From: Nannocystis bainbridge
GTDB lineage: Bacteria; Myxococcota_A; Polyangia; Nannocystales; Nannocystaceae
DNA length: 64,000 bases
Direction: 5' to 3'
Assembly (NCBI RefSeq): GCF_028368995.1
Contig: NZ_JAQNDL010000002.1
Span: forward strand, 864,001-928,000
In this document: positions 1 through 64,000 of the stretch, in pieces
Layout of the letters: each line of letters starts with the position of its first letter
How positions within the stretch are numbered: position 1 is the stretch's first letter
The notes under the pieces: model-generated
The model's input: only the letters and a program-made list of their open reading frames with translations
Told to the model about the DNA's origin: nothing
Databases searched by the model: none
Program-made: the position numbers and the translations under genes

Positions 1-2412
<2,412 letters not shown>

Positions 2413-2435
2413 GCCTCGGGGTATGATCGCCGGAG

Positions 2436-5087
2436 GTGAGCGCCGGCGACGTGGAAGACACGGTTCCGGGGGAGAGGGCCCCCGCTTCGCCGCGCCCTTC
2501 GCCCGAGCCGATCGAGGTGCCGCCCAGCATCGGTCGCTACCGCGTGCTGTCGCAGCTCGGCGCCGGCGGCATGGGGGTGGTCTACGCGGCCTACGACAAC
2601 GACCTCGATCGCAAGGTGGCGATCAAGCTGGTGTTGCCGGACAGCGACGGTCAGGGGCGCGAGGCGGCGCTGCTGCGCGAGGCGCAGGCGCTGGCCAAGG
2701 TCGAGCACCCGCACGTCGTGCGCGTGTACGAGGTCGGCAACTTCCGCGGCCAGGTCTACCTGGTGATGGAGTTCCTCAGCGGGGCGACGCTGCGCAGCTG
2801 GATGCGGGCCGAGCCGCGGCCGTGGCGGCAGCGGCTGGCGGTGCTGATCCAGGCCGGTCGCGGGCTGCAGGCGGCGCACGACGCCGGGGTGGTGCACCAC
2901 GACTTCAAGCCCGACAACGTGGTGGTCGACGGCTCGGGGCTGGCGCGCGTGGTCGACTTCGGGCTGGCGGGGGCCGAGGTCAGTGTGGACGACACGACGG
3001 TGCTCGGCACGCCGCGCTACATGCCGCCCGAGCAGTGGCGCGGGGCGCCGGCGGGGCCGCGGGCGGATCAGTTCAGCTTCGCGGTGACGCTGTACGAGGC
3101 GCTGTACGGCCGGCGACCGTTCGCGGGGGCGACGGCGATCTTGCTGCGCGAGGCGATCGAGATCGGGGTGGTGCCGCCGCCGCCGTCCGACTCGAAGATC
3201 CCGCGGCGGTTCTTTCGCATCCTCGAGCGGGCGCTGTCGCCGACCCCGGAGGCGCGCTGGCCGAGCATGGCCGACATGATCGCGGCGCTCGAGCACGACC
3301 CGTGGGCGGTGCCGCTGCGGGTGCTCGCGGTGAGCGTGGCGCTGGTGGTCGTCGCGGTCGCCAGCTACGCGACCGCGACCGTGCGCGCGAGCGATGCCCC
3401 GCGCTGCGAGACGGCGGGGGCGCGGCTCGACGCGGTGTGGGGCCCGCCGCAGCGCATCGACGTGCGTCGCGCCTTCAAGGCCACCGGGCTGGGGTTCGCG
3501 CGCGACGTCGGCGACCGCGTGATCGCCCGGCTCGACGACTACGCCGAGGCGTGGAGCGAGCAGCGGCGCGCGGTGTGTCAGGAGCACGCGTCGGGGCTGC
3601 AGACCGATCGCCTGACCGACCTGCGCAACGCCTGCCTCGACCAGCGGCTGGCGCACCTCTCGGCGCTGATCCAGGTGTTCGCGGCGCCCGATCTGTCGGT
3701 CGTCGAGAACGCGGTGCAGGCGACCGCGGCGCTGCCCGGGCTGGCCGGTTGCGCCGACACCAACGCGCTGCTGGCCGTGATCCTTCCCGACGATCCGACG
3801 GTGGTGCGCGAGATCGAGGCGCTGCGGGCCCGGCTGGCCCGTGCCGACGTGCTCGAGCAGACCGGGCGCTACGACGAGGGGCTGCGGATCGCGGCCGAGG
3901 TGCGCAAGGAGGCGGCGCGGCTCGGCTACTCGCCGCTCGCGGCCGAGGCGGCGCTGAGCGACGGGCGGCTGCGAATGGCCGCCACGCCGGGCGTAGAGGC
4001 CGAGGCGGCGCTGGCCGAGGCGGTGCGGCTCGGGATCGCCAACGACCAGTACACCGTCGCGGCCGAGGCGGCGGTGATCCACATGTACGTGGTCGGCAGC
4101 GACGCGAGCCGGCGCAGCGAGGGGCTGGCCTCGGTGATGTACGCCGAGGCGCTGGTGGCCCGCACGCACGGCGAGGCGCGCCTGGTCGCGCTGCTCCACA
4201 ACAACATCGGCACGCTGCACGACGATCGCGAGGGCAGCGTCGAGCTGGCGCGGGCCCACTACGAGCGGGCGATCGAGGCGCTGCGGGTGCGCGGGGAGGC
4301 CGACCCGCTGGCGGCGATCGTCCACCACAACCTCGGGATCATGTACGTCAACCACCGGCGGCTCGACGAGGCGCGGGCGCAGTTCGAGCGGGCGCTCGAG
4401 CTGTTCGCCACCGTGTTCGGCGCCGACCACCCGCTCGGCGCGCACCCGCGGGTCGGCTTCGGCGACGTGGCGATCCTCCGCGGCGCGTACGCCGAGGCGA
4501 TCCCGAGCTACCGCGAGGCCATCGCGTTGATGCAGTCGACGCTCGGCGCGGAGCACCAGTACTTGCTCGATCCGCTGGCGGGCCTCGGCGTCGCCTACGT
4601 GCGCGTCGGCAAGCACGCGGAGGCCCAGCCGTACCTCGCGCGGGCGCTGGCGATCGCCGAGCGCGACGGCCTGCGGCGCGAGCCGGTCGGCGACGCGCTG
4701 GTCGGGCTCGCCGACATCGCCGAGGCCGCCGGGCGCGCGCTCGAGGCCCGCGACCTCTACGGGCGGGCCGCCGATCTCTACGAGAGCTCGCTCGAGAGCG
4801 AGCCGACCAAGGCTTCGCACGCGGCGCTGCGGGCCGGTGAGCTGTCGGCGGCGCTCGGCCAGCGCGACGAGGCGATCCGGTGGTTCGAGCGGGTGCGCGT
4901 CAACGGCCGCGGCCCGGAGCTGGAGCGCGGGCAGGCGTCGCTGGCCCTGGCGGCGCTGCTGGCGAGCCGCGCCGCCGAGCGGGCCCGCGTGTGCGCGCTG
5001 CTGACCAGCGGCCGCGCCGCGGTGCCGGAGGGCGACCTGCGGCGGGCCGAGACCGAGCCGCTGTTCGCTGCGTGCGAGCGGCACTGA
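2436..5087 (+). CDS. Ser/Thr protein kinase with TPR-like region, tandem paralog of upstream gene
   Basis: [33 protein letters not shown]; long collinear similarity to the 1-2412 product. Confidence 0.92.
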
Positions 5088-5175
5088 GGCGGCAGGGATG
5101 GCGAGCAGGCGCGCAGGCCGGGCTGCGAAGTCGGCGCGCTCACCGGACGCTGGCGCACGAGGGATGTCCCCGGTG

Positions 5176-5256
5176 GGGCATGTCCCCGGGAGCATGTCCC
5201 CGGTGACATGCCCTTGCGGACATGCCCGAAGCGACATGCCCGGTCGGACATGCCCC
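5176..5256. repeat. 14-bp-period TGTCC-N4-GGACA array
   Basis: CATG at 5179, 5193, 5207, 5221, 5235, 5249; between convergent genes. Confidence 0.9.
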
Positions 5257-5261
5257 TTCGT

Positions 5262-6527
5262 TCAGCCGGCGCTGCGACGCAGGCGGGCCAGCTGGGAGTT
5301 GGCGTCGCGGGCGTAGCGGCCGGTCGGGGCCAGCTTCAGGTAGGTCTCGTAGGCGATCACGGCGCCGGCGTCGTCCTTGCCGTGCTGGCGCAGCACGCCG
5401 AGGGTCAGCCAGCAGTCGGCGAGGCTGGGGTCGACCGCCACGCACTTGTCGGCGGTGGTCCGCGACTCCGACATCTTGCCCTGCTCGAGCTGGACCTGGG
5501 CGGTCAGCAGCAGCACCTCGGGGTGCTCGGGCGCCTGCTGCGACAGCTCGGTCAGCGCGGACGAGGCGACCTTGAGCTTGCCGTCCTTGTAGGCGTTCTT
5601 GGCCCGGTCGAGCCGCTCGACGAACGCCGCGTCGGTGGGCGCGGGCGGGGCCGGCTTGGGCGCCTCGACGACCTTGGGCTCGGGCAGCGGCTCGGGCTTG
5701 ACCTCGGGCGCCTTGGCCTCGGCGGGCGGCTCGCCCTGCGTGTCGGCGGCGACCGTGTCGGCCGCGGCCTCGTCGGCGAACAGCGAGTCGCGCATCGCGT
5801 ACACGGCGACCGCGACGATCACCGCGGCCACGGCCCCGATCAGCGGCCACGGCGGGGGCGGGGGCGGGGGCGGTGTGGCGAACAGGTCGTCGTCGCCGCC
5901 GCTGTCGCTGTCGCCCATCGGCTCGGTGGCGCCGAGGAACGCCTGCATGAACTCGTCGGCGGGGCGGGCCTGGAAGGACGGGGGCGGCTCGCTCGGCGGG
6001 GCGGGGATCGGCGCCGAGGCGATCGGCTGGATCGGGGGCGAGGGCGGCGGCGGCGGCGTGGTGCGGATCGGCGAGAGCGCGGGCAGGACGTCGAGATCGA
6101 GGTCACCGCCGAACGAGCCGAACTCGGTCGAGCGGGCCAGCGGATCGCCGCGCCGCTCGGGCTCGGGCTGGCTGGCGCGCGGCTCGACCGACAGCGGCGG
6201 GATGCCGCCGCGCAGGGTCGTCGAGAACACGCTGTCGGGCGCGAGGCTGGCGCTCGGCGGCGGCTCGCTGACGGGCTCGGGGGCTGTCCCCTGGAACATG
6301 TGCGAAAGACCAGACGCGGGCGTGGACTGCGAGGTGTGGCCGAAGTCGCCGAGCGGACGCTCGCCCTCGCCGCGGGTGGGGGCCAGGCTGGCGAACGCGG
6401 CGCTCACGGGCGAGGCGCTCGCAGGCGCGGCTTCGGGTCGCCGCGACGGATCCAGCCACTCACCGCAGAACCGGCACTTGACGGCGACTTCCTGGATCTG
6501 CTCCCCACAGAATGGGCAAGGTTTCAC
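5262..6527 (-). CDS. Zinc-ribbon / Pro-rich / TM / TPR protein; 5' end supplied by the integrated element
   Basis: CPFC...CRFC, Pro-rich linker, TM helix, C-terminal TPR (AYETYLKLAPTG); GTG start. Confidence 0.85.
   Translation of the reverse strand: MKPCPFCGEQIQEVAVKCRFCGEWLDPSRRPEAAPASASPVSAAFASLAPTRGEGERPLGDFGHTSQSTPASGLSHMFQGTAPEPVSEPPPSASLAPDSVFSTTLRGGIPPLSVEPRASQPEPERRGDPLARSTEFGSFGGDLDLDVLPALSPIRTTPPPPPSPPIQPIASAPIPAPPSEPPPSFQARPADEFMQAFLGATEPMGDSDSGGDDDLFATPPPPPPPPWPLIGAVAAVIVAVAVYAMRDSLFADEAAADTVAADTQGEPPAEAKAPEVKPEPLPEPKVVEAPKPAPPAPTDAAFVERLDRAKNAYKDGKLKVASSALTELSQQAPEHPEVLLLTAQVQLEQGKMSESRTTADKCVAVDPSLADCWLTLGVLRQHGKDDAGAVIAYETYLKLAPTGRYARDANSQLARLRRSAG
6503..6527. other. Left attachment junction of integrative element
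   Basis: ccccacagaatgggcaaggtttcac matches 20551-20575 at 21/25 positions; identical 8-bp core CCCCACAG. Confidence 0.8.
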
Positions 6528-6828
6528 TTCACGGGAGATACCTCAAAGCCCCTCCCCGGCCAAGTAGGCCACATTCAGACCCCTTCCGGCGGGACCTTCG
6601 CTCCAGCGCTGCACCAGGAGCATCGCTCGCCCGTCGCTTCCGGCGCCTTCGTCGAAAGCCAGCTGGACCCGGTTCCGTCTGCCCTCCAGGTCACTGGCCC
6701 TTCCGCCAATGAGATCCCGGCCCAGGCGTTCGGCCTGGGCGACGCGCCGGTCGCGCGTCTGTTCGGCGTGAGCCGGAAGCTGGTCACGAGCCGGGTCGGC
6801 AGTCGCCAGGCCGAAAGGAAGGTCGCCC

Positions 6829-7785
6829 ATGGGTGAACCGACCAATCTCGGGCGCTGGATCCTTCGCTCCCTCGATGTTCAAGGGCGCGACCGCGCGCGG
6901 TGCTGCGATGCGGCCATCGCCAGCGAGCTCGATGGCTGGCGCGTGTTGGTGGTCGCGGACGGAGTGTCGAGCCGCGCGCACACGCACTTCGGCGCGCACC
7001 TGACCTCGCGTGTTGCGCTGCGTGCTGCACTTCACCACTTGCTGCGCGGTGGCCCAGTGCGCCTGGTGCCCTCGGCCATTCAAACGGAGGTCGGCGCAGC
7101 GCTCCGTGCTGCTCTCTGTGCGCTGGGGGATGAGGAGGCGCGCCTTGCTCTTCCGTGCACGCTCGTGTTGCTCGTCGTTGGGGCCCAGGAGGCCGCCGCG
7201 TGGTTCTGTGGTGACGGCGATGCTGCGCTCGTCGGGCTGCCCGATGACGTGCAACTGATGCGTCGTGTCGGCCACCCCCCGTCGGGGTTGGCCAACCGCA
7301 CGATGACGACGTCGAAGCTTCATCATGCTGTCGGCGACAGCACCACGGAAGCGCGCGTCATCGCCTCAGAAGATGCCTACGCGGTCCACTGGCGTCGGCG
7401 TGGCGAGGTTGTGTCGGGGTTGCCCTGCTCGTGGGCGTTCCCCGAACAGCGGCCCGCTCAGATGCTGCCCGCCTTCCACGCGATCGGGGATCTGGCGGGG
7501 CTTCGCGGTGCTTTCGTGGCCACGGATGGACTGTCGGAGGAGGGTGCCCAGCTCCTGCTCGCGTCGCCGGCGGTGATGTCGAGCGACCTCCACGAGCGAG
7601 TCCGAGGCGCGTCCGACGACGTGGGCGTTGCGTGGGGGGGCTCGCTGGCCACTCAGGTGCTGCGCGATGCCGCGACGCCGCAGCACGTCGGGGACGAACT
7701 CGAGTTGAGTCTGAGGGCCCTCGGGCTGTCGGACTCCCAACTGCGGTTGGGCCAACCGGAGTTGGCTGAAGAGGAGGACGCGTAA
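6829..7785 (+). CDS. PP2C-family (PP2C_2-like) protein phosphatase
   Basis: VLVVADGVSS, CTL, CGDG, FVATDGL and SDDVG motifs; AGGAAGG RBS upstream. Confidence 0.7.
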   Translation: MGEPTNLGRWILRSLDVQGRDRARCCDAAIASELDGWRVLVVADGVSSRAHTHFGAHLTSRVALRAALHHLLRGGPVRLVPSAIQTEVGAALRAALCALGDEEARLALPCTLVLLVVGAQEAAAWFCGDGDAALVGLPDDVQLMRRVGHPPSGLANRTMTTSKLHHAVGDSTTEARVIASEDAYAVHWRRRGEVVSGLPCSWAFPEQRPAQMLPAFHAIGDLAGLRGAFVATDGLSEEGAQLLLASPAVMSSDLHERVRGASDDVGVAWGGSLATQVLRDAATPQHVGDELELSLRALGLSDSQLRLGQPELAEEEDA

Positions 7786-8875
7786 TGCTTGCGCAGAATT
7801 TCCTCTCTCCAGCGCGCAGCAGCGAATACGGCGGGGTGTCTGCGAACGACTCCGTCTATCCTCACCTCGACTCCCCGCTTGATAGCCGCGATCTGGCGTG
7901 GTGCTGCCCAGAATCTCCCACTCTCGGCGAGGCCTGGCTCGCGTTTCTCCAGCACTGCTGGCGTCGCGTTAAGCGCGGCGACATCGCCTACGAACGGTCC
8001 GTCGCTATGCCGACCTCCGCGACCAGCTCGGCGAGCTCGGGGCTCGTCCGGTCGTCGATCTGAAGTCCAGCGAGGCCAACACCTGGCACGAGGTCATCGG
8101 CAACCGGCTTGGCAAGAACACCGGCAAGCCGACTCTGCGGACGGCCGATCTGTGCCGCGACCTCCTCAAGCAAGTCTGCGACTTTGCCGAGCTGCAGGAC
8201 TGGCGCGAGCCGAGGACCAACCCGGTGGTGGTCGTGCCGCGTTTCGGCTCCTCGCCGCGTGACATCCGCCTCGAGCCGTCCGAGTGCCGGCGCGTCCTCG
8301 AGGCCCTGGACGTCATCGAGCGCCGCCGGCTTCGGCGGAACCACAAGGGTGAGCTGCGGCAAGCGACACGAGCTTCGGCCACCCGCCTGATCCGCTGCCT
8401 CTACTTGTGGGCCCGGAGGCCCAAAGAGTTGCAGTACCTGACCTGGGCCCAGGTGGTCGACCTGGACACGGACCAACCGATCGCTCGTCGCATCGCCACC
8501 AAGCGCGGCATTCGCTCCCTCGCTGTGCCGATGCCAGTGGCCCGCATCCTGCGCGAGCAGCATCGCGTCGTTGGCCACCTGTCGCCCCTCGTGTTTCCTT
8601 CCGGCGTCGGCAAGCCGCTGTCGACGTTGTGGCACGTCTGGCACGAGGCGCTGACGATCGCCGAGCTGACGGCCATCCCGCTGTACGGCCTGCGCCACAA
8701 CGCGGCGACCCACCTGATCGAGGCTGGCTTTACCTCGAGACAGGCCAGCGAGGTCCTCGCCAACTCCGAGGAGGTCTTCGACAAGCACTACAACCACGCC
8801 ACGGTCTCGCCGCAAGCGGCGAAGGCCGGGCGTCGTGCCGGCGTGATCATGGCGCGGCTGGGGGGACTCGGATGA
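7785..8875 (+). pseudogene. Tyrosine recombinase/integrase with 1-bp frameshift near 7993
   Basis: RGDIAYE in one frame continues as TVRRYADL...NPVVVVPR in the next if one A is restored; catalytic-type motifs ARRPKEL, TKRG, YGLRH, KHY. Confidence 0.8.
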
Positions 8876-9831
8876 ATTCCCTCCGCCCAGCGCCGACGCT
8901 CGCGCATCAAGTCCCGCCACAGGAGGAGGCGCGCCACACCATGTCGCCCTCGCACCTGCGGCGCACCCCTGACGTCCCAACGCAGCGGCCGGACCACGCG
9001 CCGCCGCCCTCGGTTTGGGAACTGAACATGGAGCGCGCCTTCGCGAGTGGCGTCCTCGTTGACGCCGGCGAGCGCCATCTTCGCCACCGGCTCGGCGGCC
9101 AGGACCACGCGCTTGCACTCCGTCATCCTGGGGCCGTCGTCCTGGCGGTCGCGGATGGGGCGAGCCGCGTCGGCAAGCTGCCAAGCCGCGCAGAGGTCGG
9201 CGCGGGCCTGGTCGCGGAGCTGGCGGCGCGGAGCGCCTCTGATGCTGCACTCCGAGGTCTCGGGCCGGCCGAGTTGCGTCTCCACGTGGCCGCACTGCTC
9301 GTGAGGCACTTGCTGCCCCTGTGGGTTGCTCTCGGCGACGGCGCTGGGCCGCTGCTGCACTGCACCCTCGTCCTCGCCGTCAGCACGCCCACCTGGACCA
9401 GCATCTGGCGGATCGGCGACGGCTGCTGGGGGGCGAGCGGAAGCCTCGCGCACGGCTACCGGTCGCCGTCGTCGTCGGCATCTGTTGCCTGCTACGGCAC
9501 GCGGTGGTCGGCTCACGAGCGGCGACAGGTCACCAAGCTCCACACGACGGTCGCGCACCTGTGCAGGAGCGGCGACGTCGAGGTTGTGGCGCGGGGCCTC
9601 GAGCCCGTCCTCGAGGCGGAGGGCCCTGCGTTGACGCTGTACGTCGCAAGTGATGGGCTGGACGAAGAGCCACAAGTCCAGGCGTTGCTGCGGTGCGATC
9701 AGTGGCGAGGCGACCAGTTCACTGGTGCTCTGGCGCGGCCCAACGGGTCCGATGACTTCGCGCTGGCGTGGGCATGCGAACGCTTCCGCGGCGCCGCTGG
9801 TCTGGGCCTTGGCGAAGCGGGGGGAGCGTGA
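8872..9831 (+). CDS. Second PP2C-family protein phosphatase
   Basis: GQD, VLAVADGAS, HCTL, IGDG, YVASDGL, SDDFA; ATGA overlap with integrase stop. Confidence 0.72.
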   Translation: MNSLRPAPTLAHQVPPQEEARHTMSPSHLRRTPDVPTQRPDHAPPPSVWELNMERAFASGVLVDAGERHLRHRLGGQDHALALRHPGAVVLAVADGASRVGKLPSRAEVGAGLVAELAARSASDAALRGLGPAELRLHVAALLVRHLLPLWVALGDGAGPLLHCTLVLAVSTPTWTSIWRIGDGCWGASGSLAHGYRSPSSSASVACYGTRWSAHERRQVTKLHTTVAHLCRSGDVEVVARGLEPVLEAEGPALTLYVASDGLDEEPQVQALLRCDQWRGDQFTGALARPNGSDDFALAWACERFRGAAGLGLGEAGGA

Positions 9832-10217
9832 TGCCGAAGGTCCACATGGACGATGCCGACGGCCTGGTCGGCCCGCCGGAAACCGACGTCCTCGGCGCAG
9901 TGGGTCGCTACCTCGAGCAAAACATCGGCGCACTCGCCCGCCATCAAGTCGCCCTGACGTGCGACCTGGCCCGCGTCCTCACACGCCTGTACTGCAGGAA
10001 GTGCGACGCTCGCCTCGTCTGCAACACATGCGGCGCCTACTACCGGAATTGCACAGGGCCTTGCGCCTGCGGGGACGTCGCCGCCTGCCCGGATTGTGAC
10101 CTGGCGGTCGCTGAGGTCCGCGATCGGGACGGAGCGGTGGTTGGGATGCTGCGTGGGGTCTGCTCCGAGGCGCCCCGCCCGGCGGAGGGCGCCCGCGCCA
10201 AGGAGGTGCTGCCGTGA
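9831..10217 (+). CDS. Cys-rich putative zinc-binding protein
   Basis: CRKC, CNTC, CTGPCAC, CPDC; TGATG coupling to upstream gene. Confidence 0.6.
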   Translation: MPKVHMDDADGLVGPPETDVLGAVGRYLEQNIGALARHQVALTCDLARVLTRLYCRKCDARLVCNTCGAYYRNCTGPCACGDVAACPDCDLAVAEVRDRDGAVVGMLRGVCSEAPRPAEGARAKEVLP

Positions 10218-10492
10218 AGAAGGCCGAACGGAAGCACCACGTGGGCCGGATCCTCGGGTCGCTCGACTATGCGGTCGACCACGACCACGACGACTGGGCA
10301 CGCAGCATCGCACACACGGTCGTGGAGCTCGCGGGCCTCACGCTCGCGGAGGCCAACGCGGCGCGCGTCGCCTGGTACGCCTCCACCGGCAGTTCCCCCC
10401 CCGATGACGAGTCGCCGTTCCTGCGGCCGCTCGTCATCTTCGATGCGAAGTCCCGTCGCTTCGTGTCCATCCGCGACGCGGAGGGGCCGTGA
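10214..10492 (+). CDS. Hypothetical protein
   Basis: GTGA overlaps at both ends; AGGAGG RBS. Confidence 0.6.
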   Translation: MKKAERKHHVGRILGSLDYAVDHDHDDWARSIAHTVVELAGLTLAEANAARVAWYASTGSSPPDDESPFLRPLVIFDAKSRRFVSIRDAEGP

Positions 10493-10725
10493 GCACCCTC
10501 CGCGTGCTTCAACGACTCGCTGTTCGTGCACTCGCGCGGCAGCTCGCACAGCAATGCATCGATGATTCGCAGGCGCTCCTGGCGATCAACCGGGGGCTTG
10601 TCCGTGCGTCTCACGTGCGGGGCGTCAGCCGATGCACCTTCGCTGGCTTCACTGCCGCCAACGAGCCGTGGGCGCAACAGTTGCCGCTCGCTGAACGCGC
10701 CTCCGAGATGGAGACGCAGCAGTGA
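10489..10725 (+). CDS. Hypothetical protein
   Basis: GTGA overlap; GGAGG RBS. Confidence 0.45.
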   Translation: MSTLRVLQRLAVRALARQLAQQCIDDSQALLAINRGLVRASHVRGVSRCTFAGFTAANEPWAQQLPLAERASEMETQQ

Positions 10726-10838
10726 ACTGTCAGGGGAACGCCGCCCTGCCCATGGGGGGTCGCTGGCGTGACGGCGGGGAGAGACCCGCAACCCTTCCCC
10801 GATTTTGTGGACGGCACGCGGGCGTGCCGGGAGTGATG

Positions 10839-11732
10839 ATGCGTGGACGCTCTACAAGTTCTGGCGAGCCTAACGCGCCGCCAACGAATTGCGCTGGTGC
10901 GTCTCTATCAGCGCCTCTACTGGCCGACACGACGACACCTGCCCAAGCTCGTCGCCTACGGCCTGGTCTTGGCCGGCGAACCAGCAACCCTCACCTCCAA
11001 GGGCCGGACCCTCGCGCGTTCGATCCTGAAGAGTGCCGGCGGTTCGAGGTCTATCTAACCGCCGGCGCCGTCGCTCAGCAGGGCCTCGTCGCTGCTCGCG
11101 AGCTGCACGGGATCCGTCCCGAGCGCTGGGCGGACCTGGGCACTGGGGCCGGCGTCTTCGGCCAGCACGCTCGGCACGTGTGGCCCGCTGCCAAGAGCTG
11201 CGGCTTCGAGATCCGTAAGGCTGAGTCCTTCGCTGGACGCCACTATGACAGCTTCGTCGCCGACGACTACTTCGGCGCCGCGGCGCGCGGGGCCCTGAAG
11301 CGCTACCGGCCCCAGTTGGTGGTCAGCAACCCCCCATACACGAAAGCCCGCGAGACGCTCGCGCTGGGCCTCGATGTCGTCGAGCCGATGGGCCACGTCC
11401 TCCTCCTCCTCCGCAGCACGTTCGGCGGCAGCGAGGCTGACGACGAGCAGCTGCGGCGCTCGCCACCGGTTGACGAGTGGTCCATCCCTGGCCGGCTGAA
11501 GCTGAAGCGAGGGCACGGCCGCACAGGCAGGCCGCTCGGCGGCGACTTCGTGGGACACATCTTCCTGCTCTTCCAGCAGGGCCGCCAGGTGACGGCGCCG
11601 GTCTGGTCGCGCCGTCTGCTGCCGCCGCTTCCGTCAGCGTGGCTCGGCTGGTCGGTGCGCCCTGGTGATGAGGCGTTCACCGCGCCTCTCCCTCACGAAT
11701 TCTGGCCGCTCAAGGAGAACCGTCATGGCTGA
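10839..11732 (+). CDS. Orphan amino (N6-adenine) DNA methyltransferase, phage-type; start uncertain
   Basis: DLGTGAGVFG (motif I), GFEI, VVSNPPY (motif IV). Confidence 0.8.
   Translation: MRGRSTSSGEPNAPPTNCAGASLSAPLLADTTTPAQARRLRPGLGRRTSNPHLQGPDPRAFDPEECRRFEVYLTAGAVAQQGLVAARELHGIRPERWADLGTGAGVFGQHARHVWPAAKSCGFEIRKAESFAGRHYDSFVADDYFGAAARGALKRYRPQLVVSNPPYTKARETLALGLDVVEPMGHVLLLLRSTFGGSEADDEQLRRSPPVDEWSIPGRLKLKRGHGRTGRPLGGDFVGHIFLLFQQGRQVTAPVWSRRLLPPLPSAWLGWSVRPGDEAFTAPLPHEFWPLKENRHG
10843..11058 (+). CDS. Small putative winged-helix protein overlapping MTase frame
   Basis: KLVAYGLV...TLTSKGRTLA resembles a wHTH wing; GGGAG 9 nt upstream. Confidence 0.4.
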   Translation: MDALQVLASLTRRQRIALVRLYQRLYWPTRRHLPKLVAYGLVLAGEPATLTSKGRTLARSILKSAGGSRSI

Positions 11733-12243
11733 GATGGATCGCCAGTTGTTCGGCGCAACGGATCGGGAGAACCAGAAGTTGAGCGCCACCGCCCGGCTGC
11801 TGCTGGCGCTGCTCTGGACGTATGCCGACCTCGACGACGCCAAGGCCTATCGAAAATCACGCGGTCAACCGATCCGCCAGGCGCCCAAAGTCGAGGTCCG
11901 CCGCCTGGAGGAGGCCGCCTCGCTCCTGGGCTTCGAGCTCGAGACGATCCGTCGCGCGCTCGATCGGCAGCTCGGTCCCGCCGGATGGGTCCTCCGCACG
12001 AAGGACTCACGCTTTTTAGCGCTGCTCGACCGCGAGCACCGTGACGCCTATCTTGCGGCGAAACACCCATTCGCACCTGTCGTCAAGCGCGATTTGGGAG
12101 CAGATCCCGGACAACGATCCGCGGTAGATCCCGGACAACGATCCGCAGATCCCGGACAGCGATCCGGGATCTGCGGGATGGTTGTCCGCGAGATCCCGGA
12201 TAACCATCCGCTCCATCCTTTAAGGGTCCCAATTGGGTCTTGA
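11725..12243 (+). CDS. Putative replication initiator, N-terminal HTH part
   Basis: LSATARLLLALL...LEEAASLLGFELETIRRAL HTH followed by DPGQRS repeats encoded by DNA iterons. Confidence 0.5.
   Translation: MAEMDRQLFGATDRENQKLSATARLLLALLWTYADLDDAKAYRKSRGQPIRQAPKVEVRRLEEAASLLGFELETIRRALDRQLGPAGWVLRTKDSRFLALLDREHRDAYLAAKHPFAPVVKRDLGADPGQRSAVDPGQRSADPGQRSGICGMVVREIPDNHPLHPLRVPIGS
12102..12210. repeat. Iteron-like 20-bp repeats inside rep-like gene
   Basis: AGATCCCGGACAACGATCCG at 12102 and 12126, variants at 12147 and 12191, partial inverted copy 12176-12188. Confidence 0.85.
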
Positions 12244-12257
12244 GGGTGGGTCCCTTG

Positions 12258-12263
12258 TATGTT
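12258..12263 (+). promoter_or_regulatory. -10 box (TATGTT) of IS110 circle-junction promoter
   Basis: On circularisation lies 18 nt downstream of TTGACG (13637-13642). Confidence 0.7.
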
Positions 12264-13642
<1,379 letters not shown>

Positions 13643-13656
13643 CCGCAACACAACTG

Positions 13657-14520
13657 CTCGCGCCCGCGCCCTCTCAGAGCTCCGCTTCCGATCTTTTCTC
13701 TATCGCTTTGGAGATCGTCTCGCGGGCGGTCCCGCCGCCGGGGGCTGCTGCGATCGCGCCGACTCGGCGCGGGTTGCGTCATCTCGTCGAACTCCTGGCG
13801 GAGGGCGAGCCGGCCGCCCGCATCGAGGCCGTGCTCTCAGATGCACCTGCCGTCGTCGCGGAGGTCAACCCGAAGGCCGCGGAGTTCTACGGTCCCGAGA
13901 TGTTCGTCGGCGAACGCTGGTCGCGTTGGTGCAACGATCAGGCGCGGCTTGCAGCGAAGCGTCAGGGCCCAGCGTTGGCGCAGCGGACAGCCCCTGCCTG
14001 CATCGAACCTGCTCGCGTGGATGAGCGCGCCGAGGTCCGGAAGCTCCTCTCGCTCGTCGAGACTCCTCGTGCGCCCAACCTGTGGGAGCAGACCCAAGCA
14101 TCGAGCTTGCCCGCGCACCAGCGAGCGCTCCTGTTTGCGCCTGATGCCGCACGCGATGCAGCTCGGCGCCTTGAGCAACACGCAACGTCGCAAGGACGCG
14201 AGCTAGCGCTGGACGAACTCCGAGCGGCGCTCGCCGCGGTCGCACCGACACTGGAGCCGCCACGACGCCGGACGAGCGAGGACCTCGAGCGCGAGGAAGA
14301 GCTCGAACTTGCCGAGCGAGCGACCGAGCACCAGCGCCGTACCCAGCAGCTCGCGGCGCTCGACGAGGTCGCCCGCCGCGACCCCGCCCAAGCGGTTCTG
14401 CTTTTCCGTTCGCTGCTCGCACGCGGCGACCTCGACGACGTCGAGCAACGACTCGTCGAGCAACGACTCTCGCAACTCTTGCAGCGGCAAGTCGCCGCTG
14501 CGGAGGACGACTCACGATGA
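13657..14520 (+). pseudogene. 3' part of gene interrupted by IS110 (possible rep C-terminal part)
   Basis: Removing the IS joins LGLEGGS (12233-12253) in frame to LAPAPSQS...; stop overlaps ParB start. Confidence 0.6.
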
Positions 14521-16550
14521 CACGGCGGCGTCAGCTAAGCATTGACGACCTGCTCGAAGGGACAGACATGGCGAGCAAGAGTACCAAGAAGGCACCGACA
14601 AATCGGGCTGCAGCGACTGCGGCCAAGCCCGCCCAGGCGGGCAAACCCAAGTCAGCGAAGCCGACCAAGGCCGCGGCGAAGGTCGCCGAGGAGGAGGCGG
14701 CTTCAGCCATCGCGCCCAGCTGGTGCTACGCGGCAGCGGTTGCGTGCGACCTCGTGCTGCGTGATCTCGAATGGCAGGCAACGCGCCGGGCCAAGTCGCT
14801 GCCGCGATGGGAGGATGGTGGCGTCGTCCCGTGCTTCCTCGCCGTGTTGGTGCGCGAGGGGCCTGGCGTGCTGGAGCGCGTGCACGAGCTGCTGCCGAGC
14901 TGCCCGCGGGACTGGCGTGGGTGGGCCGCCGAACGGGACGCGCTGTTCGAGAAGGCCGGCGTGGTCCTCGACTTCCGCAAGCTGGCCGACCGTCAGGTCG
15001 TCCAGGTGAGCCCGCATCACATCGAGCTCGCCACCGACCCGAAACATTCGATGTTCGACCGGCGCGCCCTCCTGCCGCCCGACCGCGGCTTGGCGGAGTC
15101 GATCAAGGCCGTGGGCGAGGTCGTCGAGGTCCTGCAACTGACGCCGCACGAGGACGAGGACGGCACGACCAGGCTGTACTCGGGGAGCGGGAGTCGGCGC
15201 ACGCAGGCGACCCGCCTGGCGAACCGCCTCCTGCTCGAGGAGTGGATGCAGCAGGTTCGCCGCACCAACGACGGGAAGCGCGCGACGCTGGCGCCGCCGG
15301 TGTTGATTCGGACGGTTCACGCGATGGTCCGGCGAGAAGGCAAGGCGCGCACGGTGGCCGCGGTGGTGGCCAACCAGATGCGGCTCGAGGAGGATCTGAT
15401 CCGCGAGGCGGACGGCGTCGAGCAGCTGCTCGCCGCCGGCTACCGCCTCGAGGACGTTGCAGCTCGCACGGGTAAGAGCCTCCGCACCGTGACGAACCTG
15501 CACAGCCTGAACAAGCTCGCGGCCGAACTGCGCGACGAGGTGACGCAGGGGAAGCTGCCGGCGGTGGTGGCGTACAGGCTGGCCATGGAGCCGTCGAAGA
15601 AACGTCAAGTCGAGGCGGCGCGCGCGACCGACTCCTACAAGACCGGCGGTCCCCGCTGCCAGGCGATCGATTGCTATCTCGCTGGGCAACCGTTGCCCGT
15701 GGTGGCGCCCAAGAAGCCGACGATGGCCAGCCGGACCATCCACGCGGCCGCGGAACGCCTCGCTGCCGCCTCGCTGCCGGCCGAGCTCGGGCCGTTCGTG
15801 CTGATGGCCAAGGCCATGGCCGGCGACCACGATGCGATGGCGGCCCTACCGCCGCAGATCCGTGGCGCCTTCGTGGATCCGGCGAAGCAGGCGAAACAGC
15901 GGCTGCGGTGGCAGGAAGCGGGCTTCGACGAGACCTCGCAGATGGCGTGGATGGCGGCGAGCGACGAGATCGGCCCCGAGCAAGCGAAACGCCTGCAGGG
16001 GGTTGGGGCGCTGCCCGAACACCTGAACCTATCGCCCACGGTTCACCTGCTCGACGAGGTCGAGGAGGAGTCCTGGGGCCTCGCCAGCGACACGGTCACG
16101 CTCGGGAGCCTGCTCGACGACTTCATCATCAATGAGGCGCAAGTCGCAGCCGATGCTGGTCGCGACGGGCAACGCGTCACGACATACGCGGAGCATGAGG
16201 AGCTTCGCTGGAGTCGGCGAGGGTTCACGAGCGAGGAAACGGCCTCGTGGCGCCAGGCGACGCAGACGCCCAGCCTCGAGTCGGGCTGCTCGAGCGAGAT
16301 GGCCGCCGCGTTGCGCGACTCGGGCGTCACGCCCGCGATGCTGCTGCTGGCTCCGACGGGCGACCTCTTGGGGAAGTACGTTGCAAGCTGGGACTTCGAG
16401 ACCAACGAGCGACTCAGTCTGGGTCTGTTCGTGATGGAGGCCGGTCTCGAAGTCGCCGAGGTCCTGAAAGATGCCGCCTCCAGCGACCAGCGCTTCGCTA
16501 CCGGCGGCGAAGCGCTGGCGCTCCTGGAAGCGGAGGACGCGGCCGAATAG
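14517..16550 (+). CDS. ParB/Spo0J-like protein with duplicated C-terminal module
   Basis: LAESIKAVG, GSRR box II-like motif, HTH LEDVAARTGKSLRTV; two RW...GF...W modules; alternative ATG at 14568. Confidence 0.7.
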   Translation: MTRRRQLSIDDLLEGTDMASKSTKKAPTNRAAATAAKPAQAGKPKSAKPTKAAAKVAEEEAASAIAPSWCYAAAVACDLVLRDLEWQATRRAKSLPRWEDGGVVPCFLAVLVREGPGVLERVHELLPSCPRDWRGWAAERDALFEKAGVVLDFRKLADRQVVQVSPHHIELATDPKHSMFDRRALLPPDRGLAESIKAVGEVVEVLQLTPHEDEDGTTRLYSGSGSRRTQATRLANRLLLEEWMQQVRRTNDGKRATLAPPVLIRTVHAMVRREGKARTVAAVVANQMRLEEDLIREADGVEQLLAAGYRLEDVAARTGKSLRTVTNLHSLNKLAAELRDEVTQGKLPAVVAYRLAMEPSKKRQVEAARATDSYKTGGPRCQAIDCYLAGQPLPVVAPKKPTMASRTIHAAAERLAAASLPAELGPFVLMAKAMAGDHDAMAALPPQIRGAFVDPAKQAKQRLRWQEAGFDETSQMAWMAASDEIGPEQAKRLQGVGALPEHLNLSPTVHLLDEVEEESWGLASDTVTLGSLLDDFIINEAQVAADAGRDGQRVTTYAEHEELRWSRRGFTSEETASWRQATQTPSLESGCSSEMAAALRDSGVTPAMLLLAPTGDLLGKYVASWDFETNERLSLGLFVMEAGLEVAEVLKDAASSDQRFATGGEALALLEAEDAAE

Positions 16551-16626
16551 GCGTAATGCCGGCGAAGGAAGCTGGCGCTGATGCACCAACGCAAACTGAC
16601 GCTCGGCCCGATGGCGAGCGGAATGG

Positions 16627-16989
16627 ATGGAAGACATGGAGTTGACGGAACAGGAGAAAATCTTCGCGCAGAGGCTGAAGGGGGATCCCAACGCCCACGC
16701 CTACTGCCTGCTCGCCGCGGTGCTGCAGGCGATCGCCAATCTCGCGGCATCTCTTGCGACGACCCAGCGACCACGGGCGCAGGTCCATGAGATCGTCGTG
16801 GCGTTAGTCGCCACCATGACGGCGCTCCAGGAGCGGCGTCAGGACTGGTCGGAACAGGCAGGGACGCTCGAGGCGCATCTGGGCGCTTTCATCAAGACGG
16901 TGCCGGATGACCTGAAACCCACCCTGGGCACGTACCTGGCGAAGATCCGCGAGGCGCGGGCGGTGGGCCCCGCAGAAGGCGAGGGGTGA
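16627..16989 (+). CDS. Hypothetical helical protein
   Basis: Typical codon usage; TGATG coupling to next gene. Confidence 0.55.
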   Translation: MEDMELTEQEKIFAQRLKGDPNAHAYCLLAAVLQAIANLAASLATTQRPRAQVHEIVVALVATMTALQERRQDWSEQAGTLEAHLGAFIKTVPDDLKPTLGTYLAKIREARAVGPAEGEG

Positions 16990-17153
16990 TGGCGCGACTC
17001 GAACAGCCGCAGAAGGGACGTCACGTTCAGCTTTCAGAGAAGGCGCCGACTGGGGGACCGCCTCCGGAGGCAACCATGCCCTACCTGCCAATATCGCGTG
17101 AGACACGGCTCCTTCGGAATTCAGAGAGCAGGGCGAGACCGTGAATCGAGAAC

Positions 17154-17507
17154 ATGAGTCACCAAACCATCGAGAAGAGCGGTAACGGAGAGCAATCGAG
17201 TAGATCGGACGAGAGCACGGCAAGGCCGTTGGGCGCCGATACGGCGAGTCAGCAATCGTATAGTCCCGTCGAAGTTCTTGCTTCACCTACAGCGGGCCCG
17301 ATCGCCAGGAGCGCCCTGCTGCGGAGCAGAGACAAGGAGCAATCGAGTCGGCGAGGCGAGAGCGCGTCGAGGTCGCCGGGTACCGATGCGGCGAGTCAGC
17401 AAGGGCGTAGTCCCGTCGAAATTCTTGCTGCGCTTGCGGCGATGCCGAGGCGCACTCGCGGGTGGAGTTCGGGCTCGAATCGGGCGAGGAAGGAGGCATG
17501 GATCTGA
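17154..17507 (+). CDS. IS-borne accessory ORF with internal 49-codon-period duplication
   Basis: EQSSR...SPVEVLA / EQSSR...SPVEILA; stop overlaps an orfA ATG (TGATG). Confidence 0.4.
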   Translation: MSHQTIEKSGNGEQSSRSDESTARPLGADTASQQSYSPVEVLASPTAGPIARSALLRSRDKEQSSRRGESASRSPGTDAASQQGRSPVEILAALAAMPRRTRGWSSGSNRARKEAWI

Positions 17508-19023
17508 TGGCGACTCAAGCACGAGAGCCCGACCCCGAGACCGCCGAGAAGGCGACGCGTCGCAGCTTCACGCCGGCGTACAAGCGGAAGATCCTCGCGC
17601 AGACCGACCACGCGAGCGATGGGCAGATCGGCGCCATCCTGCGCAAGGAGGGCCTGTACAGCTCGCTGTTGTCGACCTGGAGGCGGCAGCGAGACGAGGG
17701 TACGCTGGGCGCGTTGAAGCCGAAGAAACGCGGACCGAAGCCGAAGCAGGACCCCGAGCAGAAGGAGCTGGAGCGCCTGCGCCGCCGTGTGGCGCAGCTC
17801 GAGCACAAGCTCGAGACGGCGGAGCTGATCATCGATGTCCAAAAAAAAGTCTCGCAATTGCTCGGGATCCCGCTCGCGACGATCGATCCGTCCGAGAAGC
17901 CCTGATCGCGCAAGCGGACGATCTGTCCGCGAGGACAGGTCTGTCGCGGGCGTGCGAGGCGCTGGGGGTCTCGCGGGCGACCGTGTACCGTCGGCGCCGC
18001 CCTGCGCCGTCGCCGAGCTCGGCGAAGCCGCGGCCGTCGCCACGGGCGCTGAGCGCGGTGGAGCGCCAGGAGGTGCTGGAACTGCTGCACAGCGAGCGCT
18101 TCGTCGACAAGGCGCCCGAGGTCATCGTGCCGATGCTGCTCGACGAGCAGCGCTGGCTATGCAGCGCGCGCACCATGTATCGCCTGCTCGCCGCCGAGGG
18201 CGAGCTCCGCGAGCGCCGGCGACAGCGGCGGCACCCCGAGTACAAGCGCCCCGAGCTGCTGGCGACCGCGCCGAACCAGGTGTGGTCGTGGGACGTCACC
18301 TGGCTGCGGGGACCGACGAAGGGCCAATACTATTACCTGTACGTCCTGCTCGACATCTACAGCCGCTGCGTCGTCGGCTGGACCCTGGCGCGCCGCGAGA
18401 GCGCCGACATCGCTGCGCGCCTGATCCGCGCCGCCTGCGACAAGCAGAACATTCAACCTGACCAATTGACCATCCACGCCGATCGCGGCGCCGTCCCGAC
18501 CTCCCGCGAGCTCGCCGACCTTTACGACGTCCTCGGCGCCCGCCGCTCGCACAGCCGGCCCCACGTCAGCGACGACAATCCGTACTCGGAGGCCCACTTC
18601 AAGACCCTCAAGTATACCCACGACTACCCCGACCGCTTCGCCTCCTACGACCACGCCCACGCCTTCTGCGGCCGCTTCGTCGACGGCTACAACCATCACC
18701 ACCGCCACTCCGGCATCGCCTTCCTGGCGCCCGCCGACGTGCATTACGGCCGCACCGAGGCCATCCTGTCCATCAGGGCTGCCGCCCTCCACGCCGCCTA
18801 CGAAGCCCATCCCGAGCGCTTCGTCCGCGGACTGTCCACGCCGCGCCGGCCTCCCGCCGCGGTCTACATCAACCCACCGCGCCGCCTCGAACGCGGCCTT
18901 CGCGAGTACGACGTCCATGTCCTTTCGGACGGGTGCAGCACGACCGATCCATCCTTTCATCACCACTCCGGCGAAATCTCACAATCACTAAACCCGACCA
19001 ACACCGTGTCTCAAAGTCATTGA
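17498..19023 (+). CDS. IS3-family transposase OrfA (to 17905) / OrfB, -1 programmed frameshift
   Basis: OrfA HTH plus zipper; A8G slippery site 17841-17849; OrfB in -1 frame with DDE core (WSWDVT, HADRG, DNPYSEAHFKTLK). Confidence 0.92.
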
Positions 19024-19439
19024 CAGGCTCCGGACATGACGGGCCGCGACTCCTCTGCGGAGTTCCTCGAGGTGACCTGGGCCTTTCAGGAGTGCGTGCG
19101 GTTGCTCGAGCATCCGGACGCCCCCGTTAGCGACGAGCCGCCGGGCTCGACGTCCGCTGCGGGCATGCCTCCATGGGCGCAAGCAGTCGAGGAGGAGTTC
19201 AACAAGGAGAAGAACGCGCTCCTTGAGGAGTGGCGCCGCGTGAAGCGGGCCGCCACCGCGAGCGAAGCGCTAGAGGGGCTCGGAGCGCTCGCCACGCGAG
19301 CCGAGCGCTACCATCGCGCCGGCCGTGAGGTGGTGGCCGGAGTACGAGTGTTCCGGCGAATGTTCAGCAAGTGACCCTGCTGCGTGGCGCTCGCCACGCG
19401 TGCCGAGCGCTACGTGAGGGACCCGCGGTTACAGCCGCG

Positions 19440-19862
19440 TCAGTCCTTTTGTCGAGTTCTGCCGAAACTGAACGCCCCGCCAGCGATGGAGATCATGGTC
19501 AAAATGATGAGGCCGGTCTCTTTGTCGTAGAAGAGAAGAAGCAGGGCCCCGATAACTAGGACAAGGATGACGGTTCCCGTCACATATAACCGATGCAGCT
19601 GCAGCGCATTTTCCCGCTGCAGGTGCCGGTCCGCGAACTCAAGCTCCTCACGCCCTTGTTCTCTACGCGCTGCGATGTCGGTTTCTGTGACGCGGACCAG
19701 GGGCTGGATCACCATGTCGCGAACCGCGAGCAGCAGGGCGCTCTGCTGTTCGCTCAGCGCAGGGTGGACGCCTTCCTCTTCTGGTTGCAGGACCTCTGGC
19801 GAGTCCTCATCTCCCACGTGCTGCAACGCTTGCTCGTTACTCGTCTTGTTGGGGTCGCTCAC
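19440..19862 (-). CDS. Two-TM membrane protein, DUF2335-like architecture
   Basis: Acidic N-terminus, helix, two C-terminal hydrophobic segments, basic tail; lower GC. Confidence 0.6.
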   Translation of the reverse strand: MSDPNKTSNEQALQHVGDEDSPEVLQPEEEGVHPALSEQQSALLLAVRDMVIQPLVRVTETDIAARREQGREELEFADRHLQRENALQLHRLYVTGTVILVLVIGALLLLFYDKETGLIILTMISIAGGAFSFGRTRQKD

Positions 19863-20083
19863 TTCTTGCTCGGCTCGCTCTTCACGGAGCTCTGGGCACC
19901 GCGTTCATAGCTCTCTGGGCCCCGAATCACTAACCCACCGACTCTCGCTGCGACGTTGCCGATCGTGACCACGACCTGCGCTACCTCGCTTGAATTTTGC
20001 GATTGGAATTGTCCGGACGGAGTGGCAGTCCGGACACGCTCCAGAGCACGCTGGACATCACGCTTGGCGTTGGCGTTTGTCAT
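19859..20083 (-). CDS. Small hypothetical protein coupled to the TM gene
   Basis: GTGA overlap with downstream gene; AAGGAG just upstream. Confidence 0.45.
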   Translation of the reverse strand: MTNANAKRDVQRALERVRTATPSGQFQSQNSSEVAQVVVTIGNVAARVGGLVIRGPESYERGAQSSVKSEPSKK

Positions 20084-20212
20084 GCTCCTTGGACAGTAGC
20101 ACAACCATCAGCGCCGTCTTGTCCCCTGGGTAGGCCATGTCCGCCCGTGACCGAGCTCGAGTTGGCGCTTGGAGTAGGGGGCTGCCTGTGGAGCCATGCA
20201 TAAGCTATGCAC

Positions 20213-20299
20213 AGCGCCCCTAGCGCGATGCAGTAGCGCCCCTAGCGCGATGCAGTAGCGCCCCTAGCGCGATGCAATAGCGCCCCTAGCGCGATGCAG
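20213..20299. repeat. Four tandem 22-bp direct repeats (iteron-like)
   Basis: TAGCGCCCCTAGCGCGATGCAG x4, near-perfect, no spacers. Confidence 0.95.
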
Positions 20300-20375
20300 G
20301 CGCCTTGGCGAGGACCTCAACGAGACGGCCACCTCGATGAAGACGAGGACGAGGTTGGAGTCGTCCAATAAAACC

Positions 20376-20407
20376 AAAAAAAGACCCGGTGGGTTGCACC
20401 GGGTCTT
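20376..20407 (-). terminator. Intrinsic terminator on the minus strand
   Basis: 11-bp stem AAGACCCGGTG/CACCGGGTCTT, 5-nt loop, T-tract on minus strand. Confidence 0.8.
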
Positions 20408-20446
20408 CCGAGTCGCGGGTCGCGTCCGCAACTCTTGTCCGCAAAT

Positions 20447-20575
20447 TTATTTTGCCCTCTTGATTTTTTCAAGGGGGCCTGGCGTCATGCATCCACACAG
20501 GAGATGCCCATGTCGTCGCGTGACTTGGTCTTCTCCCGGGGTGACCTGTCCCCCACAGTAGGGACAAGGTTTCAT
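20447..20575 (-). pseudogene. Displaced native 5' end of zinc-ribbon/TPR gene, containing right attachment junction (20551-20575)
   Basis: ATG AAA CCT TGT CCC TAC TGT GGG = MKPCPYCG versus MKPCPFCG at 6527; TATGCT box upstream. Confidence 0.8.
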
Positions 20576-20722
20576 TAGAGCGAGAAGCATACCGGGCCCT
20601 GCGGCCGCGACCCAGCATCGGGGTGATTCGAGCCCGAGTCCTCCCATGAGGAAGGTCTCGCCTATCGCTGCTGCGCGGCGTAATGGCTCTCGGGCAAGCT
20701 GGCTCCGCTCGTTTCTCGGCCC

Positions 20723-21829
20723 ATGAAGCGCGACCACCACCTCTCGTCGTTCCTGCGCAAACCCCCGGCTCGCCTCGATCTGGCGACCTTGCCGACCCCG
20801 GTCGAGCGGGCGCCGTGGCTCGACGCTCCAGGCGCCGCGGTCTACGTCAAGCGCGACGATCAGACCAGCCGACTCTATGGCGGCGGCAAAGTCCGCAAGC
20901 TGGAGTGGCTGCTCGCCAACCCGCCGTACGACGATCGACGTCCGATCCTCTCGGTCGGTGGGATCGGCAGCCACCACCTCGTCGCCCTCGCGCTGCACCT
21001 CCAGGCCCAGGACCGCGAGCTGCACGCGTGGGTGTTCGACCAGGTGCCGACCGAGCACACGCTCGACGATCTGGCGGTGTTGCTGTCGACCGGGGCCAAG
21101 CTGTGGGCCGTGCCGACGCGGCCGGCGCTGCCGCTGGCGTGGCTGGGCTATCGCACGTGGGCGAAGCCGCCGCAGAGCGGGGTCTACATGCCGCCGGGCG
21201 GGACCACCGGGATCGGTTGCCTCGGCTTCGTCGAGGCCGGGCTCGAGCTGGCCCAGCAGGTCAAGGAGGGCCTGCTGCCGGCCCCGCAGGCGCTCTACGT
21301 CACCGGGGGCACGTGCGGCTCGTGTTGTGGGCTGGCGCTCGGGCTGGCGCTCGCGGGCCTGCCGGTGCGCATCCGCGTGGTCTCGGCGCTCGAGCGCCTG
21401 TACCTCGGGACATACTTGCTGAAGCGCACGCTGAACCAGGCCTTCGCCGCCCTGGTGGACGCCGGGCTGCAGCCCGAGCTGGCCGCGCTCGGTCCGGCCG
21501 GGCTGCTCGCGCGCGCCGGCGTGACCTGGTCGATCGATCACTCGCAGGTCGGCTCCGGATACGCCGTGCCGACCACGGCCGGGCAGGAGGCGGTGGACCT
21601 GGCCGCGGGCGGCGGGCTCGAGCTCGAGACGACCTATACCGGCAAGTGCCTGGCCGCGCTGCGTCGCGACCTCGCGGCCGGCGAGGTCGCGGGGCCGGTG
21701 CTGTTCTGGGACACCCACGGGGCCACCGACCTGCGGCCGCACATCGTCGCCGGCTGGCAGGCGCGCGTGCCCCTGGCGCTGCGGCGGCGACTGATCCGCG
21801 CCGGCGCGGCCCTGCCGGCCGCGCGCTGA
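20723..21829 (+). CDS. PLP-dependent D-cysteine desulfhydrase / ACC deaminase family enzyme
   Basis: PTPV, YVKRDD, YGGGKVRKLE, GSHH, LETTYTGK. Confidence 0.88.
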   Translation: MKRDHHLSSFLRKPPARLDLATLPTPVERAPWLDAPGAAVYVKRDDQTSRLYGGGKVRKLEWLLANPPYDDRRPILSVGGIGSHHLVALALHLQAQDRELHAWVFDQVPTEHTLDDLAVLLSTGAKLWAVPTRPALPLAWLGYRTWAKPPQSGVYMPPGGTTGIGCLGFVEAGLELAQQVKEGLLPAPQALYVTGGTCGSCCGLALGLALAGLPVRIRVVSALERLYLGTYLLKRTLNQAFAALVDAGLQPELAALGPAGLLARAGVTWSIDHSQVGSGYAVPTTAGQEAVDLAAGGGLELETTYTGKCLAALRRDLAAGEVAGPVLFWDTHGATDLRPHIVAGWQARVPLALRRRLIRAGAALPAAR

Positions 21830-21860
21830 CCACGGCGCGCCCGCGGTCGGACGGACGATC

Positions 21861-21907
21861 GCACATGCCCCGAAGGGCATGTCGCACAGGACATGTCCGA
21901 AGGGGCA
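21861..21907. repeat. 14-bp-period array
   Basis: CATG at 21864, 21878, 21892. Confidence 0.8.
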
Positions 21908-22068
21908 GCACGGTCGATGGCCAGGGCAGGACCGTCCTCGGCGGCCGGAGGCGGTCGGGCGGGGTCGAGCTCCGGATCCGGCCGTCCTCGGCGGCCGGCG
22001 GCCGTCCGGGCCCGGCAGAACGGTTTGTGCTTGCGCCGGGGGGGCCTTCGGGTCAATGTCCGGCCGCC

Positions 22069-24264
22069 ATGTTCACCCTCACGCTCGACCCACCGGAGGC
22101 GTCGCCCCGCCTCGCGGTCATCACGATCGACCGCCCGGGCGAGAAGGTCAATACGATCGCCCCGGCGGCGCTGGCCGCGATCGAGGAGCAGTTCGCCACG
22201 CTCGACAGCACCCCCGGCCTGGCCGGCATCGTGCTGATCTCGGGCAAGCCCGACAACTTCATCGCCGGCGCCGATGTCGACGTGTTCGCCACCGCCAAGG
22301 AGCGCAAGGACGTCGAGACCTTCAGCCGTAAGGGCCACGAGGTCCTCAAGCGGCTCGCCAACTCGAAGCTGCCGGTCGTCGCCGCCATCCACGGCGCCTG
22401 CCTCGGCGCTGGCCTCGAGCTCGCGCTGTGCTGCACCTGGCGGATCGCCACCGACTCGCCGAAGACGGTGCTCGGCCTGCCCGAGACGATGCTCGGCCTG
22501 TTCCCGGGCGGCGGCGGCGTGACCCGGCTGCCGCGCCTCATCGGCGTGCGCGAGTCGCTCGACATGATCCTCACCGGCCGCAACATCCGCCCGCGCGCGG
22601 CCAAGAAGATGGGCCTCGTCGACCAGGTGGTGAGCGAGGAGTCGCTGCTGGCCGCGGCGCGCCGGGCCGCGGGGCTGCTGGCGGCGGACAAGCTCGAGCC
22701 GCGGCTGCACCCGAAGGGCGACGTCGTCCGCGCGCTGCTCGAGCACAACCCGGTCGGCCGCAAGGTGCTGTTCAACCAGGCGCGCAAGACCGTCCAGCGC
22801 AAGACGCTGGGGCTGTATCCGGCGCCGCTCGTGGCCATCGACTTGATCGAGCGCGGGCTGACGCTGCCGCTCGACGAGGCGCTGGCCCAGGAGCCGCCGG
22901 CGTTCGCCGAGCTGGCGGTCGGGCCGGTGGCGCAGAACCTGGTGTCGCTGTTCCGCCGCAGCAACGCGCTGAAGAAGCAAGAGGTCAAGGACGCCGGCGG
23001 CGAGGTCGTCGAGGGCGAGCCCATCACCCGCCTCGGCATGGTCGGCGGCGGCTTCATGGGCGCCGACATCGCCGTGGTCTCGGCCGAGAAGGGCATCGAG
23101 ACGCGGATCCGCGACATCGCGCCCGAGCCGCTCGGCAAGGCGCTGGCCCACTGCAAGGCGTACTTCGACCGCCGGTCGCGGAGCCTCGGCGAGCGCCACG
23201 TGTTCAAGGCCCGGAGCCGGGTCAGCGGCAGCCTCGAGCTGACCGGCTACGGCACCATGGACCTCATCATCGAGGCCGTGCCGGAGAACCTCGGGCTCAA
23301 GCAGGACGTGTTCGCCCAGCTCGAGGCGATCGTGCCGCCGACGACGATCCTGGCGACCAACACCTCGGCGCTGCCGATCGGCAAGATCGGCGCGAAGATG
23401 GAGCACAAGGACCGCCTGATCGGCCTCCACTTCTTCTCGCCGGTGTCGAAGATGCCGCTGCTCGAGATCGTGGTGACGCCGGAGACCTCGGCGCAGACGC
23501 TGGCGACCTGCCTGCGCTACGCGGCCCAGATCGGCAAGACGCCGATCGTGGTCAAGGACGGCCCGGGCTTCTACACCACGCGCGTGCTCGGCTTCTACTT
23601 GATGGCCGCGCTGCAGATGGTGCAGGACGGTCACACCATCGAGGCGGTCGACCGCGGCGCGCGGCAGATCGGCTGGCCGGTCGGCCCGATCACGCTGCTC
23701 GACGAGGTCGGCATCGACGTCGGCGCCAAGGTGTCCAAGACCCTGGCCGAGGCGTTCCCCGAGCGCATCGTCGTGCCCGACACCGTCGACCAGTTCCTCG
23801 CCAGCAAGCGCTTCGGCCGCAAGAACGGCCGCGGGTTCTACATCTACCCGGGCGAGGGCGAGCGCGGGTTCCTCGGCAAGAAGCCGCGCAAGCGGGTCGA
23901 TCCCGAGGTCTACGGGTTCTTCGCCGGCCGCACGCCGCTGGCCGAGCCGGGCGATCCGGAGGAGCTGGGCGAGCGTCTGACGCTGATCGCCGCGGCCGAG
24001 GCCATCCGTTGCCTCGAAGAGGGCATCATCGCCTCGCCGCGCGACGGCGACATCGGGGCGGTGTTCGGCTTCGGCTACCCGCCGATGCGCGGCGGTCCGT
24101 TCCGCCACATCGACGCGCTCGGCCCGGGCGCGGTGGTCAGCCGCATGGCCCAACTGCGCGAGCGCTACGGCGAGGCCTACGCCCCGCCAGCGCTGCTGCT
24201 CGAGCTGGCCCGGACGGGCAAGAATTTCTCGAGCCTCAACAAGGATGAGGGAGGTGCTGCATGA
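22069..24264 (+). CDS. fadJ: Fatty acid oxidation complex alpha subunit (enoyl-CoA hydratase / 3-hydroxyacyl-CoA dehydrogenase)
   Basis: FIAGAD, GACLGAGLELAL, GGGFMG, IEAVPE, TNTSAL, HFFSP. Confidence 0.92.
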   Translation: MFTLTLDPPEASPRLAVITIDRPGEKVNTIAPAALAAIEEQFATLDSTPGLAGIVLISGKPDNFIAGADVDVFATAKERKDVETFSRKGHEVLKRLANSKLPVVAAIHGACLGAGLELALCCTWRIATDSPKTVLGLPETMLGLFPGGGGVTRLPRLIGVRESLDMILTGRNIRPRAAKKMGLVDQVVSEESLLAAARRAAGLLAADKLEPRLHPKGDVVRALLEHNPVGRKVLFNQARKTVQRKTLGLYPAPLVAIDLIERGLTLPLDEALAQEPPAFAELAVGPVAQNLVSLFRRSNALKKQEVKDAGGEVVEGEPITRLGMVGGGFMGADIAVVSAEKGIETRIRDIAPEPLGKALAHCKAYFDRRSRSLGERHVFKARSRVSGSLELTGYGTMDLIIEAVPENLGLKQDVFAQLEAIVPPTTILATNTSALPIGKIGAKMEHKDRLIGLHFFSPVSKMPLLEIVVTPETSAQTLATCLRYAAQIGKTPIVVKDGPGFYTTRVLGFYLMAALQMVQDGHTIEAVDRGARQIGWPVGPITLLDEVGIDVGAKVSKTLAEAFPERIVVPDTVDQFLASKRFGRKNGRGFYIYPGEGERGFLGKKPRKRVDPEVYGFFAGRTPLAEPGDPEELGERLTLIAAAEAIRCLEEGIIASPRDGDIGAVFGFGYPPMRGGPFRHIDALGPGAVVSRMAQLRERYGEAYAPPALLLELARTGKNFSSLNKDEGGAA

Positions 24265-25556
24265 GTTCGCAAGTCCGCAGGGTCGCGGTGGTCGCGGGGG
24301 CGCGTACGCCCTTTTGTAAGGCGGGCGGGCAGCTGATCCGCAGCTCGGCCGTGCAGCTCGGCGTGGCGGCAGCCCGCGAGACGCTGCTCAAGGCGCAGAT
24401 CCGTCCGGAGCGCGTGCAGGGCCTCGTGTTCGGCATCGTCTCGCCGCCGGTCGGCGCGCCCAACATCGCCCGCGAGATCGCGCTGGCGGGGGCGTTCCCC
24501 ACCGGCGTGCCGGGCTTCACGATCAGCATGGCGTGCATCTCGAGCAACCAGGCGATCACGACCGCGGCCGAGAGCATCGCCCTCGGCAAGGCCGACGTCG
24601 TGCTCGCCGGCGGCGCCGAGGTGCTGAGCGACGTGCCGATCCAGTACGGTCGCCGCTTCCGCGACGCGCTGTTCGTCGCCAGCAAGGCGCGCAGCGCCGG
24701 CGAGCGGCTCAAGGCGTTCCGCGGGGTCAAGCTCGCGGACCTCGCCCCGGTGGCGCCAGCCATCGCCGAGACCTCGACCGGCCAGACGATGGGTCAGTCG
24801 GCCGAGAAGATGGCCAAGGCGTTCGGCATCAAGCGCGAGGACCAGGACAAGTTCGCCGCCCAGAGCCACCTCCGCGCCAGCGAGGCGTGGAAGAACAAGC
24901 TCATCTCGCCGCGCGTGGCCCCCGTGGCCGTCCCGCGCGGCAAAGAGGTGTCGGTGGTGACGAGCGACGATCACCCGCGCGGCGACACCAGCGTCGAGAA
25001 GCTGGCCAAGCTGAAGCCGGTGTTCGACCGCGAGCTCGGCTCGGTCACCGCGGGCAACAGCTCGCCGCTGACCGACGGCGCGTCGGCGGTGCTGCTGGCC
25101 TCGGAGGAGGTCGCTCGCGCCGAAGGCTGGCCGATCCTCGGCATCCTCCGCGGCTACCAGTACACCGCCATCGACCCGTTCGAGCACCTGCTGATGGGCC
25201 CCGTCAGCGCGGTCGCCAGCGTGCTCGATCAGACCGGCCTGGCGCTGTCGGACCTCGGCGTGATCGAGATGCACGAGGCGTTCGCGGCCCAGGTGCTGGC
25301 CAACATCCACGGCCTCGGCTCGGCCAAATACTGCGCCGAGAAGCTCGGGCGGGCGGCCGCCGTCGGTGACATCGATCCGACGTTCATCAACCAGTGGGGC
25401 GGCAGCATCAGCCTCGGTCACCCGTTCGGCGCCACCGGCGGCCGCCTGGTGATCCAGCTGCTCGACCAGATGGCCCAGCAGTCGGCCCAGTTCGGCCTGA
25501 TCTCGGCGTGCGCCGCCGGCGGCATGGGCTCGGCGATGATCTTCGAGCGGGCGTAG
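24261..25556 (+). CDS. fadI: Acetyl-CoA C-acyltransferase (thiolase)
   Basis: ACISS, HEAFA, GHPFGATG, CAAGGMG; ATGA overlap. Confidence 0.92.
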   Translation: MSSQVRRVAVVAGARTPFCKAGGQLIRSSAVQLGVAAARETLLKAQIRPERVQGLVFGIVSPPVGAPNIAREIALAGAFPTGVPGFTISMACISSNQAITTAAESIALGKADVVLAGGAEVLSDVPIQYGRRFRDALFVASKARSAGERLKAFRGVKLADLAPVAPAIAETSTGQTMGQSAEKMAKAFGIKREDQDKFAAQSHLRASEAWKNKLISPRVAPVAVPRGKEVSVVTSDDHPRGDTSVEKLAKLKPVFDRELGSVTAGNSSPLTDGASAVLLASEEVARAEGWPILGILRGYQYTAIDPFEHLLMGPVSAVASVLDQTGLALSDLGVIEMHEAFAAQVLANIHGLGSAKYCAEKLGRAAAVGDIDPTFINQWGGSISLGHPFGATGGRLVIQLLDQMAQQSAQFGLISACAAGGMGSAMIFERA

Positions 25557-25730
25557 CTCGCCTCGCCGCTCGCCCCCGCGGGCCTCGAGGTCGCCTCGAG
25601 GCCCGTTCGTGCTTTCGGCGAACACGCGTCGAGGCGCTCGCTACCGGGCTGTGCGGACCGCGAGAGCCGTTCGTGGTTTCGGCGCGTGCGCGTCGAGGAC
25701 AGACGGGCGAGTGCCAGGTCAGGTTTTCCT

Positions 25731-25801
25731 ACTGTCCCTTGGGGCATGCCCACACGACCATGTCGTGATGGACATGCCCGGAGGAGCATGTCTAAAAGGA
25801 T
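25731..25801. repeat. 14-bp-period array
   Basis: CATG at 25745, 25759, 25773, 25787; between convergent genes. Confidence 0.85.
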
Positions 25802-25807
25802 AGCCGT

Positions 25808-26599
25808 TCAGGCGAGCCGCGTATCGCCGTCGTCGCCGTTGTCGTCGAAGCGATCGTCGTCATCGTCGTCGCCGCCGTCCAGCAGATCGAGCTCGTCGTC
25901 GTCGCCCGCCAGGCGCGGCGCGGCCGGCGGGGTGGCGAGCGCGTAGGCCAGTGGGGCCACGCCGAGGCGCTTGATCCGGAACAGGTTGAGGCCGATGGCC
26001 GCGGTGACCTCGGGGCTGCCGCGGTACTGCAGGCGGCAGTCGCCGGTGGCCGCGATCTGCAGCGACCCGCCGAGCCGGCCGAATTGCTGGAAGCGCAGCA
26101 GCTCCGGCGGATCGCCGCGCAGCGTCACGCCGGCGTCGCCGGCCTCCGAGCCGTAGAAGAGCAGGTCGCGGCCCTTGAACAGCTCGCCGACCACGAAGTA
26201 GCGGAGGAACGGCCAGTCGTCGCGCTCGCGCAGGGCGAGCGCGATCTGCCGCGGGCTCTGCAGGCGATCGACGTCGAGCTCGGCGACCGAGACGAAGAAC
26301 GAGGAGCGGCGCGAAAGGTTGATGTCGAGCGCGGCCCCGGCCTCGCCGACGGCCAGCTCGGCGGCGCCGCCGAAGCCGAGCGAGCCCTCGCTGTGGTACT
26401 GGAATTTGTCGGCGCGCCGACCGCCCGGCTCGACGACGACGGGCACGCCGAAGTCGGTGGTGACGTGGCCGATGCGGACGAACACGCCGCCGCGGAACAC
26501 CCCGTAATCGCCGGGGCGCACGTCGAGCAGCGGCGGCCACACGGCCCGGCAGCGCAGGTGTCTCCGCAACGAACGGGTGTACTCGCGGGCGATGCTCAT
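25808..26599 (-). CDS. Candidate bacterial gasdermin-like pore-forming protein
   Basis: About 263 aa; element order resembles bacterial gasdermins (N-terminal helix, P..VRP, LDINLSRRSSFFVSV, YFVVGELFKG, RLQY...IGLNLFRI) plus short acidic tail; pattern recognition only. Confidence 0.55.
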   Translation of the reverse strand: MSIAREYTRSLRRHLRCRAVWPPLLDVRPGDYGVFRGGVFVRIGHVTTDFGVPVVVEPGGRRADKFQYHSEGSLGFGGAAELAVGEAGAALDINLSRRSSFFVSVAELDVDRLQSPRQIALALRERDDWPFLRYFVVGELFKGRDLLFYGSEAGDAGVTLRGDPPELLRFQQFGRLGGSLQIAATGDCRLQYRGSPEVTAAIGLNLFRIKRLGVAPLAYALATPPAAPRLAGDDDELDLLDGGDDDDDDRFDDNGDDGDTRLA

Positions 26600-26618
26600 C
26601 GCCCTCACTATGGCACGC

Positions 26619-27641
26619 CTACTCCCAGTCGAGCATGCTGAGCGAGGCGCGCACGAGCTCGCCCATCGACTCGCAGCGCAGGAAGCGGTCGTCGCGGTGG
26701 TAATGCGCGAGCTCCTGCCGCAGCCGCAGGATGTTGTCGAGCGGCGCGAGTTCGTCGGCGCTCATGGTGTGCAGGAGATCGCCGAGCGCCTCGTGCTCGG
26801 CCCGAGCGCGCAGCCGGAGCAGCGCGTGCTCCTCCTCCTGGTACTGCTTGACCGACTCGTGGGTCATGCACGACATGGCGAGGAAGATGACCGCGTTGTT
26901 CTGCGAGTAGTACTTGGGCATGTACACGTTGCAGCGGCCCTCATAGCTCTGCTGGTCGAAGTCGATCGCGCGGATCCGGATCATCACCTCGTCGAGGTCG
27001 GGGATGACGTTGACCACGAAGTTGCTCGAGTGCATGTCGCCCAGCAGGCGCACGAAGCAGCGCTCGTTGAACTTGACGAACTCCTTGGCCAGGCGCACCG
27101 CCTCGATCCGCGAGTCGCCGAGGTGCTCGCGGATGAACTGATCGCCCGGGATGCCGGCGATGTGCTCCTCGACGAGGGTGACGCTGTCGGTGAGGTACTG
27201 GATCCGGCTCGGCGACAGCAGGTCCTCGAGCTCGAGCCCGTAGAGCCGCGAGGCGTCGGCGTGCTTGACGTAGAAGTAGTCGAAGTTCTCGTTGAGGGTG
27301 TTGAGGATCCGGACGCGAAACGGCTGGGTGTTGCCGTAGGAGCAGACGTCGACGCGATCGGTGATGAGGTGCTGCATCAGCGAGGCGTTGCCCATGACTC
27401 GCATGTTGGCGTAGGTGCGCACGAGGTCGCGGTGGATCTCCTTGCGCATCGACGCCGGGTACAGCACCGACTGCCACAAGGTGTCGCGCCCGCGCTTGTC
27501 GTAGACCGGGGTGGCGTCGTCGTAGCGGGTGAGATCGGCGTACGACACCGGCAACTCGGCGAGGCGGCCGTGACGACGGAGATAGCTGCGCAGGCCCTCC
27601 TGCACGCGGTAGGGCCGCTTCTTCCGCGAGATCATCGCCAT
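26619..27641 (-). CDS. Conserved hypothetical protein with HipA/PI3K-like kinase motifs
   Basis: FYVK, LLGDMHSSNF (DxHxxN), AIDFD. Confidence 0.65.
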   Translation of the reverse strand: MAMISRKKRPYRVQEGLRSYLRRHGRLAELPVSYADLTRYDDATPVYDKRGRDTLWQSVLYPASMRKEIHRDLVRTYANMRVMGNASLMQHLITDRVDVCSYGNTQPFRVRILNTLNENFDYFYVKHADASRLYGLELEDLLSPSRIQYLTDSVTLVEEHIAGIPGDQFIREHLGDSRIEAVRLAKEFVKFNERCFVRLLGDMHSSNFVVNVIPDLDEVMIRIRAIDFDQQSYEGRCNVYMPKYYSQNNAVIFLAMSCMTHESVKQYQEEEHALLRLRARAEHEALGDLLHTMSADELAPLDNILRLRQELAHYHRDDRFLRCESMGELVRASLSMLDWE

Positions 27642-28361
27642 GCCGCGGCAGGATGACGGCTCGCAGGCGCCGGCGCAAGCGCGGCCGCGAAGGCACACCG
27701 GAGGGATCGCGGAGCATGCACCGCCGGGCCCGCGTGGACCGACGCGAGAGGTCCGCGGTCGTCTGGCGCTCCGCGGTCGCGGCGGGCGCAGCGTGGCGAA
27801 CCTCGGGACGTCGCGCTCGCGGCGATCGGGCTCGGTGTGCTCGCGCGAGGCTGTCCCATCGGACAGCTAGCTTCCTGCGACCCGAACGGCGACCGCGAGA
27901 GCGCGCGTGGCCGACGGTCGCGGGTGCGTGCGCCCGGCGAGCTGGGTCGGGGCGGCCGGGGCGTTCCCGTCGAGCCCCGGGCTTCGCGGAAGGACCGGCC
28001 CATGCGTGCGTAGATCGTGGGCACCGCCGCGTGAGCTCGCGCAGGGTCTCGCGGGAGAGGTCTGCCCCGGTGAGCGGCCGATCGGGACGGAGCGGCCATG
28101 ACGCTGCCTCCGACAGCCCTCGCGGGCCGGCAGCGTAGCTGTCTTTTGGGTCATGTCCGTGATCGCGGGCCCGGAGGGCCGGCCCGGATGCGCGGGCGCG
28201 GGCCTCGTCGCCGGCCTGTCGTGGCCCAGCGGAGCGCCAGGCTGCGCGAGCGCCTGCGGCCGAGAAGCCGTGGCGCGGAGGTCAGCGTGAAGGCCGGTTC
28301 ATCGCGCCCCCGGCAGTTTCTCCTGGCGGGCGCGCGCGGCCGTGGGCGATGATGTCACCCA

Positions 28362-29831
28362 ATGGTCTACCGAAACGTGACGCCGCTCGTCGTCGCCTGC
28401 GCGCTGGCGAGTGCCTGCGGCGACGATCTCAACACCACCGACAGTGCCACCGGGACCGATACCGAGGCGACGGGCACCACCGACACTTCGCCGACGACGA
28501 CCGACGCGCCGCCGACGACGACCGAGGCGACGACCGATGCGACCACCGGCGACACCTCGACGGGCACCACCGGCGACGAGTTCCCGGTCGGTGGTTGCGG
28601 GGCCCCGCCGTTCGAGTGGTTGCCGTCCGACGGCATGGGCGAGATCATCGACTTCGAGCAGGTCATCCAGCTCGACGCGCCGACGATCACCGACCTGCTC
28701 GAGCAGAACGGCTTTACGGCGCTCGGCGCCGCCGACTACGGCGCGCGCGTCTACAAGATCCGCTACGTGACGCAGGACCGCGGCGAGAAGCACGAGACCA
28801 CCGGGTTCGTGTCGTTCCCGATCCTGGACGCGCCGGAGGAGCGGCCGGTGGTGGTGTGGGCCCACGGGACCAGCGGCTTCACCGACGCGTGCGCGCCGAC
28901 CAAGGATCCGATGGGCTTCCAGGTGCCGCTGATCCTGGCCGCGAAGGGCTTCATCTCGGTCGCGCCCGACTACATCGGCATGAACGGCTGGGGCCCGGCG
29001 TCGAACCGGCTGCACCCGTACATCGTGCCCGAGCCGACGGCGATCGCCACGCTCGACTCGATCCGCGCGCTGTATCAGCTGGCCGCGGGCAACATGGATC
29101 TGCCGAGCCTGCCGGGCGACGAGGTGGTCCTGTTCGGCGCCTCGGAGGGCGGCTTCGCCACGCTGTGGGCCGACCGCTACGCGCCCCACTACGCGCCCGA
29201 GCTCAACATCGTCGCCAACGTCGCCGCGGTCCCGCCGACCGACGCGGTCGGGCTGACCGAGCACGGCGCGACGGTGTTCGGGCCGACCACCGGCGCGCTC
29301 GCGGCCGCGGTCGTCGGCGGCTGGGACTGGACCGGGCGCCAGGGCGACCTCAGCGAGGTGCTCAGCGCCGGCCCGCCGATCGACGTCGCCACGGTGCTGC
29401 CGATGATGATGGAGGGCGGCTGCAACTTCGACCTGCCGCCCGAGATCACCAGCACCGATCAGGTCTACGCGCAGTCGTTCATCGACGCGGTGATCGACCG
29501 CGACTGGGAGGCGCTCGGCGACTGGGGCTGCTTCCTGCGCCAGGCGACGCTCGGCGAGTCCGAGGTCCCGCTGCTGAAGATCACGCCGACGCTGATCCAG
29601 CAGGGCGAGGTCGACGACCTGGTCTACACGCCGGTGGTCAAGGCCGACCTGCCGCGCCTGTGCGACCAGGGCTACCAGCTCGAGCACATCGACTGCGCCG
29701 GCGCCGGCCACGGCGACTCGGTGCTGCAGGCGGTGCCGTACATCCTGCAGTGGGTCAACGAGCGCCTCGACGGCGCGCCGCTGGCCGAGCCGTGCGTGAT
29801 CCACGAGCCGACCGACTGCACGCAGCTGTAG
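28362..29831 (+). CDS. Secretory-lipase-like alpha/beta hydrolase lipoprotein
   Basis: Lipobox ASAC, Thr-rich linker, WAHGTSG, APDYIG, GASEGG nucleophile motif. Confidence 0.85.
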   Translation: MVYRNVTPLVVACALASACGDDLNTTDSATGTDTEATGTTDTSPTTTDAPPTTTEATTDATTGDTSTGTTGDEFPVGGCGAPPFEWLPSDGMGEIIDFEQVIQLDAPTITDLLEQNGFTALGAADYGARVYKIRYVTQDRGEKHETTGFVSFPILDAPEERPVVVWAHGTSGFTDACAPTKDPMGFQVPLILAAKGFISVAPDYIGMNGWGPASNRLHPYIVPEPTAIATLDSIRALYQLAAGNMDLPSLPGDEVVLFGASEGGFATLWADRYAPHYAPELNIVANVAAVPPTDAVGLTEHGATVFGPTTGALAAAVVGGWDWTGRQGDLSEVLSAGPPIDVATVLPMMMEGGCNFDLPPEITSTDQVYAQSFIDAVIDRDWEALGDWGCFLRQATLGESEVPLLKITPTLIQQGEVDDLVYTPVVKADLPRLCDQGYQLEHIDCAGAGHGDSVLQAVPYILQWVNERLDGAPLAEPCVIHEPTDCTQL

Positions 29832-29903
29832 GTCCGCGAGGACAGGTCCGCGAGGGCAGGTCCGAACGGACAGGTCCTCGGGGACATGCTCGTTCGGGCA
29901 GGC
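29829..29903. repeat. 14-bp-period array
   Basis: CAGG/CATG at 29843, 29857, 29871, 29885, 29899; convergent junction. Confidence 0.85.
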
Positions 29904-31592
29904 TCAGTCGGCGGGCGGCCCGACCGGCAGGGCGGGGGCGACGGGGGTCGCGGCGGCCCAGGCGTCGAGGTGGCGCAGCACGGCCATGACGATGCGGTCC
30001 TCGGCGCGCTTGCGCTTGGCGGCGACGGCGACGCGGCCGTCGTCGACGTTGATGAGGATCGAGAAGCCGACCTGCGGGGTGCCGTCCTCGGCGGTGATGA
30101 CCCCGGTGAGGCCGCTGACGCCGTCGAGGGTGCCGGTCTTGGCGCGCACGCGCTTGCCCGACTGGCGCAGGCGCGACAGCATGGTCCCGCGCTCGCCGGC
30201 GACCGGCAGGGCCGAGACGAGGCCGCCCTCCTCGGCGCGCACGCGGCCGGCGAGGGCGATGAGGTCGACGAGCGCGCTGGTGGTGACGCGGCCGAGATCC
30301 GACAGGCCGGAGCCGTTCTCGAACACGAGGGCGTTGGGGTCGAGGCCGAGCGCGCGCCAGTAGCCGAGCACGACCTCGGCGCCGTTGTCCCAGTCGCCCG
30401 GGCTCTGGGTCACGCGCCAGCCGATGCAGCGCAGCAGCTGCTCGGCCATGAAGTTGTTGCTGAAGGCGAGCGCGTCGGCGGCGACGACCGCGAGCGGGGC
30501 CGAGTCGCGGCGCGTGACGAGCTCGGCGCCGTTGCCGTAGGGCGGGGCGGCGCCGCGGACGACCGGGAGCGGGGCGTCCTGGCTGCGCGTGGCGAGCAGG
30601 ACCGCGAGGGCGCCGCCGGTGTAGAGGCCAGGATCGGAGATCCGGCGTCGCACGAGCACGGGCTTGGCTTTGCGGCGGATCTTGCCGGTGACCTCGACGA
30701 CGGTCTCGACGCCGTCGCCCTCGCCGCGCGCGTAGGTGCGGACCGTGGGCACGCCGCTGCCGATGGTGGCGCGGTTGTCGATGACGAGGTGGGTGCTGTC
30801 GGGGAACAGGGTGACGACGGGGCCGTCGGCGGCCGGCGTGATGGTGATCTGGACGGTGTTGAAGTCGAGGCTGAGGGCGCCGCTCGGGGCCTGATACGAC
30901 ACGCCGACCGCGGTGTCGCTGAAGCCGGGGGCCAGGCGGCGCTGCGAGAAGGCGGCGTCGTCGACGACGATGCGCGTCAGCGAGGCGAGGTCGGTGCGCG
31001 CGGCGATCTCGTCGACGAGCGCGGCCAGAGCGACGTGGTCGAAGCTGGGGTCGCCCTCGCCGATCACCACGAGGTCGTCGCCGTGCCGCAGCACGCGGGT
31101 CTCGAACCGGTAGTCGGCGCCGAGCAGGTCGAGCGCGGCGGCGGTGGTCAGCAGCTTGTTGTTGCTGGCCGGGTTGAGCGGGACGTCGCCCTGGAAGTCG
31201 AACAGCACGGTGTCGCTGCCGAGGTCGCGGACGTGCACGCTGACCGAGGCGAGCCGCTCGAGCGGGGCGACGATCTTGCGGATCGCGGCGTCGAGCCCTG
31301 CGGTGTCGAGCGCGATCGGCGGGCCGGAGGCGCCGCCGCGGGTGCGCTCGACAGCGCGGCTGATCGCCTCCAACCGCGTCAGCAGCCGCTCGGCGGCGGT
31401 CGGCGGCGGCAGCTCGTCCGGCACCACCGCGACCTCGACGTAGGCGTCGCGCCGCGGCTCGGCCTCGCCTGTCTCGAGGGACATGGCATAGGGGACAGGG
31501 GCGACCAGGCGGGTGAGGGCGCCGCCCGCGAAGGCGAGGGCGGCCGCGGCGAGCAGGGCCATCGCGCCGGCTGCCGCGGGCCAGACGTGCAT
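29904..31592 (-). CDS. dacB: D-alanyl-D-alanine carboxypeptidase/endopeptidase (PBP4); start uncertain
   Basis: PASNNK (SxxK), GEGDP, SNN, NGSGLS, KTGTL. Confidence 0.9.
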   Translation of the reverse strand: MHVWPAAAGAMALLAAAALAFAGGALTRLVAPVPYAMSLETGEAEPRRDAYVEVAVVPDELPPPTAAERLLTRLEAISRAVERTRGGASGPPIALDTAGLDAAIRKIVAPLERLASVSVHVRDLGSDTVLFDFQGDVPLNPASNNKLLTTAAALDLLGADYRFETRVLRHGDDLVVIGEGDPSFDHVALAALVDEIAARTDLASLTRIVVDDAAFSQRRLAPGFSDTAVGVSYQAPSGALSLDFNTVQITITPAADGPVVTLFPDSTHLVIDNRATIGSGVPTVRTYARGEGDGVETVVEVTGKIRRKAKPVLVRRRISDPGLYTGGALAVLLATRSQDAPLPVVRGAAPPYGNGAELVTRRDSAPLAVVAADALAFSNNFMAEQLLRCIGWRVTQSPGDWDNGAEVVLGYWRALGLDPNALVFENGSGLSDLGRVTTSALVDLIALAGRVRAEEGGLVSALPVAGERGTMLSRLRQSGKRVRAKTGTLDGVSGLTGVITAEDGTPQVGFSILINVDDGRVAVAAKRKRAEDRIVMAVLRHLDAWAAATPVAPALPVGPPAD

Positions 31593-31887
31593 GCGCACAC
31601 AATGCGGCGAGGCGGAAGAGCCCGTCAAGCTGCGCGGCGGCGCAGCCGCGGCGGAGCGCGCTGCGCGAGGTGACAGCGGCGTCAGGTCGGCCGAGAAGGC
31701 TGGCCGAAGGGACATGTGAGGACCGCGCGCGCGGACGCCCGTGCGCGCGCCTGCACGCGCAGACAGACGCGGTTCGTCGCGCAATTCCCCGGGTCCGCGC
31801 AGGGGCAGCGCCCGGGCGCGCTCGCGCTCGCTCACGTCCGTGGCCGTCGTCATGGACCCGATCGGCGAAGGCCCATAGGGCTGCGGA

Positions 31888-33621
31888 ATGACTCCGTCTG
31901 CGCGTCGTTCCTGGGTGTTTGCTCCTCTGCTGCTCGCCACTTGCGGCGGCGACGGCGGCCGCGACTCTGCGACCGCGGGGGCCGTGACGATGACGGGCTC
32001 GACCGTGCCGTCGACCACGCCGGGGATCCTGACCGAGCCCGGGACCTCCTCCGGCAGCACCACGAGCCCGACCACCGGCGACAGCGAGTCAGCGGGATCG
32101 ACCACCGAGGACGTGACGCCGACCGGCACCGGCGGGCTCAAGTTCGACCTCGGCGCCGGCGATCTCGGCGAGACCGGCGGCGGCCCGCCGGTGAACGTGT
32201 GCAAGGTGCAGGACGACATGGACGCGATCGGCGACTGCGAGATGGAGGCGCCGCCCGACAGCTTCGCGCCGGCGCTGCAGTGGTCGTTCGGCGAGAACCT
32301 GCAGTCGATGGTGACGCCGCTGGTCGGCAATTTCACCGACGACAACGCCGACGGCGCGATCGATCTTTGCGACGTCCCGGACGTGTTGCTCGTCGCCGGG
32401 CCGACGATCGGCTACGGCCAGATCTGCGAGCTGTTCGTGCTCGACGGCGCGACCGGGGCCCAGCACTTCGCCATCCCGACGAGCGAGAGCCTGTCGTGCT
32501 TCGCCACGCCGGCGTTCGCCGACATCGACAACGACGGCCTGCCCGAGATCGTGGCGATCTGGAACAGCGGCGGGGTCTACCGCCTCAAGGCGTTCGAGCA
32601 CGACGGCACGCTCAAGTGGGCCAACACGATCGACGGCGGCCAGGCCGAGCAGTTCTACCGCGAGACCGGGGCGGTGGCGATCCACGACCTCGACGCCGAC
32701 GGCGACGCCGAGATCATCTTCAACCACGAGGTCTACGACCACAACGGCGTGCTGCTGTGGGCCCAGACCAACCCGCAGCCGGGCGAGCTCGAGGCGAGCG
32801 TGGGCGTCGACCTCGACGGCGACGGCAAGATGGAGGTCGTCACCGGCCACGCGGCCTACCGTCACGACGGCACGGTGTACTGGGACAACTACCCGCAGGT
32901 GACGGCGCAGTCGATCCCGCAGATCGCCAACCTCGACGACGACCCGTTCCCCGAGGTGTTCATCACCTCGGGCCAGGGGCTGTGGATGCTCGAGCACGAC
33001 GGCACGGTGAAGTGGGGCCCGGCGACGCCGACGGGGGTGCAGCCCTCGGGCTACTTGACGTGGATGCGGCCCGGCACGGTGCACGACTTCGACGGCGACA
33101 GTCTCCCTGAGTACGCGTCGTCGTCGAGCCAATACTACGCGGTCTACGAGGGCAACCCGGCGACGGTGCTGTGGCAGTCGCAGGTGTTCGACAGCTCGGG
33201 CGCCGCCGGCGGCACCGCGTTCGATTTCCTCGGCGACGGCGTGGCCGAGGCGATGTACGCCGACGAGCAGAACTTCCGCATCTACGACGGGGTCACCGGC
33301 GCGGTGGTGCTGACGCAGGCGCGCGTCAGCTACACGCTGAGCGAGTACCCGATCGTGGCCGACGTCGACAACGACGGTTCGGCCGAGATCTTGGTGGTGT
33401 CGCTGTCGGGCCAGCCGGCCCTGCAGGTGCTGCGCGACGCCGAGGACCGGTGGATCCAGGCGCGACGGATCTGGAACCAGCACGCCTACTACGTCACCAA
33501 CGTGCGCGAAGACAGCACCCTGCCGACCACGCCGGTCGACAACTGGAAGCTGTTCAACACCTATCGGACCAACGCCCAGATCGAGGGCGGCGGGCTGTGC
33601 AATCCCAACCCGCCGGGCTGA
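31888..33621 (+). CDS. FG-GAP/VCBS-repeat lipoprotein
   Basis: LATC lipobox, Thr-rich linker, repeated DxDxDG..E motifs, WNQHAY. Confidence 0.85.
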   Translation: MTPSARRSWVFAPLLLATCGGDGGRDSATAGAVTMTGSTVPSTTPGILTEPGTSSGSTTSPTTGDSESAGSTTEDVTPTGTGGLKFDLGAGDLGETGGGPPVNVCKVQDDMDAIGDCEMEAPPDSFAPALQWSFGENLQSMVTPLVGNFTDDNADGAIDLCDVPDVLLVAGPTIGYGQICELFVLDGATGAQHFAIPTSESLSCFATPAFADIDNDGLPEIVAIWNSGGVYRLKAFEHDGTLKWANTIDGGQAEQFYRETGAVAIHDLDADGDAEIIFNHEVYDHNGVLLWAQTNPQPGELEASVGVDLDGDGKMEVVTGHAAYRHDGTVYWDNYPQVTAQSIPQIANLDDDPFPEVFITSGQGLWMLEHDGTVKWGPATPTGVQPSGYLTWMRPGTVHDFDGDSLPEYASSSSQYYAVYEGNPATVLWQSQVFDSSGAAGGTAFDFLGDGVAEAMYADEQNFRIYDGVTGAVVLTQARVSYTLSEYPIVADVDNDGSAEILVVSLSGQPALQVLRDAEDRWIQARRIWNQHAYYVTNVREDSTLPTTPVDNWKLFNTYRTNAQIEGGGLCNPNPPG

Positions 33622-33755
33622 TCGGGGTGGCCTTCGGGACATGTCTGAAGAGTCATGTCCCGTGGTCCCGACGGTGCGCGCGGAGGAGACGGAGCGCTTG
33701 CTGGACGCCACGAGGCGTGACAAAAATGGAGCTCTGCGAGCGGGTTTTCGTCCTT

Positions 33756-34781
33756 ATGAAGGACGCCCTCAGGCTCCTCGATATCCATGGTGTCGCCGCT
33801 GTTCTCTTCGTCGCGAACGTGCTCCTCGCGGCGTGCTATCGTCCCTGCGACGAATGGGTCTCAACTCCGCTCGACGGGCGTATCCGCAAAGCGGAAGGTA
33901 TCGTAGCGATTGGTGCCGACGGCAGTGTGTTCGGGAGGCGCCGCGTTCAGGGCTTTCCGCCGACCGAGTTCACTGAGCTCTTGTTCTCAGCTCCTGAGCC
34001 GCTGTTGGCGCTCCACACTCCAGCCTTCGAGGGTTTATACGACCTGGAGGCGAGATATGCGGTCGTCGGAGAGCGCGGAACGATAGCGATTTCCAAAGGG
34101 AATGGCGTGGAGTGGGACCTCGTGCCAGCGCCGACGACCGAGGACCTCTACGGGGTTCGATTTTTTTGCGGACAGCCCGATCGCGGGCTCGTCAGCGGCG
34201 CAGCAGGCGTGATCCTCTCCACGGAGGCGGGCGGGGCGGCATGGGAGCTTCGTCCTTCTGGCACGTCGCAGGCGCTCCGCGCCGTCACGGTGCTTCGAGA
34301 CGGCGTCGCGGTCGCAGTCGGCGACGCCGGCACCATCATCCGCTCCGAAGATTATGGAGCGACCTGGTCGCCAGTCGCTTCCGGCACCGCCAAAGACCTG
34401 GCCTCGGTGGATTTCGGCGACTGCTGGGACCACTCGACTGTCGGGGACGAGCTGGGCATCGCGGTCGGGGCTGACGGGGTCGTTCTGGTGTCCGAGAATC
34501 GGGGAGAGACCTGGAAGCAGGCGTCACTGCCGATCCAGCACGATCTCAGGCAAGCGCAGCTCAACTACCGGTCCCCCAGCGCGCCAGAGCCTTACGCGGC
34601 GCTGGTCGGCGACGACGAGATCGTGTTCTGGGAGTTCGGCACGGATGCGCCGTTCGATCGGCTCACGTTCCCGACCCAAGTTTATGCGCTCGAGGACCGC
34701 GATTCGCCCCAGTATGCTATCGGGGACGCGCAGATATTCTCGCGCAAACGGGACGAGTGGTGTCCGGGCCGGTTCGATTGA
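33756..34781 (+). CDS. YCF48/BNR-like beta-propeller lipoprotein (start 33726 or 33756)
   Basis: Repeats AVGDAGTIIRSEDYGATW, AVGADGVVLVSENRGETW; LAAC lipobox; less biased codons. Confidence 0.78.
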   Translation: MKDALRLLDIHGVAAVLFVANVLLAACYRPCDEWVSTPLDGRIRKAEGIVAIGADGSVFGRRRVQGFPPTEFTELLFSAPEPLLALHTPAFEGLYDLEARYAVVGERGTIAISKGNGVEWDLVPAPTTEDLYGVRFFCGQPDRGLVSGAAGVILSTEAGGAAWELRPSGTSQALRAVTVLRDGVAVAVGDAGTIIRSEDYGATWSPVASGTAKDLASVDFGDCWDHSTVGDELGIAVGADGVVLVSENRGETWKQASLPIQHDLRQAQLNYRSPSAPEPYAALVGDDEIVFWEFGTDAPFDRLTFPTQVYALEDRDSPQYAIGDAQIFSRKRDEWCPGRFD

Positions 34782-34938
34782 GTTCTCGACTCGACCGCTG
34801 CGCCGATCGTGTGGCCTTGGGGACATGTCGAAATGGGCATGTCCCGCGGTCCTGATGGTCCGTCGGCGGGCGATCGATCGAGGTGCTGGCGCTCGCGGCC
34901 GACATTGACCTGTCCGCGAGGACAGGCCCGCGCCTGGA

Positions 34939-35889
34939 TCACGGCTTCAGCCGCGGCTGGGTGCGGGTGTGACGGTCGGGGTGCGGGTTGCCGGCCTCGT
35001 CCTGCCACGGGAACACGCGCAGCGACGGATCGCTGTCGGGGTCCCACGCGACCAGGCCGAGGCCCTCGATGTCGCGCGGGACCATGTCCCAGTCGTAGCG
35101 GAACATCGGGTTGTGAGCGTTGCCGAGGCGATCGAAGATGCGCACCTCGAATGACAGGCGGCACCACGTGCGGTACGTGTCGACCTCGGCCGCGGCGCCG
35201 CGGTGCACGGTGTACGCGTCCATCAGCGTCAGCTCCCACGGCGCGGCGTACCAGGCGTGGGCGCTCTGCGTCCGGGCGACCTGGTTGTTCATCTCGAAGA
35301 AGAAGTTATGGCGCGCCTCGTCGAGGCCGGTGAATTCGAACGGCTGGACGTAGTAGGCCGTCGGCAGGCAATCGGTCACGGTGTACGTGTGGTTGATGCG
35401 GACCTTGGGCTGCCAGCGGGCGCCCTGGAAGCCGTCGACGTGGCAGGGCGCCTCGCGCTGCAGCACGCCGCCGCGCACGGGGCCCTGGTCGACGGTGAGG
35501 TAGCAGTAGAACTCGTCGTAGTGGCACGGGTTGACGGCGAGCTCGAGGTCGGCGACGCGCTGGACCAGCCAGCGCAGCTGCGCCAGCTCGGCGGGCAGGC
35601 GGAAGTCCGAGCCGGGGAACTTGATCGGCATGTCGAGGGTGCGCGGCATGCCGGGGCGCACCAGCGCGGCGCGCTCGGCCTCGGGGACCTGGCCGAGCTC
35701 GACGGGGCGGCGCGCGACCTTGAATTGCTCGAGATCCCAGATCGTGCCGATCTGGGCGAGGATCGGCGAGTCGGCCGGGAGCGCGGGCAGGATGGCCTTT
35801 GGGTCAGGTTCGATCCGCACGCCGCTGCTGGCGAGGCCGGGGACCGTGTAGTGCTTGCCGCGGTAGCCGAGCTGGTGGACGTCCGTCAC
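34939..35889 (-). CDS. Putative 2OG-Fe(II) dioxygenase-like protein
   Basis: HVD...H(VHRG)...R(RTWCRLSF) pattern; GTGA coupling to upstream oxidoreductase. Confidence 0.55.
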   Translation of the reverse strand: MTDVHQLGYRGKHYTVPGLASSGVRIEPDPKAILPALPADSPILAQIGTIWDLEQFKVARRPVELGQVPEAERAALVRPGMPRTLDMPIKFPGSDFRLPAELAQLRWLVQRVADLELAVNPCHYDEFYCYLTVDQGPVRGGVLQREAPCHVDGFQGARWQPKVRINHTYTVTDCLPTAYYVQPFEFTGLDEARHNFFFEMNNQVARTQSAHAWYAAPWELTLMDAYTVHRGAAAEVDTYRTWCRLSFEVRIFDRLGNAHNPMFRYDWDMVPRDIEGLGLVAWDPDSDPSLRVFPWQDEAGNPHPDRHTRTQPRLKP

Positions 35890-36842
35890 GCCTCCGTCAT
35901 CTCGCACAGGCCGCGGACGTTGGCGAGGCCCTCGACGGCGTCGACCTCGGGCGCGCGGCCGTGCGCGACGGCGTCGACGAAGTCCTGGAGCTCGCCGAGG
36001 TAGGGGTCGGCTGGCTCATAGGACAGCTCGCGGTCGCCCACGACGATCCGGCCGCCGCCGTGCGGGCCGAGGACCTCGTCGCCGCGGGCCGAGCCGGCGT
36101 CGCCGAACACCTCGATCGTCCGCGGGGCGCGGAAGACGACCGAGGTGAGGATGTCGGCCGTGGCGCCGCTGGCGAACCGCAGCGCGACCGCGGCGGTCTC
36201 GTCGTGGGGGCTGCGGTGGACCGGGCTGCTGGTGAGCGCGCGGGCGTGCTCGATCTCGCCGCACGCGGGGCGCAGGAACCAGCGCACGAGATCGAGGCAG
36301 TGGGTGCCGACGGCCGCGAGCGACCACCAGCGGCCGACCTCGGGCGAGGCGCGCCAGTTGCCGGCGTCGCGCTCGACGAAGGTCCAGGTCGCGCGCATGT
36401 GCAGCACGCGGCCGAGCTCGCCGGCGAGCACGCGCGCGCGCAGGGCCCGGAGGCCGGGGTGAAACCGCAGGTGATAGCCGACGGCGAGGCGGACCCCGGC
36501 GGCCTCGCACGCGCGCACGACGGCCTCGGCGTCGGCGACGGAGGTGGCCATCGGCTTCTCGACGAACACGTGCTTGCCTGCCGCGGCGGCGGCGATCGCC
36601 TGGGCCGCGTGCAAGCGGTCGGGGGTGGCGATCACGACGGCGTCGAGGCGCGGGTCGGCGAGCATGTCGGCGAGGTCGCCGAAGATCGGACCGCGCGCGC
36701 CGTGGCGGGCGGCGAAGATTCGTGCGCGCTCCGGGTCGCGCGAGCACACGCTCCACAGCGTCGCGCCGCGGAGCTGCTGCAGGGCCGGCGCGAGGCGGCG
36801 ATCGGCGATCGATCCGGGGCCGACGACTCCGATGTGCAGCAC
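35886..36842 (-). CDS. Gfo/Idh/MocA family oxidoreductase
   Basis: IGVVGPGSIA, IATPDRLH, GKHVFVEKP, GTHCLD. Confidence 0.92.
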   Translation of the reverse strand: MLHIGVVGPGSIADRRLAPALQQLRGATLWSVCSRDPERARIFAARHGARGPIFGDLADMLADPRLDAVVIATPDRLHAAQAIAAAAAGKHVFVEKPMATSVADAEAVVRACEAAGVRLAVGYHLRFHPGLRALRARVLAGELGRVLHMRATWTFVERDAGNWRASPEVGRWWSLAAVGTHCLDLVRWFLRPACGEIEHARALTSSPVHRSPHDETAAVALRFASGATADILTSVVFRAPRTIEVFGDAGSARGDEVLGPHGGGRIVVGDRELSYEPADPYLGELQDFVDAVAHGRAPEVDAVEGLANVRGLCEMTEA

Positions 36843-36907
36843 GGCCCACGCTACCACGCGGACCTCGAACGGCCGCGCGGGCCGGACCTGCGAACGCGAG
36901 CGCGCTT

Positions 36908-36945
36908 TTACATGTTCGATAGGACATGTCTGTAGAGACATGACC
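36908..36945. repeat. 14-bp-period array
   Basis: CATG at 36911, 36925, 36939; between divergent genes. Confidence 0.8.
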
Positions 36946-37135
36946 TTGAATTGCGGAGACGGGGCCGGGGGGCGGCGCCGCGGCGCTCTGCGGTGATCTC
37001 CGCCGGCCGCGCCGATGCGATCATTCCCACGCGTGGGCGCCAGGAGGCGTTTGCGAGCGGTTCACGGGCCTGGGCGGGGCTCGCGCGACTAGGCACTTCG
37101 TGACGCTTCCGTCACGATTCCGCCACCCAACCGTG

Positions 37136-38557
37136 ATGTCGTCGTTCGCCGCCCTCGCGCTCACCTTGCCGCTGATGCAGGCGGCGCCGACGTCCCGGCT
37201 GCTCGTCGACGCGCCCGAGGCCGTGCCGACACCCGAGCGGTCGACGGTCGACGCCGCGCCGGTCGCGGGCGCGCCGGCATCGGTCGCCTCCGAGCCGACG
37301 CACAAGGGGGCCGACGAGGCGGCGCCGGGGCCCGAGGGACCGGCGGCGATCGAGGCCGAGCCGGAGCAGCTCGATCGCAAGGCGACGGCGAAGGTCGAGA
37401 AGTTCAAGTACAAGCCGGGCCGCGGGTTCGAGTTCGCGACGAAGGACGGCAACTACGCGCTGACGATCCGGGCCCGCTTGCAGGTCCGCTACGACCTCGA
37501 GCACCCGAACGTGCCGAACGAGCCGATCGACCACGTGCTGCAGATCCGGCGCGCGCGCGTGGTGTTCTCCGGCAACGTGTTCGGCAAGCACAACCGCTAT
37601 TACATTCAGTTCGGCTTCTCGCCGCGCGACATGCTCGGCGGGCTGCCCGACAACTCGCCGAGCATCCGCTACAACCCGGTCCGCGACGCCCGCATGGAGT
37701 TCACGTACCTGCGCGACGCGACGGTCTGGCTCGGCCAGATGAAGGTCCCGTTCAGCCGCCAGCGCGTGATCTCGTCGGGCAACCAGCAGTTCGTCGATCG
37801 CTCGAGCGTGAACGAGGAGTTCAACCTCGACCGCGACCTCGGCCTGGTGCTGCGCTCGGACGACATCGGCGGGCTCGGCCGCCTCAAGTACGCGCTTGGC
37901 GTGTTCATGGGCGACGGCCGCAACCTCTACGAGCTGACCAACAGCGGCGCGCTGTACGTCGGCCGGCTGACGGTGATGCCGCTCGGCAAGTTCGAGGACG
38001 AGTCGGAGGCCGACCTCGAGCGGCTCAAGAAGCCGGGGCTGTCGCTGGCCGGGGCGTACGCGTACCACGACGACGCGCCCGGCGAGCGCGGGGTCCACGG
38101 GGCCCGGCCCGCCGACGGCGGCACGACCGACATCCACCACGCGACCGCCGACCTGATGTTCAAGTGGCGCGGGCTTTCGATCGAGTCGGCGTTCCACTAC
38201 CGCAAGGCCCGCCGGCGCAACCCCGGCGGCGCGGTCGACGAGATGGGCATGCCGGTGCCGGTGGCGCTGGCGCGCGACGGGATCGGGTGGTTCGGCCAGG
38301 TCGGCTACCTGATCCCGCCGGTCGACGTCGAGTTCGTGACCCGCTACAGCTTCGTCCGCAACATCTTCGGCGACAAGAGCTCGATGATCGACCGCGACGA
38401 GCTCGGCGGCGGCGTCAACTACTACATCGCCGAGCACAACTTCAAGATCGCGTTCGACTACTTCCGCGTGTGGGACGGGCTGCTCGGGCCGACGCCGCGC
38501 GAGGCGCTGGCCCACGGGATCGACCGGTTCCGCGTGCAGATCCAGCTGGCGTTCTGA
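37136..38557 (+). CDS. Phosphate-selective (OprO/OprP-like) porin
   Basis: QIRRARV, GQMKVPFS, DRDLG, GVNYY, terminal QIQLAF. Confidence 0.85.
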   Translation: MSSFAALALTLPLMQAAPTSRLLVDAPEAVPTPERSTVDAAPVAGAPASVASEPTHKGADEAAPGPEGPAAIEAEPEQLDRKATAKVEKFKYKPGRGFEFATKDGNYALTIRARLQVRYDLEHPNVPNEPIDHVLQIRRARVVFSGNVFGKHNRYYIQFGFSPRDMLGGLPDNSPSIRYNPVRDARMEFTYLRDATVWLGQMKVPFSRQRVISSGNQQFVDRSSVNEEFNLDRDLGLVLRSDDIGGLGRLKYALGVFMGDGRNLYELTNSGALYVGRLTVMPLGKFEDESEADLERLKKPGLSLAGAYAYHDDAPGERGVHGARPADGGTTDIHHATADLMFKWRGLSIESAFHYRKARRRNPGGAVDEMGMPVPVALARDGIGWFGQVGYLIPPVDVEFVTRYSFVRNIFGDKSSMIDRDELGGGVNYYIAEHNFKIAFDYFRVWDGLLGPTPREALAHGIDRFRVQIQLAF

Positions 38558-38565
38558 GGCGTTCG

Positions 38566-38600
38566 GGACATGTCGTCGAGGACATGTCCCGAAGGACCTG
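38566..38600. repeat. 14-bp-period array
   Basis: CATG 38569, 38583, CCTG 38597; convergent junction. Confidence 0.8.
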
Positions 38601-38603
38601 CGA

Positions 38604-39317
38604 TCACTGCTTGCAGTAGTCGTTCTGGTGGACGACGCCGTCGATGACGATCTCGGTGCCGGCGCGGATGACGAACTCGCTGAGGCCGACCTCGGAGTCG
38701 GCGTCGGCGTCCCAGTCGTAGGTGTAGCCGAGCTGCGTCCACGGGTAGCCGGGGTCGTCGCCGTAGGAGGCGGCCCGCAGGTCCTCGATCCAGGTCTTGT
38801 GGGCCGGATCGACGTCGGCGCGGAAGTCGAGCTGGGCGACCGAGTCGTCGATCTCGGGATCGGGGCTGGGCCGGAACATGCCGTCCAGCGGCACCCACAT
38901 GGTCACGAGGCGGTCCTTGCCGTTGTCGGCCGGGAGGCCCATGAGCTGCTCGAGGCGGGCCGAGAGGTCGGCGCCCTGCAGGCCGGTGGCGGTGCAGAAC
39001 TCCTTGAGCGAGGGGATCGGGGTGACCCACACCTCGACGCCGAGCGGCATGCTGGCGCCGTCCATGCCGTCGTAGCCGGACCACGAGGTCCAGGTGACCA
39101 TGAGGACGCGCCCCTGGTCGTCGAACATCAGGTCGGGGTTGTCGGGGGTGATGGCGACGAGGTCGTCGACGATCTCGTCGGCCTCGGGATCCGCGGCGTC
39201 TTCGACGGCGGCCCGATAGAGCTCGGCGGGCGTGGCCTCGGGCCCCGGCTCGGACTCGGTACAGGCGACCAGCGAGAGCGCGAACGTGAACGAAAGGACA
39301 GGGCGTAGCAGCGACAT
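38604..39317 (-). CDS. Hypothetical lipoprotein
   Basis: LVAC lipobox; FRPSPDPEI and YPWTQLGYTYDW blocks. Confidence 0.8.
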   Translation of the reverse strand: MSLLRPVLSFTFALSLVACTESEPGPEATPAELYRAAVEDAADPEADEIVDDLVAITPDNPDLMFDDQGRVLMVTWTSWSGYDGMDGASMPLGVEVWVTPIPSLKEFCTATGLQGADLSARLEQLMGLPADNGKDRLVTMWVPLDGMFRPSPDPEIDDSVAQLDFRADVDPAHKTWIEDLRAASYGDDPGYPWTQLGYTYDWDADADSEVGLSEFVIRAGTEIVIDGVVHQNDYCKQ

Positions 39318-39522
39318 GCGCGGAGGTTACACGCGCGACCGACGGCGGTTCAATCGCTGGCGCCCGCCGCAAACTCGCACGCGGGCGCCCGGGTGCGCCC
39401 AGTGGGCGCCCAGGAATCCGGGACGCGTCGCGCTGCCGAGCGCGAAGGGCGAACTGCAAGACGCGCGACGCGGCGGATGTCCGATGGGACAGGTCGTGGG
39501 CGACCGCGTCCCGGCGCGCGGA

Positions 39523-39942
39523 TCAGTGCTCGTGGCCGTGATCGTGGTCGTGGTCGTGATCGCAGCGACCTTCGGCGTGGGCCTTCTCGTGCTCTTCGAT
39601 CTGGCGGCGGATGTCGTCCATGTCCAGGCCCTGGATCTCGCCGACGAGCTCGTCGAGGGCCTTGGCGGGCAACATGCCGGCCTGGCGGAACAACAGGATG
39701 CCCTGGCGGAACACCATGACGGTGGGGATCGAGCGGATGTCGAAGGCGGAGGCCAGCTCTTGCTGGGCCTCGGTGTCGAGCTTGCCCCACACGACGCCCT
39801 GGTGGCGCTCGGAGGCGGCCTCGTAGACGGGGGCGAAGGCGCGGCACGGGCCGCACCAGCTGGCCCAGCAGTCGAGCACCACCGTGTCGTTGCCCTCGAC
39901 GGTGGCCTGGAAGTTGTCGCCGGTGATCTCGGTGGTGCTCAT
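39523..39942 (-). CDS. Thioredoxin with His/Asp-rich tail
   Basis: WCGPC, IRSIPT; C-terminal CDHDHDHDHGHEH. Confidence 0.92.
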   Translation of the reverse strand: MSTTEITGDNFQATVEGNDTVVLDCWASWCGPCRAFAPVYEAASERHQGVVWGKLDTEAQQELASAFDIRSIPTVMVFRQGILLFRQAGMLPAKALDELVGEIQGLDMDDIRRQIEEHEKAHAEGRCDHDHDHDHGHEH

Positions 39943-40038
39943 GTCATGTGCTCCTGGGCGCTTGCATAGCACCCGTCGTCGAAGGTCTGTCATGGTTCGG
40001 CGTGGCGCGCCGCCCGGGAACTCGCGCGCGCGGCCGCC

Positions 40039-40734
40039 TCAGCGGGAGAATTCGCCGAGGATGTCGGCGATGGGCCGGCCGGCGAAGCGCGCCCGGGCCT
40101 GGTCGCCGGTGGAGAACGAGCGGGAGAGCATGCGGTCGATGTAAAGGGTGCCGTCGAGGTGGTCGACCTCGTGTTGGAGGATCCGGGCGGGCCAGCCGCG
40201 CACCCGCAGGGTCTGCGGGTGACCGTGGCGGTCGAGCCCGGTGACCTCGACCTCGGCGTGGCGCTCGACCAGCGCGGTGTAGCCGTTGACGCTGAGGCAG
40301 CCCTCGAAGAAGGTCCGCGTGTCGGCGCCGATCGGCCGCAGTTCCGGGTTGATGACGACGTGCACCGGCAGCTCGACGCGCTCGCGCTCGCGCAGCTCGG
40401 CCGGCGTGAGGCGAGCCATGAGCTCGGGCCGATCTTCGAGCACGAGGATCCGCAGCGGGACGCCGATCTGCGGGGCGGCCAGGCCGACGCCCGGGGCGGC
40501 GCGCATGGTCTCGATCATGCGTTCGACGAGGTCCTGGATCTCCGGCGTGGCGATCCGCTCGGGCGCGAGCTCGGCCGCGCGGCCGCGCAGCACCGGGTGG
40601 CCGGCCTGGACGATGTCAGGGTGCGGACCGGTGGGCGCGGGCGTGGACGGCGGCATGGGCTTGGCGACGGTGGGGGCGCAGGCGGCGCTGGTGAGGGCGA
40701 GGGCGAGGAGCCGCGCGAGCGGGCGAGAGAGCAT
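40039..40734 (-). CDS. def: Peptide deformylase
   Basis: GVGLAAPQ, EGCLS, QHEVDHL. Confidence 0.93.
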   Translation of the reverse strand: MLSRPLARLLALALTSAACAPTVAKPMPPSTPAPTGPHPDIVQAGHPVLRGRAAELAPERIATPEIQDLVERMIETMRAAPGVGLAAPQIGVPLRILVLEDRPELMARLTPAELRERERVELPVHVVINPELRPIGADTRTFFEGCLSVNGYTALVERHAEVEVTGLDRHGHPQTLRVRGWPARILQHEVDHLDGTLYIDRMLSRSFSTGDQARARFAGRPIADILGEFSR

Positions 40735-41052
40735 GCGCGCTTCCGGCTAGCACGAATGACGGCGGGCCGGAAGCGACCGAGAGGGCGGTGCAAGGGCGAG
40801 GGGACCCGCCGGGGCGGACGGGAGTCCGGCGGCCGGTCGCTTCGCCGGGGCCGGGCTCGCAGGTGCGGGACGGAGCGCACGCGCCGTTCGAGCCTGGTTC
40901 TTCGGGCATGTCTTTCGGGACATGTGAATGGTGTGTCGCGGCGGCGCGGCCAGGCGACGAACGGGCCGGTCGGCGGACGGCGACCGCCGGGCGCGCCCGC
41001 GGAGGGCACGATCCCGCATGAAGCCGGCGGTGAGATCGGGTAGATCGAGGGC

Positions 41053-41592
41053 ATGTCGAGGGTCTTCACCCGCGAGCGCTGCATCCCGTGGCTGTGCGCC
41101 CGCGTGCCGGTCGACGACGAGCCGCAGGAGGTCGCGCTGTCGGTCGACGAGCTGTGCGCCCGGATCCCGCGCCGGGCGGCCCGGGGCCTGCGATGGTCGG
41201 GGGCGCTCGGGCTGGTGGCCGCGGCGGTGGTGCTGCTGACGGCGGCGCGCCCGGCTCGCGCGGACAGCTCCGGGGCGCGCCCGTCGGCCCGGTCGGTGGC
41301 CGGCTATACGCTCGGGGGCCTCGGCCTCGGCGCGCTGGCAGCGAGCCGTCGCCTCCACCGCAGCTCGCCGGGCCTGGCGGTGCTGTGCGCCGGGCGCGAC
41401 GCCGACCTCGATCCGCGGTCGCTGGCGGCGCTGGTCAAGACGGCGCGGGCCCGCCTGTCCGAAACGGCATGGCCGGAAGGACATGTGTGGTTGATCTCCG
41501 AGCGGCCGCTGGCGGCCGACCGCAGGGCCCACGCGGCCGCGCTCCAGGTCCGCTGCTTCGTGGCGGTGAACGGCCGCATCACCGAAGTGTGA
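41053..41592 (+). CDS. Hypothetical membrane protein
   Basis: Host-like codon usage, two hydrophobic segments. Confidence 0.5.
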   Translation: MSRVFTRERCIPWLCARVPVDDEPQEVALSVDELCARIPRRAARGLRWSGALGLVAAAVVLLTAARPARADSSGARPSARSVAGYTLGGLGLGALAASRRLHRSSPGLAVLCAGRDADLDPRSLAALVKTARARLSETAWPEGHVWLISERPLAADRRAHAAALQVRCFVAVNGRITEV

Positions 41593-41705
41593 CGGTGGGC
41601 GCGCGTGCGCGGGACGCCTCGTGCGGCGCGCGCCGCACGTGTCTGCATGGAGAGCGCGCGGGCCCCGATTGGTGGCGCGCAGCCGTCGGCCGATACTCGC
41701 GGCCG

Positions 41706-42218
41706 ATGAGCGTGGCGAAGCCGGAGTACTCGGGAGCAGCCTTGAATTCGTTCGTGCTGGCGTTCGGCGAGACGAACGCGGTGGTGCAGAAGATCCTCGC
41801 CGACGCGGGCGTGACGGCCATCGATCCGCAGGTCTGGTACGACTACGCGTGGGCCAGCGCGATCTACGAGCGGATCGGGGCGATGGTCGGCCGCGCGGCG
41901 GTGGTGAACGTCGGCCGCAAGATGATCGAGGCGGCCGCGTTCCCGCCCGGGATCGACAGCGTGCAGAAGGTGCTGATGAGCCTCGGGGCGGCCTTCAAGA
42001 TGAACACCCGCGGCGGGGACGTGGGCGACATCCTGTGCACGATCGAGGACGACTACAGCGCGACGATCGTCCGCACGCAGCGCGGGCTGTGCCCGTTCAA
42101 CATCGGCATCATCGAGGGCTGCTGCGCCCGCTACGGGGTCCAGCCGCTGATCGAGCACGGGGCCGACGGCTGCCAGGACGAGGGCGCGGCGACCTGCACG
42201 TACCACGTGAGCTGGTGA
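41706..42218 (+). CDS. Hypothetical V4R-like ligand-binding protein
   Basis: C...G..EG...EH...C...G...CTYHVSW ending. Confidence 0.7.
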   Translation: MSVAKPEYSGAALNSFVLAFGETNAVVQKILADAGVTAIDPQVWYDYAWASAIYERIGAMVGRAAVVNVGRKMIEAAAFPPGIDSVQKVLMSLGAAFKMNTRGGDVGDILCTIEDDYSATIVRTQRGLCPFNIGIIEGCCARYGVQPLIEHGADGCQDEGAATCTYHVSW

Positions 42219-42224
42219 GGCTGT

Positions 42225-42304
42225 CGGCATGTCTTCATAAACATGTCTGAATGGACATGTTTGATGGGGCATGGCCAAGAGAGCATGGCCGAGAGGGCAT
42301 GTTT
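42225..42304. repeat. 14-bp-period array
   Basis: CATG at 42228, 42242, 42256, 42270, 42284, 42298. Confidence 0.88.
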
Positions 42305-42557
42305 TCAAGGTCAGGCGAGGGGGCAGGCCGGCGGGGCTGCCCGCGAGCGGTGCGGATCCGAGAGGCCAGGGCCCGCGTCGAAGCTTCGGTTGGTTTGCCA
42401 GCGACCCGCGGGTCGGGAGCCTCAAAACCGCCGGGATCGTCACGATGGCGCCTGAGCGCATCCTCGACGCCCGCAACCCGGTGAAGGGCGAGCCGCTGCA
42501 GCCCCGGGCGGCGCCCGTCGCTCCGGCGGCCGCCGGTCTGATAGCATCGCGGCGATG

Positions 42558-44571
42558 GTGCGTCCTGACGACGCGGACGAGCTCGGCCCCGGAGGGGGCG
42601 GCTCGGCCGCGTCATGCTGCACCGTTCCAGCGGGTGAAAGTCCCGCCCGGGTAGGCGCCGGAGCGCCCGGTAGCAGGCCCCAGGCGCGAGGAGAGATTCT
42701 CGCGGCCCGAGCGGGGCGTCAAGAGCCTCTGCGGAGGGAGCAAGAACGCGGGCCGCAACATCAAGTGAAGCCTGCAGCCTCGACAGATGAACAATGGGGG
42801 AGCCGAGCCGCTCATCTCACGGCGAAGGCCACGCCCACCGCGCAGTCATCCGGAGCAGAAAGCGCGATGGGTCCTCCCGGGGTATGGGGCGCAGCACGCG
42901 TTCAAGGAGCGATGCGGAACAGGAGAGGCCCGTCTGCACGGCCCGTGTCGGGGCGATGCGACTCGTATAAGCCGAAGGCGAAGTCGAGCGCTGTGCAGCG
43001 GGAGTCCGAGGGGGTCGTAGTACCGGCGATGGCGGCGCAGAACAACGCAGTCGGAGGGAAGGACCCCTGGGGTGGTCGTGTCGGAGAAGAAGGTAAGCGC
43101 GAGGGCATGGCCTGCAGGACAGGTCCCAACCACCCCACGCGGCGCAGGCCGCGTGACAAAGTGCGAGAACTTCGACGCCGACTGTGGGCCGCAGCCAAGC
43201 GGCAACCGGGTCGACGCTTCCATGCGCTGTACGACCGCATCTTCAGGCGTGACGTCCTGAAGGAAGCATGGAGGCGGGTGAAGAAGAACAGGGGGTCAGC
43301 GGGCGTCGATGCCCAGACGCTGGCCGAGGTGGAAGAGCTCGGCGTCGATCGCTTCCTCGAAGAGATCGCCGACGAACTCAAGGGCGGGACGTACCGACCG
43401 AGCGCGGTCATGCGGCGGTACATCCCGAAGGCGGACGGGAAGAAGCGGCCGCTGGGGATCCCGACAGTCCGGGACCGAGTGGTGCAGATGGCGGCGAAGC
43501 TGGTGCTGGAGCCGATCTTCGAGGCGGATTTCCTTCCGTGCTCGTACGGCTTCCGGCCGAAGCGCAGCGCGACGCAGGCGCTCGAGCGACTGCGCGTGCT
43601 GGGAGCTCGAGGTGGGAACCATGTGCTCGACGCTGACATCCGCGACTACTTCGGCAGCATCGATCACGAGCGACTGATGAAGCTCGTCGAGATGCGGATC
43701 TCGGATCGAAGGGTCCTCAAGCTGGTGCGGCAATGGCTCGAAGCCGGCGTGATGGAAGACGGCCAGGTGACGGCGATGCTCTCGGGGACACCCCAGGGCG
43801 GCGTGATCTCACCGCTGCTGTCGAACATCTACCTCGGTGTCCTCGACAAGCTGTGGCAGCGACGGCACGCCCATCTGGGCGAGCTCGTGCGCTACTGCGA
43901 CGACTTCGTGATCCTGTGCGGGACCAGGAAGGCGTGCGAGGAGGCCGAGGTCAGGGTCCGCGAGATCCTGCGGCGTCTCAAGCTGGAACTGCATCCCGAG
44001 AAGACGAGGCGAGTCGAGCTGAGCTGGGGACGGCAAGGCTTCGACTTCCTCGGCTGCCACCTGCGCAAGCGCATGTCCGGGCCGATCTGGGAGAAGGAAC
44101 ATCGCAGGGTGTACTTCCTCCAGCGCTGGCCCTCGACGCGTAGCATGACGCGGGCACGGCAGCGCGTGAAGGAGCTGACCGGCTCGAACCGCAACGGGGC
44201 CAAAGATGTGCGGGTGATCATCCGTGACATCAACCCGGTGCTGCGTGGCTGGGGTAACTACTTCCGCACCGGGAACGCCGCCGTGAAATTCAACCGGATC
44301 GACACCTACGTGTGGTCTCGCCTTCGTCGCTTCATGATGAGGCGCAAGGGCCGGCACCTCCGCGCAGGTGAGGTCGAGAGCTGGACGCGCGACTTCTTCC
44401 ACAACCACGGTCTCCACCGTCTACGGGGGACCGTGCAGTACCCGGAGGCCGCGTAATGCGGCGGCTCGAGAGACCACCGGTAAGCCGTGTGCGGGAAATC
44501 CGCATGCACGGTTTGAACGGGGGTCCTGCCCTTCCTCCGGCTCAAGCAGAGGAAGGGTAGGATCTACCAAT
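42558..44571 (+). mobile_element. Group II intron (ends +/- 1 nt)
   Basis: 5' GTGCG; domain V AAGCCGTGTGCGGGAAATCCGCATGCACGGTTT (~44482-44514); domain VI hairpin with bulged A 44566; ends ...CTACCAAT. Confidence 0.92.
43107..44456 (+). CDS. ltrA: Group II intron reverse transcriptase/maturase, no endonuclease domain
   Basis: RPLGIPTVRDR, SYGFRP, DADIRDYF, GTPQGGVISPLLSN, RYCDDF, GFDFLG, LRGWGNYF. Confidence 0.95.
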   Translation: MACRTGPNHPTRRRPRDKVRELRRRLWAAAKRQPGRRFHALYDRIFRRDVLKEAWRRVKKNRGSAGVDAQTLAEVEELGVDRFLEEIADELKGGTYRPSAVMRRYIPKADGKKRPLGIPTVRDRVVQMAAKLVLEPIFEADFLPCSYGFRPKRSATQALERLRVLGARGGNHVLDADIRDYFGSIDHERLMKLVEMRISDRRVLKLVRQWLEAGVMEDGQVTAMLSGTPQGGVISPLLSNIYLGVLDKLWQRRHAHLGELVRYCDDFVILCGTRKACEEAEVRVREILRRLKLELHPEKTRRVELSWGRQGFDFLGCHLRKRMSGPIWEKEHRRVYFLQRWPSTRSMTRARQRVKELTGSNRNGAKDVRVIIRDINPVLRGWGNYFRTGNAAVKFNRIDTYVWSRLRRFMMRRKGRHLRAGEVESWTRDFFHNHGLHRLRGTVQYPEAA

Positions 44572-46390
44572 GAGCCTCGCCACCGCCCCGACCCAGCCCG
44601 GCGCTCGCTTCGACGACGCGGAGCTCGCCGAGCTGGCGACGGTCCTCGGACACGAGTACACGATCGAACGCGAGCTCGGCCGCGGCGGCATGGGGGTCGT
44701 GCTGCTGGCGCGCGACCTCCGGCTCGAGCGGCCGGTGGCGATCAAGGTGTTGCCGCGCGAGCGAGCCGGCGACGCCGCGCACCGCCAGCGGTTCCTCCGC
44801 GAGGCGAGGACGGCGGCGAAGCTGTCGCACCCGAACATCGTGCCGACCCTCCACGCCGACGAGGCCGGCGCGTTCGCGTATTTCACGATGCCGTACATCG
44901 ACGGCGAGACGCTGGCCGAACGCGTGCATAATCGCGGCCGGCCGACGGCGCGGGAGGTCGTACAGCTGCTGCGCGAGGCCGCGTGGGCGCTGGCCTACGC
45001 GCACGCGCACGGGGTCGTGCACCGCGACATCAAGCCGGAGAACATCCTCGTCGAGCGCGCGACCGGCCGGGTGCTGGTCACCGACTTCGGGATCGCGTTC
45101 GAGGCGCAGGCGTCGCGGCTGACCGGCGACGACCACATGGTGGGGACCGCGGCGTTCATGAGCCCCGAGCAGATCCTCGGGCGCGAGCTCGACGGCCGCA
45201 GCGACCTGTACTCGCTCGGCGTCGTCGGCTACTGGCTGCTCGCCGGGCAGCACCCGTTCGAGGGCGCGGCGGTGCCGGCGGTGCTCGTCAAGCACGCGAC
45301 CGAGCCGGCGGCGCCGCTGCGCACGCTCGCGCCCGAGGTCCCCGCGGGCCTGGCCGCGGCGATCGATCGCTGCCTGGCGAAGGAGCCCGACGCGCGCTGG
45401 CCCTCCGGCGAGGCGTTCGCGGAGGCGCTCGCTACCGCCGAGGAGGAGCTCGCCGGCGTGCCCGCGCGCACCGGCGGCGACCGCCTGCTGGACGAGCGCG
45501 AGGTCTCGGCGGTGCTGCAGCGCGCGGCCCAGCTGCAGGCCGACGCCGCCCGTCGCGTCGAGGAGCGCTCGCGGACCGGGACCGCCGCGCCGGCGCCGAC
45601 CACCACCAGCGCGCTGCGGGTGTCCGAGGTCCAGGCCGCCGCGGCCGAGGCGGGCATCGCCGCAGAGTTCGTGGCGATGGCGGCGGCGGAGCTGCCCACG
45701 AGCGGCGCGCTCGCGGTGCCGTCGGTCTCGGCCGCGGCGGAGGGCCGCTGGTCGATGCGCCTGTTCGGCAAGGACGTCCGCCAGCTCGTCGCCTCGCGGG
45801 TGATCCGCGCGCCGGCGAAGACCGTGCTCGACGCGCTGGCGCACGTGTGGCAGGCCAGCCCTTACAACCTCCGCTTGCTCGACGCCGTCGGCCCTCACCC
45901 GCTCGACGGCGGGGCGGTGATGTTCCGCGTGCCGAAGTTCACCGCCAGCCCCGACGGCTCGGGCTACGGCGGCTTCAGTTATTACATGTACATCCTGTCG
46001 ATCCGTCAGGTCCGCCTGACGATGCAGCGCCGCGGCCGTGATGCGATCGAGTGCACGGCGACCGTCGAGCTGCACGAGACGATCGCGGTCGGCCGCCGGA
46101 TCTTCTTCCCGTGGATGATCGGCGCGACCTCGGTCGTCGGCGGCGCCGCCGGCATGGCGATGTTCATGACGATGATCCCGGTGCTCGCGGTGTTGACGAC
46201 CCTGATCACCGTCGCCTCGGTCTACGGCGGCCTCCACAAGCTCAACCACGTCTTCTACGCCTACTACATCAAGCAAGCGCAGGAGCAGCTCGAGACGCTG
46301 CTCGCCGACGTCGACGCCAACCTGCGCACGCAGGCGGTGTTCGGCAGTCTGCCCGCGCCGCGGCCGGAGCTCCGGCGCGGCGACGACTGA
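44570..46390 (+). CDS. Ser/Thr protein kinase with C-terminal TM segments
   Basis: GRGGMGVV, VAIK, HRDIKPEN, DFG, GTAAFMSPEQ. Confidence 0.93.
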   Translation: MSLATAPTQPGARFDDAELAELATVLGHEYTIERELGRGGMGVVLLARDLRLERPVAIKVLPRERAGDAAHRQRFLREARTAAKLSHPNIVPTLHADEAGAFAYFTMPYIDGETLAERVHNRGRPTAREVVQLLREAAWALAYAHAHGVVHRDIKPENILVERATGRVLVTDFGIAFEAQASRLTGDDHMVGTAAFMSPEQILGRELDGRSDLYSLGVVGYWLLAGQHPFEGAAVPAVLVKHATEPAAPLRTLAPEVPAGLAAAIDRCLAKEPDARWPSGEAFAEALATAEEELAGVPARTGGDRLLDEREVSAVLQRAAQLQADAARRVEERSRTGTAAPAPTTTSALRVSEVQAAAAEAGIAAEFVAMAAAELPTSGALAVPSVSAAAEGRWSMRLFGKDVRQLVASRVIRAPAKTVLDALAHVWQASPYNLRLLDAVGPHPLDGGAVMFRVPKFTASPDGSGYGGFSYYMYILSIRQVRLTMQRRGRDAIECTATVELHETIAVGRRIFFPWMIGATSVVGGAAGMAMFMTMIPVLAVLTTLITVASVYGGLHKLNHVFYAYYIKQAQEQLETLLADVDANLRTQAVFGSLPAPRPELRRGDD

Positions 46391-46621
46391 GCGGGCGGGG
46401 CGACGGCGGCGAGCTCGGCGCTGGAAATCGGCGCGAGGCTGGAGGTCGCAAAAATGTCCGAAGGGACAGGTCCGCTTCACGTCGTCGTGGCGAGCGGCGA
46501 GGCGCGAGATCGGGAGCTGCGGAGGACGCGTGAGGGCGAAACGGAGGGGCGATGCACGCGAGGCCCGATCTGCGAGCGTGGAAGTCCGTGGTAGGGGCGC
46601 AGGGCAGGTACACTGCCGCGA

Positions 46622-47650
46622 ATGGCGGAGATCATCGTGAGGCGGCAGGTGGCGAAGGGGCGCTCTCGAGCGGGCGCGGTGCGAGCGGCGGGGCTGGCGG
46701 TGACGCTGACGGCCTGCGGGCAAGCGCCGGGAGAGGCGACGAGCGAGGACACCGGGACGACGACGACGACGACGACGGCGACCTCGACGCTCGAGCCGAC
46801 GAGCTCGAGCGGCTCGACGACGGCGGAGGTGACGACGGCGGAGGCGACGACGGCGGAGGCGACCACGGTCACGCCGACGACGGCGGAGGTGACGACGACG
46901 TCGACCTCGACGACGACCGACGCGAGCACCACGGAGCCCGCGGCAGGCTGCGCCGATCTGCCGCTGTGCGACGATTTCGAGGCGGAGGCGGTCGGTGGCG
47001 CGCCGGACCCGGCGCGGTGGACGGTGACGTCGCCGAACTGCAGCGGCAGCGGGACGCTGGCGATCGACGGGTCGGTGGCGCACACGGGCGCGCAATCGCT
47101 GCGGATCGACGGCGGGGGCGGCTACTGCGATCACGTGTTCGTGGCCAACACGGAGGCGATCGCGGCGATCGGGCCGCAGGTATACGGGCGGCTGTGGGTC
47201 CGCTTCGAGGCGGCGCTCGGGCAAGGTCACGTGACGTTCATGACGCTGCGCGACAGCGCCGACGCCGGCGGCAAGGACCTGCGGATGGGCGGGCAGTCGA
47301 CGATCCTGATGTGGAACCGCGAGTCGGACGACGCGACGCTGCCGGCGCTGAGCCCGGCGGGGATCGCCCTGAGCACGGCGCCGACGCCGGGGGCGTGGAC
47401 GTGCGTGGAGTTCCTGATCGACGCAGCCGGGCCCGGGCTGACGACGTGGGTCGACGGGGCGGAGGTGCCGGGGCTGGTGATCGACGGCGAGCCGACGCCG
47501 GACGTCGATCAGCAGTGGCTGAACAAGCCCGACTGGCAGCCGGCGCTGGTCGACTTCAAGCTCGGCTGGGAGAGCTACGCCGGGCAGACGATGACGCTGT
47601 ACTTCGACGACGTGGCGCTGGCAGCGACCCGCATCGGCTGCGACGGCTGA
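46622..47650 (+). CDS. Lipoprotein with Thr-rich linker and Cip1-like beta-sandwich domain
   Basis: LTAC lipobox; CDDFE, GGGGYCDHVF, LRMGGQ, DATLP, GWESY. Confidence 0.7.
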   Translation: MAEIIVRRQVAKGRSRAGAVRAAGLAVTLTACGQAPGEATSEDTGTTTTTTTATSTLEPTSSSGSTTAEVTTAEATTAEATTVTPTTAEVTTTSTSTTTDASTTEPAAGCADLPLCDDFEAEAVGGAPDPARWTVTSPNCSGSGTLAIDGSVAHTGAQSLRIDGGGGYCDHVFVANTEAIAAIGPQVYGRLWVRFEAALGQGHVTFMTLRDSADAGGKDLRMGGQSTILMWNRESDDATLPALSPAGIALSTAPTPGAWTCVEFLIDAAGPGLTTWVDGAEVPGLVIDGEPTPDVDQQWLNKPDWQPALVDFKLGWESYAGQTMTLYFDDVALAATRIGCDG

Positions 47651-47682
47651 GCGCGGACGGCGGCGCCGGCGGGTGACCGATC

Positions 47683-47762
47683 GGGCATGTTCGATAGGAC
47701 ATGCCTAAAAGGCCATGTCTCATGGCGCATGTCCATGAGGACATGGCCTCGGAGACATGGGC
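47683..47762. repeat. 14-bp-period array
   Basis: CATG at 47686, 47700, 47714, 47728, 47742, 47756; convergent junction. Confidence 0.9.
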
Positions 47763-48875
47763 TCAAGGCGCGGGGTCGGTCGGGCGGCGGACGTTGTTCG
47801 GGCCGCTGAGGTGGTCGACGCTGACGAGCACGGCCTCGCCGGCCTGCCAGCCGTCGTACTCGGACTTTTCGGCGGTGCGGGTGTAGGACTCGCCCTCGTC
47901 GCCGTAGGCGAACACGACGGTGTAGAGGCCGTCCTGGACGGTGCGCTCGCGGTCGCCGCTGGTGGCGATCTCGGCGAAGCGCAGGCCGTCGTGCCCGTCG
48001 CCGCGCACGACCTCGCTGCGCGCCGGGAGCCAGGCCTGGGTGACGTAGTCGCACCAGGTGGCGTAGATCGGGCGTGAGCAGTGCTTGGTGCGCGTGCGCG
48101 TGACGGAGCGGGTGCAGGTCTTGGGGACGCTGGTGCAGCTGCGGGTGAACGAGCCGTTGCCGTTGCTCTGGGTGCTGCACGACTCGGTCGAGCCGCAGGT
48201 GTAGGACTCGCTGTCCTGGTAGTCCTCGGTGCCGCAGGCGTACGACTCGTCGTGGTGGTGCTTCTCGCGGCAGCCGGTGATCGCCACGCCGGCGACCTCG
48301 CCGTGACCGGCCCGCGGCGGGACCTCGGCGCGCTCGTGGACGGCGGTCTGCCAGTCGCCGCGGTCGACGTTCTGCCACCGCTCGAGGGTGGTGGTGTGCT
48401 GCCAGTGCAGGCCGGTGACGGTGCCCGGGTACTCGCGGTCGATGGTGCACCAGGCGACGAGGCCGGCGAAGGCGAGCAGCACGAGGCCGGCGATCCAGCG
48501 GCGCCGATGCGTGGACCACGAGGCGAGCAGGCGGTCGGGGAGGCCCGAGGGCGGCGGGGTCGGGTCGGGCTTGGGCGGCGGCGGCCTCCCGTCGCGCCCG
48601 CCGCCGCAGCTGTCGCAGGTGGCCGAGGAGGCGCGGTTGTTGCTGCCGCAGTAATGGCACGACCAGTCGGGGCCGTCGTGGGCGACGGCGAGCTCATCGC
48701 GGTCGGAGATGGCGGCGCTGGTGAAGGCGGCGTCGTCAGGCGGCCGCATGGCGTCGAGCTCGTGCTGCTCGCGCGGGTCGCCGCACGAGGGGCAGCGCTT
48801 GTCCCGGCCGCTGATGTCCTTCTGGCCGCAGCGCGTGCAGTCCCACAGGCCCCAGGCAGTGACGGTGGTGTCCAC
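47763..48875 (-). CDS. Double RanBP2-type zinc-finger membrane protein
   Basis: WDCTRC..CPSCG, WSCHYC..CDSCG, TM helix, Cys-rich external domain. Confidence 0.82.
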   Translation of the reverse strand: MDTTVTAWGLWDCTRCGQKDISGRDKRCPSCGDPREQHELDAMRPPDDAAFTSAAISDRDELAVAHDGPDWSCHYCGSNNRASSATCDSCGGGRDGRPPPPKPDPTPPPSGLPDRLLASWSTHRRRWIAGLVLLAFAGLVAWCTIDREYPGTVTGLHWQHTTTLERWQNVDRGDWQTAVHERAEVPPRAGHGEVAGVAITGCREKHHHDESYACGTEDYQDSESYTCGSTESCSTQSNGNGSFTRSCTSVPKTCTRSVTRTRTKHCSRPIYATWCDYVTQAWLPARSEVVRGDGHDGLRFAEIATSGDRERTVQDGLYTVVFAYGDEGESYTRTAEKSEYDGWQAGEAVLVSVDHLSGPNNVRRPTDPAP

Positions 48876-49096
48876 CGCGGCGAACGATAGCGCGTGCCGG
48901 GCGGCCAGGGCAGGGCGAATCGAGGCGCAGGTCCGCGCGAGCCGTGCGCGAGCGCGGGGGCATGCGCGGCGGGCCGGGTCCGCTCGCGGGGCCGCGAGTC
49001 CAGAGGCCGGGGTCGAGGTAGAGCTGGCGAAAAGGACATGTCGCATGGAGCATGTCCGAAGAGTCATCTAGAGCCGGCGCGACGGTGGCCACCGTG

Positions 49097-49462
49097 ATGG
49101 GCAGGGAGTTCGGAGCGTGGAGCGCGCGGGCCGATCGCGAGGCGGCGCCGGACGGGCGGGTGAAGCAGATCGAGTCGCCCGAGGTGGACGCGTACGAGCA
49201 AGGCAAGCGCGACGCGCTCGCGGCGATCGCCAGGGACTCGCTGGGGCTGGAGACGTACGGCTACCCCGCGCCGTGCCGCTACAAATATGCCCAGATCCTG
49301 CGCCAGGACTACAAGGTGTGGCTTCACGAGGTGGCGGGCTGCGTGATCGACGAGACGATCGCCGGGCACGCGCGCGGCTACAACGAGGTGATGCACGCGG
49401 AGATCGAGCGCCGTCACGGCCCGAAAGTGTTTGAAAAGGCGAGCCGCAAGGCCGGCTGTTGA
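49097..49462 (+). CDS. Hypothetical protein (start uncertain)
   Basis: Host-like codons; GCVID...GYNEVM block. Confidence 0.6.
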   Translation: MGREFGAWSARADREAAPDGRVKQIESPEVDAYEQGKRDALAAIARDSLGLETYGYPAPCRYKYAQILRQDYKVWLHEVAGCVIDETIAGHARGYNEVMHAEIERRHGPKVFEKASRKAGC

Positions 49463-49621
49463 AAGGGCGGGGTCGGACGCCGGCTGCGCGGGCGATGAGC
49501 GAGCGCGCGGAGACGAGGAAGGCGCGATCGTGCGAGGTGGCCGTCGCGCAGAGGCGAGGACACCACGGGGTGAGAACGGTCGAGCGCGCGGAGGCGAGGG
49601 CTGAGCGACTCAGGGTCGTTC

Positions 49622-49701
49622 GGACATGGTCGAACGACCATGTCGTGACGGACATGCTCGTGGGGACATGGGCATGAGGACATGCGCTTTTGCGCATGTC
49701 C
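49622..49701. repeat. 14-bp-period array
   Basis: CATG at 49625, 49639, 49653, 49667, 49681, 49695; convergent junction. Confidence 0.9.
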
Positions 49702-49707
49702 TCCGGG

Positions 49708-52700
49708 TCAGACCGGCGCGAGCATCAGCAGGAGGTCGCCGGCGTCGAGGTTGTCGCCGACGGCGACGGCGAAGCGGCGCACGGTGCCGGGGTGCGGGGC
49801 GGCGACGACGGTCTCCATCTTCATGGCGGAGAGCACGACCAGCGGGGCGCCGGCGGCCACCTTGTCGCCGACGGCGACGCGCAGCTCGGTGACGGCGCCG
49901 GGCATCGGGGCGGCGACGGCGGCGGGGTCGTCGGGGGTGGCGCGCTCGCGCTGCTTGACGGTCTGGACCGCCGACTTGTCGGCGATCCGCAGCGAGCGCG
50001 GCTGGCCGTTGAGCTCGAAGAAGACGTCGCGCTGGCCGTCGGGGCCGAGCTCGCCGACCGCCTTCATGCGCACGATCAGCGTCTTGCCTTGCTCGATCTC
50101 CACGCTGAGCTCCTCGCCGACCGGCAGCCCGGCGAAGAAGGCCCGCGTCGGCAGCCGCGAGACGTCGGCGAACTGGGCGCGGAACGCCAGGTACTCGCGG
50201 AACACGGTCGGGTAGAGCGCGCCCGAGACGATGTCGACGTCGCGCAGCGGCATGCTGGCGAGCTGCTGCAGCTCGGCGGCGAGGGTCTCGAAGTCGAGGT
50301 CGGGTAGCGAGGCGCCGGGGCGGCCCTCGAAGGTCGGGCGGCCGCGCAGGACCTTGGTGCGCAGCGGCTCGGGGAAGCCGCCGTGGGGCTGGCCGAGGTG
50401 GCCCTGGAAGAACTCGACGACGGAGCTGGGGAACGAGAGGGTCTCGGCCTGCGCGAGCACGGCGGCCTCGTCGAGGTCGTTCTGGACCATGAACTGGGCC
50501 AGGTCGCCGACGACCTTGGAGGACGGGGTGACCTTGATGATGTCGCCGAGCAGGCGGTTGGCGGCCGCGTAGGCGCGCTTGATCGCCGGCCAGCGGGAGG
50601 CGAGGCCGAGGGCGTTGGCCTGGAACTGCAGGTTGGTGAGCTGACCGCCGGGCATCTCGTGCAGGTACACGTCGGCGCTGCCGCTGAGGTTGCCGGCCTC
50701 GAAGGGGGCGTAGAGCGAGCGCGCCTGCTCCCAGTAGGTGCCGATCGGCGAGAGGTCGGCGATGTCGAGGCCGGTGTCGCGGTCGCTGCCGTGGAGCGCG
50801 GCGACGAGGGCCCCGAGGGCCGGCTGCGAGGTGACGCCGGCCATGGTGGTGATCGCGGCGTCGACGATGTCGGCGCCGGCCATGGCGGCGGCGAGCATGG
50901 AGGCGACGCCGGTGCCGGCGGTGTCGTGGGTGTGGACGTGGATCGGGACGGCGGGGTGGGCGGCGCGCAGGGCCTCGACGAGGATCATGGCGGCGCGCGG
51001 GCGCAGCAGGCCCGCCATGTCCTTGATGGCGAGCACGTGGGTGCCCATCTCGACCAGCTTGCCGGCGAGGTCGACGTAGTACTGCAGGGAGTACTTGGTG
51101 CGCCCGGGGTCGGCGACGTCGCCGCTGTAGCAGAGCGCGGCCTCGATCACGCCGCCGGCCTCGCCGACGGCGTCGACGCCGAGCTTGAGGTTCTCGGTGT
51201 AGTTGAGGCAGTCGAAGATCCGAAACACGTCGACGCCGCGCTCGGCCGAGTGGCGGACGAACCGGCGCACGACGTTGTCGGGGTAGTTGGTGTAGCCGAC
51301 GGCGTTGGCGCCGCGCAGCAGCATCTGGAACGGGATGTTGGGGACGAGCTCGCGCAGGCGCTCGAGGCGATCCCACGGGTCCTCGCGGAGGAAGCGGAGG
51401 GCGACGTCGAAGGTGGCGCCGCCCCACATCTCGAGGCTGAAGGCCGGGGCCAGCACGCGGGCGGTGGCCGGGGCGATGGCGAGGAGGTCGATGGTGCGGA
51501 CGCGGGTGGCGAGCAGCGATTGATGGGCGTCGCGCCAGGTGGTGTCGGTGAGGAGCAGGCCAGGGTGAGCGCGCACGGCGGCGGCGAACGCCGCGGGGCC
51601 CTTGGCGCGCAGGAGGTCGCGCCAGCCGGCCAGCGGGGCGCCTTCGCGGGCCTCGGGGACCTCGGGGTCGATGCGCGCGGGCGGGGTCTGGGTGGCCCAC
51701 GGGGTAGTGGGGCCGTTGACGGCGACCTCGGCGAGGAAGCGCAGCAGTCGCTGGGCGCGGTTGCGTCGCGCGGGCAGATCGAAGAGCTCGGGGGTGCCGT
51801 CGACGAAGCCGGTGGTGATGTCGCCGGCGACGAACTTGGGGTGGCCGAGGACGTTTTGAAGGAAGGGGATGTTGGTCTTGACGCCGCGGATCCGGAACTC
51901 GGCCAGCGCGCGCAGGAGCTTGTGCCGCGCGACCTCGAAGGTGTTGCCGCGCGCGGTGACTTTGACGAGCAGCGAGTCGTAGTGCGGCGTGATGACGGCG
52001 CCGCTGTAGCCCGAGCCGCCGTCGAGGCGGATGCCCATGCCGCTGGCCGAGCGGTAGGCCTCGATGCGGCCGGTGTCGGGGCGGAACTGGGCGCGGGGAT
52101 CTTCGGTGGTGATCCGGCACTGGATGGCGTGGCCGCGCGCCACGATCGCGCCCTGGTGGAGGCCGAGATCGGCCAGGGTGGCGCCGCCGGCGATCCGGAT
52201 CTGGGCCTGGACGAGATCGACGCCGGTGATCTCCTCGGTGACGGTGTGCTCGACCTGGATCCTCGGGTTGACCTCGATGAAGTAGTGGCGGCCGTCGCCA
52301 TCGACCAGGAACTCGACGGTGCCGGCGTTCTCGTAGCCGACGGCGCGGGCGAGCCTGAGGGCGTCGCCGTGCAGGCCGTCACGTGTCTCTCGGGACAGGC
52401 CGAGCGCGGGCGCCATCTCGACGACCTTCTGGTGGCGGCGCTGGACCGAGCAGTCGCGCTCGAACAGGTGCACGACCTCGCCGGTGCGATCGCCGAGGAT
52501 CTGCACCTCGACGTGGCGGGCGGCGCCGACGAACCGCTCGAGGAAGACGGTGCCGTCGCCGAAGGCGGCCTTGGCCTCGCTGGCGGCGCGCGTGAAGGCC
52601 TCGTCGAGCTCGTCGGCGCTGCGGACGACCCGCATGCCGCGGCCGCCCCCGCCCATGGCGGCCTTGACGATGATCGGGAAGCCGTGGGCGGCCGCGAACG

Positions 52701-53157
52701 CGCGGGCGGCCGGGAGGTCGGGGACAGGGCCGTCGCTGCCGGGGACGACGGGCACGCCGCTGGCGATGGCGAGCGCGCGGGCGGCGGTCTTGTCGCCGAA
52801 CGTGTCGAGGGCGGCGGCGGAGGGGCCGACGAAGGCGATGCCGGCGGCCTCGCAGGCGCGCGCGAGGGCGCTCTTCTCCGACAAAAACCCATAGCCGGGG
52901 TGGATGGCGTCGACGCCGTGGGCGGCGGCGAGGTCGACGATCGCCTCGATGTCGAGGTAGGCGCCCACCGGAGTCTTGCCCTTGCCGACCAGGTAGGCCT
53001 CGTCGGCCTTGTAGCGGTGGAGGTGGACGCGATCTTCGTGGCTGAAGATCGCCACGGTGCGGATCCCCAGCTCGGTGGCGGCGCGGAACACCCGAATCGC
53101 GATCTCGCCGCGGTTGGCACACAGGAGCTTGCGGATCGGTCGCTTCGTCAGGGCCAT
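49708..53157 (-). CDS. pyc: Pyruvate carboxylase
   Basis: ANRGEIA, HPGYGFLSE, RDAHQSL, WGGATFD, KDMAG, HVHTHD, AMKM biotinyl motif. Confidence 0.97.
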   Translation of the reverse strand: MALTKRPIRKLLCANRGEIAIRVFRAATELGIRTVAIFSHEDRVHLHRYKADEAYLVGKGKTPVGAYLDIEAIVDLAAAHGVDAIHPGYGFLSEKSALARACEAAGIAFVGPSAAALDTFGDKTAARALAIASGVPVVPGSDGPVPDLPAARAFAAAHGFPIIVKAAMGGGGRGMRVVRSADELDEAFTRAASEAKAAFGDGTVFLERFVGAARHVEVQILGDRTGEVVHLFERDCSVQRRHQKVVEMAPALGLSRETRDGLHGDALRLARAVGYENAGTVEFLVDGDGRHYFIEVNPRIQVEHTVTEEITGVDLVQAQIRIAGGATLADLGLHQGAIVARGHAIQCRITTEDPRAQFRPDTGRIEAYRSASGMGIRLDGGSGYSGAVITPHYDSLLVKVTARGNTFEVARHKLLRALAEFRIRGVKTNIPFLQNVLGHPKFVAGDITTGFVDGTPELFDLPARRNRAQRLLRFLAEVAVNGPTTPWATQTPPARIDPEVPEAREGAPLAGWRDLLRAKGPAAFAAAVRAHPGLLLTDTTWRDAHQSLLATRVRTIDLLAIAPATARVLAPAFSLEMWGGATFDVALRFLREDPWDRLERLRELVPNIPFQMLLRGANAVGYTNYPDNVVRRFVRHSAERGVDVFRIFDCLNYTENLKLGVDAVGEAGGVIEAALCYSGDVADPGRTKYSLQYYVDLAGKLVEMGTHVLAIKDMAGLLRPRAAMILVEALRAAHPAVPIHVHTHDTAGTGVASMLAAAMAGADIVDAAITTMAGVTSQPALGALVAALHGSDRDTGLDIADLSPIGTYWEQARSLYAPFEAGNLSGSADVYLHEMPGGQLTNLQFQANALGLASRWPAIKRAYAAANRLLGDIIKVTPSSKVVGDLAQFMVQNDLDEAAVLAQAETLSFPSSVVEFFQGHLGQPHGGFPEPLRTKVLRGRPTFEGRPGASLPDLDFETLAAELQQLASMPLRDVDIVSGALYPTVFREYLAFRAQFADVSRLPTRAFFAGLPVGEELSVEIEQGKTLIVRMKAVGELGPDGQRDVFFELNGQPRSLRIADKSAVQTVKQRERATPDDPAAVAAPMPGAVTELRVAVGDKVAAGAPLVVLSAMKMETVVAAPHPGTVRRFAVAVGDNLDAGDLLLMLAPV

Positions 53158-53314
53158 GGCCCGTCCGGCATAGCAGAGCTCGCGCACGCGCGTGGGACAG
53201 GGTGCGATGACACGGGCCGGGGGCGGGAGAACTCGGTCTGCGCGCGTTCTGGCGCCGGACCTACGCGAGCCGCGCAGGTGGGGCGGCAGGCCCTCCGTGC
53301 GGTATGGTGCAGGT

Positions 53315-54241
53315 GTGACCGAGGAGCCGCTGCCGCGCCTCTACGGCGACTTCGAGCTCGCGCGCCTGATCTGCGCCAACGAGACCGGCCGGATCTATCG
53401 CGGCTTCTTCCGGGGCTTCCGCGCGTCGAACGTGCGCGTGTTCAGCCGCCAGTACACGTGCGACGAGGCGGCGGTGCAGACGTTGCGCGCCGACCTCCAG
53501 GCCGACCGTGTGATGCACAAGTTCGTGACCGGCGGCTCGTGCTACCTGCCGTTCCGCGTCGAGCAGACGGTGCTGCAGGCGATGAGCCCGCGCGAGGGCG
53601 TCGACCTGGGGACGAGGATCGGCGCCTCGGGGCCGATGCCGTGGCCGGAGGCCCGCTCGGTGCTGCTCGACGTGTGCCGCGGGCTGGCCTACGCCCACGC
53701 GCAGCTGATCGTGCACGGCGACCTGAAGCCGGAGAACTGCTTCTGCGAGGAGCCGATGGAGGCCGAGCTGATGGAGGCCGAGCCGGCGGACACTCGCCCG
53801 CGGGTGCTGGTGATGGGCTTCGGGTTGGCCCGCGCGTACCGGCGCGCGTTCCCGGAGTGGCGGGCCGAGCTGGCCGAGGTGTTCGAGCCGTCGACGGTGT
53901 TCCCGGCGTACATGTCGCCGGAGCAAGTGGCCGGCGAACAGCCGACGGTGCGCTCGGACATCTATGCGCTGGGGGTGCTGATGATCCACCTGCTGACGGG
54001 CCAGCGGCCGCGCGCCACCGGGGCGCCGCCGGCGGTCGAGCGGGCCGGCACGCCGGGACCGTACCGCGCGGACGAGGGCAAGCTGTCGCGCGCGCAGGCG
54101 GAGGTGGCGCTCAAGGCGGTGGCCCGCGAGGCGAGCCGCCGCCACCCGAGCGTGTACGACTTCGCGGCGGCGCTGGTCGGGATCGACGGCGGCGACCCGG
54201 CGACCGAGCTGCCCGACTTCCGCCCGCCGGTCGGCCGCTGA
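53315..54241 (+). CDS. Degenerate Ser/Thr kinase-like protein (probable pseudokinase)
   Basis: HGDLKPEN, YMSPEQ, SDIYALG present; Gly loop and VAIK absent; DFG replaced by GFG. Confidence 0.72.
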   Translation: MTEEPLPRLYGDFELARLICANETGRIYRGFFRGFRASNVRVFSRQYTCDEAAVQTLRADLQADRVMHKFVTGGSCYLPFRVEQTVLQAMSPREGVDLGTRIGASGPMPWPEARSVLLDVCRGLAYAHAQLIVHGDLKPENCFCEEPMEAELMEAEPADTRPRVLVMGFGLARAYRRAFPEWRAELAEVFEPSTVFPAYMSPEQVAGEQPTVRSDIYALGVLMIHLLTGQRPRATGAPPAVERAGTPGPYRADEGKLSRAQAEVALKAVAREASRRHPSVYDFAAALVGIDGGDPATELPDFRPPVGR

Positions 54242-54251
54242 GCCGCGGCGA

Positions 54252-54345
54252 GGGCATGGCCGATCGGGCATGTTCCCGAGGACATGTGCATCGGGGCATG
54301 TGTTCACGAGCATGTCCCGAAGGGCATGTCTCGAGAGACATGGTG
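54252..54345. repeat. 14-bp-period array
   Basis: CATG at 54255, 54269, 54283, 54297, 54311, 54325, 54339; convergent junction. Confidence 0.92.
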
Positions 54346-54374
54346 CTGGCGGGCGCCGCCGCCGAGGCCGACCG

Positions 54375-55973
<1,599 letters not shown>

Positions 55974-56169
55974 CGGCGGCGGACTATATCACCGGCGCCG
56001 TTGCGGCCAAGTCGTGCGTGCCGCGCGAGCCCGGGTGCGTCCCGGGTTGCGCGGCGGCTGTGTCGGTGACGGCCGGCCGATGTGGGCGGCGAGTCCGGCC
56101 CGGGCGTGGTGAGGGAATGGGGGCGAGGCGTGGCGACACGCGGGCCCAATCACCGCCCGCGTGCGCGGC

Positions 56170-58071
56170 TTATGGCGCGACTTCGTAGCGCTGCTGGCGT
56201 TGGCGGAACGCCTCGCGGCCGCCCTCCATCAGGCGCAGGATGTGCTGCTTGACGGTCTCGACGCTGCCCTGCGCGACCTGCCGGGCGTTGCGGCCGTCAG
56301 CCTCGAGCACGATGACCTGCGGGGCCTCGCCGAGGACCGGGAGGTTGGGGTTGTGGGTGATGAAGACGAGCTGCCGCTGGCCGCGGATGGCCGCCAGCTG
56401 CGGGACGATGGCGTCGGTGATGAAGCTGTTGTCGAGGTTGTCCTCGGGTTGGTCGACCAGCAGCGGGGCCTCGCTGTCCATCAGCAGGATCGGCAAGATG
56501 GCGGCGCTCTTCTGCCCGGTCGACAGCTTGTCGCTGCTGCGCCAATCGCCCTGGACCTGCAGCTCGATGCGCGGGATGTCCTCGAGCTCGAGCACGTCGA
56601 GCTCGAACCGCTTGTCGGGGGCCTCGCGCAGGGCCCGGAGCAGCGATTCGGCGAACTCAGGGTTGATCTCGGCGGTCGCGGCGAGCGCGGCGTGGTCGTC
56701 GCGGTCGACGAACTGGCCCAGCTGGACCGGGGTGACCTGGGCGACGAGGCGCTCGATCGGGGCGTTGTACTGCTTGCCCGAGCGGCGCATCACCGCGACC
56801 AAAAACTCGCGGTAGGCGGCGAGGTCGCCGGCGGCGGCGAGGATGATGCGGACCTTGCCGCCGAGGTGGGCGCTGACGTTGCCGGCGGCGGCGCTGCGGC
56901 GGGCGTGACGATCGCCGCGCAGCCGCTGCAGCTCGTCGCGCAGCTCGCCGCGGGTCCGCAAGGTCTGGTCGAGCGTGGCCTGCAGCTCGCCGAGCTCGGC
57001 CTTGCTGGCCGACAGGCGCATGACCTCGCGCGCGGCCTCGTCGCGGGCGGCCAGGCGCGCGCCGCTCTTGGCGGCCACGGTCGCCAGCTCGGCGTAGCGG
57101 GCCTCCTGCGGGGCGTGGGCGGCCGCGAGGGCGGCGGTGGCGTCGTCGACCGAGCGGTCGAGCAGGGCCAGCTTGTCGAGCGGCGACGAGACGTAGAGGT
57201 CGATCTCGACGATCTTGCGCTGGATCTCTCGGGACAGGTCCGCGAGGACATGTCCGTTGGGACCTCTGAGCAGGCCGTCGGGCAGGGCGGTCGACAGCGC
57301 CTTGACCTGCGGCAGGACGGTGTCGCCGATGAGGCCGCGCAGCTTGCCGACGGCGGCGCGGACGCGGTCTAGGGCGGCCTTCTCTTGCTCGCGCAGGGCC
57401 TTGTGCTCGGCGGCGGCCTGCAGCCCGTCGGCCAGGCCGCCCTCGCCGAGCGCCGCGTTGGCGGCGGCGAGCTTGCTCTCCCAGCTCGAGAGGTCGATGA
57501 GGTCGCGCTGGGCGGCGTGCAGGCGGGTGTGGAGGGCGATGATCCGCTGCGCGTTCTCGCGCAAGTGCGAGATGGTCTGGGTCAGCTGGGTCTCGATGGC
57601 GTGGCTCTGCTGGCCGCACAGGCGGTCGATGAGCTCGCGCTGGGCGACCGGGCTCTGGGCGATGTCCTCGATCTGGTTGTGCGAGAAGATGGCGGCGTCG
57701 ACGAGCACGGCGGAGCCGAGCACTTCGGGCCGGACGGGCTTGCCGGCGGCGTCGGTGACCTGCGGGGCGTCGTGGGCCCCGCGGCGGATCTGGTAGACGA
57801 GGCCCTCCTGGCTCTCGAACTCGAGCTCGACGTAGCCGCTGGTCCCGAGGTTGGCGGCGAGCAGGTTCTTGAGCCGGTCGTCGGCCGCCTTGGCGGCGGC
57901 GGTGCCCGATCGCGGGGCGCGGTCGAGGGCGTGGCGGATGAACTCGAGGACGGTGGTCTTGCCGCTGCCGCGACCGCCGATGATGCAGTTCAGGCCGTCG
58001 GCGAAGCGGATGTCGAGCTTGTCGAGGAAGCCGCCGTAGACGCGGAGACGACGCAATTTGTGGTGAACCAC
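56170..58071 (-). CDS. SMC/ABC-type AAA ATPase (TrlF/Ppl-ATPase-like), no PHP domain
   Basis: GGRGSGKTT, coiled coil, LSTGQK, DQPEDNLDN, ITHNPN, MEGGREAF. Confidence 0.85.
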   Translation of the reverse strand: MVHHKLRRLRVYGGFLDKLDIRFADGLNCIIGGRGSGKTTVLEFIRHALDRAPRSGTAAAKAADDRLKNLLAANLGTSGYVELEFESQEGLVYQIRRGAHDAPQVTDAAGKPVRPEVLGSAVLVDAAIFSHNQIEDIAQSPVAQRELIDRLCGQQSHAIETQLTQTISHLRENAQRIIALHTRLHAAQRDLIDLSSWESKLAAANAALGEGGLADGLQAAAEHKALREQEKAALDRVRAAVGKLRGLIGDTVLPQVKALSTALPDGLLRGPNGHVLADLSREIQRKIVEIDLYVSSPLDKLALLDRSVDDATAALAAAHAPQEARYAELATVAAKSGARLAARDEAAREVMRLSASKAELGELQATLDQTLRTRGELRDELQRLRGDRHARRSAAAGNVSAHLGGKVRIILAAAGDLAAYREFLVAVMRRSGKQYNAPIERLVAQVTPVQLGQFVDRDDHAALAATAEINPEFAESLLRALREAPDKRFELDVLELEDIPRIELQVQGDWRSSDKLSTGQKSAAILPILLMDSEAPLLVDQPEDNLDNSFITDAIVPQLAAIRGQRQLVFITHNPNLPVLGEAPQVIVLEADGRNARQVAQGSVETVKQHILRLMEGGREAFRQRQQRYEVAP

Positions 58072-58301
58072 GCGGGACCCTCCGCGCACAGGTTAGGACC
58101 CATGCGCGATCTCGTCCAGAGCGTCGAAGACGCATTCTCTGGGCCAGATAAAGCCGATCGAGCGCGCGCGGGGATGGCGCGACGGGGGCGAGGGCGGAAA
58201 TCGTCGCTGCGAGATTCGTGGATCCGGGCGCGAGCGCGAGGGCCTGCGGCGGCGCGCGTCGCGGGCGTGGTGCGAGGCGGGCGGGGAAGGTAGCGTCGGG
58301 C

Positions 58302-59417
58302 ATGCTCCGTGTCGCGCCGTGGCTCGCGCTGTTGCTGACGGGATGCGAGGCGATGTCGGGCCGCGAGGCCGGGCCCGAGGTCGCGCCGGTGACCGGGGCG
58401 ACGCTGGCGGAGACCGGGCCGCTGCGGGCCGCGATCGCGGCGGGGGTCCGGCGGCGCAGCGAGAACGAGGCGAGCTACGAGGTCGACGCGTTCGTGGCCG
58501 CGCTGGCGGTCGAGGAGCTGGCGAGCGGGACGGGCGGGGTGCGGGTCGAGCCGGCGGTGGAGCGCGGGGCGCAGGTCGGCTATCGGCTGACCGAGGTGGT
58601 GCCTGGCTCGGTGTACGAGCGGATCGGGCTGCGGACGGGCGACGTGGTCGAGGCGCTCGGCGAGGTCCGACTCGACAGCCCGGGCCGCGCGGCCGGGGCG
58701 CTGGCCCGGCTGGAGCGCGGCGGGCAGGTGACGGTGAGCCGCGACGGGGTCGGGTTCTCGCTCGAGCTGCGGGTCGCAGGCGGGCTGGCGTGGGCGGAGC
58801 TGCTGCGCTCCAGGACAGGTTCGCCAGGACAGGTCGCCGGGGACATGCCCTCGCGGACAGGCCCGTTGGGGCAGGTCCCGGAGGACAGGTGGGTGGCGGA
58901 CGGGGAGCCGCCGGCGGGGCCGCGCGACGGCGAAGCCGGAGGAACGCCGGTGGTGTCGCCGGGCGGCGGGGCGCTGCCGGGGACGCCGACGGGGTCGCGG
59001 CCGACGGGCGCGGGGAAGCCGAGCCGCGGCAGTACGGGCAGCGGGGTGGCGAGTCCTGCCGGTTCGACGGGCACGAGCCCGGCGGGGAAGACGGGGGTGC
59101 AGTGCGCGTCGGCGACGAGCTGCACGCTCGAGAAGCAGCAGTTCGACGCGGCGCTCGCCGACCCGAGCAAGCTCGAGCGCCAGGCGTCGATCTCACCGGC
59201 GCGCGGGGGCTACAAGCTGACCCGCGTGACGCCGGGCAGCACGGTGGCGGCGCTGGGGTTCCGCGCGGGCGACGTGATCGTGTCGGTCAACGGGGCCCGC
59301 CTCGACGACGACATGGCGGCGCTGGGGCTCTACATGGGGCTCGAGGGCACGCGCAAGTTCAACGTGACGTACGAGCGCAACGGGGCGCGCGCGAGCAAGG
59401 CGATCGCGCTGCGGTGA
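58302..59417 (+). CDS. Dual-PDZ (GspC-like) lipoprotein
   Basis: LTGC lipobox; GYRL..PGS..GLRTGDVV and GYKL..PGS..GFRAGDVI. Confidence 0.75.
   Translation: MLRVAPWLALLLTGCEAMSGREAGPEVAPVTGATLAETGPLRAAIAAGVRRRSENEASYEVDAFVAALAVEELASGTGGVRVEPAVERGAQVGYRLTEVVPGSVYERIGLRTGDVVEALGEVRLDSPGRAAGALARLERGGQVTVSRDGVGFSLELRVAGGLAWAELLRSRTGSPGQVAGDMPSRTGPLGQVPEDRWVADGEPPAGPRDGEAGGTPVVSPGGGALPGTPTGSRPTGAGKPSRGSTGSGVASPAGSTGTSPAGKTGVQCASATSCTLEKQQFDAALADPSKLERQASISPARGGYKLTRVTPGSTVAALGFRAGDVIVSVNGARLDDDMAALGLYMGLEGTRKFNVTYERNGARASKAIALR
58813..58891. repeat. 14-bp-period array inside a coding linker
   Basis: CAGG/CATG at 58816, 58830, 58844, 58858, 58872, 58886. Confidence 0.85.
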
Positions 59418-59446
59418 GCGGCGAGCGCTTCGGTGGATGGCGCATG

Positions 59447-59480
59447 GGACATGTCCAGAGGGGCATGTCCGAAGTGACAG
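59447..59480. repeat. 14-bp-period array
   Basis: CATG 59450, 59464, CAGC 59478; convergent junction. Confidence 0.78.
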
Positions 59481-59490
59481 CCTCGCGCGC

Positions 59491-59880
59491 TCAGCCGGCG
59501 TCGCCCGCCGCGCTGGCGAGGACGACGGTGTAGCCGTCGCGGTCGCGCAGCCAGATCTCGCGGTGACCGGCGCTCGGGTTGAAGTGGGGCGCGAGCACGA
59601 CCTCGGCGCCGAGGTCGGCGGCGCGGGCGACGGCGGCGTCGAACTGGTCGGTCTCGAACCACAACAGGACGCCGTTGCCGTAGGGGCGCGCGGTCGGGTC
59701 GCCGATCGGGCCGTGGTCGTGCTCGACCTCCCAGCGGTGGAGCTGCAAGATCAGCGCGCCGCGGTGCACCAGCCGCTCGTATTCGCGGCCGCCGTGGTCG
59801 CTCTCGCAGGCGAGGAGGCGCTGGTACCAGCGGCTGCTGGCCTCGACGTCGGCGACGGCGATGAGTGGTTGGGGACGCAT
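59491..59880 (-). CDS. VOC/glyoxalase family protein
   Basis: VADVEASSRWY, GNGVLLWFE, REIWLRDRDGY. Confidence 0.88.
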   Translation of the reverse strand: MRPQPLIAVADVEASSRWYQRLLACESDHGGREYERLVHRGALILQLHRWEVEHDHGPIGDPTARPYGNGVLLWFETDQFDAAVARAADLGAEVVLAPHFNPSAGHREIWLRDRDGYTVVLASAAGDAG

Positions 59881-60080
59881 GGGGAGAGGATCGCGGGGCG
59901 TGGTTCGTGGCGTCAAGCGTGGGGGCTCGTCGCTACAGGGCTCGGTTCGCGCGGCGTGGCGGCGGCGACGGATCACGACCGGACAATGAGGCGTGACGGG
60001 GATCACGGGCGCGTGAGGTGCAGGAATCGTCGGCTTCCGCGAGCGTCGCTAAGCACGCGGGCTCGTCCCGCCCTCACGCC

Positions 60081-60791
60081 ATGCCTTCATCGTCGCTCCC
60101 ATCCGTCGCGTTGCTGTTCGCCCTCTCGTCGCTGTCCGCCTGCTCCGCGGCGCGCATGCAGCTCGATCCGGCGTTGACCGCCAGGGCGCCGGAGCAGGCG
60201 GTCAGCGGCTCGGCGTGGGCCCAGTTCCGCAAGCCGGTGACGTACGCCGGCTACACGGCGACGCTGACGAAGGGCGGCTGGAAGACCGAGAAGAGCGCGT
60301 CGGTCGGGCCGTACAAGCGCAAGGAGTCGGAGCAGAACTTCGAGTTCTCGCTGGTCGGCGGGACGCCGGCGAGCTGGGCCGGGTCCTGCTCGTACGGGAC
60401 GAGCAAGCAGGGCGTGCTGTTCCCGATCAGCAACGACGCGGGGCTCGTGTGCACGATGATGCCGCAGGGCGCCGGCGGCTGGCAGCTCGAGCTCCGCAGC
60501 GGGGGCAAGCTGCACGGGCCGAACACGCTGTCGGGGTCGATGACCGACGGGGCGACGACGATGTCGATCGCTATGGTGCACAAGCTGGCCAACGCGGCGT
60601 TCTCGAGCGCGCAGCCGGTCGGCTACGAGATCCGCGACGCGGGCGGTGTGGCGGTCGCGGCGGTGCAGATCTTCAACCCGCAGTTCGTGTGGATCGACCC
60701 GGGGTTGCCGGTGGAGACGCAGACGGCGATCGCGGCGGCCGCGGCGGGGCTGCTGCTGTCGAGCAACGCGGCGTCGGACATCAACGACTAG
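60081..60791 (+). CDS. Hypothetical lipoprotein
   Basis: LSAC lipobox, beta-rich body. Confidence 0.75.
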   Translation: MPSSSLPSVALLFALSSLSACSAARMQLDPALTARAPEQAVSGSAWAQFRKPVTYAGYTATLTKGGWKTEKSASVGPYKRKESEQNFEFSLVGGTPASWAGSCSYGTSKQGVLFPISNDAGLVCTMMPQGAGGWQLELRSGGKLHGPNTLSGSMTDGATTMSIAMVHKLANAAFSSAQPVGYEIRDAGGVAVAAVQIFNPQFVWIDPGLPVETQTAIAAAAAGLLLSSNAASDIND

Positions 60792-60960
60792 GGTCGCGGG
60801 CGCCGGCGCGGGGGCATGGATCGACATGTCCCCGAGGACAGCTCGAGCGCGCGAGGAGCCGCCCGCCGCGACCTGACGCGGGCGCAAGGTCGGGGCGCGC
60901 TCGCCTGGCGCAGACACCGGACGTCGATGTCGTTGTGAACGAGGTTCGCCCTCCCGTACG

Positions 60961-62247
60961 GTGCCGAGCGTGCGAGACGGCGAGGACGGCGGCGAGGGCC
61001 AGACGCTCGAGGTCGTGGGCCACGTGACCGACGAGTCGTGGCTCGGCATCCCGGCGCTGCACGCCGGCGGCGGGCTGATGGTGGTGCTGGCGGTGGCGCT
61101 GGTGGTCCACGCGCTGGCGCTGCGGCTCGCCCTGCCGCTGGCGCACGGGATGGCGCAGCGCAGCCGGACGACCTGGGACGACGTGCTGGTCAAGCACAAG
61201 GTGCTGGCGCGGCTGGTGCCGATCGCGGCGCTGGTGGTGATCGGCCGCGGCGTCGGGCTGGTGGTCGGGCTCGACGACTCGCTGGCGCGCTTCGTCGAGC
61301 GCATGGCGCTGGCGGCGATCCTGGTGGTGGCGGTGCGCGCGTTCGGGGCGCTGCTGACGGCCACCAACGAGCTGTACACGCGCAACCCGCAGGCGCTCGG
61401 GCGGCCGATCAAGGGCTACCTGCAGGGGCTGAAGGTGCTGGCGTACATCGGCGCGGCGATCGTGGTGATCGCGACGCTGCTCGACCAGTCGCCGTGGCTG
61501 CTGCTCAGCGGCCTGGGGGCGATGACGGCGGTGCTGCTGCTGATCTTCCGCGACACGCTGCTGTCGTTCGTGGCCGGGATCCAGCTGACGACGAACGACC
61601 TGATCCGGGTCGGCGACTGGCTCGAGATGCCGCAGTTCGACGCCGACGGCGGGGTGGTCGACATCTCGCTGAACGTGGTGAAGGTGCAGAACTGGGACGC
61701 GACGATCACGGTGATCCCGACCCACAAGTTCCTCGAGCACTCGTTCAAGAACTGGCGGGCGATGTTCGAGTCGGGCGGGCGCCGGATCAAGCGCGCGGTC
61801 CACATCGACATGGCGACGGTCCGGTTCCTCGACGCGGCGGAGATCGAGCGGCTGTCGCAGATCGTGATCCTGCGCGAGTACCTGGCGAGCAAGGTCCGCG
61901 AGGTGGCGGAGTACAACGAGGCGACGGTGCCGGACGACGCCGCCGCGGTGCCGGCCAACGGGCGCCACCTGACCAACCTCGGCACGTTCCGCGCGTATGT
62001 GGAGGCGTACCTGCGCGCGCACCCGAAGATCCACCCGGGGATGATGCGGATCGTCCGTCAGCTGCACCCGACGCCGCAGGGGCTGCCGCTCGAGATCTAC
62101 GTGTTCTCGAAGGAGACGGCGTGGGTGGTCTACGAGGGCATCCAGGCCGACATCTTCGACCACGTGCTGGCGATCGCGCCGGAGTTCGGCCTGCGCGTGT
62201 TCCAGGCCCCGTCCGGCAACGACCTGGCCCGGCTGGGCGGGCGCTGA
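60961..62247 (+). CDS. MscS-family mechanosensitive channel (YbdG-like); start uncertain
   Basis: GLGAMTAVLLLIFRD, VGDW, VKVQNWD, GGRRIKR, GLPLEIY, FGLRVFQ. Confidence 0.92.
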   Translation: MPSVRDGEDGGEGQTLEVVGHVTDESWLGIPALHAGGGLMVVLAVALVVHALALRLALPLAHGMAQRSRTTWDDVLVKHKVLARLVPIAALVVIGRGVGLVVGLDDSLARFVERMALAAILVVAVRAFGALLTATNELYTRNPQALGRPIKGYLQGLKVLAYIGAAIVVIATLLDQSPWLLLSGLGAMTAVLLLIFRDTLLSFVAGIQLTTNDLIRVGDWLEMPQFDADGGVVDISLNVVKVQNWDATITVIPTHKFLEHSFKNWRAMFESGGRRIKRAVHIDMATVRFLDAAEIERLSQIVILREYLASKVREVAEYNEATVPDDAAAVPANGRHLTNLGTFRAYVEAYLRAHPKIHPGMMRIVRQLHPTPQGLPLEIYVFSKETAWVVYEGIQADIFDHVLAIAPEFGLRVFQAPSGNDLARLGGR

Positions 62248-62250
62248 CGA

Positions 62251-62325
62251 GGTGTCCATGAGGACATGCCGCATGGGACATGTCCCATGCGGCATGGCGA
62301 AGCGGGCATGTCCCGGGGGACAGGC
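62251..62325. repeat. 14-bp-period array
   Basis: CATG at 62265, 62279, 62293, 62307, CAGG 62321; convergent junction. Confidence 0.9.
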
Positions 62326-64000
62326 TAGCCGAGTGTGCCGGCCAGCTCGTGCGCCTCGTCGGGCTCGCGCTCGGTCCGCGGCTTCTTGGGCGCGAAGGTC
62401 GGGCCGAGGGCGCGCAGGCTGACGAGGTCGTCGCCGGAGCGGGCGAGCAGGCGCTCGCGGACCAGCTTGTGGTCCGAGATCACGGCGCCGACGAGGGCCT
62501 GGACGACCTCGCGCGGGCGGGCGCCAGGGCCTTCGGAGCTGAGGCGGACGCGGAAGCGCAGCAGGCCGGCGTCGACTTCGACCTCGGCGTGCAGCAGAGC
62601 AGCGCTGATGTCGACCGCGGTCGGCTCGCCGACGGCGCGTCGCAGGCCGCGGCCGGCCTTGGCCTTGCCGGCGCGCTCGACCTGGAGCGGACCGCCGAGG
62701 CGGGCGGGCAGCTCGGCGGCGACCTCGGCGGCCAGCTCGGGGCCGAGGTCGACGGCGTAGTCGGCGGCGACGACGAGCTCGCCGAGGCGGCGCTCGCCCT
62801 GGAGGAGGACGCGGACGTCGAGGATGTCGATGCCGGGCGGGGCGGCGGCGACGAACCGCTCGCGCAGCTGCAGGGCTTCGCGCAGGCGGTCGTCGTCGCT
62901 CCACAGGCCGGCCATGTCGGCGTCGCTGCGCGGCAGCAGGACGTCGAGGTCGACGACCTCCTCGCGGGCGCCGACGCCGAGCGCCAGAGCTGGCCCGAAG
63001 GACATGCGCGGCACCGGGTTGAAGCCGCGCGAGAAGGCGGTCTCGACCCCGGCGCGCCGCAGCATGCGCGGCAGGACGCGGGTGAGGTCGAGGTGGCCCA
63101 TGAACCGCATCGGCCCCGTCTTGGCGAAGAACACCCGCACGCGGGTGAACGGGGCCTCGGCGGCGGCCTTGAAGGCGCTGTCGGCGGCCAGCTTGCTCGG
63201 GTTGAGGCGGCCGCGCAGGCGCTCGATCGGGACCAGGTCGGCGGCGATCGCCCGCTCGTGCTCGCGCTCGACCTCGTCGTCGCGCTCGCGGTCGTGGCGC
63301 TCGACCTTCATGCCGGCGAGACGATCGAGGGCGACCATCCGCTCGCCGCGCATCTCGGACATGTCGCAGGCGATGCCGCAGTCGTAGCAGACGAGTCGGC
63401 GCGCGTCGGCCTCGGCGGCCTCGCGGCTGGTCGGGTGGACCTTGGCGCCGAACGGCTTGCCGCACGGCGGGGAGGCGCGCCCGCGCAGGGCCTTGCGGTA
63501 CTCCTCGGCGAGGAAGCCGGGCTCGAGGCCGATGTCGATGTGGTCCCACGGCAGGCGGGCGTCGACGGCGATGGTGCGGGTGTAACGCTCGGGCTCAACG
63601 CCGACGGCCGCGATCGCGGCGGTCCAGCGGGCCATCGAGAAGCGCTCGCGCCAGCCGTCGAAGCGGGCGCCGGCGGCGTAGGCGTGGCCGAGGACCTCGC
63701 CCATGTCACGGTCGCCGCGGGCGAACAGGCACTCGAGCCAGCTCTCGGTCTGCGAGTGGGTCTTGAGCTCGAGGCGGTAACGCCGGGCCAGGTCGCGCAG
63801 CAGGTTGACCTTTTGGGACAGGTCCGAAAGGCCATCCATGGCCGCCCACTGGAACGGGGTGTGCGGCTTGGGCACGTGCTGCGAGACGCTGACGGTGACG
63901 GTGGGCATGCGCTGCAGCTTGAGCTCGCGCGCGACCTCGCGGACCTTGCGGCCGGTCTCGGCGATGCCGACCACGTCCTCCTCGGTCTCGGTCGGCAGGC
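62325..64000 (-). CDS. Radical SAM protein (TIGR03960-like) fused to DUF2344/TIGR03936-like domain, 5'-truncated
   Basis: VPKPHTPFQW, ARGDR, GARFDGW, LPWDHI; then FMGHLD, SRGFNPVPRMSFGPALALG. Confidence 0.88.
   Translation of the reverse strand, partial: LPTETEEDVVGIAETGRKVREVARELKLQRMPTVTVSVSQHVPKPHTPFQWAAMDGLSDLSQKVNLLRDLARRYRLELKTHSQTESWLECLFARGDRDMGEVLGHAYAAGARFDGWRERFSMARWTAAIAAVGVEPERYTRTIAVDARLPWDHIDIGLEPGFLAEEYRKALRGRASPPCGKPFGAKVHPTSREAAEADARRLVCYDCGIACDMSEMRGERMVALDRLAGMKVERHDRERDDEVEREHERAIAADLVPIERLRGRLNPSKLAADSAFKAAAEAPFTRVRVFFAKTGPMRFMGHLDLTRVLPRMLRRAGVETAFSRGFNPVPRMSFGPALALGVGAREEVVDLDVLLPRSDADMAGLWSDDDRLREALQLRERFVAAAPPGIDILDVRVLLQGERRLGELVVAADYAVDLGPELAAEVAAELPARLGGPLQVERAGKAKAGRGLRRAVGEPTAVDISAALLHAEVEVDAGLLRFRVRLSSEGPGARPREVVQALVGAVISDHKLVRERLLARSGDDLVSLRALGPTFAPKKPRTEREPDEAHELAGTLG

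Follow-up and report, generated by a model that had tools for sequence, protein, structure and literature searches.

A 14-bp phased palindrome lattice at the gene ends of Nannocystis and its predicted XRE-family reader

Results

The repeat in the window and across the genome

Palindromic arrays built from the unit TGTCC-N4-GGACA, repeated in an exact 14-bp register, form 6,520 loci with ~13,800 units in the Nannocystis genome that carries the window (G000, 90% complete), and constitute, very probably, a protein lattice on double-stranded DNA. The weight-matrix scan that identified these loci yielded 153 in the reversed genome, and exact TGTCC-N4-GGACA occurs 1,987 times versus three times for the reversed pattern. 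The density is one locus per 1.7 kb, and the phased predicted operator units make up ~1.7% of the chromosome (193 kb).

In the window, i.e. the whole stretch of 64,000 nucleotides that was analysed, the weight-matrix scan identified 43 loci, 22 of them with 2–7 units (Table 1). All six CATG chains named by the first-pass annotation lie where it had placed them: those at 5179, 42228, 47686 and 49625 carry six CATG each, that at 54255 carries seven, and that at 62265 consists of four CATG and one CAGG. The single units that it had listed are also present, with the position of one corrected from 46456 to 46455. The 14-bp phase is evident from 44 CATG pairs at this distance, compared to one pair 13 bp apart and three 15 bp apart; for the 14-bp distance, 100 Markov simulations of the window averaged 1.0 pairs and never exceeded 4. 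The predicted periodicity extends to the whole genome, in which 3,736 pairs are spaced by 14 bp, 72 by 13 bp and 262 by 15 bp. Ten multi-unit arrays are indeed situated between convergent genes, and the lack of terminators claimed for such spacers was borne out by a simple terminator scan of 24.5–64 kb, which took in nine of the ten (leaving out 5088–5261) and returned 0/9 matches. The suggestion that the 14-kb element and the group II intron contain no arrays proved right for multi-unit arrays, but single units are found in the element and, as weak matches, in the intron. No Rfam match other than the intron was obtained.

Table 1. Phased arrays and single units detected in the window
Feature	Position	Context
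7-unit array	5167..5264	convergent spacer; overlaps minus-strand gene's stop codon
2-unit array	6285..6312	within coding sequence
3-unit array	21866..21907	tandem spacer; stop 36 bp before
5-unit array	25733..25802	convergent spacer; stop at 5 bp
weak 2-unit array	28140..28167	divergent spacer
5-unit array, CAGG junctions	29831..29900	whole convergent spacer
2-unit array	31470..31497	within coding sequence
3-unit array	33628..33669	tandem spacer; 6 bp past stop
2-unit array	34812..34839	convergent spacer
2-unit array	36913..36940	divergent spacer
3-unit array	38557..38598	whole convergent spacer
2-unit array	40895..40922	divergent spacer
2-unit array	41456..41483	within coding sequence
6-unit array	42230..42313	tandem spacer; 11 bp past stop; group II intron ~245 bp on
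6-unit array	47674..47757	convergent spacer; same place in G001 and G005, different unit sequences
3-unit array	49025..49066	at called gene start (call uncertain); divergent context
7-unit array	49613..49710	convergent spacer; overlaps stop codon of pyruvate carboxylase
6-unit array	54257..54340	convergent spacer; G001 and G005 also have arrays here, G010 does not
3-unit array	57223..57264	within coding sequence; retained in 4/4 aligned relatives
6-unit array	58804..58887	within coding sequence; retained in 4/4 aligned relatives
3-unit array	59438..59479	convergent spacer
5-unit array	62253..62322	whole convergent spacer
weak single unit	809..822	coding
single unit	12698..12711	14-kb element, ahead of IS110 transposase gene
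single unit	14551..14564	14-kb element
exact single unit	17924..17937	14-kb element, within IS3-like element
weak single unit	18918..18931	14-kb element, within IS3-like integrase gene
weak single unit	21399..21412	coding
exact single unit	27852..27865	divergent spacer
single unit	31701..31714	divergent spacer
exact single unit	34911..34924	convergent spacer
weak single unit	35793..35806	coding
single unit	36012..36025	coding
weak single unit	39287..39300	coding
exact single unit	39478..39491	tandem spacer
weak single unit	43108..43121	within group II intron
weak single unit	43777..43790	within intron reading frame
exact single unit	46455..46468	terminator-like on minus strand (five T follow)
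single unit	52384..52397	coding
single unit	54734..54747	coding 66-bp repeat
single unit	54800..54813	coding 66-bp repeat, same as that at 54734
exact single unit	60827..60840	tandem spacer
single unit	62991..63004	coding

The orientation bias likewise holds genome-wide. Arrays of three or more units occur in 606/1,524 convergent, 537/5,119 tandem and 59/1,522 divergent spacers, and 80% of 473 convergent arrays begin <15 bp from the nearer stop codon. In spacers of 300–1000 bp, arrays of five or more units are found within 30 bp of a stop codon in 75% (tandem, n=106) and 68% (convergent, n=37) of cases, against expected values of 20% and 24%, while no such clustering was seen for single and double units. 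Terminator-like hairpins outside the units are modestly rarer in spacers with arrays (57/543 versus 104/531). Coding sequence harbours ~3,000 loci, multi-unit or single, ~2,200 of which lie away from gene ends; according to the gene calls of this analysis ~470 arrays of three or more units are located there, and single units reside mostly in genes. A 33-kb ribosomal-protein region contains four single units and zero arrays, and low-GC stretches are poorer in loci (4.8 per 20 kb at 66–69% GC versus 13.0 at 71–73%).

A site on double-stranded DNA

The absence of compensatory pairing, from which a lattice on double-stranded DNA had originally been proposed, was corroborated: symmetric positions pair at base-frequency expectation about both dyad axes, with no compensatory changes at stem positions beyond that level among 7,522 units, and no G-U preference was found on the sense strand. 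Nor are the arrays copied from one another. Nearest-neighbour distances between 42-bp windows equal those of the unit-shuffled control, with exact duplicates (16 of 1,500) as the sole departure, and adjacent units are 44% identical at variable positions, compared to 42% for random pairs. The central four bases exhibit strong neighbour dependence, with AA/TT, GA/TC and CG favoured and AC/GT and TA avoided; CTTCG/CGAAG centres are common, and single units possess three further biased bases on either side. No match to the RAYT family PF01797 (Y1_Tnp) was found in G000 (90% complete), and 6/14 control genomes have one. Isolated units are followed by TG on only 1,022 of 6,600 sides, which makes methylation at CATG an improbable function, and the case for a self mark is weak in view of the single units within insertion sequences of the 14-kb element. 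The protein lattice proposed by the first-pass annotation is thereby supported. Among the roles that it suggested (roadblock, nucleoid organiser or self mark), the self mark is disfavoured, and a roadblock or insulator is favoured by the anchoring at stop codons and the failure to find Rho.

Taxonomic distribution and the candidate reader

Within the family, 23 genomes bear the motif and 50 are free of it. In an RpoB tree (25 sequences, quick search), the three genera with the motif group together as a single clade (support 99), and in the low-copy genera the units are mostly dispersed singles, with 65/98 in coding sequence. Nannocystis is a soil myxobacterium. Homology searches suggest that the family lacks Rho, which scored above the cut-off in 0/37 family genomes and in 17/24 genomes of other families; Mfd scored above the cut-off in 4/5. 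The arrays are not required as a Rho substitute, since Rho was absent from 21/21 motif-free family genomes searched and the low-copy genera have mostly scattered single units. A 2024 survey describes the reasons for Rho loss as unknown and lists one myxobacterium (PMC11347177).

A gene encoding a 126-aa XRE protein was nominated as the reader because a chain of three CATG directly precedes it in the low-copy genome G028. In G000 it is located outside the window (G000:C1:4266693-4267073 minus), as is its paralog (G000:C3:1091654-1092055 plus). The paralogs match Pfam HTH_3 with 47.7 and 49.2 bits (curated cut-off 23), and the top fold matches of the structure model (pLDDT 81) are SinR, C.AhdI, DdrO and BldD, with C-terminal helices predicted in a layout like that of the oligomerising SinR and DdrO. 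The gene is present in 20/23 motif-rich genomes (the three without it are 60, 65 and 67% complete) and in 0/50 other family genomes; since the motif-bearing genera are one clade, this match of profiles amounts to one gain. All 11 Nannocystis-genus genomes have two copies and both low-copy genera have one, and the recognition helix TVTTVNK is invariant in 29/29 aligned sequences. Within 200 bp upstream of the low-copy-genus orthologs, at least one unit (>8 bits) was found in 9/9 and at least two in 7/9 (8/8 and 6/8 minus the nominating genome), against a background of 14% and 2.2% for 184 gene starts; in G000, three or more upstream units occur at 3.5% of 8,166 genes. The positions of these units vary in genus g2, some overlap the stop codon of the preceding gene, which is the usual place for units, and some distant paralogs (G008b, G002b) have few. 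Codon bias of the ribosomal type is seen in paralog A alone, which ranks at the 93rd percentile, compared to the 39th for paralog B. Paralog A lies between an S41 peptidase and a gene resembling a TonB-type receptor; no restriction-modification system adjoins it, and a restriction-modification controller (C) protein was rejected. A distant relative is found near a methyltransferase and an integrase. Three other DNA-binding candidates, profiled in five genomes each, were discarded, as each is present in motif-free genomes too. The XRE protein is the probable reader of the lattice.

Discussion

We tentatively propose that XRE operator lattices are soft barriers which hold up RNA polymerase when it reads through gene ends or runs in antisense. 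The 14-bp unit would be the operator of a lineage-specific XRE-family protein, each dimer contacting the outer TGTCC and GGACA and sensing the shape of the central four bases; adjacent dimers would meet across the CATG junction, and according to this proposal it is their contact that fixes the 14-bp step. Single sites are scattered across the chromosome like those of a nucleoid protein, and in Nannocystis rows of 5–7 dimers would have been selected immediately after stop codons. Lone untranslated polymerases, arriving by read-through or in antisense from the 3' side, would stall at the rows and be removed, probably by Mfd, while heavy sense traffic would pass, so that the barriers would take over part of Rho's job. 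XRE binding, cooperativity and barrier function are what we infer; given a lattice, we lean towards the barrier function. A study of E. coli describes Mfd clearing polymerase at protein roadblocks and high flux breaking through (PMC4132739). A hard block close to the stop codon would, according to another report, release stop-less mRNA (PMC13584721), and it is disfavoured because most arrays begin too near the stop codon. It is rather doubtful that, once Rho had been lost from the family, one lineage domesticated the XRE repressor of a mobile element as a genome-wide polymerising roadblock, with thousands of self-assembled operator lattices at gene ends that stop read-through and antisense transcription; if true, termination by DNA-bound protein would be a third general bacterial mode, beside the intrinsic and Rho-dependent ones.

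Alternatively, the same XRE lattice could have a structural role: rows of a sequence-specific nucleoid protein could delimit chromosomal domains, hold DNA segments together or take up overtwist generated where convergent genes end, and their place behind stop codons would reflect the poor tolerance of promoters and coding sequence for them. We regard this as unlikely, albeit in agreement with the many coding loci away from gene ends, with the retention of in-gene arrays across relatives, with the ancestral-looking dispersed singles of g2 and g4, with the modelled SinR- and DdrO-like helix layout, and with the reported preference of the 434 repressor for higher central twist (PMC1636474). However, long arrays sit at stop codons despite hundreds of free bases, a pattern that avoidance of promoters alone would not predict, and the median length of convergent spacers is 120 bp in G000 (n=1,524), exceeding the medians of 18–58 bp in motif-free genera (small samples of 5–13 each). 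It is improbable that another clade-restricted protein reads the lattice, with the XRE gene merely a target or co-descended. One clade and one gain would permit it, as would the 329 candidates (≤330 aa) that have at least two units upstream, of which those ≤200 aa were inspected by eye, but the three rival proteins failed the profile, and the XRE protein fits through its invariant recognition helix, its two copies in the high-copy genus and the 5+4+5 layout of the site.

REP/BIME elements are placed after stop codons and between convergent genes, which resembles the arrays, CTTCG/CGAAG centres are common and one unit of the window forms a hairpin with five T behind it; however, with no Y1_Tnp in the 90% complete genome, no copying of arrays, no covariation and no Rfam match but the intron, a REP/REPIN-like repeat is very improbable and already largely refuted, whether it is thought of as dispersed by a nuclease or as forming hairpins, in RNA or single-stranded DNA, that protect mRNA ends or make polymerase pause. 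An equally remote reading is a self mark (either a sequence of the DNA-uptake type, enriched through preferential uptake, or a lattice of methylated CATG), for which the locus density, the thinning in low-GC stretches and the 14-kb element without a multi-unit array might speak; yet uptake bias predicts neither the 14-bp phase nor the anchoring at stop codons, isolated units mostly lack CATG, units are present within insertion sequences, and slow accrual in long-resident DNA accounts for the depletion.

The proposed soft barriers bear on how transcripts end and antisense is restrained in Rho-less GC-rich bacteria: the whole family is apparently Rho-less, and one branch devotes ~1.7% of the chromosome to phased predicted operator units. 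The named 126-aa candidate makes this question experimentally approachable. Even without a role in termination, a repressor-type protein on 14,000 lattice units would represent a new mode of chromosome organisation, and the lattice might be transferred to engineered gene clusters as an insulator.

Comparison with known systems

REP/BIME/REPIN elements are lineage-specific short palindromes, present in hundreds to thousands, and REP carries a GTAG/CGTC tag. The long arrays share their extragenic location, but the repeat described here lacks this tag, an identifiable RAYT, copied arrays and covarying stems, and has thousands of units within genes. Intrinsic terminators or structured RNA were rejected, the nine convergent spacers having no U-tract stem (the single unit at 46455 excepted). 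ParB/parS, MatP/matS, SlmA and Noc combine a dedicated protein with tens of regionally placed palindromic sites. HIP1 and DUS/USS are genome-wide short words found also in genes, for which we know of no phased rows or stop-codon anchoring; a methylation-linked word (HIP1-like, CATG) does not fit, its core being barely enriched outside the loci (1.17x expected). In yeast, roadblocks by Reb1-type factors limit read-through genome-wide. Bacterial roadblocks such as LacI, CcpA and CodY, at which DNA-bound protein halts polymerase and Mfd removes it (PMC4132739), involve single regulatory sites, in contrast to the genome-wide lattice; we found no literature report of such a lattice at the ends of bacterial genes.

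MrpC of Myxococcus xanthus, a dimeric regulator of the CRP family with 1,608 sites and the TGT-starting palindrome TGTYN8RAC (PMC4320627), resembles the candidate as a myxobacterial regulator; however, its sites prefer promoters and its spacing is two bases longer, and with TGTC-N8-GACA found 29 times in G000 versus 3,663 for TGTC-N6-GACA an MrpC/CRP site was rejected. RtrA, RtrB, CdxA and CdxB of Caulobacter, like the candidate, are paralogous XRE proteins; the available portion of PMC10688885 reports 202–1,094 ChIP-seq peaks, homo- and heteromers and shared motifs with one strong half-site, treats them as promoter regulators and describes no phased gene-end lattices. The 434 operator is a two-fold site of 14 bp with 5+5 contacted bases and four central bases read indirectly (PMC1636474); the array unit has the same length, symmetry, conserved outer 5+5 and apparently shape-read centre, with different bases. 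The 434 repressor also shares with the candidate the XRE fold and sites upstream of its own gene. However, the six sites of 434 are divided between two operator regions (same source), compared to ~13,800 abutting 14-bp units in Nannocystis, most of which occupy gene ends or genes and which shun divergent promoters.

Presence, scale and spread of the repeat

Every chain of CATG (the junction between abutting TGTCC-N4-GGACA units) named by the first-pass annotation was found at its place in the window, and the reported 14-bp phase held: CATG pairs occur 44 times at 14 bp vs. once at 13 bp and 3 times at 15 bp, and 100 Markov simulations never exceeded 4. The matrix scan identified 43 loci in the window, 22 of them with at least two units; together with the gene calls it bore out the placing of ten arrays between convergent genes (10 of the 22). 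The statement that none lies inside the 14-kb element or the group II intron stands for multi-unit arrays, which are absent from both, but not for single units, which are present in both.

The window spans G000:C3:864001-928000 of the N. bainbridge genome (11.05 Mb, 71% GC, five contigs), which contains 1,987 exact matches to TGTCC-N4-GGACA vs. 3 to the reversed pattern. The matrix scan returned 6,520 loci with 13,802 units covering 193 kb (reversed genome: 153 loci), including 1,730 loci with three or more units. The 14-bp periodicity is genome-wide: strong units pair at 14, 28, 42, 56 and 70 bp, almost never at 15–20 bp, and the pairing at multiples of 14 bp holds both in and out of genes. 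Among 73 genomes of the family, the exact pattern occurs 67–2,090 times in 23 of the 23 genomes of three genera (high-copy Nannocystis, g1, and the low-copy genera g2 and g4) and 0–20 times in the remaining 50. A search with GACATGTCC-N4-GGACATGTC, with one genome per species, yielded at least 92 stretches; among the 80 matches listed, 75 belong to Nannocystis, Nannocystaceae or Myxococcales. One g4 genome (G072) has gene-end arrays and 696 exact units, a separate expansion outside Nannocystis. No second spaced palindrome was conspicuous in 100 kb from each of four motif-free genomes.

Unit anatomy and evolution of the arrays

Complementarity of symmetric positions equals the base-frequency expectation on both the N4 and the CATG axis, and G-U bias in sense-oriented arrays is confined to one junction position; a structured RNA was rejected, as covariation was not found at symmetric positions. 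The strongest dependences within the unit link neighbouring central bases, which points to shape readout, while the logo of isolated units (RSM-TGTCC-N4-GGACA-KSY) extends beyond 14 bp, so that the footprint would enter the next unit. Nearest-neighbour distances between arrays equal those of the unit-shuffled control, i.e. the arrays are not copies, and spreading by copying was rejected on this ground; REP/REPIN elements were rejected because no gene of the RAYT family was found in the genome. At orthologous gene ends in relatives, arrays are retained with other units and counts, or lost; two in-gene arrays of the window are retained in all four aligned relatives. The unit anatomy, the non-copied arrays, the failure to find RAYT and the turnover at orthologous ends fit sites that selection would have built and held for a protein on double-stranded DNA.

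Arrays of 3, 4, 5, 6 and 7 units number 716, 256, 390, 249 and 84, respectively. The second mode, at 5–6 units, consists mostly of convergent arrays; it may stem from a favoured assembly size or from the scoring.

A candidate reader

Triple-CATG chains number only 18 across five low-copy genomes. Two of the 15 loci examined precede helix-turn-helix (HTH) genes, and one chain lies directly 5' of the ribosome-binding site of a small XRE gene, which led to the nomination of its 126-aa product as a candidate reader of the units. N. bainbridge possesses two paralogs with 68–70% identity to the low-copy-genome protein, each with phased units upstream. The domain architecture comprises HTH_3, a basic insert ahead of the helix-turn-helix and two C-terminal helices, and the nearest folds to the structure model are SinR, C.AhdI, DdrO and BldD; the sequence search against solved structures gave no match, and the ESM Atlas search only generic HTH clusters. 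The homodimer prediction scored 0.25 against a mark of 0.42.

Of the 23 motif-rich genomes, 20 yielded the gene, the three misses being assemblies 60–67% complete (G072, at 67%, is one in which it was not found); it was detected in none of the 50 motif-poor family genomes and in two copies in all 11 Nannocystis genomes. The family forms a compact group of 35 clusters with at least 58% identity, and all 29 sequences compared have an unchanged recognition helix. All nine orthologs from the low-copy genera have at least one strong unit upstream and seven have at least two, compared with 14% and 2.2%, respectively, of 184 background gene starts; the genera g1, g2 and g4 form one clade, and the orthologs are not independent of one another. 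Four of the nine, examined after the nomination, have 2, 2, 2 and 1 upstream units, and the two N. bainbridge paralogs fall within the top 2.7% and 4.4%. Among public runs, represented by contigs of relatives, the one recorded as RNA has a depth of 159 for the contig with the XRE gene vs. 3.8–22 for seven neighbouring pieces, a contig depth that cannot rank genes; two DNA-like runs are flat. Paralog A has a CRP/FNR-family gene 2.3 kb away.

Three rival DNA-binding candidates were profiled and rejected because of their presence in motif-free genomes: a winged-helix protein encoded behind a triple-CATG chain (G085 and G064), and a second winged-helix-like and a PhaR-like protein, both named by eye (G019). 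No reader emerged from the 21-unit array, which lies behind a small gene of unrelated kind.

Distant XRE relatives with different recognition helices exist. A wider subfamily (P0036–P0055) shares the C-terminal helices and a basic insert ahead of the HTH; its recognition helices differ. Searches for their hosts gave no match beyond g1, g2 and g4 in 401 genomes of the class (11 candidates scored per genome) and none but N. bainbridge in 301 genomes of the phylum (14 per genome); no arrays occur at three metagenome loci. One relative, on a contig of mobile appearance, adjoins an integrase (on contig L301) and a DNA methyltransferase, which hints at a mobile origin.

Position relative to genes and possible function

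Our own gene prediction, with a self-trained codon model, yielded 8,170 genes, and the orientation bias is genome-wide: arrays of at least three units occur in 606 of 1,524 convergent spacers, against 537 of 5,119 in tandem and 59 of 1,522 in divergent orientation. Within spacers of 300–1,000 bp, arrays of at least five units lie up to 30 bp from a stop codon in 68% of 37 convergent cases (expected 24%) and in 75% of 106 tandem cases (expected 20%, computed after leaving out the last 150 bp), and no such anchoring is seen for singles and doubles. Locus density drops where GC is low, and a 33-kb ribosomal-protein region has four singles. With array units masked, terminator-like hairpins are modestly less frequent where a spacer carries arrays (57 of 543 vs. 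104 of 531).

As a mechanism we propose that an XRE dimer would occupy each unit and that neighbouring dimers would touch across CATG; at 10.5 bp per turn, the 14-bp step would correspond to ~120 degrees per dimer, i.e. three dimers per four turns. At rows of 5–7 dimers 3' of stop codons, lone polymerases would pause and be removed by Mfd. The accessible text on the LacI roadblock of E. coli describes weak flux as halted and strong flux as getting past, with Mfd removing the polymerase (PMC4132739). A hard block at the arrays is unlikely, because the nearer stop is <15 bp from the array start in 80% of 473 convergent arrays, blocked complexes yield mRNA without a stop codon, according to the part available of PMC13584721, and several hundred arrays fall within genes by our own calls. 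Thus, the barrier may face read-through past the row and antisense polymerase entering from the 3' side. The main rival to this mechanism is a structural role at convergent gene ends, without termination.

Mfd scored over the cut-off in four of five genomes. A search of 37 Nannocystaceae genomes (G000–G036), one of them single-contig, found Rho (TIGR00767) in none; among 24 genomes from other families of the class, 17 have a match over the cut-off, and six other-family genomes (G045, G046, G049, G053, G054 and G056) do not exceed it, with no or only ATPase-level matches. Since Rho was likewise not found in motif-free genera, its apparent loss predates the motif and reaches wider; these genera have short convergent spacers (small samples). 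The available part of a 2024 survey gives Haliangium ochraceum as the sole Rho-less member among 12 Myxococcota, and that of its supplement does not name Nannocystis (PMC11347177). No description of the loss in these genera was found in the accessible open literature, exclusive of subscription journals and bioRxiv supplements.

Mobile elements and other features

The group II intron has three copies in the genome with 99% identity, all of which end where the next gene downstream has its start codon, and we take it to resemble start-codon-targeting introns. Its targeting of arrays was rejected: two of the three copies have an array no more than 250 bp from their 5' end, and none is adjacent to one. 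The IS110 of the lower-GC element also has three copies.

Features of the window, the genome (G000; contigs C1 and C3) and a metagenome contig (L300)
Feature	Location	Strand	Description
Lower-GC element	window 6400-20500		integrase fragment, IS110, ParB-HTH protein, IS3-like element, several frames without Pfam match
Tandem repeat	window 20213-20299		22 bp x4, in lower-GC element
Group II intron	window 42558-44571		reverse transcriptase and maturase
XRE paralog A	G000:C1:4266693-4267073	minus	
XRE paralog B	G000:C3:1091654-1092055	plus	
Spaced single units	G000:C1:4261046-4261264		five, at 34- and 68-bp steps, behind bacterioferritin-like gene, 5 kb from paralog A
Two-unit loci	G000:C3:1096002-1098106		at least 13 in repetitive stretch near paralog B
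Longest array	G000:C3:1237890-1238183		21 units, AT-rich centres, behind 127-aa gene
Distant XRE relative	L300:566-964		different helix; weak unit-like 14-mer 74 bp upstream

Comparison with known systems

In the accessible open literature, exclusive of subscription journals and bioRxiv supplements, no published account of the motif was found, the string matches listed being p53 sites or unrelated; nor did what was accessible on Nannocystis repeats, Nannocystis XRE or XRE nucleoid proteins describe such a system. A CATG methylation word was tested and failed, and an MrpC-type site was rejected on the spacing of half-sites (MrpC as in the available text of PMC4320627). Bacterial histones of Nannocystaceae are, in the source available in part, also named for Plesiocystis and Enhygromyxa. 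The Caulobacter XRE paralogs likewise have hundreds of bound sites, yet are described in the accessible text as promoter regulators (PMC10688885). The operator of phage 434, bound by an XRE dimer, is 14 bp long, 5+5 of its bases being contacted and the other 4 read indirectly (PMC1636474, in part), and the unit described here has the matching 5+4+5 layout. The component parts belong to known families, while their arrangement fits none of the families tested.
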